The notes: generated from the sequence alone by a model not told the origin. A stretch of 63,680 nt of DNA, filler included, from Asterionella formosa (GCA_002256025.1; 19 parts of 19 records of this genome joined end to end with filler, not necessarily neighbours in it), one strand, 5' to 3'. Shown: positions 1 through 63,680, counted from the whole stretch's first letter. Numbers and translations: made by a program.

Positions 1-1529
1 GATTAGGATTGAAGACCTAACCAATATCGAAAAGCGACGTGCAATGGAAAGTCTAAATTGTTTGGGTTGAAAAGAGGCAGAGACAAGAGCATTAAAGGCA
101 GAGCATGTGCGAATGGCAATTTGCAACGTGAATACATGGAAAGAGATGAAGCAGCTAGTCCAACTACCATGACTTAATCTGTTATGATAACAGCAACAAT
201 TGATGCGAAGCAAAATCGCGATGTTATGACTGCAGATATACCCAATGCATTTGTGCAAGTGAATATCGATGAGAAAGAAAAAGGGGAACGAATCATTATG
301 AAGATTAGAGGTTTACTTGTCAATATGTTGACAGAACTAAGCCCCAAGACTTATGAAAAATATGTTGTTTATGAAGGGAGCAACAAGGTCCTATATGTTA
401 GGATGATCAAGGCATTATATGGCATGTTACAGTCATCATTATTATATTACAAGAAATGTTGGAAGGATATTGAGTCAATTGGATTCAAGGTTAACCCATA
501 TGATCCATGCGTTGCAAATCGCATTGTTAATGGCAAACAGCACACATCTACTTGGCATGCAGATGATTTGAAATCAAGTCAATTGGACAGCAAAGTGAAT
601 GATCAATTTTTGGAATGGCTCAAAAATAAATACGCTTCTGAAGAAATTGGTGAAGTCAAGGTCATGCGTGGAAAGAAGCATGATTATTTGGCGATGACAC
701 TAGATTACTCTCTTTCAGGAGTGTTGAGGGTGGACATGACCAAATATGTAAAATCAATGATTGATGATTTTCCAAACAAACTTGAAGGTGTTGGAAAATT
801 CCCATGGACAGATAAATTGTTCACAGTTGATATGAAATGAAAGAAGCTTGAATATGAAAAAGCAAAAATGTTTCATACTTTTGTTATGAAAGGAATTTTC
901 CTATGTAAGCGAGGAAGACAGGACATTCAACCAGGAATTGCATTTCTGGCAACCCGAACTACAGAACCGAATGAAGGCGATTGGGCAAAATTAGTCAAGA
1001 TCATGAATTTCTTGAAAGCAACTCAGAATGAGGTTGCATCTATGAGTGCTGATGACACTCAGAGCATTAAATGGTACGTTGATGCGGCGTTTGCAGTACA
1101 CAAAGATTTTAAAAGTCACACAGGAGCTACACTGTCACTTGGCGACGGAATTATTTGTTCTATGTCCACGAAACAGAAAGTGAACACTAGAAGTTCGACT
1201 GAAGCAGAATTTGTTGGTGTCGATGACATCATATCAAGGTGTTGTGGAAGAAATTATTTATTGAAGCACAAGGACATAAGGTGACTACGAATGTCATCTA
1301 CCCTGACAACACTAGCGCAATGAAGCTAGAAGCAAATGGAAAAGCAAGTTCAGTAAAACGCACGCGACATTTCAACATCATGTATTTTTACATTACTGAT
1401 CTTATTCAAAGAAAGGAAGTACAAATTAAGTACTGTCCAACGGATGCAATGTTAGCAGACTACATGACGAAACCACTGGTTGGAACTAAATTTGTTCATT
1501 TTCGTCAGCAAATTATGAATTCAAAGTGA
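1..1529 (+). pseudogene. Degenerate Ty1/Copia retrotransposon pol, RT-RNase H part (5' truncated by window edge)
   Basis: Motifs DIPNAFVQ, KALYGMLQS, NPYDPCVAN, WHADDLK (decayed YVDD-type), WYVDAAFAVH..KSHTG, SSTEAE, RTRHFNIMYFYITD, ADYMTKPL. In-frame stops at ~175-177 and 838-840 and a frameshift near 1240. Confidence 0.95.
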
Positions 1530-1551
1530 GCATCCGTGTCCAGCAGGAGTG

Positions 1552-1830
1552 TGTTAGAGAAATTATTTTAGGAAAGAAAATCCCAGTATGAATTACCTAC
1601 TACATATTGAATCGAATGAATCATAAAAAGAATATGGTACCAGAGAATACTCAGAATTCGAAAATAATCTACATCTCCAGTAAAAGCCATAATTGTATTA
1701 AAACCCTTAGGAACGATTTCAATCGATTTCAGTGCTGATATCGTTGATCATATCTACAGCCTATTTGGTCCCTGACGTGTCCTTACAGGATACAAGAAAG
1801 CATAGAGTGCTTCGGGACGCAATTTCAACA
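1552..1830 (+). repeat. Probable 3' LTR of the Copia element
   Basis: Starts TGTTAGA right after purine-rich CAGCAGGAGTG (PPT-like), 22 nt past the pol stop, and ends TTCAACA, giving TGTT...AACA termini. The 5' LTR is not in the window, so the right end is inferred. Confidence 0.65.
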
Positions 1831-3212
1831 TCTGATCAGCACGCTATTTTGAAATTAGGTGCTCTCATCGATCTTGCATTGCATACTACCAGGTTACCTA
1901 CCTGGTGCTATGGTATCCATCAAACACCAGGCACTGCTGCATATGCATACTATGTACGGTACCTACCAGGTTCTCTATATGTACAACTCCAAAATGCACC
2001 GCTACATACATAAGCAATACACATACCGTATATAATATCATATTAGTATCATGTGCCGCACCCGGTACCAGTAGACGGTAGGAAAACCAGATGTTACCAA
2101 GAGTACCTGCTACTCCTACCAGCTAAGCTACCTCTACTTCGACTCAACTACCGACTTGTTCGACTGCCTTTCCTGCAAATATTTCCTTGCTTTTGTGAAG
2201 ATAGTTTTTGGTCTGTACATACCAACTAATCTTTAGGCTCATAGTTGGTTTTTCGATTTCGGTTCTATGTAGCTTGGGTGATTTCCTCACTTCGGGTCCC
2301 CTTAGCTGCAGTAGAGTTTGCACTTCAGCCGTGGGTGGGACTTTGGGTTGGTGAATTTTTATCTATAGCCTATACATTTTTGCATGGCTTGGGATTGGTG
2401 GGGGTGTGGCTTTTGTTTGAAAGCTGATTCGATACATTATGAGCTTTCGGCCTTGAAACCTTGTCTTGTTGCTTTGTGGCTTCTGGACTCTTCCATAACC
2501 TTCGCTTGCGTGGTTCCCTGTGTTCCCTGCTACCTTTGAATTTCATCTTCGATTTTTCCTGCTAGACTGACTTAGCTCCCATGGTCGCTATCCCAATCTC
2601 AGCCTAAGTCTGTTCCATCTGGATTTCAAGTGCTTTTTTTGTGCACACCCCCTGTTTCCCTCCTCTATAATAATAAGTACCCTGGTACCTGGTAGGGAAG
2701 GAGTTAATTAAGGTTCCTGCATTGAACCGCTAGGCAAAAATTAAAATATTGCTTAGGGTTGCCGAAATTCCCTGGAACTAAGAATTCTTTTGAGTTAATT
2801 TTGAATGACGTGATTCCATTTGAAATATTTAAATCACTGGAAATTTGCGCATACATACATAGATTCCTTTCGAATTCAATAAATATATACATAAACATTC
2901 TCCATTGCTCAATGTTTATTTACTATCCTATCATACAATCAACATATATGTATCAGATGAGCTGGCAGCATGGCAAATATTGATGATGGCTACCGGTAAG
3001 AAACAAAAAAAACAATAAACCATGAGCGAAATTACACATCACAATGATGACAATGGTAATGACGAATTTAAGGTCCATTACCATCCTTAAACAAAAGTGT
3101 TTCTCAATGCATAATGGCTTCTTTTGGGAATTAATTTTTCTTAAAGCAATGCTCTAGTCGCGTGAGGAATATGCAGTGTATTGTTACATGCTATGTGTAT
3201 TTCTATATTTAA

Positions 3213-4406
3213 GGTTGCAGCCCTCGACTTAACCCTAGTTTGGAGAAAACGTCGCTAGGGTTGTAAAAACGGCATGGAACAGGGAGTTTGCTGCTATGAG
3301 TTCCCATGATGATTTGAGTGTCCATTTGAATATTTGAATTAAATAGGAGTCGGCACCAGATAGACAGAGTTCCATTTTAAACAAACAAAATGATATTTAA
3401 ATAAAAAATCTACGTTGCTGGATGTAGACATAATTTTGTTCCACGCCATAACACGACATAAATCAGGAGTATGCCTAAATGTATACTCATGATATTTTTT
3501 ATCCGTTTTAGATTGAATCTTAGTTGCTGTTTGTAGATTTAATATTATTCTACCCCCAAAAGGCATACCGGTATTACTCTACACTCAAAGGCACATACCA
3601 GTATATAAACCAATGCCGGAGTAACGGTGTACCACCAGGGTACCTGGTACCAGTACTAGAGCAATGGATGATGAAACTAATTACCGGTAGTACTTATTTT
3701 ACCTACCAGCTACCGTTACAGTACATTTAATACATTTGGTTCAAGTATGGCTGGCGTAATTTTACAAGACCGAGAAACTGCAGCCGATCTGGAGCAGGCA
3801 AGCAAATTCAGTTCAACCAATCAGAATATGTGTAGTGACATGGGAACTTACCCTCCTAGAGTCTTTTCGGACAGAGATTTATTCAGCAAAACATACTTAC
3901 GCAAGACTCTAGTAAGTCTACGAGAACGATTTTGCACGTACTAATTCCGATTCCAATATTTTGGCGACTGTTGAAAAAACCGATTGGGTCGACTTTTTGG
4001 AAGAGGATTGCTCTACATCTACGGGGTTTCATGACGATTAAAATAGATAGCCGTGTACCCTATAACGTCGGGAGTTAACTTCTGGAGAGAAGTGGCAGTT
4101 ACGTATCGTAGACTTTTTGAAAAGCTTCGTAGCCCCTTTTTTGACTAGTTTTGCGGTAGTTACGAATCTATGATACATAGCTGCCACTTCTCTCCAGAAA
4201 TGAGGTCCTTACTATATCTGTATAGATCATACCCCTAAGTCTAGCAATGACAGTATCTAAGCATATGCAAAGTGGTCGTAATGGTGAAAGCTAAATTTAT
4301 CTTTAACTATTTTATTTACTTGTACGTGATGTGTGGATTGAGGTACATCATAAAAATATTTTGAAAAACAACGGACCTTGCAATTTGTAACTGCGGGGCC
4401 GCAACC
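3213..4406. mobile_element. Non-autonomous TTAA-targeting element, family B (Kolobok-like)
   Basis: TTAA|GGTTGCAGCCC ... GGGCCGCAACC|TTAA. Further copies lie at ~22095-22925 (inverted) and 35505-35910. Confidence 0.85.
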
Positions 4407-5323
4407 TTAACTCCATAATGAACTTCTCAAGATTCCATAGAAATACTAACCGCGAGAATTAGTACGTACATCATGATAGACAGTACAAAATTATAACTTG
4501 AGGTATTTTCTTGCATTTCGAGATGATGTGCCGTCTCCGAAATTAATATCGCTCAAGTTTTCTCATTTGTTTGTACATTACATAGAATTAATTATCTAGC
4601 AAATTTTATTACGCGAGGCATCGCGGACTCAAAACTGTCGCTACTTTGGTCATATCTTAACAACTGAGCAAACGACGACGAAAACAAGTTCTATCAGCAA
4701 TTTCTAATTTTTGTCGTCAATATCGGTGCAAAAAATTTTATTATTGAATGGTTAACTCGTCTATGGTAGTCTTGATAAATGTACGAAATAGCAATAGTTG
4801 ATTTCCAATAATTTCGTCATGGTCAGGACAAAGTTGCTGTCTCAGCATCCCCCTCCTACGGAACATCGCTCAGTACAAATCAAATTTACTCACCGGTATG
4901 TACGTAGCTATGTGAAACATACCAGTAGTCCTTCGTCTGGATATGAAACAATGCATGCATACACCGGTACCAGGTAGTACTTACCATAGGCAGAGCGGTC
5001 CAGTCCAACATGTGATGGATCTGGTGTACACCTCGTATGATGTCGAGGCATGTCGATAACTTCTTACGTAGAATCGAATACATTCTTATACATCTGATGT
5101 TGTGTCGATTTGGACATCCAGTGCATATTATCGATGATAATACAAAAATTGTAAATAATTCTCGATATTCCAATAGTAAAAAAATAGTCATTCAAAATTT
5201 AGTTAGGAAAATATTCTATCACTGATAGAAATTATTCTCGATTTGCTACGTATTTAGTCCAAAAAAATAATCACGAATTCCCAAAAAAGGCAATTGTGCA
5301 TTTAGAAACACTTTTGTGCAAGG

Positions 5324-5756
5324 ATGGTATTTTCTCAAGAATTTAACTTCAGTCATGATGGTTGTCCTACCTGCCAAGACCGGTTGATTGTAGAGTCATG
5401 TCTGGAGGGATGTGAGGATCGCATCTTCTGCAAATGCTGCGATTTTTGCTGCCTTAAATGTCAGTGCCGATGGGAAAGTCGAAGAGTTGGTGGAGAAGTT
5501 TCTGGGAGGTGAATCCATTCTTACCAGGTTGAAGGATGAAGACATAACGGCATCAAGAGCCTGCAATCTTCTATACAAGTTTTTAGTCCGAGTTTTCTGT
5601 GGTCCATTGGGAAAAGGTGTTCGGATGCAACTTCCTGACTGTTGTTTGAAGGGGGTTCGATCTCTTTTGAAGAACAAGGACCCAAACGAAGTGTACACTG
5701 GTTTCAAACCAACTTCCAAACATTCTAAATTCTCTAAATCTATTAGTGATTTTTGA
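5324..5756 (+). pseudogene. KolX-like / P2X7 C-terminal ballast-like Cys-rich protein, frameshifted near 5475
   Basis: Cys-rich N-part CKCCDFCCLKCQCRW in one frame. The next frame has LYKFLVRVFCGPLGKGVRMQLPDCCLKGVRSL...YTGF, matching the recalled Y..F....G.LG.G.R..LPxC....R....Y.GF ballast signature. Confidence 0.7.
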
Positions 5757-5935
5757 TTTTACGATTTTCATTTATTTCATTAGTAAATCAAGAACTTCAA
5801 TCCACCTACGTATGATGTTTCAAAACCTTCTATAAGTGAGGTGGCATGAATGACAAACATATTTTTATTTTTACATAATCTAACAAATCAACCAGCTATA
5901 AAAAACATCAACACCAACTATTATCAAACAAAATC

Positions 5936-6363
5936 ATGTCACATTCCAGTGGTAGCCGTCTCATTTCCGAAATTGGTGCTGGTGGTCAAGGAGGACAAAA
6001 TATAGCGGCCGATGAAAATCAAAATTGGTGGACCTCTAAGATGCCTTTTTCCCCTACAGCAACAACTTCACCAATTGAACCAGCAATCACATGTCACCAA
6101 TTAAAACATACTCTCAACTGAATGTCAATCATATAATCGACTATAGTACATTGTCGAAATTTCTGCAGGAAGATATGTATTGCAAAAGTTGTGTTAATAA
6201 ATTTGTACAAGAATATAGCAAACAATCACTTCGTGACTATGTAACTTACTTTACGTCAAATAGACAACAAAAGTTGTCCATTGAACAGCAATGTGAAGAT
6301 TTTCTGGAGCCTGAAAGATTGAAAAAAACTTGTGTCAGTGATGTTCTAACTGTGGCTCATTGA
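5936..6363 (+). pseudogene. Probable N-terminal remnant of the Kolobok/Mutator-like transposase
   Basis: Two overlapping ORFs. NHIIDYSTLSKFLQEDMYCKSC resembles the (R/H)IID..L......CxxC start of these transposases. No catalytic core is visible. Confidence 0.4.
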
Positions 6364-7009
6364 TCCAACAAGAGCATTTACAAATTTTTGGTCGACATTG
6401 GTGGTATCCCGCTGAATGCGCAATGTGCTTTTGAATTGCTAGGGAAGGAGGCAATCATTTTGTCTTTGTGAACCCAACAATTGAGCACCTTGGCATGTAC
6501 TCTTGACATAGCATAGCTATATTCAGTTCACTTTTCCATTTTCAATCCTTCTAAGCGACAAGGTTTATCATCATTGGGTGCGTTGAAGCGTCGTTCTTTC
6601 AGTTTTCCTTGTCAAAGTGCAGAAATGATCTTTCATTTCAGGATCATGTGTTACCGGTATGCTTAACAAGGAACCTCTAAACATGATTTCAAATGTATAG
6701 GCTATGTACATATTTACAAAATTTTGAAATCGTATAAATATATATATGCACATAATGTGTATACTATCATCAATTAAGCTTACACATAATTCAAATATAT
6801 ATAATGCATGAGGATATCATTGTTTTTCACAACCTGATGTACTGTTTTTGAATTTTTCCGCATCAATTCTTGTACCTACAAGTAAGTAATTTAATAAAGC
6901 CCCTCAATTAGCGGGTCATACGAAATATTTCATATGGTACAAACCATAAAATATTTACTAGTAGATGAATTGCTCGAATCAATCGTTATGAATTACAGAT
7001 CATACCTCC

Positions 7010-7200
7010 TGGTTAGAAATGATTGCCAATATATAAGATCACAGATAACGATTTTAGCATTTTTAGCTTTTTTGATCTTACTTTTATCATGAAAAAAAAT
7101 TTTACTACAAAAAAATTACATATCATATTTTGGTTAGAAACGATTGCCAATAAATAAGATCACAGATAACAATTTATAGCTTTATTGATCTTACTTTTAA
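7010..7200 (+). repeat. Direct duplication of ~75 bp (7010-7087 and 7130-7200)
   Basis: TGGTTAGAAAYGATTGCCAATAWATAAGATCACAGATAAC...TTGATCTTACTTTTA occurs twice. The second copy ends at the TTAA before the 7201 terminus. Confidence 0.85.
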
Positions 7201-8937
7201 GGTTCCTGCATTTGATCTCCTAGCTCGAGGTAGGGTTAAAAAATAATATTAAGTCAGAGTAGTCAAACATAGACTTCTTACAAGTAAAACGTAAATGTAT
7301 ATCGCTAATCGGAGCTTTCACCAATACACACCCTTTCCATATGCTTAAATATAATCATTTATCAAAGTAGGAGTTTAGTTCAACGCTATATATCGTCAGG
7401 AAATAGGATCTGGCGAGAAACTGCAGAGAGGAACTTCGGTTTTTTCACTATGCTGAAAATAGTGGATTTTATCGGGCCAACTCGATTATTTGGCCTAGTA
7501 AAAAACCGAAGTTCCTTTCTGCAGTTTCTCGCCGAAAGTTAATTTCTGGGGCTATATGAAGATCATGTCTTCTAATCTATAGATTGCTACAGTAGATATG
7601 TACATTTACCCATGTACGACTGTCCTACTCATGCAACATTAATGATTCGAATTCAGATTGACCGGTTGTTGATGTGTGCAGCCAGTGTTGGTATACATGC
7701 AAAAATACATGTATCAATATATACATACATACAATGTTCTCCTTGACGACAAATATTATTCATATTAGATGATAAATTGAATTTATATGATCATTTGATC
7801 GCCATTGTAAGATGCATCACATGAATTAGATGTTTTCTAGCTATTTGCAGACGATGTCAGCACTGCAAGAATCCTTCTGGAGACAAAAAGAAAAGCGACG
7901 AAGTGACGATAGAGCCTATAAAGCACAATTCAAACGAAAGAGGAAACGAAGCGAAAAAATACATGCAGCACGATTTGAAACCGTCAAACAGGAAAGACAA
8001 GACAACAAATCAGGTAAGAATTACTGTTCTGGTGTTGCGCTCAGAAGGGAACATCAGGAAACAAGAAGGAAAGGAACAAATGTCTGCAATCATTGTTGCC
8101 GCAATGATCATGAAAGGAAAAGCAGTGCACTCTGTCCATTCAATTTACCAGTAGGCAAGCAAAGCGCCTGATCATACTGGTATGTGTATGATCAATGATG
8201 ATCAGCTACCTACTGTGAGTATTGTACTGGCCAACACCCACCAAGAAAATGTTAAATGTGCATCCATTGTGCTGGCCAGCTTGGGTTTGCAAGACTGCGC
8301 AAACCAGGCCAATCAATTGTTGGTAAGTAATTGAATTTGACCAATCAAAATATTTATAGTGAAGCGTGGACTTACAATGGAATTTTTTGTACAGGCGATT
8401 GTAGGACGAAAAATTGAATCACAAGACTCCTATTACAATGATGACGTTTCGGTGATTAGCAATTCTGATTCCGACATTTTGGTGACTGTTGAAAAAGCCA
8501 ATATTGTCGAATTTTCGAAAGATGATAGCTCAACATTGGCAGGGTTTGAAGAAGAGTTAAGTACATAGGTAATCTTCATATAGCCCCAGAAGTTAACTTT
8601 CGGCGAGAAACTGCAGAAAGGAACTTAGGTTTGTTTACTAGGCCAAATAAACGAGTTGGCCTGGTAAATCCATTGTTTTCAGCATAGTTTAAAAAACCGA
8701 AGTTCCTTTCTGCAGTTTCTCGCCAGATCCTATATCCTGATGATATATAGCATTGACCTATACCCCTACTTTGATAAATGACTTTAACTAAGCATATGGA
8801 AAGGGTGTGTATCGGTGAAAGCTTCATTAGTGATATACATTTACGTTTTTCTCCTTAGAAGTGTGTGTTTGATTACTCTGACTCAATATTATTATTATTC
8901 AACCCTACCTCGAGTTAGGGGTTCAAATGCAGGAACC
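7201..8937. repeat. Long inverted repeat pair of ~360 bp (7201-7562 / 8573-8937), family A ends flanked by TTAA
   Basis: 7201 GGTTCCTGCATTTGA...CTGGGGCTATATGAAG is the diverged reverse complement of CTTCATATAGCCCCAG...TCAAATGCAGGAACC ending at 8937. Confidence 0.92.
7830..8171 (+). pseudogene. Probable C-terminal remnant of the transposase (basic helix plus zinc knuckle)
   Basis: KRKRKRSEK basic tract, NYCSGVA, then CNHCCRNDHERKSSALCPFN (CxxC...H.R.SS..CP.N). It lies just inside the family A right end. Confidence 0.55.
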
Positions 8938-9623
8938 TTAATTGCATAATGCTAACCGTACATGCGTAATGGTAATTTAAATAGTCTATGAAATCTATCT
9001 ATTTCTGTATATACCCACAGATGTGTTGATGCATGAATGTATTTATGTATGGATATATGAGATTTTCGATGATTTTATTAGCTACGTCAGAATGGACTCA
9101 GCTGAGCGAGGCGGGTGCTGGTTGACCAAAAATGGCTGGAGCGATGCAAATGAAGAACACTACGTACGTGGTATGTAGGAGTACCTGGTATGCATAAATA
9201 TAGCTGGTGTTTGTTATCAACTTCGTACGTGCGGCCAGACAGGGAAGTGAGTGGGAACAAGTCTCCATGATGCTGAATTCATTGCAGTCCTCTTCGCCTG
9301 CCCACAATGCATCACGACAATCATTGACAAACCTCCGAAAGGCCAATTCAACGCATTCTGAGGCATCCAGGAAATTTACGTCGCTCTCGTTTCAGCGCCT
9401 CGTCACCAATCACGAAGATAATCGTCCAAGAGAAAGATTCGACTTTGAAAGGTCCCATTGCGATCATTTTGGCTCGCAGGCAACAGCAGTCTCGTTATCT
9501 CTTTGAATCGCAGAAGAATCGACTTGTCCGACTCAACTGAGCAATCGTAGGCCTTTTGCTCGGTATTAGCGCGAACTTGAAACTACGCAACGCATCCCGT
9601 TCATCACTGATTACTCTGGTCTC

Positions 9624-12600
9624 ATGCAGCCTCCTCATGTGCCCCAAACGCAAGGCGGAAATGGGCAACCAATGCCACCCGGACATAATGCAAATCATCA
9701 CCAGGCACCATTGAGAACTCTGTCGGCTGGGACACATCCCAACGAAAGTGCTCCGTCCCCGTTACCCGGCCAACCTGCCCCCAGACATCCGCCGATGCCC
9801 TCCAACAATGCTCCCCAGGGGCGAGGTAATTTTCCGACTCCTGGCGCTGGTATCCCTGGAGCTAAACGCGATGGCTTCGGTCCTGGATATCCTCCTAGTC
9901 AGTTAAGGCGAGGACCGCCGCCTAATATGGGCGACCGCCGCCCTGCAGGCCCCTCCCCGCCTGCACAAGCTCCTCGTTCTGCGGTGCCTCCACAAGGACA
10001 GAACTACCCACCAAATCCTACTTATACGGGGTCACAACCACAAACTAGCAACACAGGATTGCCCCCTCAGGGACCACCTCAGCAAACGCAACCGCAACCG
10101 CATCAAGGGCAACCTAGACAAACAATGCGCCCTGGAGTTCCTCCTCCCCAGGATCAGCGTAGGCTTTCTGGAAACGTAATGCATTCTGGTAATCGACAAG
10201 CTCATCCGCAAGGGCCTCCTGTTTCTCAAGGACCTCCACCCTCTGGGACACATCCAGGAAATCGACCTGCTCAGGGACCCCCGTTTCGACCAGGACCTCC
10301 CGCTGTGATGCCTCCACAGGGAAGTGGCGGGATGAGAGAGCTACGAGTGGAAGACGCCTTGGTATATTTGGACGACGTTAAGAGAGAGTTTGGAGATCGT
10401 CCAAAGATTTACAATGAATTTCTTGAAATTATGAAAAATTTTAAGTCGCAAGAAGTGGATACCCCTGGAGTGATTGATCGTGTTTCACGTCTCTTTCGCG
10501 GCTACAACAACTTGATTTTGGGTTTTAACAAGTTTTTACCAGATGGATACAAGATCTCATTGCAAGATTTAGAACGTAGGGAAGCAGAACTTCAGCGTCA
10601 AGCGCAGCAGCAACAGGCAAGTGCATCGGGATATTTTCAGGGCCAGACAGGAGCGCGACCATCACCGCCAAACCCTGTGGCTACCCATTTGATGCAACAG
10701 CAACAACCACGCCGTGACGGCCCTCCACAGCAAGTTACTTCCCATTTACAGAATCACGGACGCCCCCCAGCTTCGACTGCACAAGGGCCTCCGCAAGGAT
10801 ACGCACCAAAGCGACCTCCACCTGGTCAAGCTCCGCCTCAAGCAGCAATAGGCCGTGGTGCTGGAAATGGAAAGGCCATTGCTAATGGTATTCCGCCGCC
10901 GCAGCAGCAGATACCACGCCAAGGACCGCCACCACAGCAAATCCATCGGGGGCCAGCTCCTCCAACTCATCCTCCTCAACATGTTCAAGTGCAGGCCCAA
11001 CCCCAGCACCAAGCAGTTGAGTTCGATCATGCCATTTCTTATGTAACGAATATCAAAAAAAGATTTGCAGATGACCCTAGCACCTATCACCAATTTCTGG
11101 AAATATTGCACACGTACCAGAAGGAACAACGGGGAATCAAGGAAGTGTTGGAACAGGTTGCTTCTTTGTTTGCCGACCATCCTGACTTGTTGAAAGAGTT
11201 CACCTTCTTTCTCCCAGATGCCGTTCAAGAGCAGGCCAAAGAACGCCTTCATCGTGCCGCAGCTGAGTCAGAATCCCGCCAAGCGTTGGCGGCGCAGCAA
11301 CAACAGCAGGGGTATACAGGGCGTCAGATGCCCCCGGCTTGGCATAGCGGACCAAGAGGCCTGGACCCAAATCGCACTCAACAAATACGAAAACTATCTC
11401 AACAAAAATTCATTGATATGACTGGTCAGAAAGTTGAAGTTCAGGAGGAGTCTACCCTTTCTCCCCGTCAGTCGCCAGTGGTTAAAAAGAGACCAAGCAG
11501 TCCTGGTTCGGGAGGAACCGGCCAGCCATCGTCTCAACCAGAAACATCTGTCTATAATTCTGCTGTTGAAAGACAATTTTTTGATTCGGTGAAAGAGGCC
11601 TTGACGACTTACAGTCGTGATGGAGGACAGGCATGGGCTGAATTCATTAAGTGCCTTGACATGTATGCACAAGAGTTGCTGTCGAAGAACGAAATGTTGA
11701 GCTTTGTTGAACAGCTGCTAGGAAATCGCAGTGCAGAACTTTTTGAAGAATTCAAACGCATTCTAGCGGCTGCTGGATCGCCAAGTGGATCTGCTCCTTC
11801 GATGGAAGATTCATGGTACTCTGTGCCATTGTCTGATATTGACTTCTTTCGCTGTCGCCAATGTACACCATCATATCGTGCATTACCTCGAGATTACCCT
11901 GCCCCTCCTTGTAGTGAAAGAAGCGACGACGAAGCTAAGGTGCTGAACAATATTTGGGTATCGCTTCCAAAGGGCAGCGAGGAATCCTATACCTTCCGAC
12001 ATATGCGACGAAATCACTATGAGGAAATGCTGTTTAGATGCGAAGACGAGCGATTTGAAATCGATCAAGTGATTGACAGCAACGCAGCCACTTTGTGCCG
12101 GTTGGAGCCGATTGCTGAGGAGATCACTCAGCTTGCCCAAGAAGAGGAGATGCAATCAGATTTTATGTCAGGCATCGTGGGCAAGGTGACTGGGGAATGT
12201 GGAATGGGTGGTCTTAGATTCCAGTACACCTTTGAACCCAAGATCCTTGGCGTCGTTCATAGAAATGCCATCGCTCGGTTGTACGGAGATTCTGGACAAG
12301 AGATGTTAGAAATGATTGTCAAGAACCCTACTGCAGCAATTCCTGCTGTGGTTGCGCGCTTGCGACAAAAGGACCGAGAATGGAAAGTTACACGAGGTAA
12401 GCTGAATCGTCATTGGAAAGAGTTGGCGGAAGCAAACTACTTCAAGAGTCTTGACCATCGCAGTCTGACTTGGCGAACCATTGACAAGCGGGCGACCAGT
12501 ACACGTACCCTCATTGCGGAAATTAAGGATCGAGCAGCACACGGCGGCAAGGAGGGTGAAGCAGCCATTGTCGCTCGACGAGAGAAGGCCAAGGAAGAAC

Positions 12601-13955
12601 ATGGCACTTTTTATGAGGTGACTATGGGCAAAGATCTTAAAGACGTTTTGAGCTCGAATCTCCCGAAGCCACATGAAACGTTATTTACTCCACATATGAG
12701 TTTGATGTATGAAAACAACTCTTGGGCACAACAGGATGCTTATCGCATTCTCGCATTTGCTTTGGAAAGGGGCGTTATTTCTCCACAGGATAAGGAAAGA
12801 TGTCATCGTCTTTGGCGTGAATTTTTGGGCCCTTGGTTTGGCTTGACACTTAACTGGATGCAGCGGCCTGCGGTGAGCTACCAAGAGTCCATCGCCATAA
12901 TATATGACGGTATGGGTGAGTCAAGTGCAGTCATGAGCTCCACTGCCGAGGACTCAGTTAACACCGTGAGTGGATTAGAAGACGAAGATGATAGCGTTTC
13001 TGGTGATGATCACGATCTAGGCAATAATGTAGTCACAGAGGAACTCCGCGAAAGGACCGCACGATCCAGCAGTAGTGCTCTCATGGACTATCATCCGTTG
13101 CCAACAGGCGCGATGGTGTCCACTGTTTACGGAGAGGGCAGGATAGTTCAATTCCGTCGAGCAGACAAGAAATATGTGGTTGACATGCCGTTTGGTGCAA
13201 GGGCCTTCCTTCATCCTAATGCTGTTCTTTGCACCATCCTTTCGGCTCCAAGAGATCCTTACACCAACCAACTACGAGCCGACGATACAACAACTTTACA
13301 GCACAAGGACGATGTGCTAGCAATTGGGACCCAGTCGCTATATCTCTTTTTTCGACTTCACCAAATCCTTATCCGTCGCCTAAATATTGCAAAGAGAGCA
13401 GCATATGAAGTTACCAAGGATAAGACTTTGCAAACTCTTGTTGAACAAATGCATTCATTACCTGGCGAGGACGTTGGTCGCAAGCGGTATGATGCGTTCT
13501 TGAGTTTGGTATATGGCCTTGTTGATGGAGGTGGACAGCAAAGTCACCACGCCGCTGCAGAAGGTGGCAAGTACGAGGATCGCGTACGATGCCTGCTTGG
13601 TCATAGGGCTTACGAGCTTGCCACTATGGATAAGTTGCTGTCGCATATCCTCAAAAATCTTCAAAACATGGCCAATGACGAGACGATGTATAATCTAGTT
13701 CAATTGTTCCGTCGCCATCGTGATCAAGGAAGCTTTAGACCCGAGGCTTTAAGGCAAGAGGCAGCACATTATTCAGACGGCGAAAACATGATAGCATTTC
13801 AACGTTGTATAATGCATGACAGTGACAAGAGCGTCATTCACATGGAGTTCTTGGGTGTTATTGATGGTGGTGCTGAGCGTCAGGAAGAGGTTGATGAAGT
13901 CGCAGACATAAGTGCAGAACCTACCGCAAAACGACCGAAACGCCAGAGAGAGTAA
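9624..13955 (+). CDS. SIN3: Paired amphipathic helix protein Sin3 (histone deacetylase corepressor scaffold)
   Basis: 1443-aa uninterrupted ORF. PAH1 LRVEDALVYLDDVKREF...LILGFNKFLP, PAH2 VEFDHAISYVTNIKKRF...LLKEFTFFLP, PAH3 ERQFFDSVKEAL, HID CTPSYRALP...YEEMLFRCEDERFEID...KSLDHRS, C-terminal LYLFFRLHQIL/YEDRVR/TMDKL. P/Q/G-rich N-terminus. Confidence 0.97.
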   Translation: MQPPHVPQTQGGNGQPMPPGHNANHHQAPLRTLSAGTHPNESAPSPLPGQPAPRHPPMPSNNAPQGRGNFPTPGAGIPGAKRDGFGPGYPPSQLRRGPPPNMGDRRPAGPSPPAQAPRSAVPPQGQNYPPNPTYTGSQPQTSNTGLPPQGPPQQTQPQPHQGQPRQTMRPGVPPPQDQRRLSGNVMHSGNRQAHPQGPPVSQGPPPSGTHPGNRPAQGPPFRPGPPAVMPPQGSGGMRELRVEDALVYLDDVKREFGDRPKIYNEFLEIMKNFKSQEVDTPGVIDRVSRLFRGYNNLILGFNKFLPDGYKISLQDLERREAELQRQAQQQQASASGYFQGQTGARPSPPNPVATHLMQQQQPRRDGPPQQVTSHLQNHGRPPASTAQGPPQGYAPKRPPPGQAPPQAAIGRGAGNGKAIANGIPPPQQQIPRQGPPPQQIHRGPAPPTHPPQHVQVQAQPQHQAVEFDHAISYVTNIKKRFADDPSTYHQFLEILHTYQKEQRGIKEVLEQVASLFADHPDLLKEFTFFLPDAVQEQAKERLHRAAAESESRQALAAQQQQQGYTGRQMPPAWHSGPRGLDPNRTQQIRKLSQQKFIDMTGQKVEVQEESTLSPRQSPVVKKRPSSPGSGGTGQPSSQPETSVYNSAVERQFFDSVKEALTTYSRDGGQAWAEFIKCLDMYAQELLSKNEMLSFVEQLLGNRSAELFEEFKRILAAAGSPSGSAPSMEDSWYSVPLSDIDFFRCRQCTPSYRALPRDYPAPPCSERSDDEAKVLNNIWVSLPKGSEESYTFRHMRRNHYEEMLFRCEDERFEIDQVIDSNAATLCRLEPIAEEITQLAQEEEMQSDFMSGIVGKVTGECGMGGLRFQYTFEPKILGVVHRNAIARLYGDSGQEMLEMIVKNPTAAIPAVVARLRQKDREWKVTRGKLNRHWKELAEANYFKSLDHRSLTWRTIDKRATSTRTLIAEIKDRAAHGGKEGEAAIVARREKAKEEHGTFYEVTMGKDLKDVLSSNLPKPHETLFTPHMSLMYENNSWAQQDAYRILAFALERGVISPQDKERCHRLWREFLGPWFGLTLNWMQRPAVSYQESIAIIYDGMGESSAVMSSTAEDSVNTVSGLEDEDDSVSGDDHDLGNNVVTEELRERTARSSSSALMDYHPLPTGAMVSTVYGEGRIVQFRRADKKYVVDMPFGARAFLHPNAVLCTILSAPRDPYTNQLRADDTTTLQHKDDVLAIGTQSLYLFFRLHQILIRRLNIAKRAAYEVTKDKTLQTLVEQMHSLPGEDVGRKRYDAFLSLVYGLVDGGGQQSHHAAAEGGKYEDRVRCLLGHRAYELATMDKLLSHILKNLQNMANDETMYNLVQLFRRHRDQGSFRPEALRQEAAHYSDGENMIAFQRCIMHDSDKSVIHMEFLGVIDGGAERQEEVDEVADISAEPTAKRPKRQRE

Positions 13956-14536
13956 TCTTCAATATTCTGTCCTAGAATTTCATTTTCATCTTGGGTATTG
14001 AGTTGTTAACTAGCTTGACTATTGCTCGTAGTATAAACCCCTTTCAGGATATTGTGTTTACATAGATGACCCCGTATTAAAATAGCTGTGATATCCTGCC
14101 TTCCATTAATTCATCGATGTTTCGCTGTCGCTCTGTTTAAGTACCGGGTAGCAAGAATTGGGGGGGGGGGTATTTGTCCCCATAAACCAAGTTGAAAATG
14201 CATCAGAAATCAAGTTACGAATCAATCAGTGGACATAATCATGTGACGAATGGGTTGCTTGAGACTAAAATTCGCCCGAAGTTGATGTCAATGATAATAA
14301 CCAGTTCCTACTTTTGTTGTTTGCCTCGATATATCCTATGAATCCTGGTGCCTGCCCAATGATGTGTTGTCCAGCCCTATCACTGGAGTTTTCAATTCGC
14401 AGGTATCAGTAACACAAATTGCATAGTGGGATAGTCTAGCTAGATCTAGTAGAAGGAAGCCCTCCACGCGGATTTACTGGAGAAACAAAAGAAAATAATA
14501 TTCATGCAACTTCTGTATATCTCGAAATGATAAATC

Positions 14537-17500
14537 TTAGCCCAATATAGTTTTCAAGAACATGGCTAACTGACTGCCCACTCCAGCATCCGTGCTCTTA
14601 ATGGTAACGTCCACTTTTGACGCGCCACCAAGTGGTGTGACTTTTGTGTGAATAAGCACAACAAAACTGCCCCCAACATTCCCAGCGCAGATTCCTTCGT
14701 TGGTTGCTGCAATCGCTTCGACCTTATGAGCTCCGATTTCAGCACAAATCTCCATACACCTTTCCAGCGAAGTAACTTTGCCGGAGACAACACTGACAGG
14801 AGAGGTCACAGGACACATCCCCCACTGCTGCCCAAATTGAGCAGTAGATATAGGAAGTGGGGAGAGTTTGTTGCCATGATACTCGAACTTGCTACTGGCT
14901 TCGAATGAAGTCAAAGGGGTGTCCACAAGACCCCCCAAAAGTCCAGAAGCTGCAAACGGATCAATTGCTACAGGCAAGGGAACAGGATCATCCAAATCGT
15001 CATCACTAACGGTTTCTACAATCGGAGCAATAGGCGCTGAGGCTGCAACGGACTGTGGCGCAAAAATGTCAAGGTCAGGGACTCCAGCTGGGGCTGGTGC
15101 TACAACAGCAGGAGCTCCAAAATCCAGTAGATCAAAAATTTCCGGCGCAGGGGCTTGCGGAGCGAAAGTGGATCCTCGAGGTACTGGCGGAGGAGCAGTT
15201 ACAGGAGCAGATTTTTGAGTTGGTGGCGGCGGTGCCTGACCTGGAATGACTCCGCCAAACAAGGCAGCTGCCATTCTTTCTTTTTCAATAAGTTCTTTAG
15301 ATTTTGGCACCTCGGCAGCAACAGCAGGTGGAGGTGCACCATAAGGGTCCGATCGACCACCAAATCCGCCATAATTATCAGGAACCGACGAGCCATAGGT
15401 GTTAGAATGCACTGCCGACCCATAGGGATTAGGCGGAACCGGCGCGCCGTATGGCATGGAAGGAGCCGATGAGCCATAAGGGTTAGACGGAGCAGGAGGT
15501 GGTGCTTGTGGTTGACTCAAGCCATCCTTGCCCCAAACACTCGCAACTCTGGAAGTATTGAGTTGCAACTCATTCATTTGACTACCAATCGAAGAGACTG
15601 CAGGTGATGGTATTGATGATCCATAACCACCTCCGGGCGGCAGTGATACACCGGGTGGGGCGGCTATACCACCATCGGATCCCAAACCCCGCATGACGGT
15701 AGAGACACTATACGATGGCGTAGTCGGCTTATCGTATGGCGTCAAGTTGAAGGCGCTCGTCTTAGCGACCGCCAAGGGTATGTCGTCATCGTCATCATCT
15801 TCGGGTTTCTCGTAACTCTTCGCGCCATCTACCAATGCATCCCTAACATATGAATTCATGAAGCTCAAGTCCTCATCAACATTGATATCTTCGGCAGAGG
15901 CATCTACTGGCAAAACTTTTCCCAGCAGGTGAGGAGCACTCGTAAGCAAATTTTGGAACTCCAAGCAACGCTGCTGCAAATCAACGTCCTGAGAATGGGT
16001 AAAGTCATCAATCAAAGCAGCTGCATGTGGAGGACAGGTGCCCGCTTGGGCAATCAACTTCATGACTGCACTCAAGATCAGCTTCAAGGTGGTTGGAGCC
16101 AATTTGGCTTTGTGGATTCTGGCAAGGGCGCACAAAGCAGCCAAGACATCCTGCAGCGAAGATTCAGTGCTAAGGTAGCCGTATTCTCCCAAACACCACG
16201 CCATTGTTTCCAACAGAATCTTGGGCAATTTTCCGGCAGGTTTCTCTCTGAGTAAGGCAACATAAATCTCAATCGCGTTTTGACGCAGCAACATATCATT
16301 TTCTTCGCTTTCACCAGTTCCTTCAGCAATCAACGACATGAGATTTTGTGCAACCTCAGGGCGCACCAAGTCGCCAGAAATCTCAAAGAGGTCGGTAATT
16401 GTTCGTATATACCATGCATTATTAGGGGCGTATCGTTCTGCTACGCTGCAAATGCGAGTAGTAAGCACATTCTTGAGGAAAACATCTGTTGTTCCGCGCA
16501 AAAACTCTAACATTTTCTCAGTGATGAATTCCACATTGACAGGGTTCGTCATTCTATATAGCAAGTCAAGGGTCTTGCGTTGAAGAGTTTCATCTGTGTC
16601 TTCCAAACAATCCATTACAGCGATCTGGTGAGCGGCTGCGTATTGAGGGTGCGTCTCAACAATAAGGGCTAGTCCAGTTACTCCCAAGTACTTCAAGTTA
16701 TGAGCTCTGGACTGAATAAAGCGGGAAATGGCTTCTCCGGCAGAATCCAATAGAGTCGCGTTGGGGTAGATTTGGACGATAGTGCGAATGCACTCGTACA
16801 CTATTGCATATCCTGCGTTTATTCCAATATCAGCCTTTTTCATCGTGTCGTTTAGAATTTCATACATTCCACTGGACGTCGCGGCATCGTTACGTCCCAG
16901 GACTCCCAAAAGTCGAACCAACTTGAGCTGCATCCATGGAGCCGGCACACGATGGTAGTCGAAATCCGTTGGAAGACGGTGTTCTCCGATTTGCTTCAGA
17001 ATAGAAACTAGCGAGGGAACCAAATCCTTGAAGGTGTGCGCTTGAATCTGGGCCATAGCTTCAATTACATTGAGGGAAGCTCCCATGACAGCCGGATCTC
17101 GGTCGCACAACACCTTCCGAAGTTTTTCAAGCATTTCCTCCCTAGTAACAGTCTCCGGAGCCAGCTGATGAAATCTATGCATAGCCATAATTGCCTTCTT
17201 ACGAACAGTCTCGCTTGCGTGAGACAAGAGTTTGTTGACTTCGCCACTTACAGCAGGAACCATATCCGGAGTAATAAGGGAGGAAGCAGCCAATAAACCA
17301 CCGCAAATTTCCAAGACATGCGACGACTGTAAGTCGCGTTGCATCTGATTGACCAGCATGAATCTAAATTCATGTTGTGGCGACAAACAAGCGCTGCAGA
17401 CCAAGTAGCCTGTTCGCTTGTGGTATAGCGAGGCCGAAGCTGTCATTTCTAACGCCTTGATATATCCAAAGCTTGCGTCATGACCCAACATTTCCACATA

Positions 17501-17734
17501 GAGCAAACGCACCATGAATTCCTTAGCCCGTTTCTTGGAAGATAGGAGGGTGTTTGCTGGAGGGGGCTGTCCAGGCGTAGAAGGACCTGGAGGAGTCTCC
17601 AACTTCTTCTTGAGCGTCTGAACCTCCTTCAAAATAATTCGATCTTCTTCTTGCTTCGATTTTGATTCGCCGATCGCCTTTAATAGTTCAAAGAACTCTT
17701 TACTGAGGTTTGTACCTCCCGTAGCCATGTTCAT
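14537..17734 (-). CDS. AP4E1: AP-4 adaptor complex subunit epsilon
   Basis: 1065 aa. LSKEFFELLKAIGESKSKQEEDRII, RLLYVEMLGHDASFGYIKA, DYHRVPAPWMQ, DETLQRKTLDLLY, VLPVDASAEDINVDEDLSF, Pro-rich hinge and an appendage domain with FGQQW. Confidence 0.95.
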   Translation of the reverse strand: MNMATGGTNLSKEFFELLKAIGESKSKQEEDRIILKEVQTLKKKLETPPGPSTPGQPPPANTLLSSKKRAKEFMVRLLYVEMLGHDASFGYIKALEMTASASLYHKRTGYLVCSACLSPQHEFRFMLVNQMQRDLQSSHVLEICGGLLAASSLITPDMVPAVSGEVNKLLSHASETVRKKAIMAMHRFHQLAPETVTREEMLEKLRKVLCDRDPAVMGASLNVIEAMAQIQAHTFKDLVPSLVSILKQIGEHRLPTDFDYHRVPAPWMQLKLVRLLGVLGRNDAATSSGMYEILNDTMKKADIGINAGYAIVYECIRTIVQIYPNATLLDSAGEAISRFIQSRAHNLKYLGVTGLALIVETHPQYAAAHQIAVMDCLEDTDETLQRKTLDLLYRMTNPVNVEFITEKMLEFLRGTTDVFLKNVLTTRICSVAERYAPNNAWYIRTITDLFEISGDLVRPEVAQNLMSLIAEGTGESEENDMLLRQNAIEIYVALLREKPAGKLPKILLETMAWCLGEYGYLSTESSLQDVLAALCALARIHKAKLAPTTLKLILSAVMKLIAQAGTCPPHAAALIDDFTHSQDVDLQQRCLEFQNLLTSAPHLLGKVLPVDASAEDINVDEDLSFMNSYVRDALVDGAKSYEKPEDDDDDDIPLAVAKTSAFNLTPYDKPTTPSYSVSTVMRGLGSDGGIAAPPGVSLPPGGGYGSSIPSPAVSSIGSQMNELQLNTSRVASVWGKDGLSQPQAPPPAPSNPYGSSAPSMPYGAPVPPNPYGSAVHSNTYGSSVPDNYGGFGGRSDPYGAPPPAVAAEVPKSKELIEKERMAAALFGGVIPGQAPPPPTQKSAPVTAPPPVPRGSTFAPQAPAPEIFDLLDFGAPAVVAPAPAGVPDLDIFAPQSVAASAPIAPIVETVSDDDLDDPVPLPVAIDPFAASGLLGGLVDTPLTSFEASSKFEYHGNKLSPLPISTAQFGQQWGMCPVTSPVSVVSGKVTSLERCMEICAEIGAHKVEAIAATNEGICAGNVGGSFVVLIHTKVTPLGGASKVDVTIKSTDAGVGSQLAMFLKTILG

Positions 17735-17962
17735 AAGATGATGATCGTTCTAGCGGGGGAAGGGGGAATGATAGTATAGTGACAAGCTATGCTGTGTAAT
17801 ACATGAACAATGCCAACAGCAGATAATGATATAGTGGAATACATAACGGCGTTGCTCAAGAGAAGTATTGCTTTTCGAATACAACGCAGGGTGCCAGCGA
17901 TGCAGAGGTGGTAATAGGGAGACCTGGTACCTGGGACCAGGGGGTAGTACCAGTACCAGGTA

Positions 17963-18097
17963 CCTGGAAGTTGCGGTATCTGTGCTGAGACTAAACATTT
18001 AGCTATCTTTATCCTATATTAAATTTTTAATTTAAGCCACATGACCGCAAAAGATAGCTAAACTTTTAGTTTCAGCACAATTACAGCAACTTGCTGT
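17963..18097. mobile_element. Mini-MITE of the TA-targeting CCWG-end family
   Basis: TA|CCTGGAAGTTGCGGTA...TTACAGCAACTTGCTGT|TA. Internal TTTAGCTATCTTTATCC is shared with copies at 24850, 53761 and 53897. Confidence 0.8.
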
Positions 18098-18827
18098 TAC
18101 AGCATGGTCATGTAAGGCGTCGTAATTGGGAATGGTGGTCTTGATCGTCTGCTAATTAAAAATATCATATTTCCATAATGCATCATAGGATTGTGATCAT
18201 CTGATCATAATTTTTCGTTTTATCATCTAATAATTTTGATAAATGCCCTTGTAATTTAAATAGTAACCCTTTTCACTACATAAATTTAATTATTATATGT
18301 ATTGTTTCTATTAGATTCCTGTATTCGAATTTCTTGGCAGGGTAAATACCAGCTAAAATAATGCAATTTGGCTCATCATTTCCATCTGTCATCACTCTGA
18401 TTTTTGCAACAACAACGAAATACTAGCGATGACAAGTGGAATGATTGTTTGCGATAATGACATCTTCAATTGTTGGTCATGTGATCATTATATCTTTGAG
18501 TAATTGTCATGTGCAGTGAACCTTTGTTCATAATCATTCAATTAAGAGTTTGCAGAGAAGAAATCATTCAAACTCGTAATGGTTTCGCACACAGCACAAA
18601 TTGTAAATCCGTTTCGTCGACCACCAGAATTACAATCTCGCCAATCAACCCGATAACAAACACAATCTACTTGTTCTCGTTGACATTTCAAATTCTCACA
18701 TGATACTACATCTACTATTGAGATTCAGCATAGAAGGAGATACGAAAATGTAACAGACTACTGTCCACATAGCTATAGTTATAGAATGATTCTGATTACA
18801 ATTTCTTTTTCATGTTGCTCGTTTCTA

Positions 18828-19266
18828 CAATTGGCATGCTGTACTTGTATTTACTATTGAGCTTGTCCGCATCTTTGATACCATCAAGAGAGCGAAAGCA
18901 AGTGGCTCTCTTCATTGTTGTTTGCTTGTAGGAAATATTTGATATCTGTATCGTCATTTGCTTGTTGGAACTGTCCGTTGCCTCAAACCTGCTTGGCGTG
19001 TGCGTACACACACTGCCGACTTGTTTTCATTGGAATGTTGTTCTTGTATTCACTGTTGAGCTTATCCGCATCTTTGTTACCATCAATAGAGCGACAAGTG
19101 GGTGCGTCTCTTCATTGTTGTTTGCTCCTGGAAAAGTCGGTGACCGTGTCATCCTCATCAATAGAGGGACAAGTGTCCTTCATCATTGCGGTTTGCAGCT
19201 GAAAAAATTGGTACCCATGGTATCGTCATTCGCTCGTTGGAACCACTTTCCGTTGCCTCAAACCTG
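18828..19266 (+). repeat. Diverged two-copy tandem duplication
   Basis: CTTGTATT.ACT.TTGAGCTT.TCCGCATCTTTG.TACCATCAA...TCTCTTCATTGTTGTTTGCT occurs at ~18844 and ~19044. TATCGTCATT.GCT.GTTGGAAC..TCCGTTGCCTCAAACCTG occurs at ~18949 and ~19221. Confidence 0.85.
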
Positions 19267-19438
19267 ATTAACCTGTGTGTACATTACAGGAGTGACTTAG
19301 CTACTAAAGTGCGTGTTATAATATCATACTCCATAGTACGATGCAGAATACTGCAGTTCCCGATCATCTCATCATGATTGATAAGATGATAATGTGATAT
19401 CACAATAGGGTTAGATCGATGCATACATCACCAAAGTA

Positions 19439-20326
19439 TGATACATAATATTGAATAAAGTATGTCACATAGCTATGATGCATTGATCATAGAACTGTGA
19501 TGATTTCTTAAAATGTTTATGATATAATTTTGATCAAAATATGATCATGTTAAAATAATACAATGACAATAAAATACGATAAAATATGTACGTAAGTGTT
19601 ATCGATACATCACAGAAAATAAATAAATAAATAAATCATAATTATGTTACTTAATATATAAATTCGACTTTAAATGTATACAGTAAAAGCAAACAGTTAA
19701 AATGATAGTATTATACGGTAGGAAGGATCTAAGTATACGGATGCGTTGATATGTACATCACTATAATAGGAATTGTGATATGGATTGATGCATATCACAT
19801 ACCAATATCCTCAACAACCAGCCATCACGTTCATTGTCATGTCGTTTTTCCTTGTTATAGCTATATATATGCCAGCATGTGTATTGTGTAAACATTACGC
19901 TGGCGGAACATGCATATTACACTGTGCTCTGTTCAATCATTACTACACTCGGTTACCATGATCACACCAGTTGCACCTCCACAAGCGCAGCTAAAAGCTC
20001 CGCGCTTCCCTTCCACTGTTTTACATCATAGTCTTCTGATCTTTTGACAATTTTCCAAATGGCATTTCATGGATTTTACGCAAAGGATCAGTCAAACAAG
20101 AAATGTGACTTACTTCCATTGCGTACACTACACGATTTTATGTTTTCGGAAAAGAAGATCAATCGAAGATTCCTTTGAATACACTCAAATAACAAGGAAT
20201 TTGAACAGATTCATAATACTCCAAAAAGAATAATGAAGTATGCCGATACAATAGTGGCAGAGATTGAAATTGAAGGAAAGATTGCTTTCGAAGAGCAAGG
20301 AAACCCAAACAGTTGTTCTTTGCGGA
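19439..20326 (+). repeat. Dispersed repeat family C, copy 1 (unclassified TE-like sequence with decayed ORF)
   Basis: Colinear with 44890-45830 and 55688-56275, e.g. TTCCAAATGGCATTTCATGGATT and ATGAAGTATGCCGATACAATAGTGGCAGA. Confidence 0.92.
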
Positions 20327-20426
20327 NNNNNNNNNNNNNNNNNNNNNNNNNNNNNNNNNNNNNNNNNNNNTTAATTAATTAANNNNNNNNNNNNNNNNNN
20401 NNNNNNNNNNNNNNNNNNNNNNNNNN
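20327..20426. other. Artificial contig linker N44-TTAATTAATTAA-N44 (first of 18)
   Basis: Identical 100-bp spacers start at 20327, 40740, 42090, 43440, 44790, 46140, 47490, 48840, 50190, 51540, 52890, 54239, 55588, 56937, 58286, 59635, 60984 and 62333. The core places stop codons in all six frames. Confidence 0.99.
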
Positions 20427-20427
20427 A

Positions 20428-20682
20428 ACCCACAAGGACACAATCCAATCTCAAGCTGAATCTTACGTCCATAGATTTGGCCCTGGCCTCTTGCTTTACT
20501 GGTTCGGACACGCACCTATGGAAAGACTGGACGACTTTCAAGGCGACATTGTCATTTGCGGTTGGAAGCTTCCAGACGAACTACTACTACCCTCTGGCGA
20601 GGTTGTTCGAGAAGGACAAATAGCTCCATCATTGCTTCGTCAAAAAAGAGTTGTTGTTGATTTGAATAGTGCTCAATATTAG
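20428..20682 (+). CDS. CDIN1: 3' end of a CDIN1/C15orf41-like (PD-(D/E)XK-type nuclease family) gene, truncated by contig edge
   Basis: The frame is open from the contig start: THKDTIQSQAESYVHRFGPGLLLYWFG, matching the recalled C15orf41 motif Q..SY..RFGPGLVIYWYG. Stop at 20680-20682. Confidence 0.8.
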   Translation, partial: THKDTIQSQAESYVHRFGPGLLLYWFGHAPMERLDDFQGDIVICGWKLPDELLLPSGEVVREGQIAPSLLRQKRVVVDLNSAQY

Positions 20683-22094
20683 TTTTTTCCTTTCCTGTGA
20701 AGTCTGGTTTAAAAGTTTTATACTTATTCCACCAATCAAAATGGTGTATCATTAGATTTTCTGTTCTAACATTCCCTGTGTGCTCCAATGTATTACCAGT
20801 CAAGAAGGGGTGCTCCCAAAAAGATTACGGTAGCTGCTTTTAGATTATAAAGAACCCAGTTTTAAGCCTTTGGCACAACCTCTCGTGAGGCATCACAAAT
20901 TTCCTGTGTTGAATCATTAATCAATCTGAAGATTATATTCTCAAGATTTGTAACATTTTGACTAGATTTCAGTTTTCTGCTTTAATCATTGTTGTATGGA
21001 TACAGCATACACATATCTTTCTACTGAAATCAAATTGATCGAAAAATATTCAATTAAGCCAGAAATATAAAATACTCATATGTACAAATTATAGCTAAAT
21101 CTAAACAAGGTTTTCACCATCATTAACACATTTGTTTGTGATTGACAATACCAATGCAACAGCAAAAGTTGGGGACATTCTAACCATTTTTTGTTGGGTA
21201 TCATTTCATTTGCAAGATATCAAGCACCAGGTACTCAGTTCAACCAAAACTAGTACCACCAGCAATGAACATGTGCATATTCTACTGGACTAATTTGATT
21301 GCTTAAAAAAGAAAACTCACATAGGGAAATCTATCATGTAGTACTTATGAATTATATTAAATCGACTAGTTTTGCTGGTGCTGTGATGTATATACCAGGT
21401 AACTAGTAGACTAGCAGTATATGCAAGGCTGGCTTGAATGGATTTGTTTCATTCAAATTAATTTGTATCTTTCACTAGTGTGTGGTAATCATCATACCAC
21501 TCTATATTTGAGTTTGAGTCAATTCTCCCAGTCCTATATACTCCGTAGTCCTATTTCAACAGTTCAACAAACCAGTAGTGTTTCAGCAACTGGAAGGTGA
21601 CTTGCCAATTGCTGTTTAGTTCAGCAGTTCAGCAAAATCATTCCTGTTTGTTCAGCAAAACTGGACAATGACACATGCAACTTGTTGTGCTTCAAACTTG
21701 ATGCAACAAAATGGGCCATTAATTTTGCTGATAAAAAGAATTCTAATTTCTTCTCATTGTTTACAGCTAAATTAACATCCTCATTTCGTCGCTGCAATGA
21801 TTGAGAGAAACAAAATGAGGGGTTGATCGGAAAATGATTTCCTTCATTTTATTGCCAATCCTGGTCACATTTTAGACTAAAGCTAATTTACAAACAGCAA
21901 GCTTGCTTAGTATCTGAATTGTGACCAGGATTGGCTGTGACTGAGAGATGAAGAAATTGAAAATCGGGAAGTAACAACAATAAATTTTTTATCTGGTGGT
22001 ATGTTTCGACGTAGAAACATCATTCCGAAGTGATTTCATCATGATTGCTGAAGCCATATTACCCAAAGTATGCTATCGTCACCACCATGCATGA

Positions 22095-23471
22095 TACAAC
22101 CATTGCTCGACTTAGGGATAGTATGATCTATATACAGATATGGCAAGGACCTCATTTCTTGAGAGAAGTGTCAGTTATCACCCTAGGAATCGTAACTATC
22201 CCAAAAAAGGGGCGGGGCTTCAAAGCTTTTAAAAAATCTACGGGGAATATAACTGCCAATTCTCTGCAGAAGTTAACTCCTGACGACATTATAGGGTACA
22301 CATCGATCTTTTTTATTCTTCGTGAACCCCCGTAGATGTAGAGCAATCATACTCCAAAAAGTCGATCCAATCGGCTTTTTCAACAGTTGCCAAAACATTG
22401 GAATCTGAATTTTTATGTGCAAAATTGTTCTCGTAGACTTAGAGTCTTGCATAGGCTAGTTTTGCTGAATAATTCTCTGTCCGAAAAGACTGCAGCGGAA
22501 GTTCCCATGTCACTAGTACACATACTCTGATTGGTTGAATTGAATTTACTCACCTGCTCCAGATTTGCTGAAGTATCCCGGTCTTGTAAAATTATGCCAG
22601 CCACACTTGAACCACATGTATTAGATATATTGCATACTGGTATGTAAAGTCAGTAGTAAATTCATCCTGTCTCCATCATCATGAACCAAGACAATGTACC
22701 AGGAAGCTACAATACCGGTACTCGTGCAGCACTGATTTGTACACCGGTATATGCCTTTGCGCGTAGCGTAGTATTGAAACTGCATCAAGCAATGTAGATT
22801 CAATATAAACGTATAAATGACATAATTTCTTTTGTTTGAACAAGAACCATGCACATACATTTTGGCATACTCCTGATTTATATATTTGTTTTGGAGTGGA
22901 GCAAAATCATGGCTGCATACACCAACCTAGATATAAAAAATAAGCTTGAAAATCATTTTTTTCTGTTTAAAAATTGAATCACAAGACTGATTCTGTTTCC
23001 TATATTTTGGAGACCATTGAAATGGCCAATATTGTCGAATTTTTGAACAAGATAACTCAACGTTGGCAGTGCTTGAAGAACAGTTAAGCACATAGGTAAT
23101 CTTCACGTAGCCCCAGAAGTTAACTTTTGGCAAGAAAGTGCAGAAAGGAACTTCAGTTTTTTAAATAGGCTAAATAAACGAGTTGGCCCAGTAAAATCCA
23201 CTATTCTTTTCAGCATAGTTTAAAAAACCGAAAGACCTTTCTGCACTTTCTTGACAGATCCTTTGAATACATCCTGATGATATTTAGCATGGACCTATAC
23301 CCCTACTTTGTCAGAAGACTGTATCTAAGCGTATGGAAAGGGTGTACATTGGAGAAAGCTCCGTTTAGTGATATACATTAACATTTTAGTCGTAAGAAGT
23401 ATGTGTTTGACTACTCTGACTTAATATTATTTTAAACCCTACCTCTAATCTAGGGTTGAAATGCAGGAACC
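22095..23471. mobile_element. Chimeric TTAA-family relic: inverted family B interior (22095-22925) joined to family A right end (~22960-23471)
   Basis: 22095-22925 is the reverse complement of ~3420-4260. 22970-23471 is colinear with ~8410-8937 and ends AAATGCAGGAACC, with no intact TTAA after it. Confidence 0.85.
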
Positions 23472-23720
23472 ATACTAAAAGTATACCGGCATCCAGCATA
23501 CATATGGTTTTATTGAGTGGCCTCATCAAAAAACGCGGGGAACCTTCGAAAATAAGTTGATTGAAGCCCGAAGAGAACTGGAAAAGTTTGATGATGGTCA
23601 TTGGTTGCATGAGGATTTGTTATGATAAATTTGATCAGCAAAATCATTACTGTACAGACAAGCAAGGGTCATTTTGAAAATATCGGACGGCGAAGGAGAT
23701 TACCAAAAATCGATCGCTTA

Positions 23721-24648
23721 GGGTCGTTCTTATCATTCCGAATTTGCTGTATCATTTCCGGGTTGTGGGCAAAAAATGACGGTTGGTATCAAAACACGGT
23801 ATCAGCAACGGTAACTTGATGGTATCAATTTTGTATCATTGATCATTGATACAAAATTGATACCTTTTTGCCCCCTCCAAAAACGGTATCAGTGATACTG
23901 ACGTTTTCACGCGGGTATCATTTCCGTTGTCACTGATAAAATAACCGAAAATACGCCTGCAGGGCAGAACTTTTATTGACATCTATTTAATATATACAAA
24001 AATAATTATGGTGTGCATCAAAGAAGCACAATACAATCATTATAGCGGCCGTGTGTGGTAATGTTCAGCCACAACACCAAAGAACGAAAACCACTGAGTA
24101 GAGAATTGAACAGATTGAGTCATGTGCATAGAGACACACCCGCTATCTAATTAGAGGAACCTGGTACCCTGGTACCTGGTCCGGGAATTCATGACAAGGT
24201 ACTAGGCAATAGAATACGAAAATGATCACGTGACTACGACATATACTGGCTGTGCAAATACTTTGGCTTTGGCTGTCACTACCGGTACCGGTACATTCTA
24301 CTATGACTCGTCCAGCACGTACAAGGCAACAGAATACGAAAATGATCACATGATTACAACAAATACATGTGCACATACAATTGACTATAGTAGTCCATAT
24401 ACATAATTCGCGTAGATTTCTTGCATGGTTTGAGGACTGGTTTGGTATCATTATGTACCGGTAGTCAGGAAGGAAAAGCACATGTTTGTAGCCAGCCCCG
24501 TAACCGTTGAATTTTCGTGATTCTTTTTGGTGATACAATTTTATTTTTATTTTTGTGGAGAATGGATTTTTTCGTTTAAATCGAGTATCCGTTACATGAT
24601 ACTTTTAAAAAAAAAATGATACCAAATCAAAAATGATAAGAACGACCC
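23721..24648. mobile_element. PIF/Harbinger (Tourist-like) MITE, 928 bp
   Basis: TTA|GGGTCGTTCTTATCATT ... AATGATAAGAACGACCC|TTA: perfect 17-bp TIR and 3-bp TTA TSD. The first ~240 bp match 27906-28140. Many subterminal GTATCA/TGATAC motifs. Confidence 0.95.
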
Positions 24649-24849
24649 TTAGAGGACATATATACCGGTATGACAAGGAAATAGCCATCTATCTGTAAAA
24701 AAACGGTCCTACATACAAAAGGTTGCTCTCCACAGACCTGGTAGTACCGGTACCGGTAGTTGATTTTCGGGTATTCGGTATGATATAAATAAATTTTGCA
24801 TCATCAATTACATCAGGGGCATATGTTGCTTTACCGCAGACTCCAGGTA

Positions 24850-24945
24850 CCAGCAAGTTGCGGTCATTTTGCTTTAATAAACAATTTAATATAGGATAAA
24901 GAAAGCTACATATTTAGATTCAGCAAAATTGTCGCAACTTGCAGC
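24850..24945. mobile_element. Mini-MITE of the TA-targeting CCWG-end family
   Basis: TA|CCAGCAAGTTGCGGTCATTTTGCT...AGCAAAATTGTCGCAACTTGCAGC. Confidence 0.85.
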
Positions 24946-25516
24946 CAACTGGTAGAAGTAGCTGGTTACCTGGTAGACTATAAATATGGCAGTAGGTGAT
25001 ACATAGACAAATCAAGATAGAAGGTGTTGGTAATTTGGTGTATGAATACGTAGGATTATACATGTTCTTCACATGTGCATGATGGGAACAGCGGCACATG
25101 TCATGATGAATTCGTACGAAATAAGGCAGGGCGAAGAAGACGAGTCATCATGATGTTGGATGCTATGGACATAACGGCACCAAAAATCGGTACATGCTTG
25201 ATGGTTCTCAAAATTCCTCGGTAGGATGGTGAGCAAGGGGTGTTCGAACAATCGCTGTCCTGGAAGACAGAAGGAAATATATCATCAATGTTGTGGTCAA
25301 AGTTTTGGACCACTCCACAAATTTTGCGATGAAGTAAGAATTGGACCAGATTAGGATTCGGGAGTTAGTATTCCTAGCTAGCTATCAATCCTGGACCATA
25401 GAGTCTGAGTTAAACAAGGGACCTACTACACACGTCTTTGAAATACGTTGCAAGAATTGCACATGGGCATCATAGACGTCGTTGATAATATGGGAAGAAA
25501 TATTTATTTGTTAGTT

Positions 25517-26344
25517 TCAAGAAGAGCTATGACGTTCCATGTGCGAAACCTGCTTCTTGACAATAGATCGAAGTTTTTTCCTTGACCTTGATGACAAGCG
25601 CATGGTTTTGCTGTGTGATCTCTTCAAACCCATTTTACGATCCCAGTCATGAATTGCCTGCTGGCTGCCCTGCGATTTCTCCATAGAAGATTCAAATAAA
25701 ACAAACTGTTGGCGTACACATTCTGCTGGGTTTATCTCCTTGAACTCAGTTTGATTAAGGACATCGTCGTACACATCGACAGTATAGATGCCATAGTCAT
25801 CGTCATCTGAATCGTCGAAATCCCCGTTTGGTCGCACATCTGCTGCCTCTGCTTCCATGATTTCCGCCTGCTTGACAACGTCCATCGACGCTGGTCGATC
25901 TTCTTGTTTGTCAAACAAATACTGAAGGAATACAAGGGTACTTCTCCTCCGCTTGATTCTTTTGGTATTATCGTCCGCATCGATCTTTCGGGTTTTTTGA
26001 TCACCCTCTCCGTTTCCTAAGGGCATAAAATCGGAGTCGATCTTGTTGGGCTCAAAGTCCGGGAGTATGTACATATCACTACCTATGCCAATGGACGTGC
26101 GACGCGAACAGAGTACTTGTTCACTTCGATTGCTCACTTCCCCGATGGAGACGTTGGTAGCGTTATGTATCAAGTCATTGCTGAAGTCCGTGTTTGAGTA
26201 ACAGCTAGCATATGGTTTCTCTTGTAGGACATCATTTCCCTTCTCAAGGTTTAGCATGCGCAATAATTGGCGTTGAGAGGAAAGGAGAGATTGGAAGGCC
26301 ATATCGTCCTGTATAGCGAGTGGAGCCATGGCTCTTGATCTCAT
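25517..26344 (-). CDS. Hypothetical protein, 275 aa, with RRxS motifs and a basic C-terminal helix (diatom-like orphan family)
   Basis: Single long ORF with gene-like composition. RRTSIG, KRRRSTL, an acidic stretch, then SMEKSQGSQQAIHDWDRKMGLKRSHSKTMRLSSRSRKKL. Confidence 0.85.
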   Translation of the reverse strand: MRSRAMAPLAIQDDMAFQSLLSSQRQLLRMLNLEKGNDVLQEKPYASCYSNTDFSNDLIHNATNVSIGEVSNRSEQVLCSRRTSIGIGSDMYILPDFEPNKIDSDFMPLGNGEGDQKTRKIDADDNTKRIKRRRSTLVFLQYLFDKQEDRPASMDVVKQAEIMEAEAADVRPNGDFDDSDDDDYGIYTVDVYDDVLNQTEFKEINPAECVRQQFVLFESSMEKSQGSQQAIHDWDRKMGLKRSHSKTMRLSSRSRKKLRSIVKKQVSHMERHSSS

Positions 26345-27318
26345 TGAAAAAGAAAAAAACTACAACGAAGTGTCAGCGCGATTTGGATATTTTATGGTTC
26401 GCAACTCCGAGGTGCTTAGCAATAACACATGACAAGTGCTTACCGTGGACAACACCAGTCGGTTCCTCGGGCGGTTGCTTCTTACGATTGCGAAGACTGC
26501 TTAAAGTGTATTTGCTGATATGAAGCAAGTGGCGAGCGTCAAAATGGTCGGCGAGAGTTTGGTTCTGTTGGAATATATATGCTTGAGGAGAGTGTCACGT
26601 CAATTGGAAATGCTTGTTTTATGATGCCAGTCGGTGGGGTGAAAATGTTTTTGACTGAAGTCGAAATGTGCTTTTGTCACAAATGACTTAAACACAGACT
26701 GTCGTTCATTATGGAGCTAGGGAGACTTATTTGATTAAGTTCTCGAATCTCGTTGAGCCTTATAAACTGCGACATCTCCTCCAAATGGTCGCAACTGGCT
26801 CTATCATCCGACGAATTTAAAAACCGGGATAAATAGGTATTCTACCTGGTACCGGTACCGATATATGACTGAATGAACATAAACGATGAACAAACTCCGG
26901 TCTTTATCAACCGACGAATTAAAATACACAGAGCTGAAGAAACTCCGGTCTTTTGTTTGCGATGCCACAAAACCGTTTGTTGATACCGGTAGTCGTGGAA
27001 ATTGAAAGAAATTAACAGGACCAAGTAAACAATGCCTCGGTCTTTTTCAAATGTAGGTTGGGTAGATCTTAGTAGATTCATATGTCTCTAGCTAAGAAAA
27101 GTTGAATGTTCGTATATATTAATCATACGGAAAGATTGGGACCGAAAAAGGACTTCGTTACGATTCAGTGACATTATCAGAAGATATTTAACAATACTAA
27201 TGCTTGTGGAATTCTACGTCGCGTTTGTCAGGAGAGCATACGTATTCGTTTTAAATTTTTCAGAATGTTAAACCACCTTTGACGACTTTATGTTTCTTGA
27301 TAATGTACTCATATAAAT

Positions 27319-27500
27319 TAAATGCCGCTCCTCGTACGTTCTTGTATGCAGTCATTGTTCACAGTCATAATGCTTCTTGGTAACTACCAAATGTCGCTCT
27401 CCGTCCGTTCTTGTATGCAGTCATTGTTGAAGGTCATGAGGTTTCTTGATCACTACCAAATACCGCTCCATCCGTTCTTGGATGCAGTCATTGTACACAG
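27319..27500. repeat. Tandem repeat, ~66-68-bp unit, about 3 copies
   Basis: AAATRYCGCTC...CGTTCTTGKATGCAGTCATTGT recurs at ~27320, ~27389 and ~27458. Confidence 0.85.
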
Positions 27501-27532
27501 CCCTGTCAGCTTCTACATCTGCAGGAGTCGAT

Positions 27533-27640
27533 CCTGGTGCCAGGGAAAGGTACCTGGTACCAGGGTACCCTGGTGCCAGGGAAAGGTACCAGGGTACCAG
27601 GGTACCCTGGGACCATGGTACCCTACTGGTACGACCCCAG
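27533..27640. repeat. GGTACC/CCWGG-rich quasi-palindromic array
   Basis: CCTGGTGCCAGGGAAAGGTACC twice, plus runs of GGTACCAG/GGTACCCT. Similar arrays at ~1885-2120, 3630-3657, 17924-17965, 24160-24182, 53856-53900, 57400-57475 and 62878-63030. Confidence 0.85.
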
Positions 27641-28357
27641 GAAATCCGGTAAATGCCAGGATTTCTTCGATAATACATACCATCGGTATCGTCAGCATCC
27701 GATATGAATTCTTCAATTCTTTTTTGCATAGGATGATTATAGTCATTCTATGATTAACAAACGCAGCATCCTGGAGATACATTTGACCAATACGTACGTA
27801 GGTATGTACTGGAACTTGCAACATTGGATTTAACTGCTACCAGGTACCAGAAGGTATATCCAACAGGGTATGAAATAAATTTTATGATCATACAATATTA
27901 CCTTCGGGTCGTTCTTATCATTCCGAATTTGCTATATCATTTCTGGGTTGTGGGCAAAAAGTGACGGTTGGTATCAAAACACAGTATCAGCAACTGTAAC
28001 TTGATGGTATCAATTTTGCATCATTGATACAAAATTGATGCTCTTTCCTTGCCCCCTCCAAAAACAGTATCAGTGATAGTGACGTTTTCATGTGGGTATC
28101 ATTTCCGTTGTCACTAATAAAATAACCAAAAATAAGCCTGCTTGCACCACTATATTAATGGCATATACTATTCCTTCAATTTTATGCTGGCTGTGTACAT
28201 CCAAGCAACACCATTGATACAATTATATGGCACCAGACAGAAACTTATACTTGCCACTTACTTATATTGGCCATCTTATAACTCCCAAGTGTTTTTGTGT
28301 ATTTTTTACGACAGATCAGTCATTCGAATCTCCCTGAAGATTATACAAGCAAGGCAA

Positions 28358-29940
28358 ATGGAACTGCATATGGAACCAGTCACACAAACGCAGACAAAAA
28401 CTGTTGATGTGGAGACCACTGTATATCAAGATTGACCCACCACCTTCAACAATACAATGCAGTCTCTTGCTACAGATACTGAAGTCGATCAATTTGTTGA
28501 CTCCATCATACTTCCTGATGACTTTGTGCTTGATAGTGAAAGGACACAGATGATTTTCATCCAAGGTGATGCAATGAAGCAGATCTCAGTCAAGGTTCTC
28601 CAAAAAATTTGCGTCAGATACAAAGTTTCTGGATACAAAAATGCGAAGAAGGCTTTCACTGTTGCTTTGATTGTTCGACTTTTGAAGAGAGACAGCTTGT
28701 CACAGAGGATATACCCTAGATCTTTCAATGTTAATGAATCAGACATTGAATTGGATAGTGATAATGATAATCACAAACATGCAAACATGGTTTAATTAAT
28801 GATGAGGAATTCAAGTCGATGAAGATTGCAAAGATGATAATGATGAAAGGAACGACAAAGTTCAAGAGGCAACAGCAGTGCAGCCACATGAGTCTTTGGT
28901 TGATCCTCAGTTTGAACAAGAGGAATTGAACCATCCTGTAAAAGAAGCGAAAAAGATTAGGCACAGGCAGAGTCAAAACCTCCAGATGCTGTGACCTGCA
29001 GCAAAACATTTCAGTGTCATTTATGTCTACATGTGCAACAAGCATCGCAGTGATGTTTTGTGTCTAGGTCAGCCACCAACTCTGGCTGAACTTGATGCAA
29101 GAAGATTTCGACACAAGTTCATTTTCGATCGATTTGTTGTCACATATTTTGATGATGAGCATTACCACTGCACCATTCTAACATTTCCCAAAGATGAATA
29201 CTGGGACCAAGTTGGAATTGATGCTGACAACGCAAAAAATATGATGTCCTCACTTCCAAAGACTTTTCATTGGTAATGGGATACATTAATCACCATTATC
29301 AAGTTGCCTATCAAAAAAAACAATCAGGCAGTCATGATCATTTTGTCAACTTTGTTGGGTCATGTCATTTCCTATATTACTACCATCTTTGGTTGTGTCA
29401 AGTTCCGCATCTATTGAATTTTGCTGTACCACTGTTACCAAATTATGCCTGCCGTGAGGTCATAGACATTGATGATACTGCCACCACATTGTCATCAAAA
29501 TCAAAGTCTATAGACATTGATGATTTGACTGCCACCAAATTGTCATCAAAATGGAAATCTTCAAGTAATTTCAGTGTTAGAAAGAAGGGAAGACGTGCAA
29601 TTTTGACGCAAAAACCTACATCATTTTCTCAAAAACTTGCAAGTGCATTGGATTTGAGAAGTCAAATGTTGCAAAACTTAGAATGATAGAGTCTATAACT
29701 GCACCACGCAGAGAAAATGATCTACTGGATGTCTTGGATAAGTATAAGATCCGACTAAGAGTTGCGCGGGAAGAACTGGAAGAACTCGAAAATAAAGATT
29801 ATGACTCTTCAAGTTCTGATGTTTTCCAAGCTCGTTTAGAAATTGCATTGTGTAAAAGAAAGCGTGATCAGGTCTTCAATCTCTTGTATCAAGGTGACAC
29901 ATTGCTTGAAATGAATAATTTTTTCAACAATCAATTATAA
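28358..29940 (+). pseudogene. Harbinger accessory (second) ORF, fragmented
   Basis: Chain of same-strand ORF pieces (28457-28795, 29031-29276, 29270-29686, 29683-29940) with LQKICVRYKVSGYKNAKK and LGQPPTLAELDAR. It lies between the TIRs and ends 1 nt from the transposase stop. Confidence 0.7.
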
Positions 29941-29941
29941 T

Positions 29942-30575
29942 CTACATAAAATTTAATTTATGTAATTCCAACCTTTTTCTTTCAATATTAGCTGGAGGTC
30001 TTTGCAAACCCATGTTAGCAATTTTTTCAAGAATAACATCTCGAATGACAGAACTACAAGGCAATACATCCAATTTCTCAACCGTTGGCAAATATCCCCA
30101 ACCAAGTGGAGAATTGTACACTGGGGTGATTTCAGCTAAAATCTTCTGGATGTCATCTGCCTCATTACTTCGTCCAGATAACCCAGAAATATCCATATCA
30201 ACTTTGTTTTTGTCTATGACATAATTGTGCAAACATGCACATACCTCAGGCACTTTTGCAGTTGTTTCCAAGCCAGTTGTTTAGTTTCTTTTTAGAACAG
30301 CGCATTTTTTCTTTAACAAACCAAATGCCATCTCTATCCTAATCCGTAGCTGGGAAAGAAAGAAACTATAGGCATCTTGTGTTTGGTCATCACGCTGAGA
30401 ACCAACAAATGGAACTAAGATGACATCTGACAATGTATATGCTGCATCACCAACAAAAAAGAAACCAGAATCAAATAATGCAGTTTTGTTGGGTAGATCA
30501 GTTCTCTCTACTAACGCAACTTGATCACTGCATCGTCCAGGAACAATCACCCCAAAAAATATAAATCTACTTCAT
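29942..30575 (-). pseudogene. PIF/Harbinger (HARBI1-like, DDE_Tnp_4) transposase, C-terminal half
   Basis: PGRCSD, FFVGDAAY, FFLSQLRIRIEMAFGLLKKK..L and CACLHNYVI. Disrupted at ~30281, and the N-terminal catalytic part is missing. Confidence 0.93.
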
Positions 30576-32729
30576 CAGTAATCAAAAAATTGATTACTGA
30601 TGACATCATTACCATCATCATCATTGCCATCGATGATATTCATGGCACCTTCAGTCCAATGTTGATCCACTTGTTCGCCGTTGTGCACTGACAATGATGA
30701 CATGCTGCTGATTGCTTGTAAACCTGAAAGGGGCGATGGCAAGCGGAAGTGTAAGAAGAAGTGTAAAGACGATCTTGCATGTCTGTGTTGACTCATGGCA
30801 AATCAAGAATTTAGCAGGTATGTCAGCTATATATTCTAAACTGGTACATTATACGCGTATTTTTCCTACATGGTTTTAGTACCGGAAAATTATCGAAATA
30901 GTTTGGAGGGACGAAGCCTGGAGGGATATGAACATGATTGTAGCCAGCCGCAATGATAAGAACGACCCTTAGATATCTGTGTCCAGCGGTATATGGTATC
31001 ATTGTGATAGCGTCAACAGGTGTCTTACATTTTGCTTGCTAGTTTATCAGAACTTACCACTCTTGTGTACCCCTACTCCTTGGACCATCACACCCCTGCA
31101 AAGGGCTCACCACCTACAGAGGCGCTTGTTGACCGAAAAAATCTTCGGCCATTGAAGAATGCTGCACAAGTAAAGTTGACTGTTGAACATTATTTGCAAA
31201 TCTGTATTGTGAATATGTCCGGAATGGCATCATGCTAAGCAAGTTACTCCTGGTGAGTACCTGGTACCATTACTGTGATTCTATTCTATTGCTGGTCCTG
31301 CCTGTACTGGTATACATAGCAGGTTCTTCCTAACTAAATAGGCTAATTTCAGTCTCTCTTTGAGGCTCAATTTGAAAACGTTATTGTTACTTTCCTTTAT
31401 CTTTAGAAACATCATTGGATAGCACTTTTCCTAGTCTATTAGACTGAAATAATCCTAGCAGGAAAGAATCCGATAGGCTTCGTACTACTAGCGTGCCACC
31501 GCCCCCATGATAATTCAGTCATGAACATGTACATAGATTTGTTTTGGCTGTTCCAAGGCGCCATGCGAAAACCTATCCAGCCACTTTGCCCACCTGCCCT
31601 ATTCATTTGGGGTGCTTGGGAGGCATCATGGGAGGATTCTAACTCTTCTCACCAATTCACTTTTTGGGAGTGGTCTTGAGGCGCCCCATCATCCTTGCCC
31701 CTATCATCTGGGCGAAGTAGTATGTGACTTTTACTCACTAAAAATCTGTGTGCAGCCTCAGCCTTGACCAGTACGCGGCTTGCCCTACACATTGGGGTAG
31801 ATGGATGGGATGTATAGTACATTGTAGTGATTCAGCCACTTTGTATTTTAGTATTGCTTGCCATGACATTGGGCTGGCTGCAGTACCAGGATTAATGTAT
31901 TTTTATCACTATGTATACAACAATTGCAATGGTAACCCAGGCTGGGTTACCATCGCATGCTCCTGAATGATGTGACATGAACAACATAATGCATTTACAA
32001 CACTAGATGTGTATACATATAACAATATGACGCATTAACAATATGTGTATACTACTGGTAAATAACTTTCGCTATGTGTAACCAAACATATTATTAGCAT
32101 GTGACCAAATACATTTTCTGATTGCTTAACCAGCTAAATTCTTCCACTTTATTGGATATATTGTTTATGCTCAGAACAGAGAAAATTTTTCTGTTCATCT
32201 AACATAAAAAATTAATAGTTCGAGCTAAATGTTGAGCTTAATGCATACAAAAATGTGTTTGATTGGACAAATTCTTAAACCTTAGATAGCAAACTTTTTG
32301 ATTGTGATCAAATAAATTTTCAAAGAATGATCACAAAAAAAAACTCACAAAATCATCACCTCATTTTGACGTTAACATGATGTGATCATCGATGATCTTA
32401 ATTTGACGCAAAGTATCGTTGTCCAAATGTTGAACAAGCAAGTTAGTAGCTACACACATATACATAAACAATATACGGGAACGAAAATGCTAAATAGATA
32501 CTCAACCAAAACATATATAATAAATCGTTATGTAGAAGCGATTGATTCAAACTTTGAATCGCACTGGCATGGCAGGTTGTGACAAGCAAGAAAGAGCGGG
32601 AGTGTAAATGATGGCGCAAAACATTATGGACCAAAAACTTTTATGTTTGGTCAATTAAAAACGTCGTACTACGATAATTTTGGGGCAGTCAATAATAGAG
32701 TAAAAGATTTAGGCCAAACACTTTTTATA

Positions 32730-33607
32730 CTCCCTCTGTCCAATATAAGTTGCATTGGTTTGCACTCACACTGGTGCCAAGCAGCTAATGTTTAGGACTG
32801 ATTCTGTAGAATAAATCATGTCGCAATAATGTTGGGGCAGTCAATAATGGCTAGAACAAAAGTTTTAGTTCTAAAACATTGTGTACTACCTCTTTCCAAT
32901 ATAAGTTGCATCAGTTTTCACTCACACTGGTGCAAAGCAGTTTTCGTTTAAATTAATTATTTAGAAACCCCATCATTTCTTAAATGAGGTCCATCTTACT
33001 CGAAAAAATTCGTTTCAGCATCTAGATGAATTTTTCAAAACCAATTGAAATTTATGTAGACTATTCATTGGGTAAATGGACATACTGCCAAATGCTGCTG
33101 TTTTACGGTGTCACAGTGACCAGTCCCCCATTTTTTGGGAAAGTAATGCAAATCTTCTTACTATCTTAATTATAGCATGCCCTGAGTGTGCAGTTCCATA
33201 AAGATTAATGCTGGTTTCATACATGAAACTTAGCTGCCAAGCATTTAACAGTTCTTCTTCCCCATCATCTCCTCCCCTCTTTTGAGGTTTCAGAAACCAT
33301 AAGCAATCCACCACAAGTTGACACTTTTGCAGTATTAGATCCTTTCTTATATGCTGTTGAGAAGAGTTGGTGGAAAAATATCCTCATTCATCTCCATTGT
33401 GCTCAAGGTGGCCAAATGAAATATTCAAAAACACTTTTTAAATGTAATTCCCAATTCTAAACTTTCTACTGCATATGTGGTATTATATACATGGATCTTT
33501 AGCTTAGAGCATGGCACACAATAGGGCAATTGAACTGAGGAAAATCATAGAGTCAAAATGTCCCTGGATAATTTGTCATTGATACAATTGTTATTGGACA
33601 GAGGGAG
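32730..33607. mobile_element. Stowaway-like (Tc1/mariner) MITE with duplicated left junction
   Basis: TA|CTCCCTCTGTCCAATA ... TATTGGACAGAGGGAG|AA. Flank plus left end (~32679-32785) is repeated at ~32832-32940. Confidence 0.85.
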
Positions 33608-34184
33608 AAGGCAGACTAAAATGGAACTTGATTTTGAGTCACAAGTATGTAGGGAGGCTCTTGATTTGGACCATGAATTCTCCTTGTAATTTCTCTCCAA
33701 TTTTCATCCAAATAAAAATATCATGGGCATCCACTTGATCAAACATGAATTCTGGTGGTAGTTATGAGATAAAATCTATGAAAGCATTTTAGTCATGAAA
33801 AATTAACTCCAATCCACAGCAAAATGGTATGATTTGCAACCATTTATCTTCCTACTAAGTACTTCTGCTTTTCTTTTTAATGTGTCGTTACTTTGCTTTG
33901 AGAGCCTGCAAACATTCATGAATGCAGAGATGAAACTCTGAGTGCAAAAGAGATTGACATTTTATGACACCCATGTCATGCTCCCGAATTCCAACCTCCT
34001 TTACTTTCCATTTTAGAGAGATGACATTTTTCTGGTGTCTGGTTCTTGGAGTAATATTTATACAAACAAGGCAGTGATCACTTACATTTAACAATTCCCG
34101 GATGGAATAAGGTGCCAGTCCAGTCTCCCAAATTTGTGGTTCGCCAAGTTAGGCTAAACCCCTCCTCAGTTTTCCAGATTTTGT

Positions 34185-35003
34185 CTAATTAAGCATTCCT
34201 GATGCTAAAAACAATAACATGGAGCTGCCTGCCAGTCCTCCTATCATCAACGTTGGGCCCCAATTGTATGCTTTCTTTGGCATCGGTGTTTCCTTATTTG
34301 TAGATGAGTGCCTGGAGTCCACTTCATTAATCCGTGCAAGGACTAAATCTTCCAACTCCTCTGCAGAAACAGGTATAGTCAAAGAGGAAGGATTAGTCTT
34401 CAACGATTTCCTTCCTTCTTCTGAATTTTCTGCACGTTTTTGTCTGTGTCTGGCTGCAGCACTCGTGGATGCCTTTGAAGGTAGAGGAAGCGGTGAGCAC
34501 TTAGTTCAGGAACAATGTGCGGGTCGTTCGGATGACGGGATGAACATACCACGAAGCTACCACTCTCTCTTAATCTCGCAATTTGTTGGGCCCTACGTAG
34601 CTCCTGACGGTACTTTGCTGTTGCTGATTCTTGGTACGCTCTTGAAGTGCCACTGACGTCAAGTACCCTCTGCTTTCGCAAGCCGCGGTGAAGTGGATCA
34701 TCAGTCCCTGCTTCCCGTGTCACCGAGCTGGAAGAATTTTCTTTTATATTTAGAAGGTTAGCAACATAAACTTGAGAAACAAATGCGCAGCAGTAACGAC
34801 CACGAGAATAACCAACCTTCGCTCGGAACTTGATGGGTGGCGTCGAAGAGTGTCGACACTCCAACACCTTTCCTTCGATCGAGTCGTCTAGGACGATTAG
34901 ATTGATTTTTCACAGTTGTTGTTATTTTCTGTGATTGCAGATATGATGACTTGCAACATGTAGGCCTCTTGCTGAAGGTCCGAGACACTATGAGGCCGCT
35001 CAT
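34185..35003 (-). CDS. Three-exon gene (35003-34817, 34740-34550, 34472-34185), 221-aa protein with a C-terminal transmembrane segment
   Basis: GT..AG introns at 34816-34741 (76 nt, branch-like GCTAAC) and 34549-34473 (77 nt, GTATGT donor, CTCAC branch-like). Exons of 187+191+288 = 666 nt join in frame without stops, ending WGPTLMIGGLAGSSMLLFLASGMLN*. Confidence 0.8.
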
Positions 35004-35504
35004 GATGAGAGATCTGACTATGACTTCACAAACAATGAGATTTTTTGAATTACCTCACATCATGATGATTAGTGCATTACGTACTACCAGGTACTGAACT
35101 GTATACCGGTATGTAAGAACAGTTTCTCCGGTGCTACGCCAAGAGCAGAAAATTGGATTCTTCTGAGCGCGCAAGGGAGGTCCAGTTATCGAGATATTTA
35201 GCTTAACATCTTCGCCTAAGTGAAAACGTGTTTTACTGGACCTTCCACAGGACGAGCATCAATGGACGTGTGGTATGAAGGGGACAAACAAACTATTTTT
35301 AACATGCAAGATGCATGCTGTTGACCAACAAGTAACAGGTAGGTAGGTACCAGCAAGTTGCGGTAATTTTGCTTTTTCGTGTCATTCCCCAACCTGACAT
35401 ATGCGTTCCGACTCGAAAGGCTTTGAGAAATCTTAGTTCGAAACTAACAACGATTTGACAAATCGTCATTTCGGGTTAAAGTAATGAAGGACTATTTACT
35501 TTAG

Positions 35505-35910
35505 GGTTGCGGCCCCGGCTTCACCCTATTTCGGAGAAAATACCGCTACCGGTAGGGCTGTAAAAACGGCGTGGAACAGGGAGTTTCCTACTATGAATCA
35601 TCATGATTCGTGTGTCCATTTGAATATTTGAATTAAATAGGAATCGGGGCCAGATTGATAGAGTTCCATTTTAAAAAAATGATATAAAAAACGTTAATGC
35701 TTTTTTCTACGTTGCTGGATGTAGACATAATTTTGCTCAGCGCCAAAACACATACCGGTACCGGTGTATAAATTAGGAGTACCGTATACTTCATTGTCCT
35801 GGTATGCTCATGGCTCTTGTTTATATGTTGATAATGAATCTACGTTACAGTGTGTAGTTTCAATATCACTCCACGCACAAAGGTATATACCGGTATGTAA
35901 ATCAGTACCG
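35505..35910 (+). mobile_element. Left-end fragment of TTAA family B
   Basis: TTAG|GGTTGCGGCCCC, then colinear with 3213-3620 (GTAAAAACGGCRTGGAACAGGGAGTTT, TCCATTTGAATATTTGAATTAAATAGGA). Confidence 0.88.
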
Positions 35911-37638
35911 GAGTCCCAGAGTAACAGTATTTCGGGACTTTTCCCAAACAGGGTTGAAAACGAGAAAACTATTCGTAAATTCAACTGCCCATTGGCATTT
36001 GCACCACCGATTGCACCACTATCACTTAGAGAAACCAAAATTGCACCATCAGACTACCCATATATTAAATCCGTGCTTCGAGCTGCACTGCCGTAGTGAT
36101 ATTTTCTACATAGAATCACGATCATGTTCGTATAAGATATGTGTTTTGTAGTAGCCAACGGCCGTAGGCTACCCGGTACATACATCTGATGAGACATACC
36201 GGTACTAATAAAATATTGCAAGCATTTTGTATCATATATATAAGTTCCTACCGGTAATGAATTTTGACCTAAGGCATTCCTTGCTGACGTCATATTGTCG
36301 CTGCACCACATTGCACCACCATAGACCTACTGGTAATTTAAGCAATATTTTGTTTAAACTACCGGTAGATGTACTTAATTCATATTCTGGCTGCTAAAAC
36401 TATGTACCAGTAGACAAACACACCTACCGGTATGTTGAAAGGTCTCGTACCGGTACTCCTTCCCGTCTGACGGGTTCCTCTTACGTAGAACTTACCTGCT
36501 ATACCACTAGTATTGTTATCTTCTTTCTGCTGCTAGCCTTCGTGCTAGTTTTCGCTATTGACCTTACTCTGTCAATTCTCACTGTTTCCTAATTATAAGA
36601 TTAAACTAACACTAAGTTTCAATCCCATTCATCACACTTCGAGAAACTGTTCTTCGTGTTCCCTTTTCGTTGATGTAAACCTTCTTCTGATTGATCTAAG
36701 ACATCAATCTCGTTAGCAAGCTTCTTGACATGGGAACGCACCATTTGACTCATTGGACTATAGTCGAGTCCACAGTCCTTGTGACTCATTATAGCCATTG
36801 ATGCTATATTCTTGACACCGGTATACCGGCGAACCTTATTTCATATGTACATACCGGTATAGCTGCTACTACCGGTAATAGAGAAGGAAACTAATTTACT
36901 GGCTATGGTACCAGTATTGCAATTTGAGTAATCGGCTTTCTATTCTGGTGTCCCTACATCATCGCAACTTCTAAGTTGTGGTATTTGTAACATTCTTGTT
37001 GTTGACATTGGCAAGTTTACCGCTTTAACTGATGTTACTGTCGCAAACGTGTTTGATGGAAGCCTGTTCTTCGACAGCCATATCTTTGTATATTGCCAAC
37101 ACATTCTGCTCCATCATGCTGTAACCTTTTTTTCTCATTTCATTTTCTCTTGTTCTTCGTGTTTTGAATGGGTACATAGTGATCCAATGCAGCAGGGTTG
37201 AAACTGTAAGTTGAAATACTTGCACCATTCTCGATGACCTCATGTTGACTCTTTCCACCCTGCCCATGTCTGTCATTTTCTTTTTGTTTATCAGGATTGA
37301 GCATAGAAGATTCCAAATGCTGTAAACCCGAATCATTTGGCATCCCATCCTCATTGCCATGGTTGTTGATAGATGAAAATGGCCTGAGAGTTTCATCAGT
37401 AGAGCTGGTGTCCAAACAATTGTTGTAGCCAGCTAAAAGTTCCACTAGCAATGGATCAATGAATGCCATTCCTAATAGTAATGAATGAAAGAAAGTTAGT
37501 ATCATCATTTCTTATATAGTATCACTTCTTTCCTATCACCATTCTAGACATACGGTTGTGGGATTCTGTAAGGTCGTCTTCATCAGAAGAAATCTCGAGC
37601 TTTTCAAGCTGCTTGACCTCTCCAATGATAATCAACTT

Positions 37639-38361
37639 TCACATTTGAAAGGACACAAGTTGTTTCAATGGAAGTTTTGAGCCGGTATCATTAGAGATAG
37701 GCACCTCCAACATCCGGTACCTCGCTTTCAACTTCGCTGCAACATTGAAATGCTCTAAGGAGCACTTGATTCCATCAGGAAAAAAGAAATCAATGTGCTT
37801 TTCAAAACAATCATCTTTGCTTCTAATCTTTGTTGCAGCAACTTTATGAGCACGCATGGTAGGTTCGCAAAGCTCTGATTCCATTTCAAGTTGGTAAATC
37901 TCGTTCACCTGCTGAACCATGAACATCGGCACACACGGCTCTGTGATTGTGATCCCACCTCCATTTTCATGAAGCACCGCCTTGACCAACTTGGAATCAC
38001 GTACATCGAATAGTGGTTTCAGGATGGTCAAAACTTCTTTCAAATCGGATTTCACAACGATTTTGTTCACACGAAATGTGAATGTTCCACCTTGATTGCT
38101 CCATGGGTATTGGACATTGAGGACTACTTTCTTGTAATCAGAATTTTGAGCCATGCTTGCAATATGTATTGATGTTGACCTAGTAGGTACTAGATCGATG
38201 ATTGATGATTTAGCAGAAGCTTGTTGAGTAGCAGTAGATGATGCAATGGGAGGTTTTTCGATGATAGCTTCCACCAAAGGCGGGAGCAGATCAAGGAAGG
38301 AAATGCCTCGAACAACACAAAGATCCAAAAATGATGATCCTTCCTCCTCTTGCAACAACAA
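37639..38361 (-). pseudogene. Unknown ORF carried inside the 35350-39020 element, probably disrupted at both ends
   Basis: 240 open codons with globular-like composition. Coding-like sequence continues past the stop (KLIIIGEVKQLEKLEISSDEDD). No recognisable domain. Confidence 0.55.
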
Positions 38362-40839
38362 AAAATTTCGTCTATTCTGGACTCGTCTATGAAGTTGCGA
38401 TCCTGGTTGGCTGAAATTGGATCTGCAGGCAGTGGCAAACTTTTTTTAAATTCCTATTCTCATCAAATCCTGCATAAAGAAGGCCCAGATCAAGAAACGA
38501 GGAAGCCGAGAGAGGGAGCATGGTGTGTTGGAAGGAAAGGACAGGCAATTTTGTTTGGTTCAATTTGTTCGTGGAATCACTGATGTATTATGGGTTTGTT
38601 TGAAAATATATTTTGATTGACTCTATTATTATCACTGTTACTCCGGAGTACCTGTCTTGTGTTTGCCGGTATAATATGATTATATTACGACAGATACCGG
38701 TAATAGGTGGGTGTGATGGCAGTGAAGGGTTGAAATGGTGACATCACACATAAAGCAAAATTGCTACTTTAAGCAAAACGGTCCTACTTTAGGCAAAATC
38801 AATGGAAGCAAATTGCAGAATAAGCAAAACAGATTGGTCTCAATATTTTAGGCTTAAAATAAAATTAATCTAAAGATAATTCGAAACAACAAGCCGGCCG
38901 GTTGATTAATCAAACGGCCGTCAAAGAGATACACATGTATCAACTTGCAAGTGGAATCACCATATTGCCGGGACGACGACGTACATAGCACTATAAGCAA
39001 AAATTACCGCCATTTGCAGGTACCTAGTACCTTGGTATCTGCAGGCAATTCCCGCTCCAGCTATCGTCTTGCCATTCGGGTACTTCTAAGTTATTTTTAG
39101 GCTCTAAGTTATTTCATAAGTAATTTTTATTTAAGGGCAATATGGGGCACATTGAATTTTTCGGCAATAAAATTGCCGATTTTAGCATGACAACCAGAAT
39201 AACGGTGATATGCATAGAGATGGTACAACAAGCGTAAAACACACGAGAATAACTGTAACATACAACATCAAAGAAAATTGAACAAGATGTTTGGAGCAAC
39301 CAACAAAGTATGAAATGCGATGTAATGAGTAGCATCAAATGAGAAATAGATAAAATTGTTTTGGGTTAGAAATGAAATAAAAAATAAGAGTTCCAATGGA
39401 GTCATATGCATGCATTGTGAATCATTGTTGTATTACTTACACAGGCAACATTGACTTTCTATCACCACACAATCGAAGACTGAAAGAAGAAGAAAAAAAG
39501 CCGAACCCAATGTAGACCCTGCATCGTTATGTAGTGTTAATGGTCTGGTTGCTGCAACCATGCGCATCGCTGTAGTATCCTGACAACAAAAGCAGTATTT
39601 CCGCTACAGTCATTCCTCTCCACCCACCACCAAACAGGCAGCCCTGATCATTCCATTCTGAGCAAGCATGATCGCCACGCTGCTCCAGCACTATTGACTC
39701 TCTCTAGCTGAGTATTCATGTAGCTTCTGATACAAACTCGCAGTAGAAATGTAGCAAAGCGCGTTAGTACAAGAAATGCATTGCTTGGCGGCAATATTGA
39801 CATCATTGTCAATGACTAAACAAATCAACAACCGCACAATACCACATCTTCATTGAGTAGTCATTGATAAATGCATTGGTTCTTATGTATATATATACAA
39901 TCGAAACAAAACGATAGTGCGTAACGACAAACAACGATGGAAGCGATCAAAACAAACCACTGAAGCAATCAAATCGGAAAGTCGATAAATACGACCTACA
40001 ATCCACATTCAGTGTTTCACTGTTGTACTTACCGATCCGCTTCAACTAGCATAACAAGCAGCAGAAGATGGGATCAAAGAAAGACGAACGTTGCCTATTG
40101 AAAGCCCGAATAGAGCAAAGGCGGGCAAGATAGAGTGAGAACTATATTTGTGAAGACGAAATCGATGAATGTGTGACCGATATAATTCAACATTTCAGGT
40201 CTCATAAAAATAATAACGAGTCTACAGAGATAATATTATTACGTGTTCAAAGTAAGCACTGAAGTAAAGATTAAACCATGCATGGTTGTTTTTAGTACCA
40301 CGTACGTATGTAGACTAGATGACTGCCGGTAACCAGTAGAATATCCGTTAAGCATCATTACATACATGAACGGAGCAAAAACTTGCCACCAACATCAGAT
40401 GTATCGATATCATCGTTCGTCCCACGAAATATGGACGATGCGACTACATGAATGCCTCGAGAAGACAAGCAATCCAACAGCCAAGCAAGCAACCGCATCC
40501 GTAAGGCAAGGAATCGCTACTGGCGTCATCGCGGAACTGATTTCGCTTCAAACCGGTCATGATGGACGACGATTGGCATGGTGAAAGGTGAATTGCCGGA
40601 GTCCACTTTTCAGGAGACGAACAAAAACGAGGTGAATTCTAGATATAAATTATTAGAATCTGTATAGTATATAAAATGGTTTCCTTAAGTAGACCCCTTG
40701 CCGATTTCGGCAATCCCAGGGCTGGAAAACCGAGGGGCANNNNNNNNNNNNNNNNNNNNNNNNNNNNNNNNNNNNNNNNNNNNTTAATTAATTAANNNNN
40801 NNNNNNNNNNNNNNNNNNNNNNNNNNNNNNNNNNNNNNN

Positions 40840-41870
40840 CTAATCTCACTACCGCCAGTATATCACTTCCTACCTGCTGCTGGTACTCTGTATACTATAT
40901 ATGATAAAATGTTATTGGCATATGATGTACAGGTACACATGAAGAACTCCCGCCCAAAAAAGGGGCTTAAACAATTTGCTACGAAAATCCTTGCCTATGA
41001 AATATATACAAATGGGTTATGATATACACCAATTGAATGGTCTAAATAATTTGTTCCAATGGACGTAGAAAATATTGAAGCAAACAAATTTCAGAAACAG
41101 TACCGGTACACGAAGTCGTGGAAAACAATGGACAAATCGTGCATTGAATATTTTCGAATTATTTATATGCGAATATGATCATCTCGACAATACCAGACGT
41201 TCCATATTGAGAGTGCCTTTGATTTTCATAAATGTACGACACTTGTTGTTATATTTATTTATTTCCAAGTTTTATAGCCATATACGTTGCAAATATATTT
41301 GAAATCGTGCGTTCTGTTCTGTTAACAAAATATGCCTGCTTCATGACAAGAAATATTGTAATAAAGCACATGACAAGAAAAAAAGGAAAGTTAACGCAAT
41401 AACAAAAAACATTGTGTCTTCGACACATTGCGCCTTCGAAGAATGGAGTATGTTTAAGGTAATGAAGCCATCAATGTGGTACTTGGATGAAAAGCGTTGG
41501 GAGGCAGGACAACAACAACTTGTAAACTAAACGCACATTTCCTGTTTTCTCAGTTGAATCAACAGCTCGTTTCGCTTATTGGGGACCACCAATGTAAAAC
41601 AAAACCAAATTGCGTAAGTGCTCTTGTCGCTCGTTGGACCTATTCACTTCTGTTGGAACAAAACGAACAAAACAACGTTTACCTCCTCTCAAAGTTAAGA
41701 TGAAAAAAATGAACCGGTAAGTTTTATTTGACAACATTGGATACCCGAAACTTACTTATTCAAGAAATACTGACAAGTTACTATTACAGACTTATGCATC
41801 GCTCACTTGCTTTGATTTGGCTGTGGGAAGTGAAGCAAGCGAGAGGATACAATGGAATGGCGTGATGTTG
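40840..41870 (+). repeat. Dispersed repeat family D, copy 1
   Basis: Colinear with 61345-62332, including identical CACCAATGTAAAACAAAACCAAATTGCGTAAGTGCTCTTGTCGCTCGTTGGACCTATTCACTTCTGTTGGAACAAA. Confidence 0.93.
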
Positions 41871-43539
41871 TGTCAGTGTAACATGTCCAGCTAACAAGTC
41901 GTTCCTTCTCATTGTTACTGTAACTGCATAGAACAATAAAACCGATCAAACAATGGAATAGTCGGCGAGTTCAGAATGACACTAACAGCAGGGAGAGAGA
42001 CGCAACTTTAGTAAGGCATTGCTTGGCACAAGATTCAGAATAGAGGAAGAAAAGGGCGCGACAGGAGTATTCATTGAGACAAGTGGAGANNNNNNNNNNN
42101 NNNNNNNNNNNNNNNNNNNNNNNNNNNNNNNNNTTAATTAATTAANNNNNNNNNNNNNNNNNNNNNNNNNNNNNNNNNNNNNNNNNNNNTGGCATGCTCC
42201 TTGCTTCCTTTTCTGTGACCATCATTGGACGATCCTCCGTTCAAACATGCCGCAGAACAACGAAGGTGTCAAAGTTCCCGAATATGGAGGGAACACCAGT
42301 ATGTGCTCGTACCCTCTAGTATCATAGACGAGCGATGTGGTTCCGGTACAAAATGACGACGGGTATTAATTACATTATGACTCTTGAATAACTATAGCTA
42401 AATTTGCACAATTCGGTCTGGCTCGTCAAGATATGCTAGGTGATGCGCCCACTCATAAAAGGGTGTAGCGTCAGCACACCTTGTTGACCAACCAATAAAA
42501 ACATAAATAAGTGCAGAAATAAAAATCTTGGCAAGAACCAATCATTGAAGCATGATTCCCATTCGCTGATAAGAAGCAGAAGCAAGCGATTCCCAAAATG
42601 TGATTCACAGAACCCAATCGAACATGCAATAGTTGGTCAACTTCGACTGTGCACTCGGCACTAGGGGGAATGTTTGCTGCACAAGGGACCTTCTATTGCT
42701 ACAGATTTCCTGCATTTTGGGGTACCTGGTTGTGGTAACGAAGCAGTCTAGATTCTAGGTCTTCAGGCCATAATCTGATCAACGAAAAATGCAGAGCTAC
42801 CAGGGTAACAATAACTGCTTGCAGAGATAGAACCCCATTTCGAAATGGTAGTGGTAAACATGTTGTGGTAAGGCTAATCCTTGATGTCAACACAAATACA
42901 CAGTCTTTTGGTGATGAGTCAAGCCATCTTGTGTGTCACTCCAGGCATTCTAGTGTACCATGTGAGTCATGCTATTGCTAAATTATTAAATGGTGGAAGT
43001 ATTACAGATAGGATTGCATTTGTATGTATATTAATATTACTAGTACAGAAAAATTGTCCCATGCCCCTTTTCCAAGACAAATGCATGTGTTGAGTAAATA
43101 ATATCAATTGCATGCTCATGCTATGCACCAGTAGTCTCCTTGTCAATGAATACTCAACTGCATTGACAATGATGGCACCACCCTTTCAAACATTGCTGCC
43201 TAGCCTTTGTGTAGAGAATACTAGTACTAACTATTTGAATTTGAAATGAGATGGCACTTCAAAGGGGCATCATGCCAGATGAGCAGTTCATGTACAACAG
43301 CCGAAAATCATAATTTCCAACATGCTTTGCCATCATCAGATTTGTACCCCCATTTCTCAATTGACCATAATCATCCCAGCTGCGCCTGTTGATAGTGATT
43401 TTATTGAGCTCCATTTAATGCAGCCAGCACTCAAACCTTNNNNNNNNNNNNNNNNNNNNNNNNNNNNNNNNNNNNNNNNNNNNTTAATTAATTAANNNNN
43501 NNNNNNNNNNNNNNNNNNNNNNNNNNNNNNNNNNNNNNN

Positions 43540-44789
43540 TACACTCATGAGTTATCCTGATCGTAATTTTCCTTTCCATATTTTTACTAATGTTTCTGAT
43601 TTTCAATTAAGAAACTTTCAAAGAATTTCGCTCTATGTCATTGAATGCGGTTCTGCATTTTCACACTGAACATCATATTTTTATCTTTATTACCCTACAC
43701 AGAAACTCAGCGTGTTCTCCGGTGGAGGATTTATATTGAAGAATATCTTCTCACTTTTCACAATATGAAGGGTACTGATAATGTCAAATATTACAGATTC
43801 TATCTCTCGCCTCCCGAGGCTTGAGTCTTTGGTGGGGGATGATATTGGACCGAAATCTTCAGCATCAACATCCATTTCTACTTTCTCAATTGAAGTAGAT
43901 GATGAACCTTTGTTTACCTGTTCCCTCAATCATCCAATTTTGGCAGACAATATTCAATATCCTCTGGATTATAACTCCATACATGATAGACAATTGCTGG
44001 ATATACAATTGATTCTCAATCAAACAACTCATCTCATTCTCAATCAACAAACCAAACACATCTGTTAAAATTTCCCTCTATCAATTTTCATCATATACAT
44101 TTAATGTATTTTGTGAAGAATCCAGGAGATACTTGACGTATTGTTATTCCTACAACACATTAAAAGCCTATGTACAAGTCACAGTGGATTTCATTGGTCC
44201 ATGGAAGATAACATTGACTGCACAAGCGATTGAATTTCATGCTCCAACTTGAGTTAACACAGTCACCAATTTACCAGAAATTTCACATATCGATAATAAG
44301 GCATCAGAATATATTGCGATGAAATTTGAAAATGATTGGTTAGAAAGATATCTCCGTCCAGAAGGTTGTATACATGACAAAGGAGGTCAATTTACTGGTA
44401 TTCCTTTCATACACATGTAAGTGTTGAATGGAATTAAAATTGGGACCATTACAGTCAAGAATCCACAAACAAATGCTATCCGTGAACGTTTACATCAATC
44501 TATCAGTAACAATCTATGTACGAGTTATGTCAAAGGCTCATCCTCCAATCAAGGACTTTCAAGTTCAGAATATTGTGGATACCAGTTTGCTGCATCATAT
44601 GCAGCTCGAGCTACTATTTATAGTACATTGTGTATTTTCACCAGGAACATGGGTTTTCCAACATGATTTGATTACAGATATGTAATTGATATTGGGATAT
44701 CAATGTCGATAAGTGATAATTGACAAATGACTACGTCGTGATAATTTCCGTCGTCGTTCTTGCGATTACAAGGTTGTTGATGAGGTTTT
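43540..44789 (+). pseudogene. Highly decayed Ty3/Gypsy pol (RNase H-integrase)
   Basis: Fragments YPDRNFPFHIFTNVSDFQL, TQRVLRWRIYIEEY, DSISRLP, VTVDFIGPW, FENDWLERYLRPEGCIHDKG and VKNPQTNAIRERLHQ, in RNase H then integrase order. Many stops and deletions. Confidence 0.9.
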
Positions 44790-44889
44790 NNNNNNNNNNN
44801 NNNNNNNNNNNNNNNNNNNNNNNNNNNNNNNNNTTAATTAATTAANNNNNNNNNNNNNNNNNNNNNNNNNNNNNNNNNNNNNNNNNNNN

Positions 44890-45830
44890 TGATACGTAAT
44901 ATTGAATAAAGTATATCACAGATCTATGATGCATTGTTCAAAGAAATGTGATGATTTCTTAAACTGTTTATGATATAATTTTGATCGAAATATGATTATG
45001 TTAAAATAATACTATGACAAAAAAATATGATAAAATATGTACGCAAGTGTTATCGATACATCATAAAAATAAATAAATCGATCATAATGAATGTTACTTA
45101 ATTAATTTATTCTACTTTTAATGTATAAAGTTAAAGCCAACAGTTAATATGATAGATAGTATTATATGATGGATAGGATCTAAGTGTATGGATGCGTTGA
45201 TATGTACATCACTATAATATGATTTGTGATATGGATTGATGCATATGACATACCAGTATCCTCAACAACCAGCCATTATGTTCATTGTCATGTTGTTTTC
45301 CTTGTTATAGCAGTATTTATGCCGGCATCATGTGTATTATGTAAACACTACACTGACGGAACATGCATATTACACTGCTGTTCTCTGTTCAACAATTACT
45401 ACACTCGGTTACCATCACACCAGCTGCACCTCCACAAGCGCCGCAAAAAGCTTGCTCCGCATTTCCCTTCCACTGTTTTACATCATAGTCTTCTGGCCCT
45501 TTGACAACTTTCCAAATGGCATTTCATGGATTTCATGCAAAGGATCAGTCAAACAAGAAACGTGACTTACTTCCATTGTTTACGCTTCACGACTTTATGT
45601 TTTCGGAAAAGAAGATGAAGAAACTTATGAAATCAAATAACAAATTAATTTGAACAGATTCATAATACTCCAGAAAAAATTATGAAGTATGCCGATACAA
45701 TAGTGGCAGATATTGAAAAGAAGGAAAGATTGCTTTCAAAGAGCCAAGGAAACCCAAACAGTTGTTCGTAGTGGATGAAGACTCCAGTGTCATATTTGGC
45801 TCCTCATTCTCCTGAAATCGCTGATAATTA
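44890..45830 (+). repeat. Dispersed repeat family C, copy 2
   Basis: Colinear with 19439-20326 and 55688-56340. Confidence 0.92.
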
Positions 45831-46244
45831 CGACCTTTGTAGTGATTGAGTTCATTTACAAATTGATAATATCCTTTGGCAGCTTGTCATGAACTTGCTG
45901 GTCTGTAAAAATAGGAAAGTTATGATATGGAACCTTGTCGTCTATCTGCATCCAGGAGTTATTAATGGAATTATCGACAGGAGCCATCTTTTGTAGCAGC
46001 AAATGAAGAAGAAACGTCATCATTGCTTTCAGTGTCAATGAGGGGATCCTGTGTAGCTGATGATACGATGACATAAGACCAACAGTGTTATTTTCATTAT
46101 CATAGGAAACTTAAGTTTTGTCATTACCATCTTTCCCTTNNNNNNNNNNNNNNNNNNNNNNNNNNNNNNNNNNNNNNNNNNNNTTAATTAATTAANNNNN
46201 NNNNNNNNNNNNNNNNNNNNNNNNNNNNNNNNNNNNNNNGAGAA

Positions 46245-46920
46245 AGGAGTTTGGAATTTGTGTTGCCACAGCACTGATGATCAGTCCACAAGCATCCGAA
46301 AAGTTACACATCTGGATGCCTCCTTTGATCAAGATATGTTAGTTCTGATCATATCAACATTCGACACAACTAAATTGATTTCGTGTACATCAAATACTAT
46401 GCTAGATAGAAATCGGCCTTAATTGGTTGAGAAGGGTTGTTTGGAATTTTTGTTGCTTCTTCACTAATGATCAAGCCACAAGTACCGAAAATTTACACAC
46501 CATCCTGATGACCCATTGATCAATGTATGTTCGTTCTGAGCGAGCATATCGACATTCGAAATATCGGCATTGATCTCGACTAAATTGAATACTATGCTAG
46601 ATAGAAATTGACAATGAATGGGAAGAGAAAGATGGATTGGAAGTTTGGTTGCTAAAGCACTGGTCATCAGTCCACAGCAGACACCTAAAATTTACACATC
46701 CTGATGCCTCCTTTGGACAATATACGTTCGTTCTGAGCATATCGATATTCAACAAGAAGCCTTTGATTTCGGGTACATCGGATAATATATTAGATAGAAA
46801 TCGGCATCAAATTGGTTGAGAAAGAAAATGAATTGGAATTTAGGTTGCTACAGCACTGGTCATCAGTCCACAGCAAGCACCGAAACCTTTACGCATCCTG
46901 ATGCCGAATTTGATCAATAA
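46245..46920. repeat. Diverged tandem repeat, ~190-195-bp unit, about 3.5 copies
   Basis: TTGGAA.TT..GTTGC...GCACTG.T.ATCAG.CCACA...TACACATCCTGATG...CTAGATAGAAAT recurs at ~46251, 46441, 46637 and 46833. Confidence 0.88.
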
Positions 46921-47589
46921 TGACTAAGCATAGACTGCGCCAGCTTTTTCTGAAGTACAATGTACACAAATTTAGTACAAAATGAATGTTGGCAAGGAGG
47001 ACTGTCCGCGCCAGTTTTCTTAACGAAAAGCAGCTGCTGGAATGAAAGGAACAAAATATCACAATCATGGTAAAATGAAATTATTATTATTGTTATTGTT
47101 ATTGTTGTAATTTTTGTTGACTTTTCTGCTATCATTGTTGTATTCTCGTTGTAGTTATCGCTGTCCCTGTTGTTTCTGCTGTCATTTTTCTTGTTCTTAT
47201 TCTATTGTTCTTTCGTTGTGGTTACTGTGGCTTCATACCCTTCTTTTTTGGTGTTCCTCACCCTGCGTTTGAACTTGAACATGCATTGTTTGATATGGAA
47301 TGTAAAGACGTGTTGTTTTGTTAAAAACCAGCCATCATATGACTCTGTGAATCTTGTTCTTGGCTTCCAGATAACAAGGACTCTGTTGTGGGCCGGTTTC
47401 TCTGGAAGAAACAGGCAGGCATTTTTTGTTTCTCCTTGTCATCACAGAAAGGATGCATCTGAAAGTTCGAGAAATATATGGCAAGCACTNNNNNNNNNNN
47501 NNNNNNNNNNNNNNNNNNNNNNNNNNNNNNNNNTTAATTAATTAANNNNNNNNNNNNNNNNNNNNNNNNNNNNNNNNNNNNNNNNNNNN

Positions 47590-48839
47590 GCGCCAAGGCC
47601 ATTGCAGAGGCTCTCAAGGTCAATACAGTCTTGATGACACTTGTTCTCAGTGATAATTCAATTGGTGATGATTTAAGCAATGAAATTCAAAGTCTTGTTG
47701 ATGCAAACAAGAACCGCAAACCATCAGTCATCACAATGCCGCCAATCTCAACAACAACAATTATCCTCCCTCTTTCTTCCCCAACAGCTCCAACACCAAC
47801 CAGTAGTAATTCCACTGATCCAATTTCCAGAGGTAGGTCGATAATGAAGGCAGCTATGCATAATTTTCAAAAAGAATGTGTTGTGAAGCTTGAGAACTTG
47901 GCTGTGAATATGAATAATCAGGTGACGATTTCTGAAGCAGAAGGTATAAGTATGATTCTGTCTGCAATGAAGAAGCATTCATCCAATGCTACTGTGCAAG
48001 AAAAAGGGCGTAAGAAGCTTCAGGAATTGTTTGTGAATAATGAAGACAACAAGATAGATATTGCTGCAGATGAATTCATCACCACAATTCTTTCTGTTAT
48101 TATGAATCATTCATCCAATGCAAATGTTAAGCACTATGGTTGTTTAGCACCTGTGAAAAACTTGGCCATTAATGACGACAACTACACTGCAACAGAAGCT
48201 ATCACTACGATTCTTTCTGCAATGAGGAATCATTTATTATATGCTACTGTACAAGAATATGGTTGTGCAGCTCTTTGGAGTTTGGCTTCAAATGACAACA
48301 ACCAGGTGGCAATTAGTGAAGCAGGAGGTATCACTACAGTTCTGTCTGCTATGAATAATCATACATGCAATGCTACTGTTCAAGAGTATGGTTGTGCAGC
48401 ACTTTGGAGCTTGTCCTCAAACGCCATCAACCAAGTGGAAATTGCTGAAGCAGAATATATCACTACAATTTTGTCTGCAATGAATAATCATTTATTCAAT
48501 GCTACTGTGCAGCACTATGGTTGTGCAGCACTTTGGAGCTTGTCCTTGAATGACATCGACCAGGTAGCAATTGCTGAAGCAGAATGCATCACTACAATTC
48601 TTTCTGCTATGGAGATTCATTCATCCAATGCTGATATACAACATGTTGGTTGCTTAGCACTTGGGACCTTTGCTTCTTATAACAACAAACAGGTGACAAT
48701 TGCTGAAGGAATATTTATCACTATGATTCTATCTTCTATGAATAATGATTCATCCAATCCTACTATGCAAGCAGAACGTCTCATGAAGCTTCAGAATTTA
48801 GCTGTGAGTGAAAACAACCAGGTGACAATTGCTGAAGCA
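47590..48839 (+). CDS. Partial protein with an RI-like LRR followed by tandem ~42-aa Armadillo repeats
   Basis: Open across the whole contig. AKAIAEALKVNTVLMTLVLSDNSIGD, a P/S/T linker, then repeated NATVQEYGCAALWSL.SN..NQV.I.EA..ITTILSAM.NH. Both ends are truncated. Confidence 0.88.
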
Positions 48840-48939
48840 NNNNNNNNNNNNNNNNNNNNNNNNNNNNNNNNNNNNNNNNNNNNTTAATTAATTAANNNNN
48901 NNNNNNNNNNNNNNNNNNNNNNNNNNNNNNNNNNNNNNN

Positions 48940-49493
48940 AAACTTCCCCAGGTAAGCACACCATTGTTTCCAGTTTCATATGCCAAAGTGCCCATCATTG
49001 TAAACTGACTATCATAATGCTCACTCACACCTTCATTGTTGTCATCTTCTTCCTCCTCGACAATTTTATATGAATTATGAATGAGATTACTGGGAAATAA
49101 CAAGGCAAAGCTGCCATCAGCATTCAAGAGTTGGGGTTTAGTAGGGCCACAATGGTCAGGTGTCAATGTAGACACCATGGTTGCAGTTGATGGCTGAAAG
49201 AGGGACGAACCAGAAGTAGTATACATACTAGTAGTACTAGACTTAACTTCTAGTTTAGCACTTTGTTTTAGTTCATTCTTCACTTGGTTAACAGATATCC
49301 AAGGGAAAATGCATTGCTTAGCTGATACTGTCCTAGAAATAGCACCATAAGGCATTTTTCCACCATTCTTAGCCTTCTTAGCTTATAGCTCCCTAATCAC
49401 ATTGTTAAGACAAAACTGAACACTGACCAACTCTTCAGGAGACAATTTCTTTCGAGGCAAGGCATTGCCTTGTCGAGGCGCTTTCGAGGTCAT
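48940..49493 (-). pseudogene. Probable 5' part of a DNA-transposon ORF (in-frame stop at ~49385)
   Basis: MTSKAPRQG...IREL*AKKAKNGGKMPYGAI...FPWISVNQVKN resembles HTH-like N-termini of diatom DDE transposases (from recall). An upstream direct repeat TAGCGGTGGCTTACAGTT occurs twice (49956, 49986). Confidence 0.4.
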
Positions 49494-50289
49494 GGTGTTG
49501 GTGTTGTGATGGGTGATGGGTGATGGGTGATTGTTGTATGTTTGCATTTAATTTTTGTACTCATAATTCGGGCGCACCAGGAATTCCTATTTGACGTTTT
49601 CCATTAATGAAATTATCTCTTTATTATGGCGCACGAGCGAAAGCGCAATGCCGTCGTAGTCATATTAAATAAATTTTAGAGGATACTAAATTAGTTTTCT
49701 AGAGGAGGAATATTCTCATACCTGCATACGTATATAAAAGGTGATGCTTGCTCAATCGAGTAAACGTGAAAATATCCAATTTTCGCAATTTCACGTCGAC
49801 AGCAACCTTTGGGCGATAATACCTAATTAACAATGTACACAATGCAACAATACAAGTACGGAAGTATTTACTCGCTATATAAATCTGAACAACTCGTTCG
49901 TGACAATAAATAGCGTATCTTGTAAACTAAGTTCAAACCGTGCGTTTACTCCGTTTAGCGGTGGCTTACAGTTCAAAAGTCGCCGTAGCGGTGGCTTACA
50001 GTTTTTTAGTGGTAGTCTTGTACGCTACCAGGTAGTCTACGGAGTCGTACGGTAGTTATTATTTGAAATGGTGCTGCAGCTGCGACAGTCAAAGTAAACA
50101 CAAGGAGATTCCTGATTCCCAGTTAGCTTATGGGTGTTTGAAAATAGAACTAGTATTCCCCTTCATAGTTTTGATATTGAAACAAGCAANNNNNNNNNNN
50201 NNNNNNNNNNNNNNNNNNNNNNNNNNNNNNNNNTTAATTAATTAANNNNNNNNNNNNNNNNNNNNNNNNNNNNNNNNNNNNNNNNNNNN

Positions 50290-51539
50290 CAAAACCGATT
50301 TAACATGAATGATTTAACTCCCCAGGTGAAACAGGCCATATTGCATGATGGAAAACTGATTGATGTTGTATGTTTTGATTTCATGGCTCAGGTTAAGAAT
50401 CTCTTGACAAATGACATACTAATGTCACCACAAAATGTGTCATTTGATTTCGTCAATCCGTGTAAAGCACCACAACCCACCAGTGTCAGATCCGAATTTC
50501 ACACTGGTACCTGGTGGATAGATGCCCATGAATATTTATGTTCTCAGCCAAATGACTTCCTTGTTCCACTCATGTTCTTTATTGACAAGACACACACGGT
50601 TGAAAAAGGAAAGTACACAATGGAGCCTGTCCTAGTAATGTCACTTTGTATATTTACTACCAATGTGAGAAATAAGTTCCGGTTGGTCTAATTCTCGGTG
50701 ATGCTGAAGGTTTAGATGGACAATGCGGACGAAAGAAAACATATCTAAAGACTGCCAGATTGTGTCGTGAATGTGATTGTCCGTTTGATCAAATGGACAA
50801 TCCATCTCATGAATGCAGTCCTGTAGGTCAGATTGATTACGAGGAACTATTAATCCGGGGCATAAAAGATTTATTGGATAATGTGAGCCAAAGATTCATC
50901 TATCCCTTTTGGTATCAGTTGTGTTTTGGTGGCGATCCTCTTGGTGTTAATGGGCACGTTCCTCCTGAAAAACTCCATTCCATTCAAGAAGGAATAATGG
51001 ATCACCTCATGGAGCTATATTCTTATATGATCGGGCGCCCCAAAACAGAAAAGGGTAATTCCAATCGAAAACTGTTTGACCAGTTGTTCAACAAAATGTC
51101 TAAACTCTTCCTTCACCAGAGTGACCGAGACCTTCCTTGTTGTTCCTTCAATTTCGGCTTTCATGGTTGCAAAACGAAAATAGCTGCTAACGAAAGAATC
51201 GGAGTGATGATTATTGCCTGTGTCGTCATGGCATGTGATGCTGGAATAAAAATCTGCCGAGAAGAAAGTGGTATGACCAATCAAGAAATTCGAAACTTTC
51301 AAGGTCAATTCGAAGGGATGCTCTGCTACAATGCCTGGTTTAGTAAAGAGAGTTTTGATGTGGGGAATTTACCACAGGAACACCAAAGCGTTGTCAACTA
51401 TTTTACTAAGCTGGTAAAAGAATGCCCGAGAACAACAACCTCTCAGGGATGGAAGCTGGCGAAGTTTCATCAACAGATGCATACTGTAAGAAACATTCAT
51501 CGTTTCGGAAGTCCACAGGTTTTTAATGGAGGCCCAATG
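50290..51539 (+). mobile_element. Plavaka-type (CMC/CACTA-related) transposase fragment with internal deletion or frameshift near 50690
   Basis: SEFHTGTWW...LVPLMFFIDKTH...MEPV, ILGDAEGLDGQCG, LCRECDCP, PPEKLHSIQEG and GWKLAKFHQQMH..NI.RFGSP..FNGGP. Confidence 0.85.
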
Positions 51540-51639
51540 NNNNNNNNNNNNNNNNNNNNNNNNNNNNNNNNNNNNNNNNNNNNTTAATTAATTAANNNNN
51601 NNNNNNNNNNNNNNNNNNNNNNNNNNNNNNNNNNNNNNN

Positions 51640-51860
51640 AACACTCGTACGTAGACGAAATTTCGAAAAGTCAAATGAATTATTTGAAACATCAACTAAT
51701 TCAGTCTCGCGTTCAAAATTCATTGTGAAAACTTCACATGAAACAGTTAAAACTTCACATGAAACCGTTAAAAGTAATCTTTTTTACGTGAAGAGTGGCA
51801 TTAATGCATGTGAAGTACCACATAATTAACACTCATACGTAGACGAAATTTCGAAAAGTG
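51640..51860. repeat. Short direct repeats (~30 bp x2 and ~21 bp x2)
   Basis: AACACTCRTACGTAGACGAAATTTCGAAAAGT at 51640 and 51828, and tandem AAAACTTCACATGAAACMGTT at ~51728-51770. Confidence 0.8.
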
Positions 51861-51878
51861 GCGTATTTCGCGTCTTAG

Positions 51879-52889
51879 ATGATGCTCTTACCTGCTGCTC
51901 GTCATGTACACATTGTCCCTGGTCTACACAATTGCTCTTTATTGAGCATTGGACAACTATGTGATTCTGGCTACAAGGTACTCTTCACCAAACTACACAT
52001 GTCTGTCTTATCCGATGGTCATTGCATCCTTCAGGGCCATCGCTCCACCACCACTCGATTATGGCATGTCACCACCACCTCAATTGATCCACCATTGCCT
52101 ACCCCTACCCACTACGCTGCTGCCGCCATTGGCAGTCCCAATGCACCAGCACTTGTTGCTTTTGCCCATGCGGCCCTCTTTTCTCCTGTTCTCTCCACTT
52201 TGGAAAGCGCATTACTCCATGGGTATCTTGCCAATTTTCCAGGTCTGACCTTAGCTACACTACGCAAACATCCCCCTCATTCCATCGCAACCATCAAAGG
52301 CCACCTCGATCAAACACGTCAAAACGTACGATCCACACGTGTGCCCCCAACTATTATTGAGCCTGAACTTGCATCCATTCCTACTACCAATGTGCTGGGT
52401 GATGCTGATTTCCACCCTGAGTGTCTTGCAACCCCTACCCATATGTGTTTTGCGTCCATTATTGCACCCACAGGCCAAATTTACACTGATCAAACCGGAA
52501 AATTCATACTCCCCTCCAGCACTGGAAACAACTACATTATGATTTTATATGATTATGACAGCAACTACATTTTCGTTCAGCCCTTCCATAACCGAATCGC
52601 TTCCTGCCTCCTTGCAGCATATAAAGCATTACATCAACGTTTGTGCAAAGCTGGCCTACGTCCCAAACTTCAACGCCTTGACAATGAGTGTTCTACACTC
52701 CTCAAAGACTTCTTGGACGCCGAAGCTATTGACTTTCAGTTGGTCCCGCCGGCTGTCCATCGTCGCAATGCCGCTGAACGTGCAATTCGCACCTTTCAAA
52801 ATCATTTCATTGCCGGTCTATGCAGTGTCGACAAACACTTTCCTCTCCACTTGTGGGACCAACTACTAGTTCAAGCCGAACTTACTCTT
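51879..52889 (+). mobile_element. Ty1/Copia pol fragment: protease tail, pre-integrase region and integrase core
   Basis: SLLSIGQLCDSG, AHAALFSPVLSTL, KGHLDQTRQNVRST, GQIYTDQTGKF, RLDNECS and HRRNAAERAIRTFQNHFIAGL (D-D-E). The frame is open. Confidence 0.93.
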
Positions 52890-52989
52890 NNNNNNNNNNN
52901 NNNNNNNNNNNNNNNNNNNNNNNNNNNNNNNNNTTAATTAATTAANNNNNNNNNNNNNNNNNNNNNNNNNNNNNNNNNNNNNNNNNNNN

Positions 52990-53525
52990 CCAAAGTAAAA
53001 TGCACAGTTTCTAGCAAAAAAGAGCCACACCATATCACCCCGGTAGGCAGCGACGAAGCCAGCGCCACCCAGTAGCGATGCATGGACAAGATTTTGAAGA
53101 ACATGAATTTGTGCTTCCAAAATATCAGCCCATGGAGGTTTAGCTGTCATGTTGCTGTATTTGCTGTTGTCCTGGTTTTTCTTGTTGAACGAAGTGGTAG
53201 GCTCATGCTGCAGTAACAGAACGATCGACACCGCAGCCATGAGGCATGCGGTAGCAATCACAGAGTAGAGCCCAATTCCCTTGATTCCATTTCGGACAGT
53301 AATCGAAAAGATGTCATTAAAATCATCGCCAGGTTTGACAGGCCTCTTGTTCTTCAATGATTCCGTATCGTCAACATCGACAGACAATGACGCGTCGCTT
53401 AACAATACATCCTGGTGATCTGGCTCAATTTCGACATGTCTTACCGCCAAGTTGGAAGAAGACAACGTGTCGTTGGCTGGCAAAGGAGGGATTACATCGT
53501 TCATTTGCATGGATATCATCGACAC
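52990..53525 (-). CDS. 5' part of a putative membrane protein, truncated by contig edge
   Basis: ORF open from ATG to the linker, with a hydrophilic N-terminus and hydrophobic segments GIGLYSVIATACLMAAVSIVLLL and LVHASLLGGAGFVAAY. Confidence 0.65.
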
Positions 53526-53760
53526 AGCCGGTCAATGTCGTCAACTAAGCACTGTACATGTGTATGTATTATAAAATGAGATACCGGCATGAACAACGGC
53601 ATACGGTATGGAAGCGACAATACATCGCTTTCACATGAACCTCGTTTCTACCGATACATGAGTTTACGTAAATCCAGGACCAACCAACCACTATGTGTAC
53701 CGGTATTACCGATACTTCGGGAGCTGTATCATCTCCTCTTTTGTTGGACTCGGACAGCAA

Positions 53761-54015
53761 CCAGCAAGTTGCGGTCATTTGGCTTAAATAAGCAATTTAA
53801 TATAGGATAAAGATAGCTAAATGTTTTTTCATATCACCATGCATGAAACATAGACTACCAGGTACCAGGTACAGTACCTGGTACCAGGTACCAATACCTG
53901 TGCAAGTTGCGGTAATTTTGCTGAAACTAAAGATTTAGCTATCTTTATCCCAGATTCAGCTATCTTTATCCAAGATTAAAATGTTAGCTTAAGCAAAATG
54001 ACCGCAACTTGCTGG
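53761..54015. mobile_element. Two mini-MITE copies of the CCWG-end family (partial 53761-53827, complete 53897-54015) separated by a GGTACC array
   Basis: CCAGCAAGTTGCGGTCATTTGGCTT... and TA|CCTGTGCAAGTTGCGGTAATTTTGCT...AGCAAAATGACCGCAACTTGCTGG. Confidence 0.85.
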
Positions 54016-55687
54016 CACCAGGTACCTGTTACCAGTTAGTAACGGTATGCTATGTATAATCACGGTCTATACCGAGATTTGCTAAGAAATAAATATAGGG
54101 TTCGAGGTAATTAACGGACAATGACGCACGATATTCTGCGCTGAATTGTGCTCCACCATAACCTCTCCCTCCATCAGCGATCCATCCTAGGCATCTATCT
54201 GCCTCTCCTAACCACCATGATGTTTGGTCATTTCTTGTNNNNNNNNNNNNNNNNNNNNNNNNNNNNNNNNNNNNNNNNNNNNTTAATTAATTAANNNNNN
54301 NNNNNNNNNNNNNNNNNNNNNNNNNNNNNNNNNNNNNNTAGCGAAAGGTATGAATATAGCAAGAGATAACTGAAAACTATAAGTTGTACACTTGTGCATG
54401 TGTATACAAATCATTTATTACCCTCTTCGAATAAAATAGAGAGTCATCGAAAAGGGGCCCCCAAGATGGAGTTGTTGTGCCCGGCACATGATCTGTCATC
54501 GTTCCACCCAGCGTCTTTTTACAGGGTTACTTACAGGTGTCATTCAAGACAGTTCAAGTTTGGAACATCGGGTCATTCATATTGATAAATATAGCCGCGT
54601 ACAAAATCTGATACTCACAGTATTGCACTCATGTTAATTGAGAATATAATCGGTATTCTAAAACCCCCATGCTGTGGGCACGAGAACCCCAAGGAAGTCC
54701 AGGAGTCATAGACTTTTATAAAACGATTCGATAGGCATTCTGCACGTTTTCACAAGGTGTACACCGAGGTACTAACTACTTCATGCATGAACAAGCCAAT
54801 CATGCAGTTTTCTCAAAATATTGCTAACAAGCATATTTATTACATACGGTACTCATTATGTTGTTGATGTACGAAAATGTCGTGTTAACGTTGGATCGTT
54901 ACCAGAATACTGTTGAAGTAAAATCGTTAATGGTATTTAATGTTGCACGCTTGATATTGCATAGAGAGTTTCTCCGATTCACTTAAAACTAGCGAGGTAG
55001 ACATGCCTGGATTGTCCGGTAAAAGACTGTTTGTAATCTGGAAAAGATAAAGACTAATGATCTCATTTACCGCACCTACCCACAAAAGGCCTACAATATA
55101 CTACATAGAAAACATATACGGTATTCAAATTGGTCTGATAAGTGTGAATGAACACAACGAGAAGCATGATCGAGTTTCTCTGATTTTGCAACTTTACCTG
55201 TAGGATCAGGTTCTCCCCAAGCATCCTATTATACAACCGTTAGACTGTAGCCAAGTACTGTAGGCCTGATGAAGTGAGAAAGAACAAAATATAAACAAAG
55301 CAACAAAGCAGAAGAAAGTTCAATTGAGAAAGGTGATAGTAATGCAGTAAACGATAATAATACCACTTATGAAACCCGCGGCTGAAGCTTCACAAAATTT
55401 TCAATTAATAAATATAAATTTTCAACAACTACTCTGTACCGGTATATAAATACCTTATAGCTTTATGCATTAAAGTTGTGAAACCAGGATGAGTCAAAAA
55501 TAAGGATTCAATGTAATGGTCAATGCTAGACAAACTTCAATACACTCCTTCAACATTCATTACTTTGAGTATATTTCAAACATCTGTNNNNNNNNNNNNN
55601 NNNNNNNNNNNNNNNNNNNNNNNNNNNNNNNTTAATTAATTAANNNNNNNNNNNNNNNNNNNNNNNNNNNNNNNNNNNNNNNNNNNN

Positions 55688-56936
55688 ACTATAATATGAT
55701 TTGTGATATGGATTGATGCATATCACATACCGGTATCCTCAACAACCAGCCATCACGTTCATTGTTGTGTCGTTTTTCCTTGTTATAGCTATATATATAT
55801 GCCGGCATGTGTATTGTGTAAACACTACGCTAGTGGAACATGCATATCACACTGCTGTGCTCTGTTCAACAATTACTACACTCGGTTACCATCACACCAG
55901 CTGCACCTCCACAAGCGCCGCAAAACGTTCCGCGTTTCCCTTCCACTGTTTTACTTCATAGTCTGCTGGCCCTTTGACAACTTTCCAAATGGCATTTCAT
56001 GGATTCCATGCAAAGGATCAGTCAAACAAGAAACGTGACTTACTTCCATTGTTTACACTACACGACTTCATGTTTTCGGAAAAGAAGATGAAGAAACTTA
56101 TGAAATCAATCGATGATTCCTTTGAATACACTCAAAGATCAGATGAATTTGAACAGATTCATAATAATTCAGAAAAATAATGAAGTATGCCGATACAATA
56201 GTGGCAGAGATTGAAAAGAAGGAAAGATTGCTTTCGAAGAGGAAACCCAAACAGTTGTTCTTTGCAGATGAAGACTCTATTCCTACAGAGTCACAGTTCC
56301 ATCCAGTGTCGTATTTGCTCCTCATTCTCCTGAAATCAGAAAAAAAAAAGAAGAACTCAGTGATTCTCATTCATTTGATGAAAAAATTATGCGATGAATG
56401 AAATACCGGCGAAAATGTGAGAGACATCACTTCTGAAGTAGAAATGGTGGAAAAGTTGCAAAACCAAGAAATATGTCTCACTATCCGTCCAGAACATCAA
56501 GATGAACATCATGAAAGCAGAGCAGAGAATCTATTGCATTTCTAAAAGAAAAGATCATATTCAAGAAAAAGTCCAAGCTAGATCAAGACCTCTAATTCAA
56601 GAAGATCAATGCAGACAGAGATGTGATGACCATGCTGGCTAAGGCAGTTGATGCACTGAGTCGGGAACGAAGTTTGAAAAAAAAATTGAATCTTTTTCCA
56701 AATCATACATGAAAGAAAAAGAATTTCTCTGTAAAATCATCGAAAACCATCCCGAAGGCAGCTAGCCTACTTTAGTGAAGAGTCAGCATGTGAAATGTGT
56801 AGAGTTACAATGCCAAAGCAAACTGCATTTTCCTTGAGTTTGCCGAAAACTCATGGACAACTATAATTGTGGAAAGATTTGTACACAGGTACCCCACAAG
56901 AAATAAGCAAATACGCCTCCGTCTCTGTATTTTATG
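55688..56936 (+). repeat. Dispersed repeat family C, copy 3, with the longest decayed ORF remnant
   Basis: Matches 19780-20326 and 45209-45815. Frameshifted K/E-rich coding remnant MFSEKKMKKLMKSIDDSF.../MKYADTIVAEIEKKERLLSKRKPKQLFF. Confidence 0.9.
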
Positions 56937-58387
56937 NNNNNNNNNNNNNNNNNNNNNNNNNNNNNNNNNNNNNNNNNNNNTTAATTAATTAANNNNNNNN
57001 NNNNNNNNNNNNNNNNNNNNNNNNNNNNNNNNNNNNTCGTGTACACCACATGTTAATTGCTTTGTTGTAGTTGCAGGATTAGAAGGATCCGATATCGAAA
57101 TTGATAAAGTTACAATCGCATCATGGCATCCATTGGCTTTGTTTGCCATGTGTTTTTTGGTCTGGGAGCAAAACACATACACTAACATTCTTTTATTTTT
57201 TACCGGTGCGTACTGCCTTCTACATAGGTAATTATTTACAAAGAAGCAAAGAGCGCGCAGCAGAGAGTGAAATGAACAGGTGGATGACGATCTGTTACCT
57301 TTTTCTTCTGTTGCCGCTTGATGGCTTGTGTCTGATTAGGACAAAGCATCACACTGGTACCTGGTGCTTGTCGTCCATTTGTATAGTTAGTAGAGTACGT
57401 CAGTACCAGTACTACCGGTATACCAACTGGCTGGATTACCGGTACTGGTACCTGGTACCAGGTATTCCTGGTACGCACTACAGCGATGCTGATATACAAC
57501 ATCATAATCCATCACCGGTACCAGGGTACCACTATTTGCATGGAAGAAAAACGTCAGCCAACGTACGTACGTCGACCATTCGTCGCAGATGGCAGAAACC
57601 ACGCAGCCATCATCATTCTTCGCCTCCATGCTGCATCCTCATGATGATGCTGGAGGGGAAACAGCCGAAGGCAGCCTGCGTACCTGGTAGGAGCACAGGT
57701 CGTTGATTTTATACTGCAGGCAACCTTCGAGCCATTTTTTGGCATCCAACAGTATACCAGTTATACTTTTATACTAATGTCTGGCAGTATGATACTATTG
57801 GGGAGTCCCACCAGTTATTATTACAGTTATAGTTACTTTATTCCAATCCAACAGTAGCAGTGGTGGGAACTTATCATTTCAAATTTGTGTGTTTATGCTG
57901 CAACATGAAATGATGACCATTCCAAGGGGGGTATGTTGCTTAAAAGAGTGATTAGAGTATATATATAGTAGACTTTGTAAAGATAGAGAGTAGAGCGAGA
58001 ACACAAGACAGGCATTCACAGCCAAACAGACAGAATCTACGTCATGATAGGACAGTGATTCATAACACAAAGGTTGCACCATGTGAATGTAGCAAATTTA
58101 AAATTGGCAACTATGTTTGAAGAAGTGTTTGGGATTTTCGATTTTCACTTATGGCGATCTCGAGCAAAATGCAGATGCGCACAGCAGGAGGACCCATTTT
58201 TCTTCGAACCATTTATTCTCAACATATGTAAAAAGTACAATATAACAGTAGAACAACGGCAACTTGCGTTCAAATAAGGAATGCGNNNNNNNNNNNNNNN
58301 NNNNNNNNNNNNNNNNNNNNNNNNNNNNNTTAATTAATTAANNNNNNNNNNNNNNNNNNNNNNNNNNNNNNNNNNNNNNNNNNNNTC

Positions 58388-58567
58388 GATCAGAGAAAGG
58401 CAAATATTGGAGCTATCAGGCGTAATGCGTCTTTAACGGACTCGGAAGATTTAGAGATGGTTGACCAGCAAGATTCAGGACCGAATGAAGGCGCCATCGA
58501 AGGTGACGAATTTGCACCTTTGACAATTGGCACCCCTTCAAAATCCAAGACTATCAATGTAGTGTAA
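58388..58567 (+). CDS. Possible 3' end of an unknown gene
   Basis: The frame is open from the contig start for 59 codons (DQRKANIGAIRRNASLTDSEDLEMV...TINVV*) with gene-like composition. Confidence 0.4.
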   Translation, partial: DQRKANIGAIRRNASLTDSEDLEMVDQQDSGPNEGAIEGDEFAPLTIGTPSKSKTINVV

Positions 58568-59328
58568 AATAACGAAGACTACCAAAGGACTTGAAATTCC
58601 TTAGAAAGAATATGTTTTACGAAAAGGAAGTCGTGTCAATCAGCGTCCACATTTCTCAGTCGCTGCATGGTGAGTGCCGATCAATGGTGTGGTTGGTTGA
58701 CAAAGCCCAATTACCCGCAGTCCGGCAAATTTGTTAGGATTTGGATGGAATCAGCAATATGGATTTTTTAAATCAAACAATGACTGTATTTCATCCTCCT
58801 TCTGCATCGAATGCTCATACATATGACACAAAAGCTAATAGTGCGTGTGAGTGAAACTATGAAATAGACTCAATAGAAAGCATGTATTATACAGCTTTCT
58901 TTTTGAAAAGGTTAAGAATCGTCAATATAGATAGCTTATCCTCATGTTGATGTCATTTATATAACATAGCAGTTAATGGACTCGCCCTCAATTTAAACTT
59001 GATATTAACTTTTATTTGATACTGCCATCATTAAAGATACAGTAAAGCAAAGAGCTTATCCTACAGAAAACGCAGATGTAACCTTGAGTAAGTAATACAC
59101 ACTGCAACATGATGTACAAACTAAAGAAGATCTAGCCATCGTGTGATGCAACGCATATTGCACGCAACTGGAGCTCTCTACGAATATCCCATGGAGTGTT
59201 CTTCAAGTAACCATGAGCATATCCACACTACCGGTACTATGTTACGATCAACCAATAGAACCAGAGTATACACACCGGTCAAGCAAATGTACAACGAATA
59301 ATACATGGACCTTGCACCAATGATTAAC

Positions 59329-59634
59329 TCAGCACTGCCCTGTCGGGAAACAGCACGAGAATATGTTCTTTTTTTCGGGACCTGGAAGGATTTCAACAGG
59401 ATGCTTCGTACTGTCGTCTGACAAGAGATCAACCAGTTCTGGAGCTGCTCCATGTATTGATTGATGATCTTGCGCTACACTGGATTCTATAGGCGACACA
59501 GCAATGTGTTTTCTCGCTTCATCCTCGTTCACTAGCATGTTTTTTGACATAGCCATCAACAATGCTTCCGAACCTTTGCCACCACTATGACTCCTTAGCA
59601 TTTCTGCAGCCTTGGTTGGGTCCTTTTCAAAGCA
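59329..59634 (-). CDS. 3' end of an unknown gene ending in a Cys cluster
   Basis: The frame is open from the contig edge (AFEKDPTKAAEMLRSH...) to KKNIFSCCFPTGQC*. Confidence 0.55.
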   Translation of the reverse strand, partial: CFEKDPTKAAEMLRSHSGGKGSEALLMAMSKNMLVNEDEARKHIAVSPIESSVAQDHQSIHGAAPELVDLLSDDSTKHPVEILPGPEKKNIFSCCFPTGQC

Positions 59635-59734
59635 NNNNNNNNNNNNNNNNNNNNNNNNNNNNNNNNNNNNNNNNNNNNTTAATTAATTAANNNNNNNNNN
59701 NNNNNNNNNNNNNNNNNNNNNNNNNNNNNNNNNN

Positions 59735-60858
59735 CGGCGGTAAAACCGGATGGGTTTGAGTATTACGAAATGATTCTTGTATATGTTGATGACATTCTTT
59801 GCATTTCAGCGCAGCCTAGAGCGACTATGAGCGGGATACAGTCGACCTTCAGATTGAAGGACGATAAAGTCGAGAAGCCGGAAAATTACCTGGGAGCCCA
59901 GGTAATGCAGAAAATAGTCGGCGGAGTTGAGTGTTGGGCCATGACTTCTGAGCAGTATGTCAAGGCGGCCATCGCCAACGTAGAGTTCAAACTCGACGAG
60001 TCGGGTCAGCGGCTTCCAACGAGGTGCACTACCCCATTGCAGGGGAATTATAGACCGGAACTGGATATTTCTGCCGAACTCAAGATTGAAGGCGTGAGAT
60101 ACTACCAGGAATTGATCGGCGTGCTCCGCTGGGCAGTGGAGCTTGGACGAATAGACATTGCTTTGGAAGTTTCTATGTTATCTACTCACCTAGCGTTGCC
60201 GAGGAGCGGACACTTACAACAGGTATATCACATGTTCGGATATTTGAAAGCAAAACCCAAGAGGATGTTGATCTTTGATCCGACACACCCCGATATAAAC
60301 GAGTCCAGGTTTGTTAAATGCGATTGGCACGACTTTTACAGGGGAGCGCAGGAGTCTATTCCAGGGGACGCACCCGAGCCCAGAGGTAATGTTGTAACTA
60401 CTCACTGTTTTGTGGATGCGGATCATGCAGGGAATCGGGTGACGAGGCGCTCGCAGACCGGGATACTGATTTTTGCGAATCGGGCTCCAATTATATGGTA
60501 CAGTAAGCGACAGAACACTGTCGAGACATCGACGTTTGGTAGCGAATTTGTGGCTTTGAAGATCTCGGTCGAACTGATCGAGGCATTGAGGTATAAGCTG
60601 AGAATGTTTGGAATCCCAATCGATGGACCAACTAACGTTTTCTGCGACAACGAGGCGGTGACGAAGAACACGATTCATCCAGAATCGACTTTGAAAAAGA
60701 AACATAATGCGATAGCGTATCACAGAGCGAGAGAAGCTGTGGCGGCAGGGATGATTCGGGTAACGAAGGAAGATGGAAAGACCAATTTGGCTGATGTGCT
60801 GACGAAGCCATTACCCCAAATTACACGAGAGTATTTGTGCGACAAGTTCATGTATTGA
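59735..60858 (+). mobile_element. Ty1/Copia pol 3' part (RT + RNase H), intact reading frame
   Basis: LVYVDDIL, YQELIGVLRWAVELGRID, FVDADHAG..TRRSQTG, ETSTFGSEF, FCDNEAV, KKKHNAIAYHRAREA and NLADVLTKPL. A different lineage from 1-1529. Confidence 0.96.
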
Positions 60859-61083
60859 TAGCTGTTGGATCACAGTGGGTCGAAGATTGAAGCCAAGGTT
60901 CATCGTGATGTCACAACCTATGACACCGGTTACCTCCTGGGCACGCAATGACGTGTGGCACCGAATCCAGGTCGATGTTTAGTNNNNNNNNNNNNNNNNN
61001 NNNNNNNNNNNNNNNNNNNNNNNNNNNTTAATTAATTAANNNNNNNNNNNNNNNNNNNNNNNNNNNNNNNNNNNNNNNNNNNN

Positions 61084-61345
61084 ATCATACAATCCTAAAA
61101 CTATGATGATTTACTGTCCCACTGTAATTGCAACAGTCATGAACATATGGTGTTCTATTTGTTTTTAGTTTTACGATCATTTGATCCTAAAACTATGATG
61201 ATTTACTGTCCCAATGTAATTACAACAGTCATAAACATATGGTGTTCTTTTGGTTTTTAATTTCATGATCATACGATCCTAAAAATATGATGATTTACTG
61301 TCCCACTGCAGTAGCAACAGTCCTGAACATCTGGTGTTCTGTTGC
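61084..61345. repeat. Tandem repeat, ~92-bp unit, 3 copies
   Basis: ATCCTAAAAMTATGATGATTTACTGTCCCA.TG.A.T..CAACAGTC.T.AACAT.TGGTGTTCT occurs three times head to tail. Confidence 0.93.
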
Positions 61346-62332
61346 TAGTTTACTACTCCGACTACCCCCAGTATATCACTTACTACCTGCTACTGGTACT
61401 CTGTATATATATATGGTATATTGTTATTGTCATATGATGTACCGGTACACATGAGGAGCTCCCGACCAAAAAAGGGGCTTAAACAATTTGCTACCAAAAC
61501 CCTGGCGGCTATTTAACGGTCTAAATAATTAGTTTCAACGGATGTAGAAAATATCGATGCAAACAAATTTCAGAAACAGTTCCGGTACACGTAGTCGTGG
61601 AAAACAATGGACATATAGTGCATTGAGTATTTTCGAATTATGTATATGCGAGTATGATCATCTCAACCATATCAGATGTTCCATGTCGAGAGCGCGTTTG
61701 AATTTTATAAATGTACAACACTTAATATATATATATATTTACAAATTTTATTTCTATATTCATGGCATATATATATTTTTGAAATCGTTCTGTCATGTTA
61801 ACAAACAATGCCTGCTGCTTCATGAAAAGATACGTCGTAGTAAAGCACATTAAGAGAAAGAAAATTTTCACAATACATAACGAAAAACATTGTGACTTCG
61901 ACACATTGCGCATTCGAAGGATGGAGAATGTTTAAGGTAATGAAGCCATCAATGTGGTAGCTACTTGGATGACAATCGTTGGGAGGCAGGACAACAACAA
62001 ATTGTTAACTAAACGCAGCCACATTTCCTTTTTTCTCAGTTGATTAAACAGCTCGTTTCGCTTGTTGGGGAGCACCAATGTAAAACAAAACCAAATTGCG
62101 TAAGTGCTCTTGTCGCTCGTTGGACCTATTCACTTCTGTTGGAACAAAGCTGACAAAACGTTTACCTTCTCTCAAAGTTAAGATGACAAAAATGTACCGG
62201 TAAGTTTTATTCAACAACATTGGATACCCGAAACTTACTTATTCAAGAATTTACTGACAAGTTACTATTACAGACTTATGCATCAGTTGCATTGATTTGT
62301 GGTAAGTGAAGCAAGAGGATACGATGGAATTG
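61345..62332 (+). repeat. Dispersed repeat family D, copy 2
   Basis: Colinear with 40840-41870. Confidence 0.93.
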
Positions 62333-63680
62333 NNNNNNNNNNNNNNNNNNNNNNNNNNNNNNNNNNNNNNNNNNNNTTAATTAATTAANNNNNNNNNNNN
62401 NNNNNNNNNNNNNNNNNNNNNNNNNNNNNNNNATGGATGGTAAACAGAATAAATCAGACGACTACATAATCAAACGAACATTTTCATGGCTGTCATGATA
62501 TCTAGTCATCAACATTCTATTTTAAAATCACATCCACACATGCAACGAGCTGTTAGAATAGTGGTCGCATGACCAACATACAACTATCACAACATGCTAC
62601 AACCCAAAGTTCACTTTCAATTTTGTTGCATACTGGCTAATATTTCAGAGATTGACGTAATAGCATGGACTTCGGTTGATTGCTGCGATAATCGATCGTC
62701 GCCTCATACAAATGAGCACATACGTAGCTAGCAATGACAAAGGTGAGCCGTGGCAAACTGTAGACCGATCATATGGTTTCGCAATATTTAATGACAAGGA
62801 CAAAGAAAAGTTCATGCCGACAAGATTCTACAACACACCGGTACGTACTGACATGTATGTATGCGCATCCATCAGGTAGGTAGGTACCTGGTACCTCGTA
62901 CCGGTATTTGTACTCCATAATATCATAGTAAGTCATAACTACCGTCCAGAATAATTCTCTATTTATCTACCGGTACATCAATGCTCGATGTCAGGTGCCT
63001 ATCAGGTACCTGTTGCCTGGTACCGGTACATCCAATGCATCACGTACCACCTCAAGCTAAGTACGGTATGAACCATCAGAATCCGTCATCCGTTTTACAC
63101 TGTACAAAAGTATAAAATGCAGGGAGTCATTATTAGGTTTTCCCGCACCTAAAATTCCAAGAACTGAAAAGGAAGTTTAACTTCGTCTGTAGCCTTGTAC
63201 CAACATTTGTCTGTAGGACGAGAAAATATTCTCAATCATTTCCTTAATTTTAGGTGCGGAATAACCTAAAATGACCCTCAGGGGCAATTAATTTAACCTA
63301 AAATTCCCCACCTTCTCCGGACCGAGGTTGAAGCAATAATTGATGGTAAGTAAAAAAGAAACTATAAATAATAAAGGAGCGAATAGAAACGGGTATACTG
63401 GTTGGCTGTTTGGTACTGTATAGCAGGACCTTTTGACGTGTACAAGACCATTGGCTGAGATCGAAAATTGTATGCAAGAATTTATCTACATTTGTCATGC
63501 CGGAACTAATAAATACTACTCCTATGTAATTATATGTCATATATCTGGTACTGACTAGTGCGGTACTGAAACAGTATGAATGCTTTGTCCCGCAAATTAT
63601 TCATGCATGGCTGAAAAACTACATGAGATTTCTACAACAAATCTGATCAACATACCCGGTATACTTTTGTGAAACGTCGC

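Follow-up and report, generated by a model that had tools for sequence, protein, structure and literature searches.

The words TACCGGTA and TACCWGGTA stand in large excess in DNA of Asterionella formosa, and are probably excision footprints left by a cut-and-paste element that targets TA and whose visible member is a MITE of ~96 bp. We conclude that the footprints are real, that they occur at unusual density and that they stem from a new TA-targeting MITE family of this pennate diatom. The excision-footprint mechanism itself is already known and belongs to the textbooks; the scale is what is unusual here.

Excess of two TA-flanked words

The window, the whole stretch of 63,680 nucleotides analysed here, consists of 19 A. 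formosa contigs joined by 18 linkers of the form N44-TTAATTAATTAA-N44. Thus, its repeat copies lie on different contigs, and positions 3213-62000 are not one locus. The word counts in this genome cover 62 kb only, and expected counts for the two words were taken from dinucleotide-preserving shuffles. We found TACCGGTA 37 times against 0.29 +/- 0.54 expected (100 shuffles) and TACCWGGTA 21 times against 0.27 +/- 0.47. Among all words made of a core of 1-6 nt between two copies of any dinucleotide, TACCGGTA was the most over-represented. An apparent further over-represented word, TTAATTAA (39 occurrences), had also been called frequent in an earlier note on this DNA; it was rejected as a product of the contig linkers, which supplied 36 of the 39.

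The 58 sites (2686..63028) have flanks unrelated to each other and so do not stem from a single larger repeat. None lies inside the two verified genes, the Sin3 ORF (9624-13955) and the AP-4 epsilon ORF (14537-17734), and five lie inside further ORFs (200 aa or longer) without a Pfam match. Outside long ORFs, the density is ~1.2 sites per kb (58 sites, ~47 kb).

The excess depends on both core and flank. For TA + [C/G]n + TA, it was found only at n=4 (45 vs 6.3), where 37 of the 45 are TACCGGTA. Counts of ATCCGGAT, AACCGGTT, TTCCGGAA, CACCGGTG, GACCGGTC, TAGGCCTA, TACGCGTA and TAGCGCTA were all at expectation, so the excess is specific to TA flanks. The candidate scars TACCTA and TAGGTA were likewise at expectation. 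Another TA-flanked element (7198-8941, tips AGG..CCT) served as an internal control, and its own predicted scars showed no excess. TACGTA and TAGCTA reached ~2.2 times the order-2 expectation, the latter at odds with the order of bases in the MITE tip. TACCAGTA (10 occurrences) and TACTGGTA (9) exceeded the ~0.7 (order 1) or ~2 (order 3) expected, and may be '4+0' scars or CpG-transition products of TACCGGTA. The earlier note had also singled out TACTA and TAGTA as strikingly frequent. Here its observation fails, with 72 vs 63 and 68 vs 54 expected (order 2), and one-base C/G cores show a 1.2-1.4-fold excess with nearly all other flanking dinucleotides too.

The MITE was found again, together with the word excess, in 23 marine metagenome contigs (hereafter loci), which were selected for carrying this MITE. 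In 15 non-redundant loci (26.2 kb), TACCGGTA occurred 16 times and TACCWGGTA 50 times, each against 0.2-0.7 expected. These contigs come from several separate assemblies and two sources, and the sites are in the interior of contigs. The words are thus most unlikely to be an assembly or library artefact, for which the patchwork of short contigs in the window might speak.

The MITE family and its association with the words

The MITE has the form TA-CC(A/T)GCAAGTTGCGGT...(A/T)GG-TA, or more fully TA-CC(A/T)GCAAGTTGCGGT(A/C)ATTTTGCT ... (A/T)GG-TA, with terminal inverted repeats of ~24 nt (CCWGCAAGTTGCGGTMATTTTGCT) in the window and the 23 loci. The presence in the window of a TA-flanked family with CCWG...CWGG ends, as noted earlier, is thereby borne out. 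We counted 45 ends in ~104 kb of DNA. Of ten unique complete copies, six have 90 nt between the core ends (~96 bp including tips) and four have 107-249 nt; none contains an ORF, and some sit in ribosomal DNA spacers of the metagenome loci. The family is short, non-coding and multi-copy, with inverted ends and a target duplication, as expected of MITEs. TA + CC... directly precedes the conserved core at 16 of 32 unique ends, with the tips CCA (5), CCT (4), CCTGT (3), CCAA (2), CCTT (1) and CCG (1). Among the complete copies, TA flanks about 11-12 of 20 ends (counted by eye).

A complete copy at 53895..54017 (+ strand), TA-CCTGT-GCAAGTTGCGGTAATTTTGCT ... AGCAAAATGACCGCAACTTGC-TGG-CA, has TA on its left and CA on its right. 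Its end at 53895 is abutted by a footprint chain, TA-CCAGG-TA-CCAGG-TA-CAG-TA-CCTGG-TA-CCAGG-TA-CCAA-TA (53856..53896). Before the chain lies half a MITE (53761..53853, +), with one terminal inverted repeat (CCA-GCAAGTTGCGGTCATTTGGCT) and an inner part, flanked by AA rather than TA. The copy at 17961..18099 (+), TA-CCT-GGAAGTTGCGGT ... ACAGCAACTTGC-TGT-TA, has TA on both sides and the footprint words TACCAGTACCAGGTA just outside it (17948-17962). A further copy, TA-CCA-GCAAGTTGCGGTCATTTTGCT ... GTCGCAACTTGC-AGCCAACTGG-TA, lies at 24848..24954 (+) and has a degenerate right tip. We also found a MITE-type end, TA-CCA-GCAAGTTGCGGTAATTTTGCT, preceded by TAGGTAGGTA (35340..35376, +), and a diverged inward-facing end, ...ACCGCCATTTGC-AGG-TA (39003..39022, - strand), 3.67 kb from the end at 35350. 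No transposase signal was found between these two ends, which are not assigned to one element.

At MITE ends, footprint words are eight to nine times as frequent as in background DNA. Within the outer 50 nt, a word was present at 16 of 32 ends, whereas 237 of 4071 background windows (5.8%) had one. Moreover, the MITE tips predict the exact words, TA + CC + GG + TA.

No Tc1/mariner/pogo transposase was found by Pfam among 10 + 47 + 35 window ORFs (at least 100 aa, or at least 45 aa within 35300-39100) and 32 locus ORFs (at least 110 aa). This search covered ~100 kb, and the partner of a MITE may be located far from it. One locus that also bears the MITE, L016, carries a degenerate, frameshifted DDE_1 (PF03184) relic, with scores of 21.8 and 17.0, below the Pfam cut-off of 22. 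The relic has no MITE inverted repeats at its bounds, and tblastn of its pieces against the window gave no match. A 268-aa ORF at 37642-38445 has three close unnamed relatives only, and the window contains a further 171 ORFs of 62-99 aa.

These results bear on a first alternative, in which the footprints are real and come from another family with CC..GG tips, or from a host-retained transposase-derived TA nuclease, the MITE being a bystander at the same sites. It would account for the lack of an autonomous partner in the window and loci and for the half of MITE ends without a TA flank. The dominance of TACCGGTA in the window and of TACCWGGTA in the loci could also mean several sources. On the other side, every base of the words, the A/T wobble included, agrees with the MITE tips, and the words cluster at MITE ends. 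We consider this alternative unlikely, and suggest that most of the scars go back to this MITE family and not to a related one with identical tips.

Insertions and chains at TA sites

The five indel pairs quoted in the earlier note all lie in the sequence at the positions given there. They are TA (3256-3257) vs TACCGGTA (35547..35554), TAGTA (3910) vs TA (22440), TA (3833) vs TAGTA/TACTA (22514), a pair at about 4230 vs about 22118 that also contains a substitution, and TA (41480) vs TAGCTA (61958). We found a further pair beyond these, with TACCGGTA at 3682..3689 and plain TA in the paralogous copy (reverse strand, about 22658 to 22659). The scar reading is supported for the CCGG/CCWGG words, given the match to the tips, the TA short forms and the clustering at MITE ends, and does not extend to TACTA, TAGTA and TAGCTA, which are at or near background and whose indels are indistinguishable from generic microhomology indels. 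Comparison of the window repeat copies gave 48 gaps of at least 3 bp, in which a dinucleotide-core-dinucleotide form faces the bare dinucleotide for TA in 4, AT in 5 and CT in 3. In one window pair, seven of eight four-base indels follow this pattern, each with a dinucleotide of its own. TA-duplicating indels of the one- and two-base kind are therefore no commoner than their counterparts with other dinucleotides, and TA stands out only with the CCGG core.

Near-identical metagenome copies were compared as well. They differ by 27 indels of at least 3 bp, and in about 10 of these the longer copy has an extra CCGGTA or CCWGGTA at a TA, a share biased upward, since the loci were chosen for the MITE and about half are ribosomal-DNA spacer variants, so that multi-copy DNA is compared. 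A three-way alignment (1261 ungapped columns) contained 7 unit events vs 4 other indels and ~28 point differences. In all nine informative indels of the window and loci, the short form is exactly TA. L008 and L023 carry CCGGTA at one TA, whereas L015 carries it at the adjoining TA; with the unit removed, both forms read the same. These are two independent insertions at neighbouring TAs, and they show the direction of the change. Another unit is present only in L008 and missing from L023 and L015, and a 13-bp double unit lies within one MITE copy and is missing from the other copies of that arm. The window and loci yielded neither a filled MITE site with its empty counterpart nor a complete trio (empty site, element, scar).

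Units also occur in tandem. The window contains a double unit TACCGGTACCGGTA (24280..24293), a second of the same kind (24745-24758), a mixed double unit TACCTGGTACCGGTA (26843..26857), a four-unit chain TA-CCGG-TA-CTGG-TA-CCTGG-TA-CCAGG-TA (57437..57464) and a 36-bp tandem repeat made of GGTACCAGGGTACC-type words (27533..27610). Slippage or unequal exchange in a GGTACC-rich mini- or microsatellite, with no transposition, might produce such structures. This tandem repeat, the perfect arrays of L008, e.g. (TACCTGG)4, and the 7-bp indels that fall within arrays are in keeping with it. Adjacent 7-bp units are identical 17 times and different 5 times, indicating that slippage contributes to the arrays. 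As a full account, it is quite improbable: 59 of 67 runs of footprint units in the window are single units with unrelated flanks, insertions occur at a lone TA without a prior repeat (e.g. in L015 and at 35547), units of CCGG, CCAGG, CCTGG and CTGG are mixed in one chain, and the core is identical to the element tips.

It is less probable still that TACCGGTA is a signal for protein binding or methylation, frequent through selection on its function rather than through mutation. The word is a perfect palindrome; it is common in non-coding DNA, and neither verified gene contains it, as might be expected of such a signal. Selection leaves unexplained the presence or absence of CCGGTA at a TA between near-identical copies, the chains that share TAs, the sites in the MITE and in ribosomal spacers, and the match to the transposon tips.

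Proposed mechanism and relation to known elements

In the excision-footprint reading, the target TA would be duplicated by insertion. On excision, the transposase would cut the 5' strand within each tip, two or three bases in, so that each flank would retain TA with a CC or CCW 3' overhang. End-joining would then give TA-CC-GG-TA, or TA-CC-W-GG-TA where the terminal W bases overlap. Through one cycle of insertion and excision, a single TA would become a pair spaced 6-7 bp apart. The chains, which often adjoin a resident element, would grow by repeated cycles, with some slippage probably adding to their length. The predicted autonomous partner is a transposase gene bounded by CCWGCAAGTTGCGG inverted repeats and TA. 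The scar spectrum fits 5' cuts of two or three nucleotides alike. With 3-nt overhangs both kept, the model predicts TACCWWGGTA, which has one occurrence over its four forms in the window, and TACCATGGTA, the form counted in the loci, is absent there. Cut positions, repair route and the type of transposase are putative.

Tc1 and Tc3 leave excision footprints of the same type, and pogo elements also use TA as a target. Insertion at and duplication of TA, inverted repeats, and footprints of TA + terminal bases + TA are all features of the IS630-Tc1-mariner group (Tc1/mariner/pogo), and all three are seen here. The Tc1/mariner type proposed in the earlier note is consistent with the TA flanks and the footprint shape, from which membership may be suggested, and no such transposase was found in the window or loci. 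The pogo-type DDE_1 relic of L016, although it shares a locus with the MITE, is sub-threshold, not bounded by the MITE and without a counterpart in the window. Tc1/mariner-derived MITEs include Stowaway-like elements in plants and short palindromic mariner-derived MITEs in animals. Like these, the diatom MITE is ~100 bp, non-coding, mostly two inverted ends, TA-flanked and multi-copy; it differs in its diatom host and in its copies within ribosomal DNA spacers. Its inverted repeat may resemble mariner-type repeats.

According to PMC7827188, the first nick falls three nucleotides inside the element, leaving 3' overhangs on the donor flanks, and NHEJ forms footprints with a TA duplication. The footprints of Sleeping Beauty and mariner described there resemble those found here in the TA duplication and in the scar of TA + terminal bases + TA, and the same scheme of staggered cuts, 3' overhangs and NHEJ joining is proposed here. 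A 3-base overlap is described for the Sleeping Beauty scar, whereas the commonest scar here retains 2+2 bases. Unlike in the Tc1/mariner cases, the scars here are the most over-represented word in the sampled DNA (~1.2 per kb), are chained with shared TAs and abut element ends. Literature listings and abstracts from outside the subscription journals contained no account of the word, the repeat core, this diatom MITE or footprints of such abundance. An inverted-repeat pattern scan of viral contigs gave 0 matches, and MIR7504 matches on the MITE hairpin were dismissed (36.8 vs the family threshold of 83 bits).

Excision scars are usually rare, experimental curiosities; here, they can be read directly from k-mer counts and rival point differences between near-identical copies. 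The scar words offer a direct, sequence-only gauge of past cut-and-paste activity in diatoms, and they identify one reason why haplotypes or ribosomal spacer variants come to differ by small indels. They also suggest a possible path from transposon scars to short tandem arrays, and together with the MITE could mark this lineage in marine metagenomes.

A bolder idea, which we think rather doubtful, is that in this diatom lineage the scars of one MITE family are a leading, ongoing source of small insertions. If so, elements would re-land beside their own scars, since each scar adds a TA in the favoured GGTA/TACC setting, and the resulting 'trails' of scars would seed 7-bp TACCWGG arrays. Spacers and promoters would also come to carry the palindromic ACCGGT/CCWGG word, which could then be recruited as a binding or methylation site. 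Scar insertions amounted to about a quarter of the point-difference count in the single spacer that was compared.

Words in excess in the window

The window consists of 19 contigs (two of ~20.3 kb and 17 of 1,248-1,250 bp) joined by 18 identical linkers (44 N, TTAATTAATTAA, 44 N), located at 20327-20426, 40740-40839 and then every ~1350 bases up to 62432, and it represents several loci, not one. The host is a eukaryote with long, intronless genes, including a Sin3 co-repressor gene (9624-13955, +) and an AP-4 epsilon adaptin gene (14537-17734, -). The best named relatives of this adaptin are from pennate and other diatoms (51-67% identity). An armadillo-repeat ORF at 47631-48887, built from tandem repeats of 129 bp (43 aa), is cut off by the end of its contig (1250 bp).

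We ranked all words in which one dinucleotide stands on both sides of a core of 1-6 nt, and found TACCGGTA at rank 1, with its rotations and the TACCWGGTA words holding most of the next ranks. In the window, TACCGGTA occurs 37 times (0.29 +/- 0.54 in shuffles) and TACCWGGTA 21 times (0.27 +/- 0.47). The flanks of these 58 sites are unrelated to each other. None of the sites lies inside the Sin3 or AP-4 epsilon genes, five lie in other long ORFs without a family match, and the density outside long ORFs is ~1.2 per kb (58 sites in ~47 kb). For TA words with C/G cores, only four-base cores are in excess (45 vs 6.3, 37 of these being TACCGGTA). Units mostly stand alone, with 59 of 67 runs in the window being a single unit. 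Another candidate word, TTAATTAA, was rejected because 36 of its 39 occurrences come from the linkers.

An inverted-repeat element matching the words

Three copies of a miniature inverted-repeat element (MITE) with conserved inverted ends were located at 17961-18099, 24848-24954 and 53895-54017, together with a half copy at 53761-53853 and single inward-facing ends at about 35348-35350 and about 39020-39022. Its ends read TA, then CC(A/T)-GCAAGTTGCGGT(A/C)ATTTTGCT. Metagenome contigs were scanned with a 21-letter pattern of the repeat, which gave 23 loci (41.8 kb total). The window and loci contain 45 ends, or 32 when those with the same flank are counted once, and in 16 of these 32 TA then CC... 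stands immediately ahead of the conserved core (CCA 5, CCT 4, CCTGT 3, CCAA 2, CCTT 1, CCG 1). Of 10 unique complete copies, 6 have a core-end spacing of 90 nt, or ~96 bp as a whole, and TA is present at about 11-12 of the 20 ends, as read by eye. The hairpin matches the MIR7504 precursor model in two loci (L004, 806-917; L016, 1563-1674) with 36.8 bits against a threshold of 83, which is probably hairpin likeness only.

The tips of the MITE predict the over-represented words exactly, as TA + CC + GG + TA gives TACCGGTA, and a wobble base retained between CC and GG gives TACCAGGTA or TACCTGGTA. These words also cluster beside the element: at least one lies in the outer 50 nt of 16 of the 32 unique ends, compared to 237 of 4071 background windows (5.8%). 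A chain of such words (53856-53896) runs directly into the MITE at 53897, and TAGGTAGGTA stands ahead of the MITE-type end at 35350. Within arrays, adjacent 7-bp units are the same 17 times and different 5 times; this is compatible with slippage, and also with a single element returning repeatedly in the same orientation.

Of the 37 TACCGGTA sites, 11 fall between the inward-facing ends (35348-39022), a stretch of 3.67 kb with ~3 per kb, several times the density elsewhere. This stretch has no recognisable genes besides an orphan 268-aa ORF (37642-38445, -), whose sole relatives are three unnamed proteins (~90% identity).

As a control, we used a second TA-flanked element at 7198-8941 with tips AGG..CCT (AGGTTCCTGCATTTGA) and inverted arms of ~370 nt (7197-7563 and 8572-8941, 89% identical). 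The scars predicted for this element (TAAGCTTA and the like) show no enrichment in the window. A related arm was seen at 22990-23483.

The excess was found again in the metagenome. After near-identical loci (L004, L006, L007, L011, L014, L015, L021, L023) were left out, 15 of 23 loci remained (26.2 kb), which were picked for carrying the MITE and hence are no random sample; here TACCGGTA occurs 16 times and TACCWGGTA 50 times, each against 0.2-0.7 expected. In the same 15 loci, TACTA, TAGTA, CCGG palindromes with non-TA flanks, and GGCC, CGCG and GCGC with TA flanks are at expectation.

Indels between repeat copies and spacer variants

An earlier note had read TA-duplicating micro-insertions across the window as transposon excision footprints. 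Its five quoted indel pairs are all found in the sequence, and a sixth sets TA (about 22658) against TACCGGTA (about 3682). Most of its pairs come from one repeat family, 1 kb or more in length (3208-4257; 22093-22972, reverse; 35500-35751; 75-79% identity). However, TACTA and TAGTA, described as strikingly frequent, reach only 1.1-1.25x order-2 expectation, and one-base C/G cores show an equal mild excess with nearly every other dinucleotide. Nor are the duplicating indels TA-specific: among 48 gaps (3 bp or longer) in alignments of the window's repeat copies, the 'XY-core-XY versus XY' shape appears with TA 4, AT 5 and CT 3 times. The contigs at 40840-41858 and 61353-62330 are 82% identical. 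They differ by 8 four-base indels, and in 7 of these the insert opens with a dinucleotide that repeats in the next two bases, a different one each time. Such a pattern is typical of microhomology indels in general and has no relation to TA. Since one indel shape occurs with many dinucleotides, the small-core examples are ordinary microhomology indels and only CC..GG cores are special. The interpretation as cut-and-paste scars is supported for the CC..GG cores, which are in excess and equal the MITE tips, and not supported for the small cores.

Several metagenome loci are mutual variants (93-99.9% identity). Of 36 gaps listed between them, 27 are at least 3 bp, and ~10 of these 27 gain or lose CCGGTA/CCWGGTA units. 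A three-way alignment of L008, L023 and L015 (1261 ungapped columns) contains 7 unit-type events and 4 other indels, all of them 5-bp duplications or the like. Its 45 variable columns include ~28 plain point differences, the rest belonging to an edge, a complex event and a unit that is shifted. Three cases indicate which way the change went. In one, the unit sits behind the first TA in both L008 and L023, and behind the following TA in L015; its deletion leaves identical sequence in both forms, indicating two separate insertions. A 13-bp double unit lies within the MITE of L015 only, where the TA is intact in all other copies of that arm. Another unit is unique to L008, with L023 and L015 concurring on its absence. 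Wherever a comparison was informative (9 of 9), the shorter version has TA and nothing more.

On the reverse strand, L015 (1-69) and L023 (1-47) terminate in eukaryotic SSU rRNA sequence (its 5' end), so the dense scar chains and the MITE lie in the rDNA spacer ahead of 18S; the comparisons with these two loci are therefore between spacer variants of multi-copy DNA, perhaps not alleles. Unit events account for much of the small-indel total in the spacers that were compared.

Proposed excision model and relation to known transposons

Tc1 and Tc3 have a two-base stagger. For Sleeping Beauty-type transposases, passages of a Sleeping Beauty review (PMC7827188) describe a first nick three nucleotides inside the element, 3' overhangs that stay on the donor flanks after excision, NHEJ footprints composed of these overhangs, and TA duplication on integration. 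By this scheme, MITE excision would leave donor flanks bearing TA-CC(W). Joining with the W bases overlapped would give TACCWGGTA, and joining after W loss, or after a two-base stagger, would give TACCGGTA. Retention of both three-base overhangs should give TACCWWGGTA; with its four forms taken together, this word is present a single time in the window, and the only form counted in the loci is absent there. Because it is nearly absent, the scar words do not fix a two- or three-base cut.

Window-wide, TACGTA (24 vs 10.9) and TAGCTA (23 vs 10.3) are at ~2.2x order-2 expectation; the first of these might represent a 1+1 scar (C+G), and TAGCTA is at odds with the tip order of the MITE. TACCAGTA (10) and TACTGGTA (9), against about 0.7-2 expected, may be asymmetric scars or may have arisen from TACCGGTA by CpG transition. 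L008 and L015 differ by a C/T change of the latter kind.

No Tc1/mariner/pogo-kind transposase was found in the window or metagenome loci, and the 3.67-kb stretch bounded by the ends at 35350 and 39020 gave no transposase signal. As the sole lead, L016 carries a frameshifted DDE_1 (pogo-type) relic at 2552-3060, in two collinear pieces (E 1.5e-4 and 4.7e-3, both under the Pfam cut-off), with no counterpart in the window. It lies inside a 987-bp stretch missing from the otherwise 99% identical L006, and the junctions of this stretch have neither TA nor an inverted repeat. Within the window and loci, no site was seen that is occupied by the MITE in one copy and is an empty TA or a scar in another.

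Putative Tc1/mariner membership is drawn from the TA flanks together with the inverted ends and the shape of the scars. The scars behave as in Tc1/mariner-type cut-and-paste with NHEJ, and the element resembles a Tc1/mariner-derived MITE; their quantity, ~1.2 per kb outside long ORFs, is unusual compared to known Tc1/mariner scars. The literature searched (abstract level, few subscription journals) gave no account of such scars or this repeat in diatoms, which is weak evidence of novelty. The unusual consequence is quantitative, with dense scars and a high proportion of small indels due to units in these spacers.

Other mobile-element debris lies on separate contigs: a Plavaka-type transposase fragment at 50290-50688 (E 1.4e-5, just under Pfam's threshold) and, at 178-837, a weakly matching piece of Copia-type reverse transcriptase (RVT_2).
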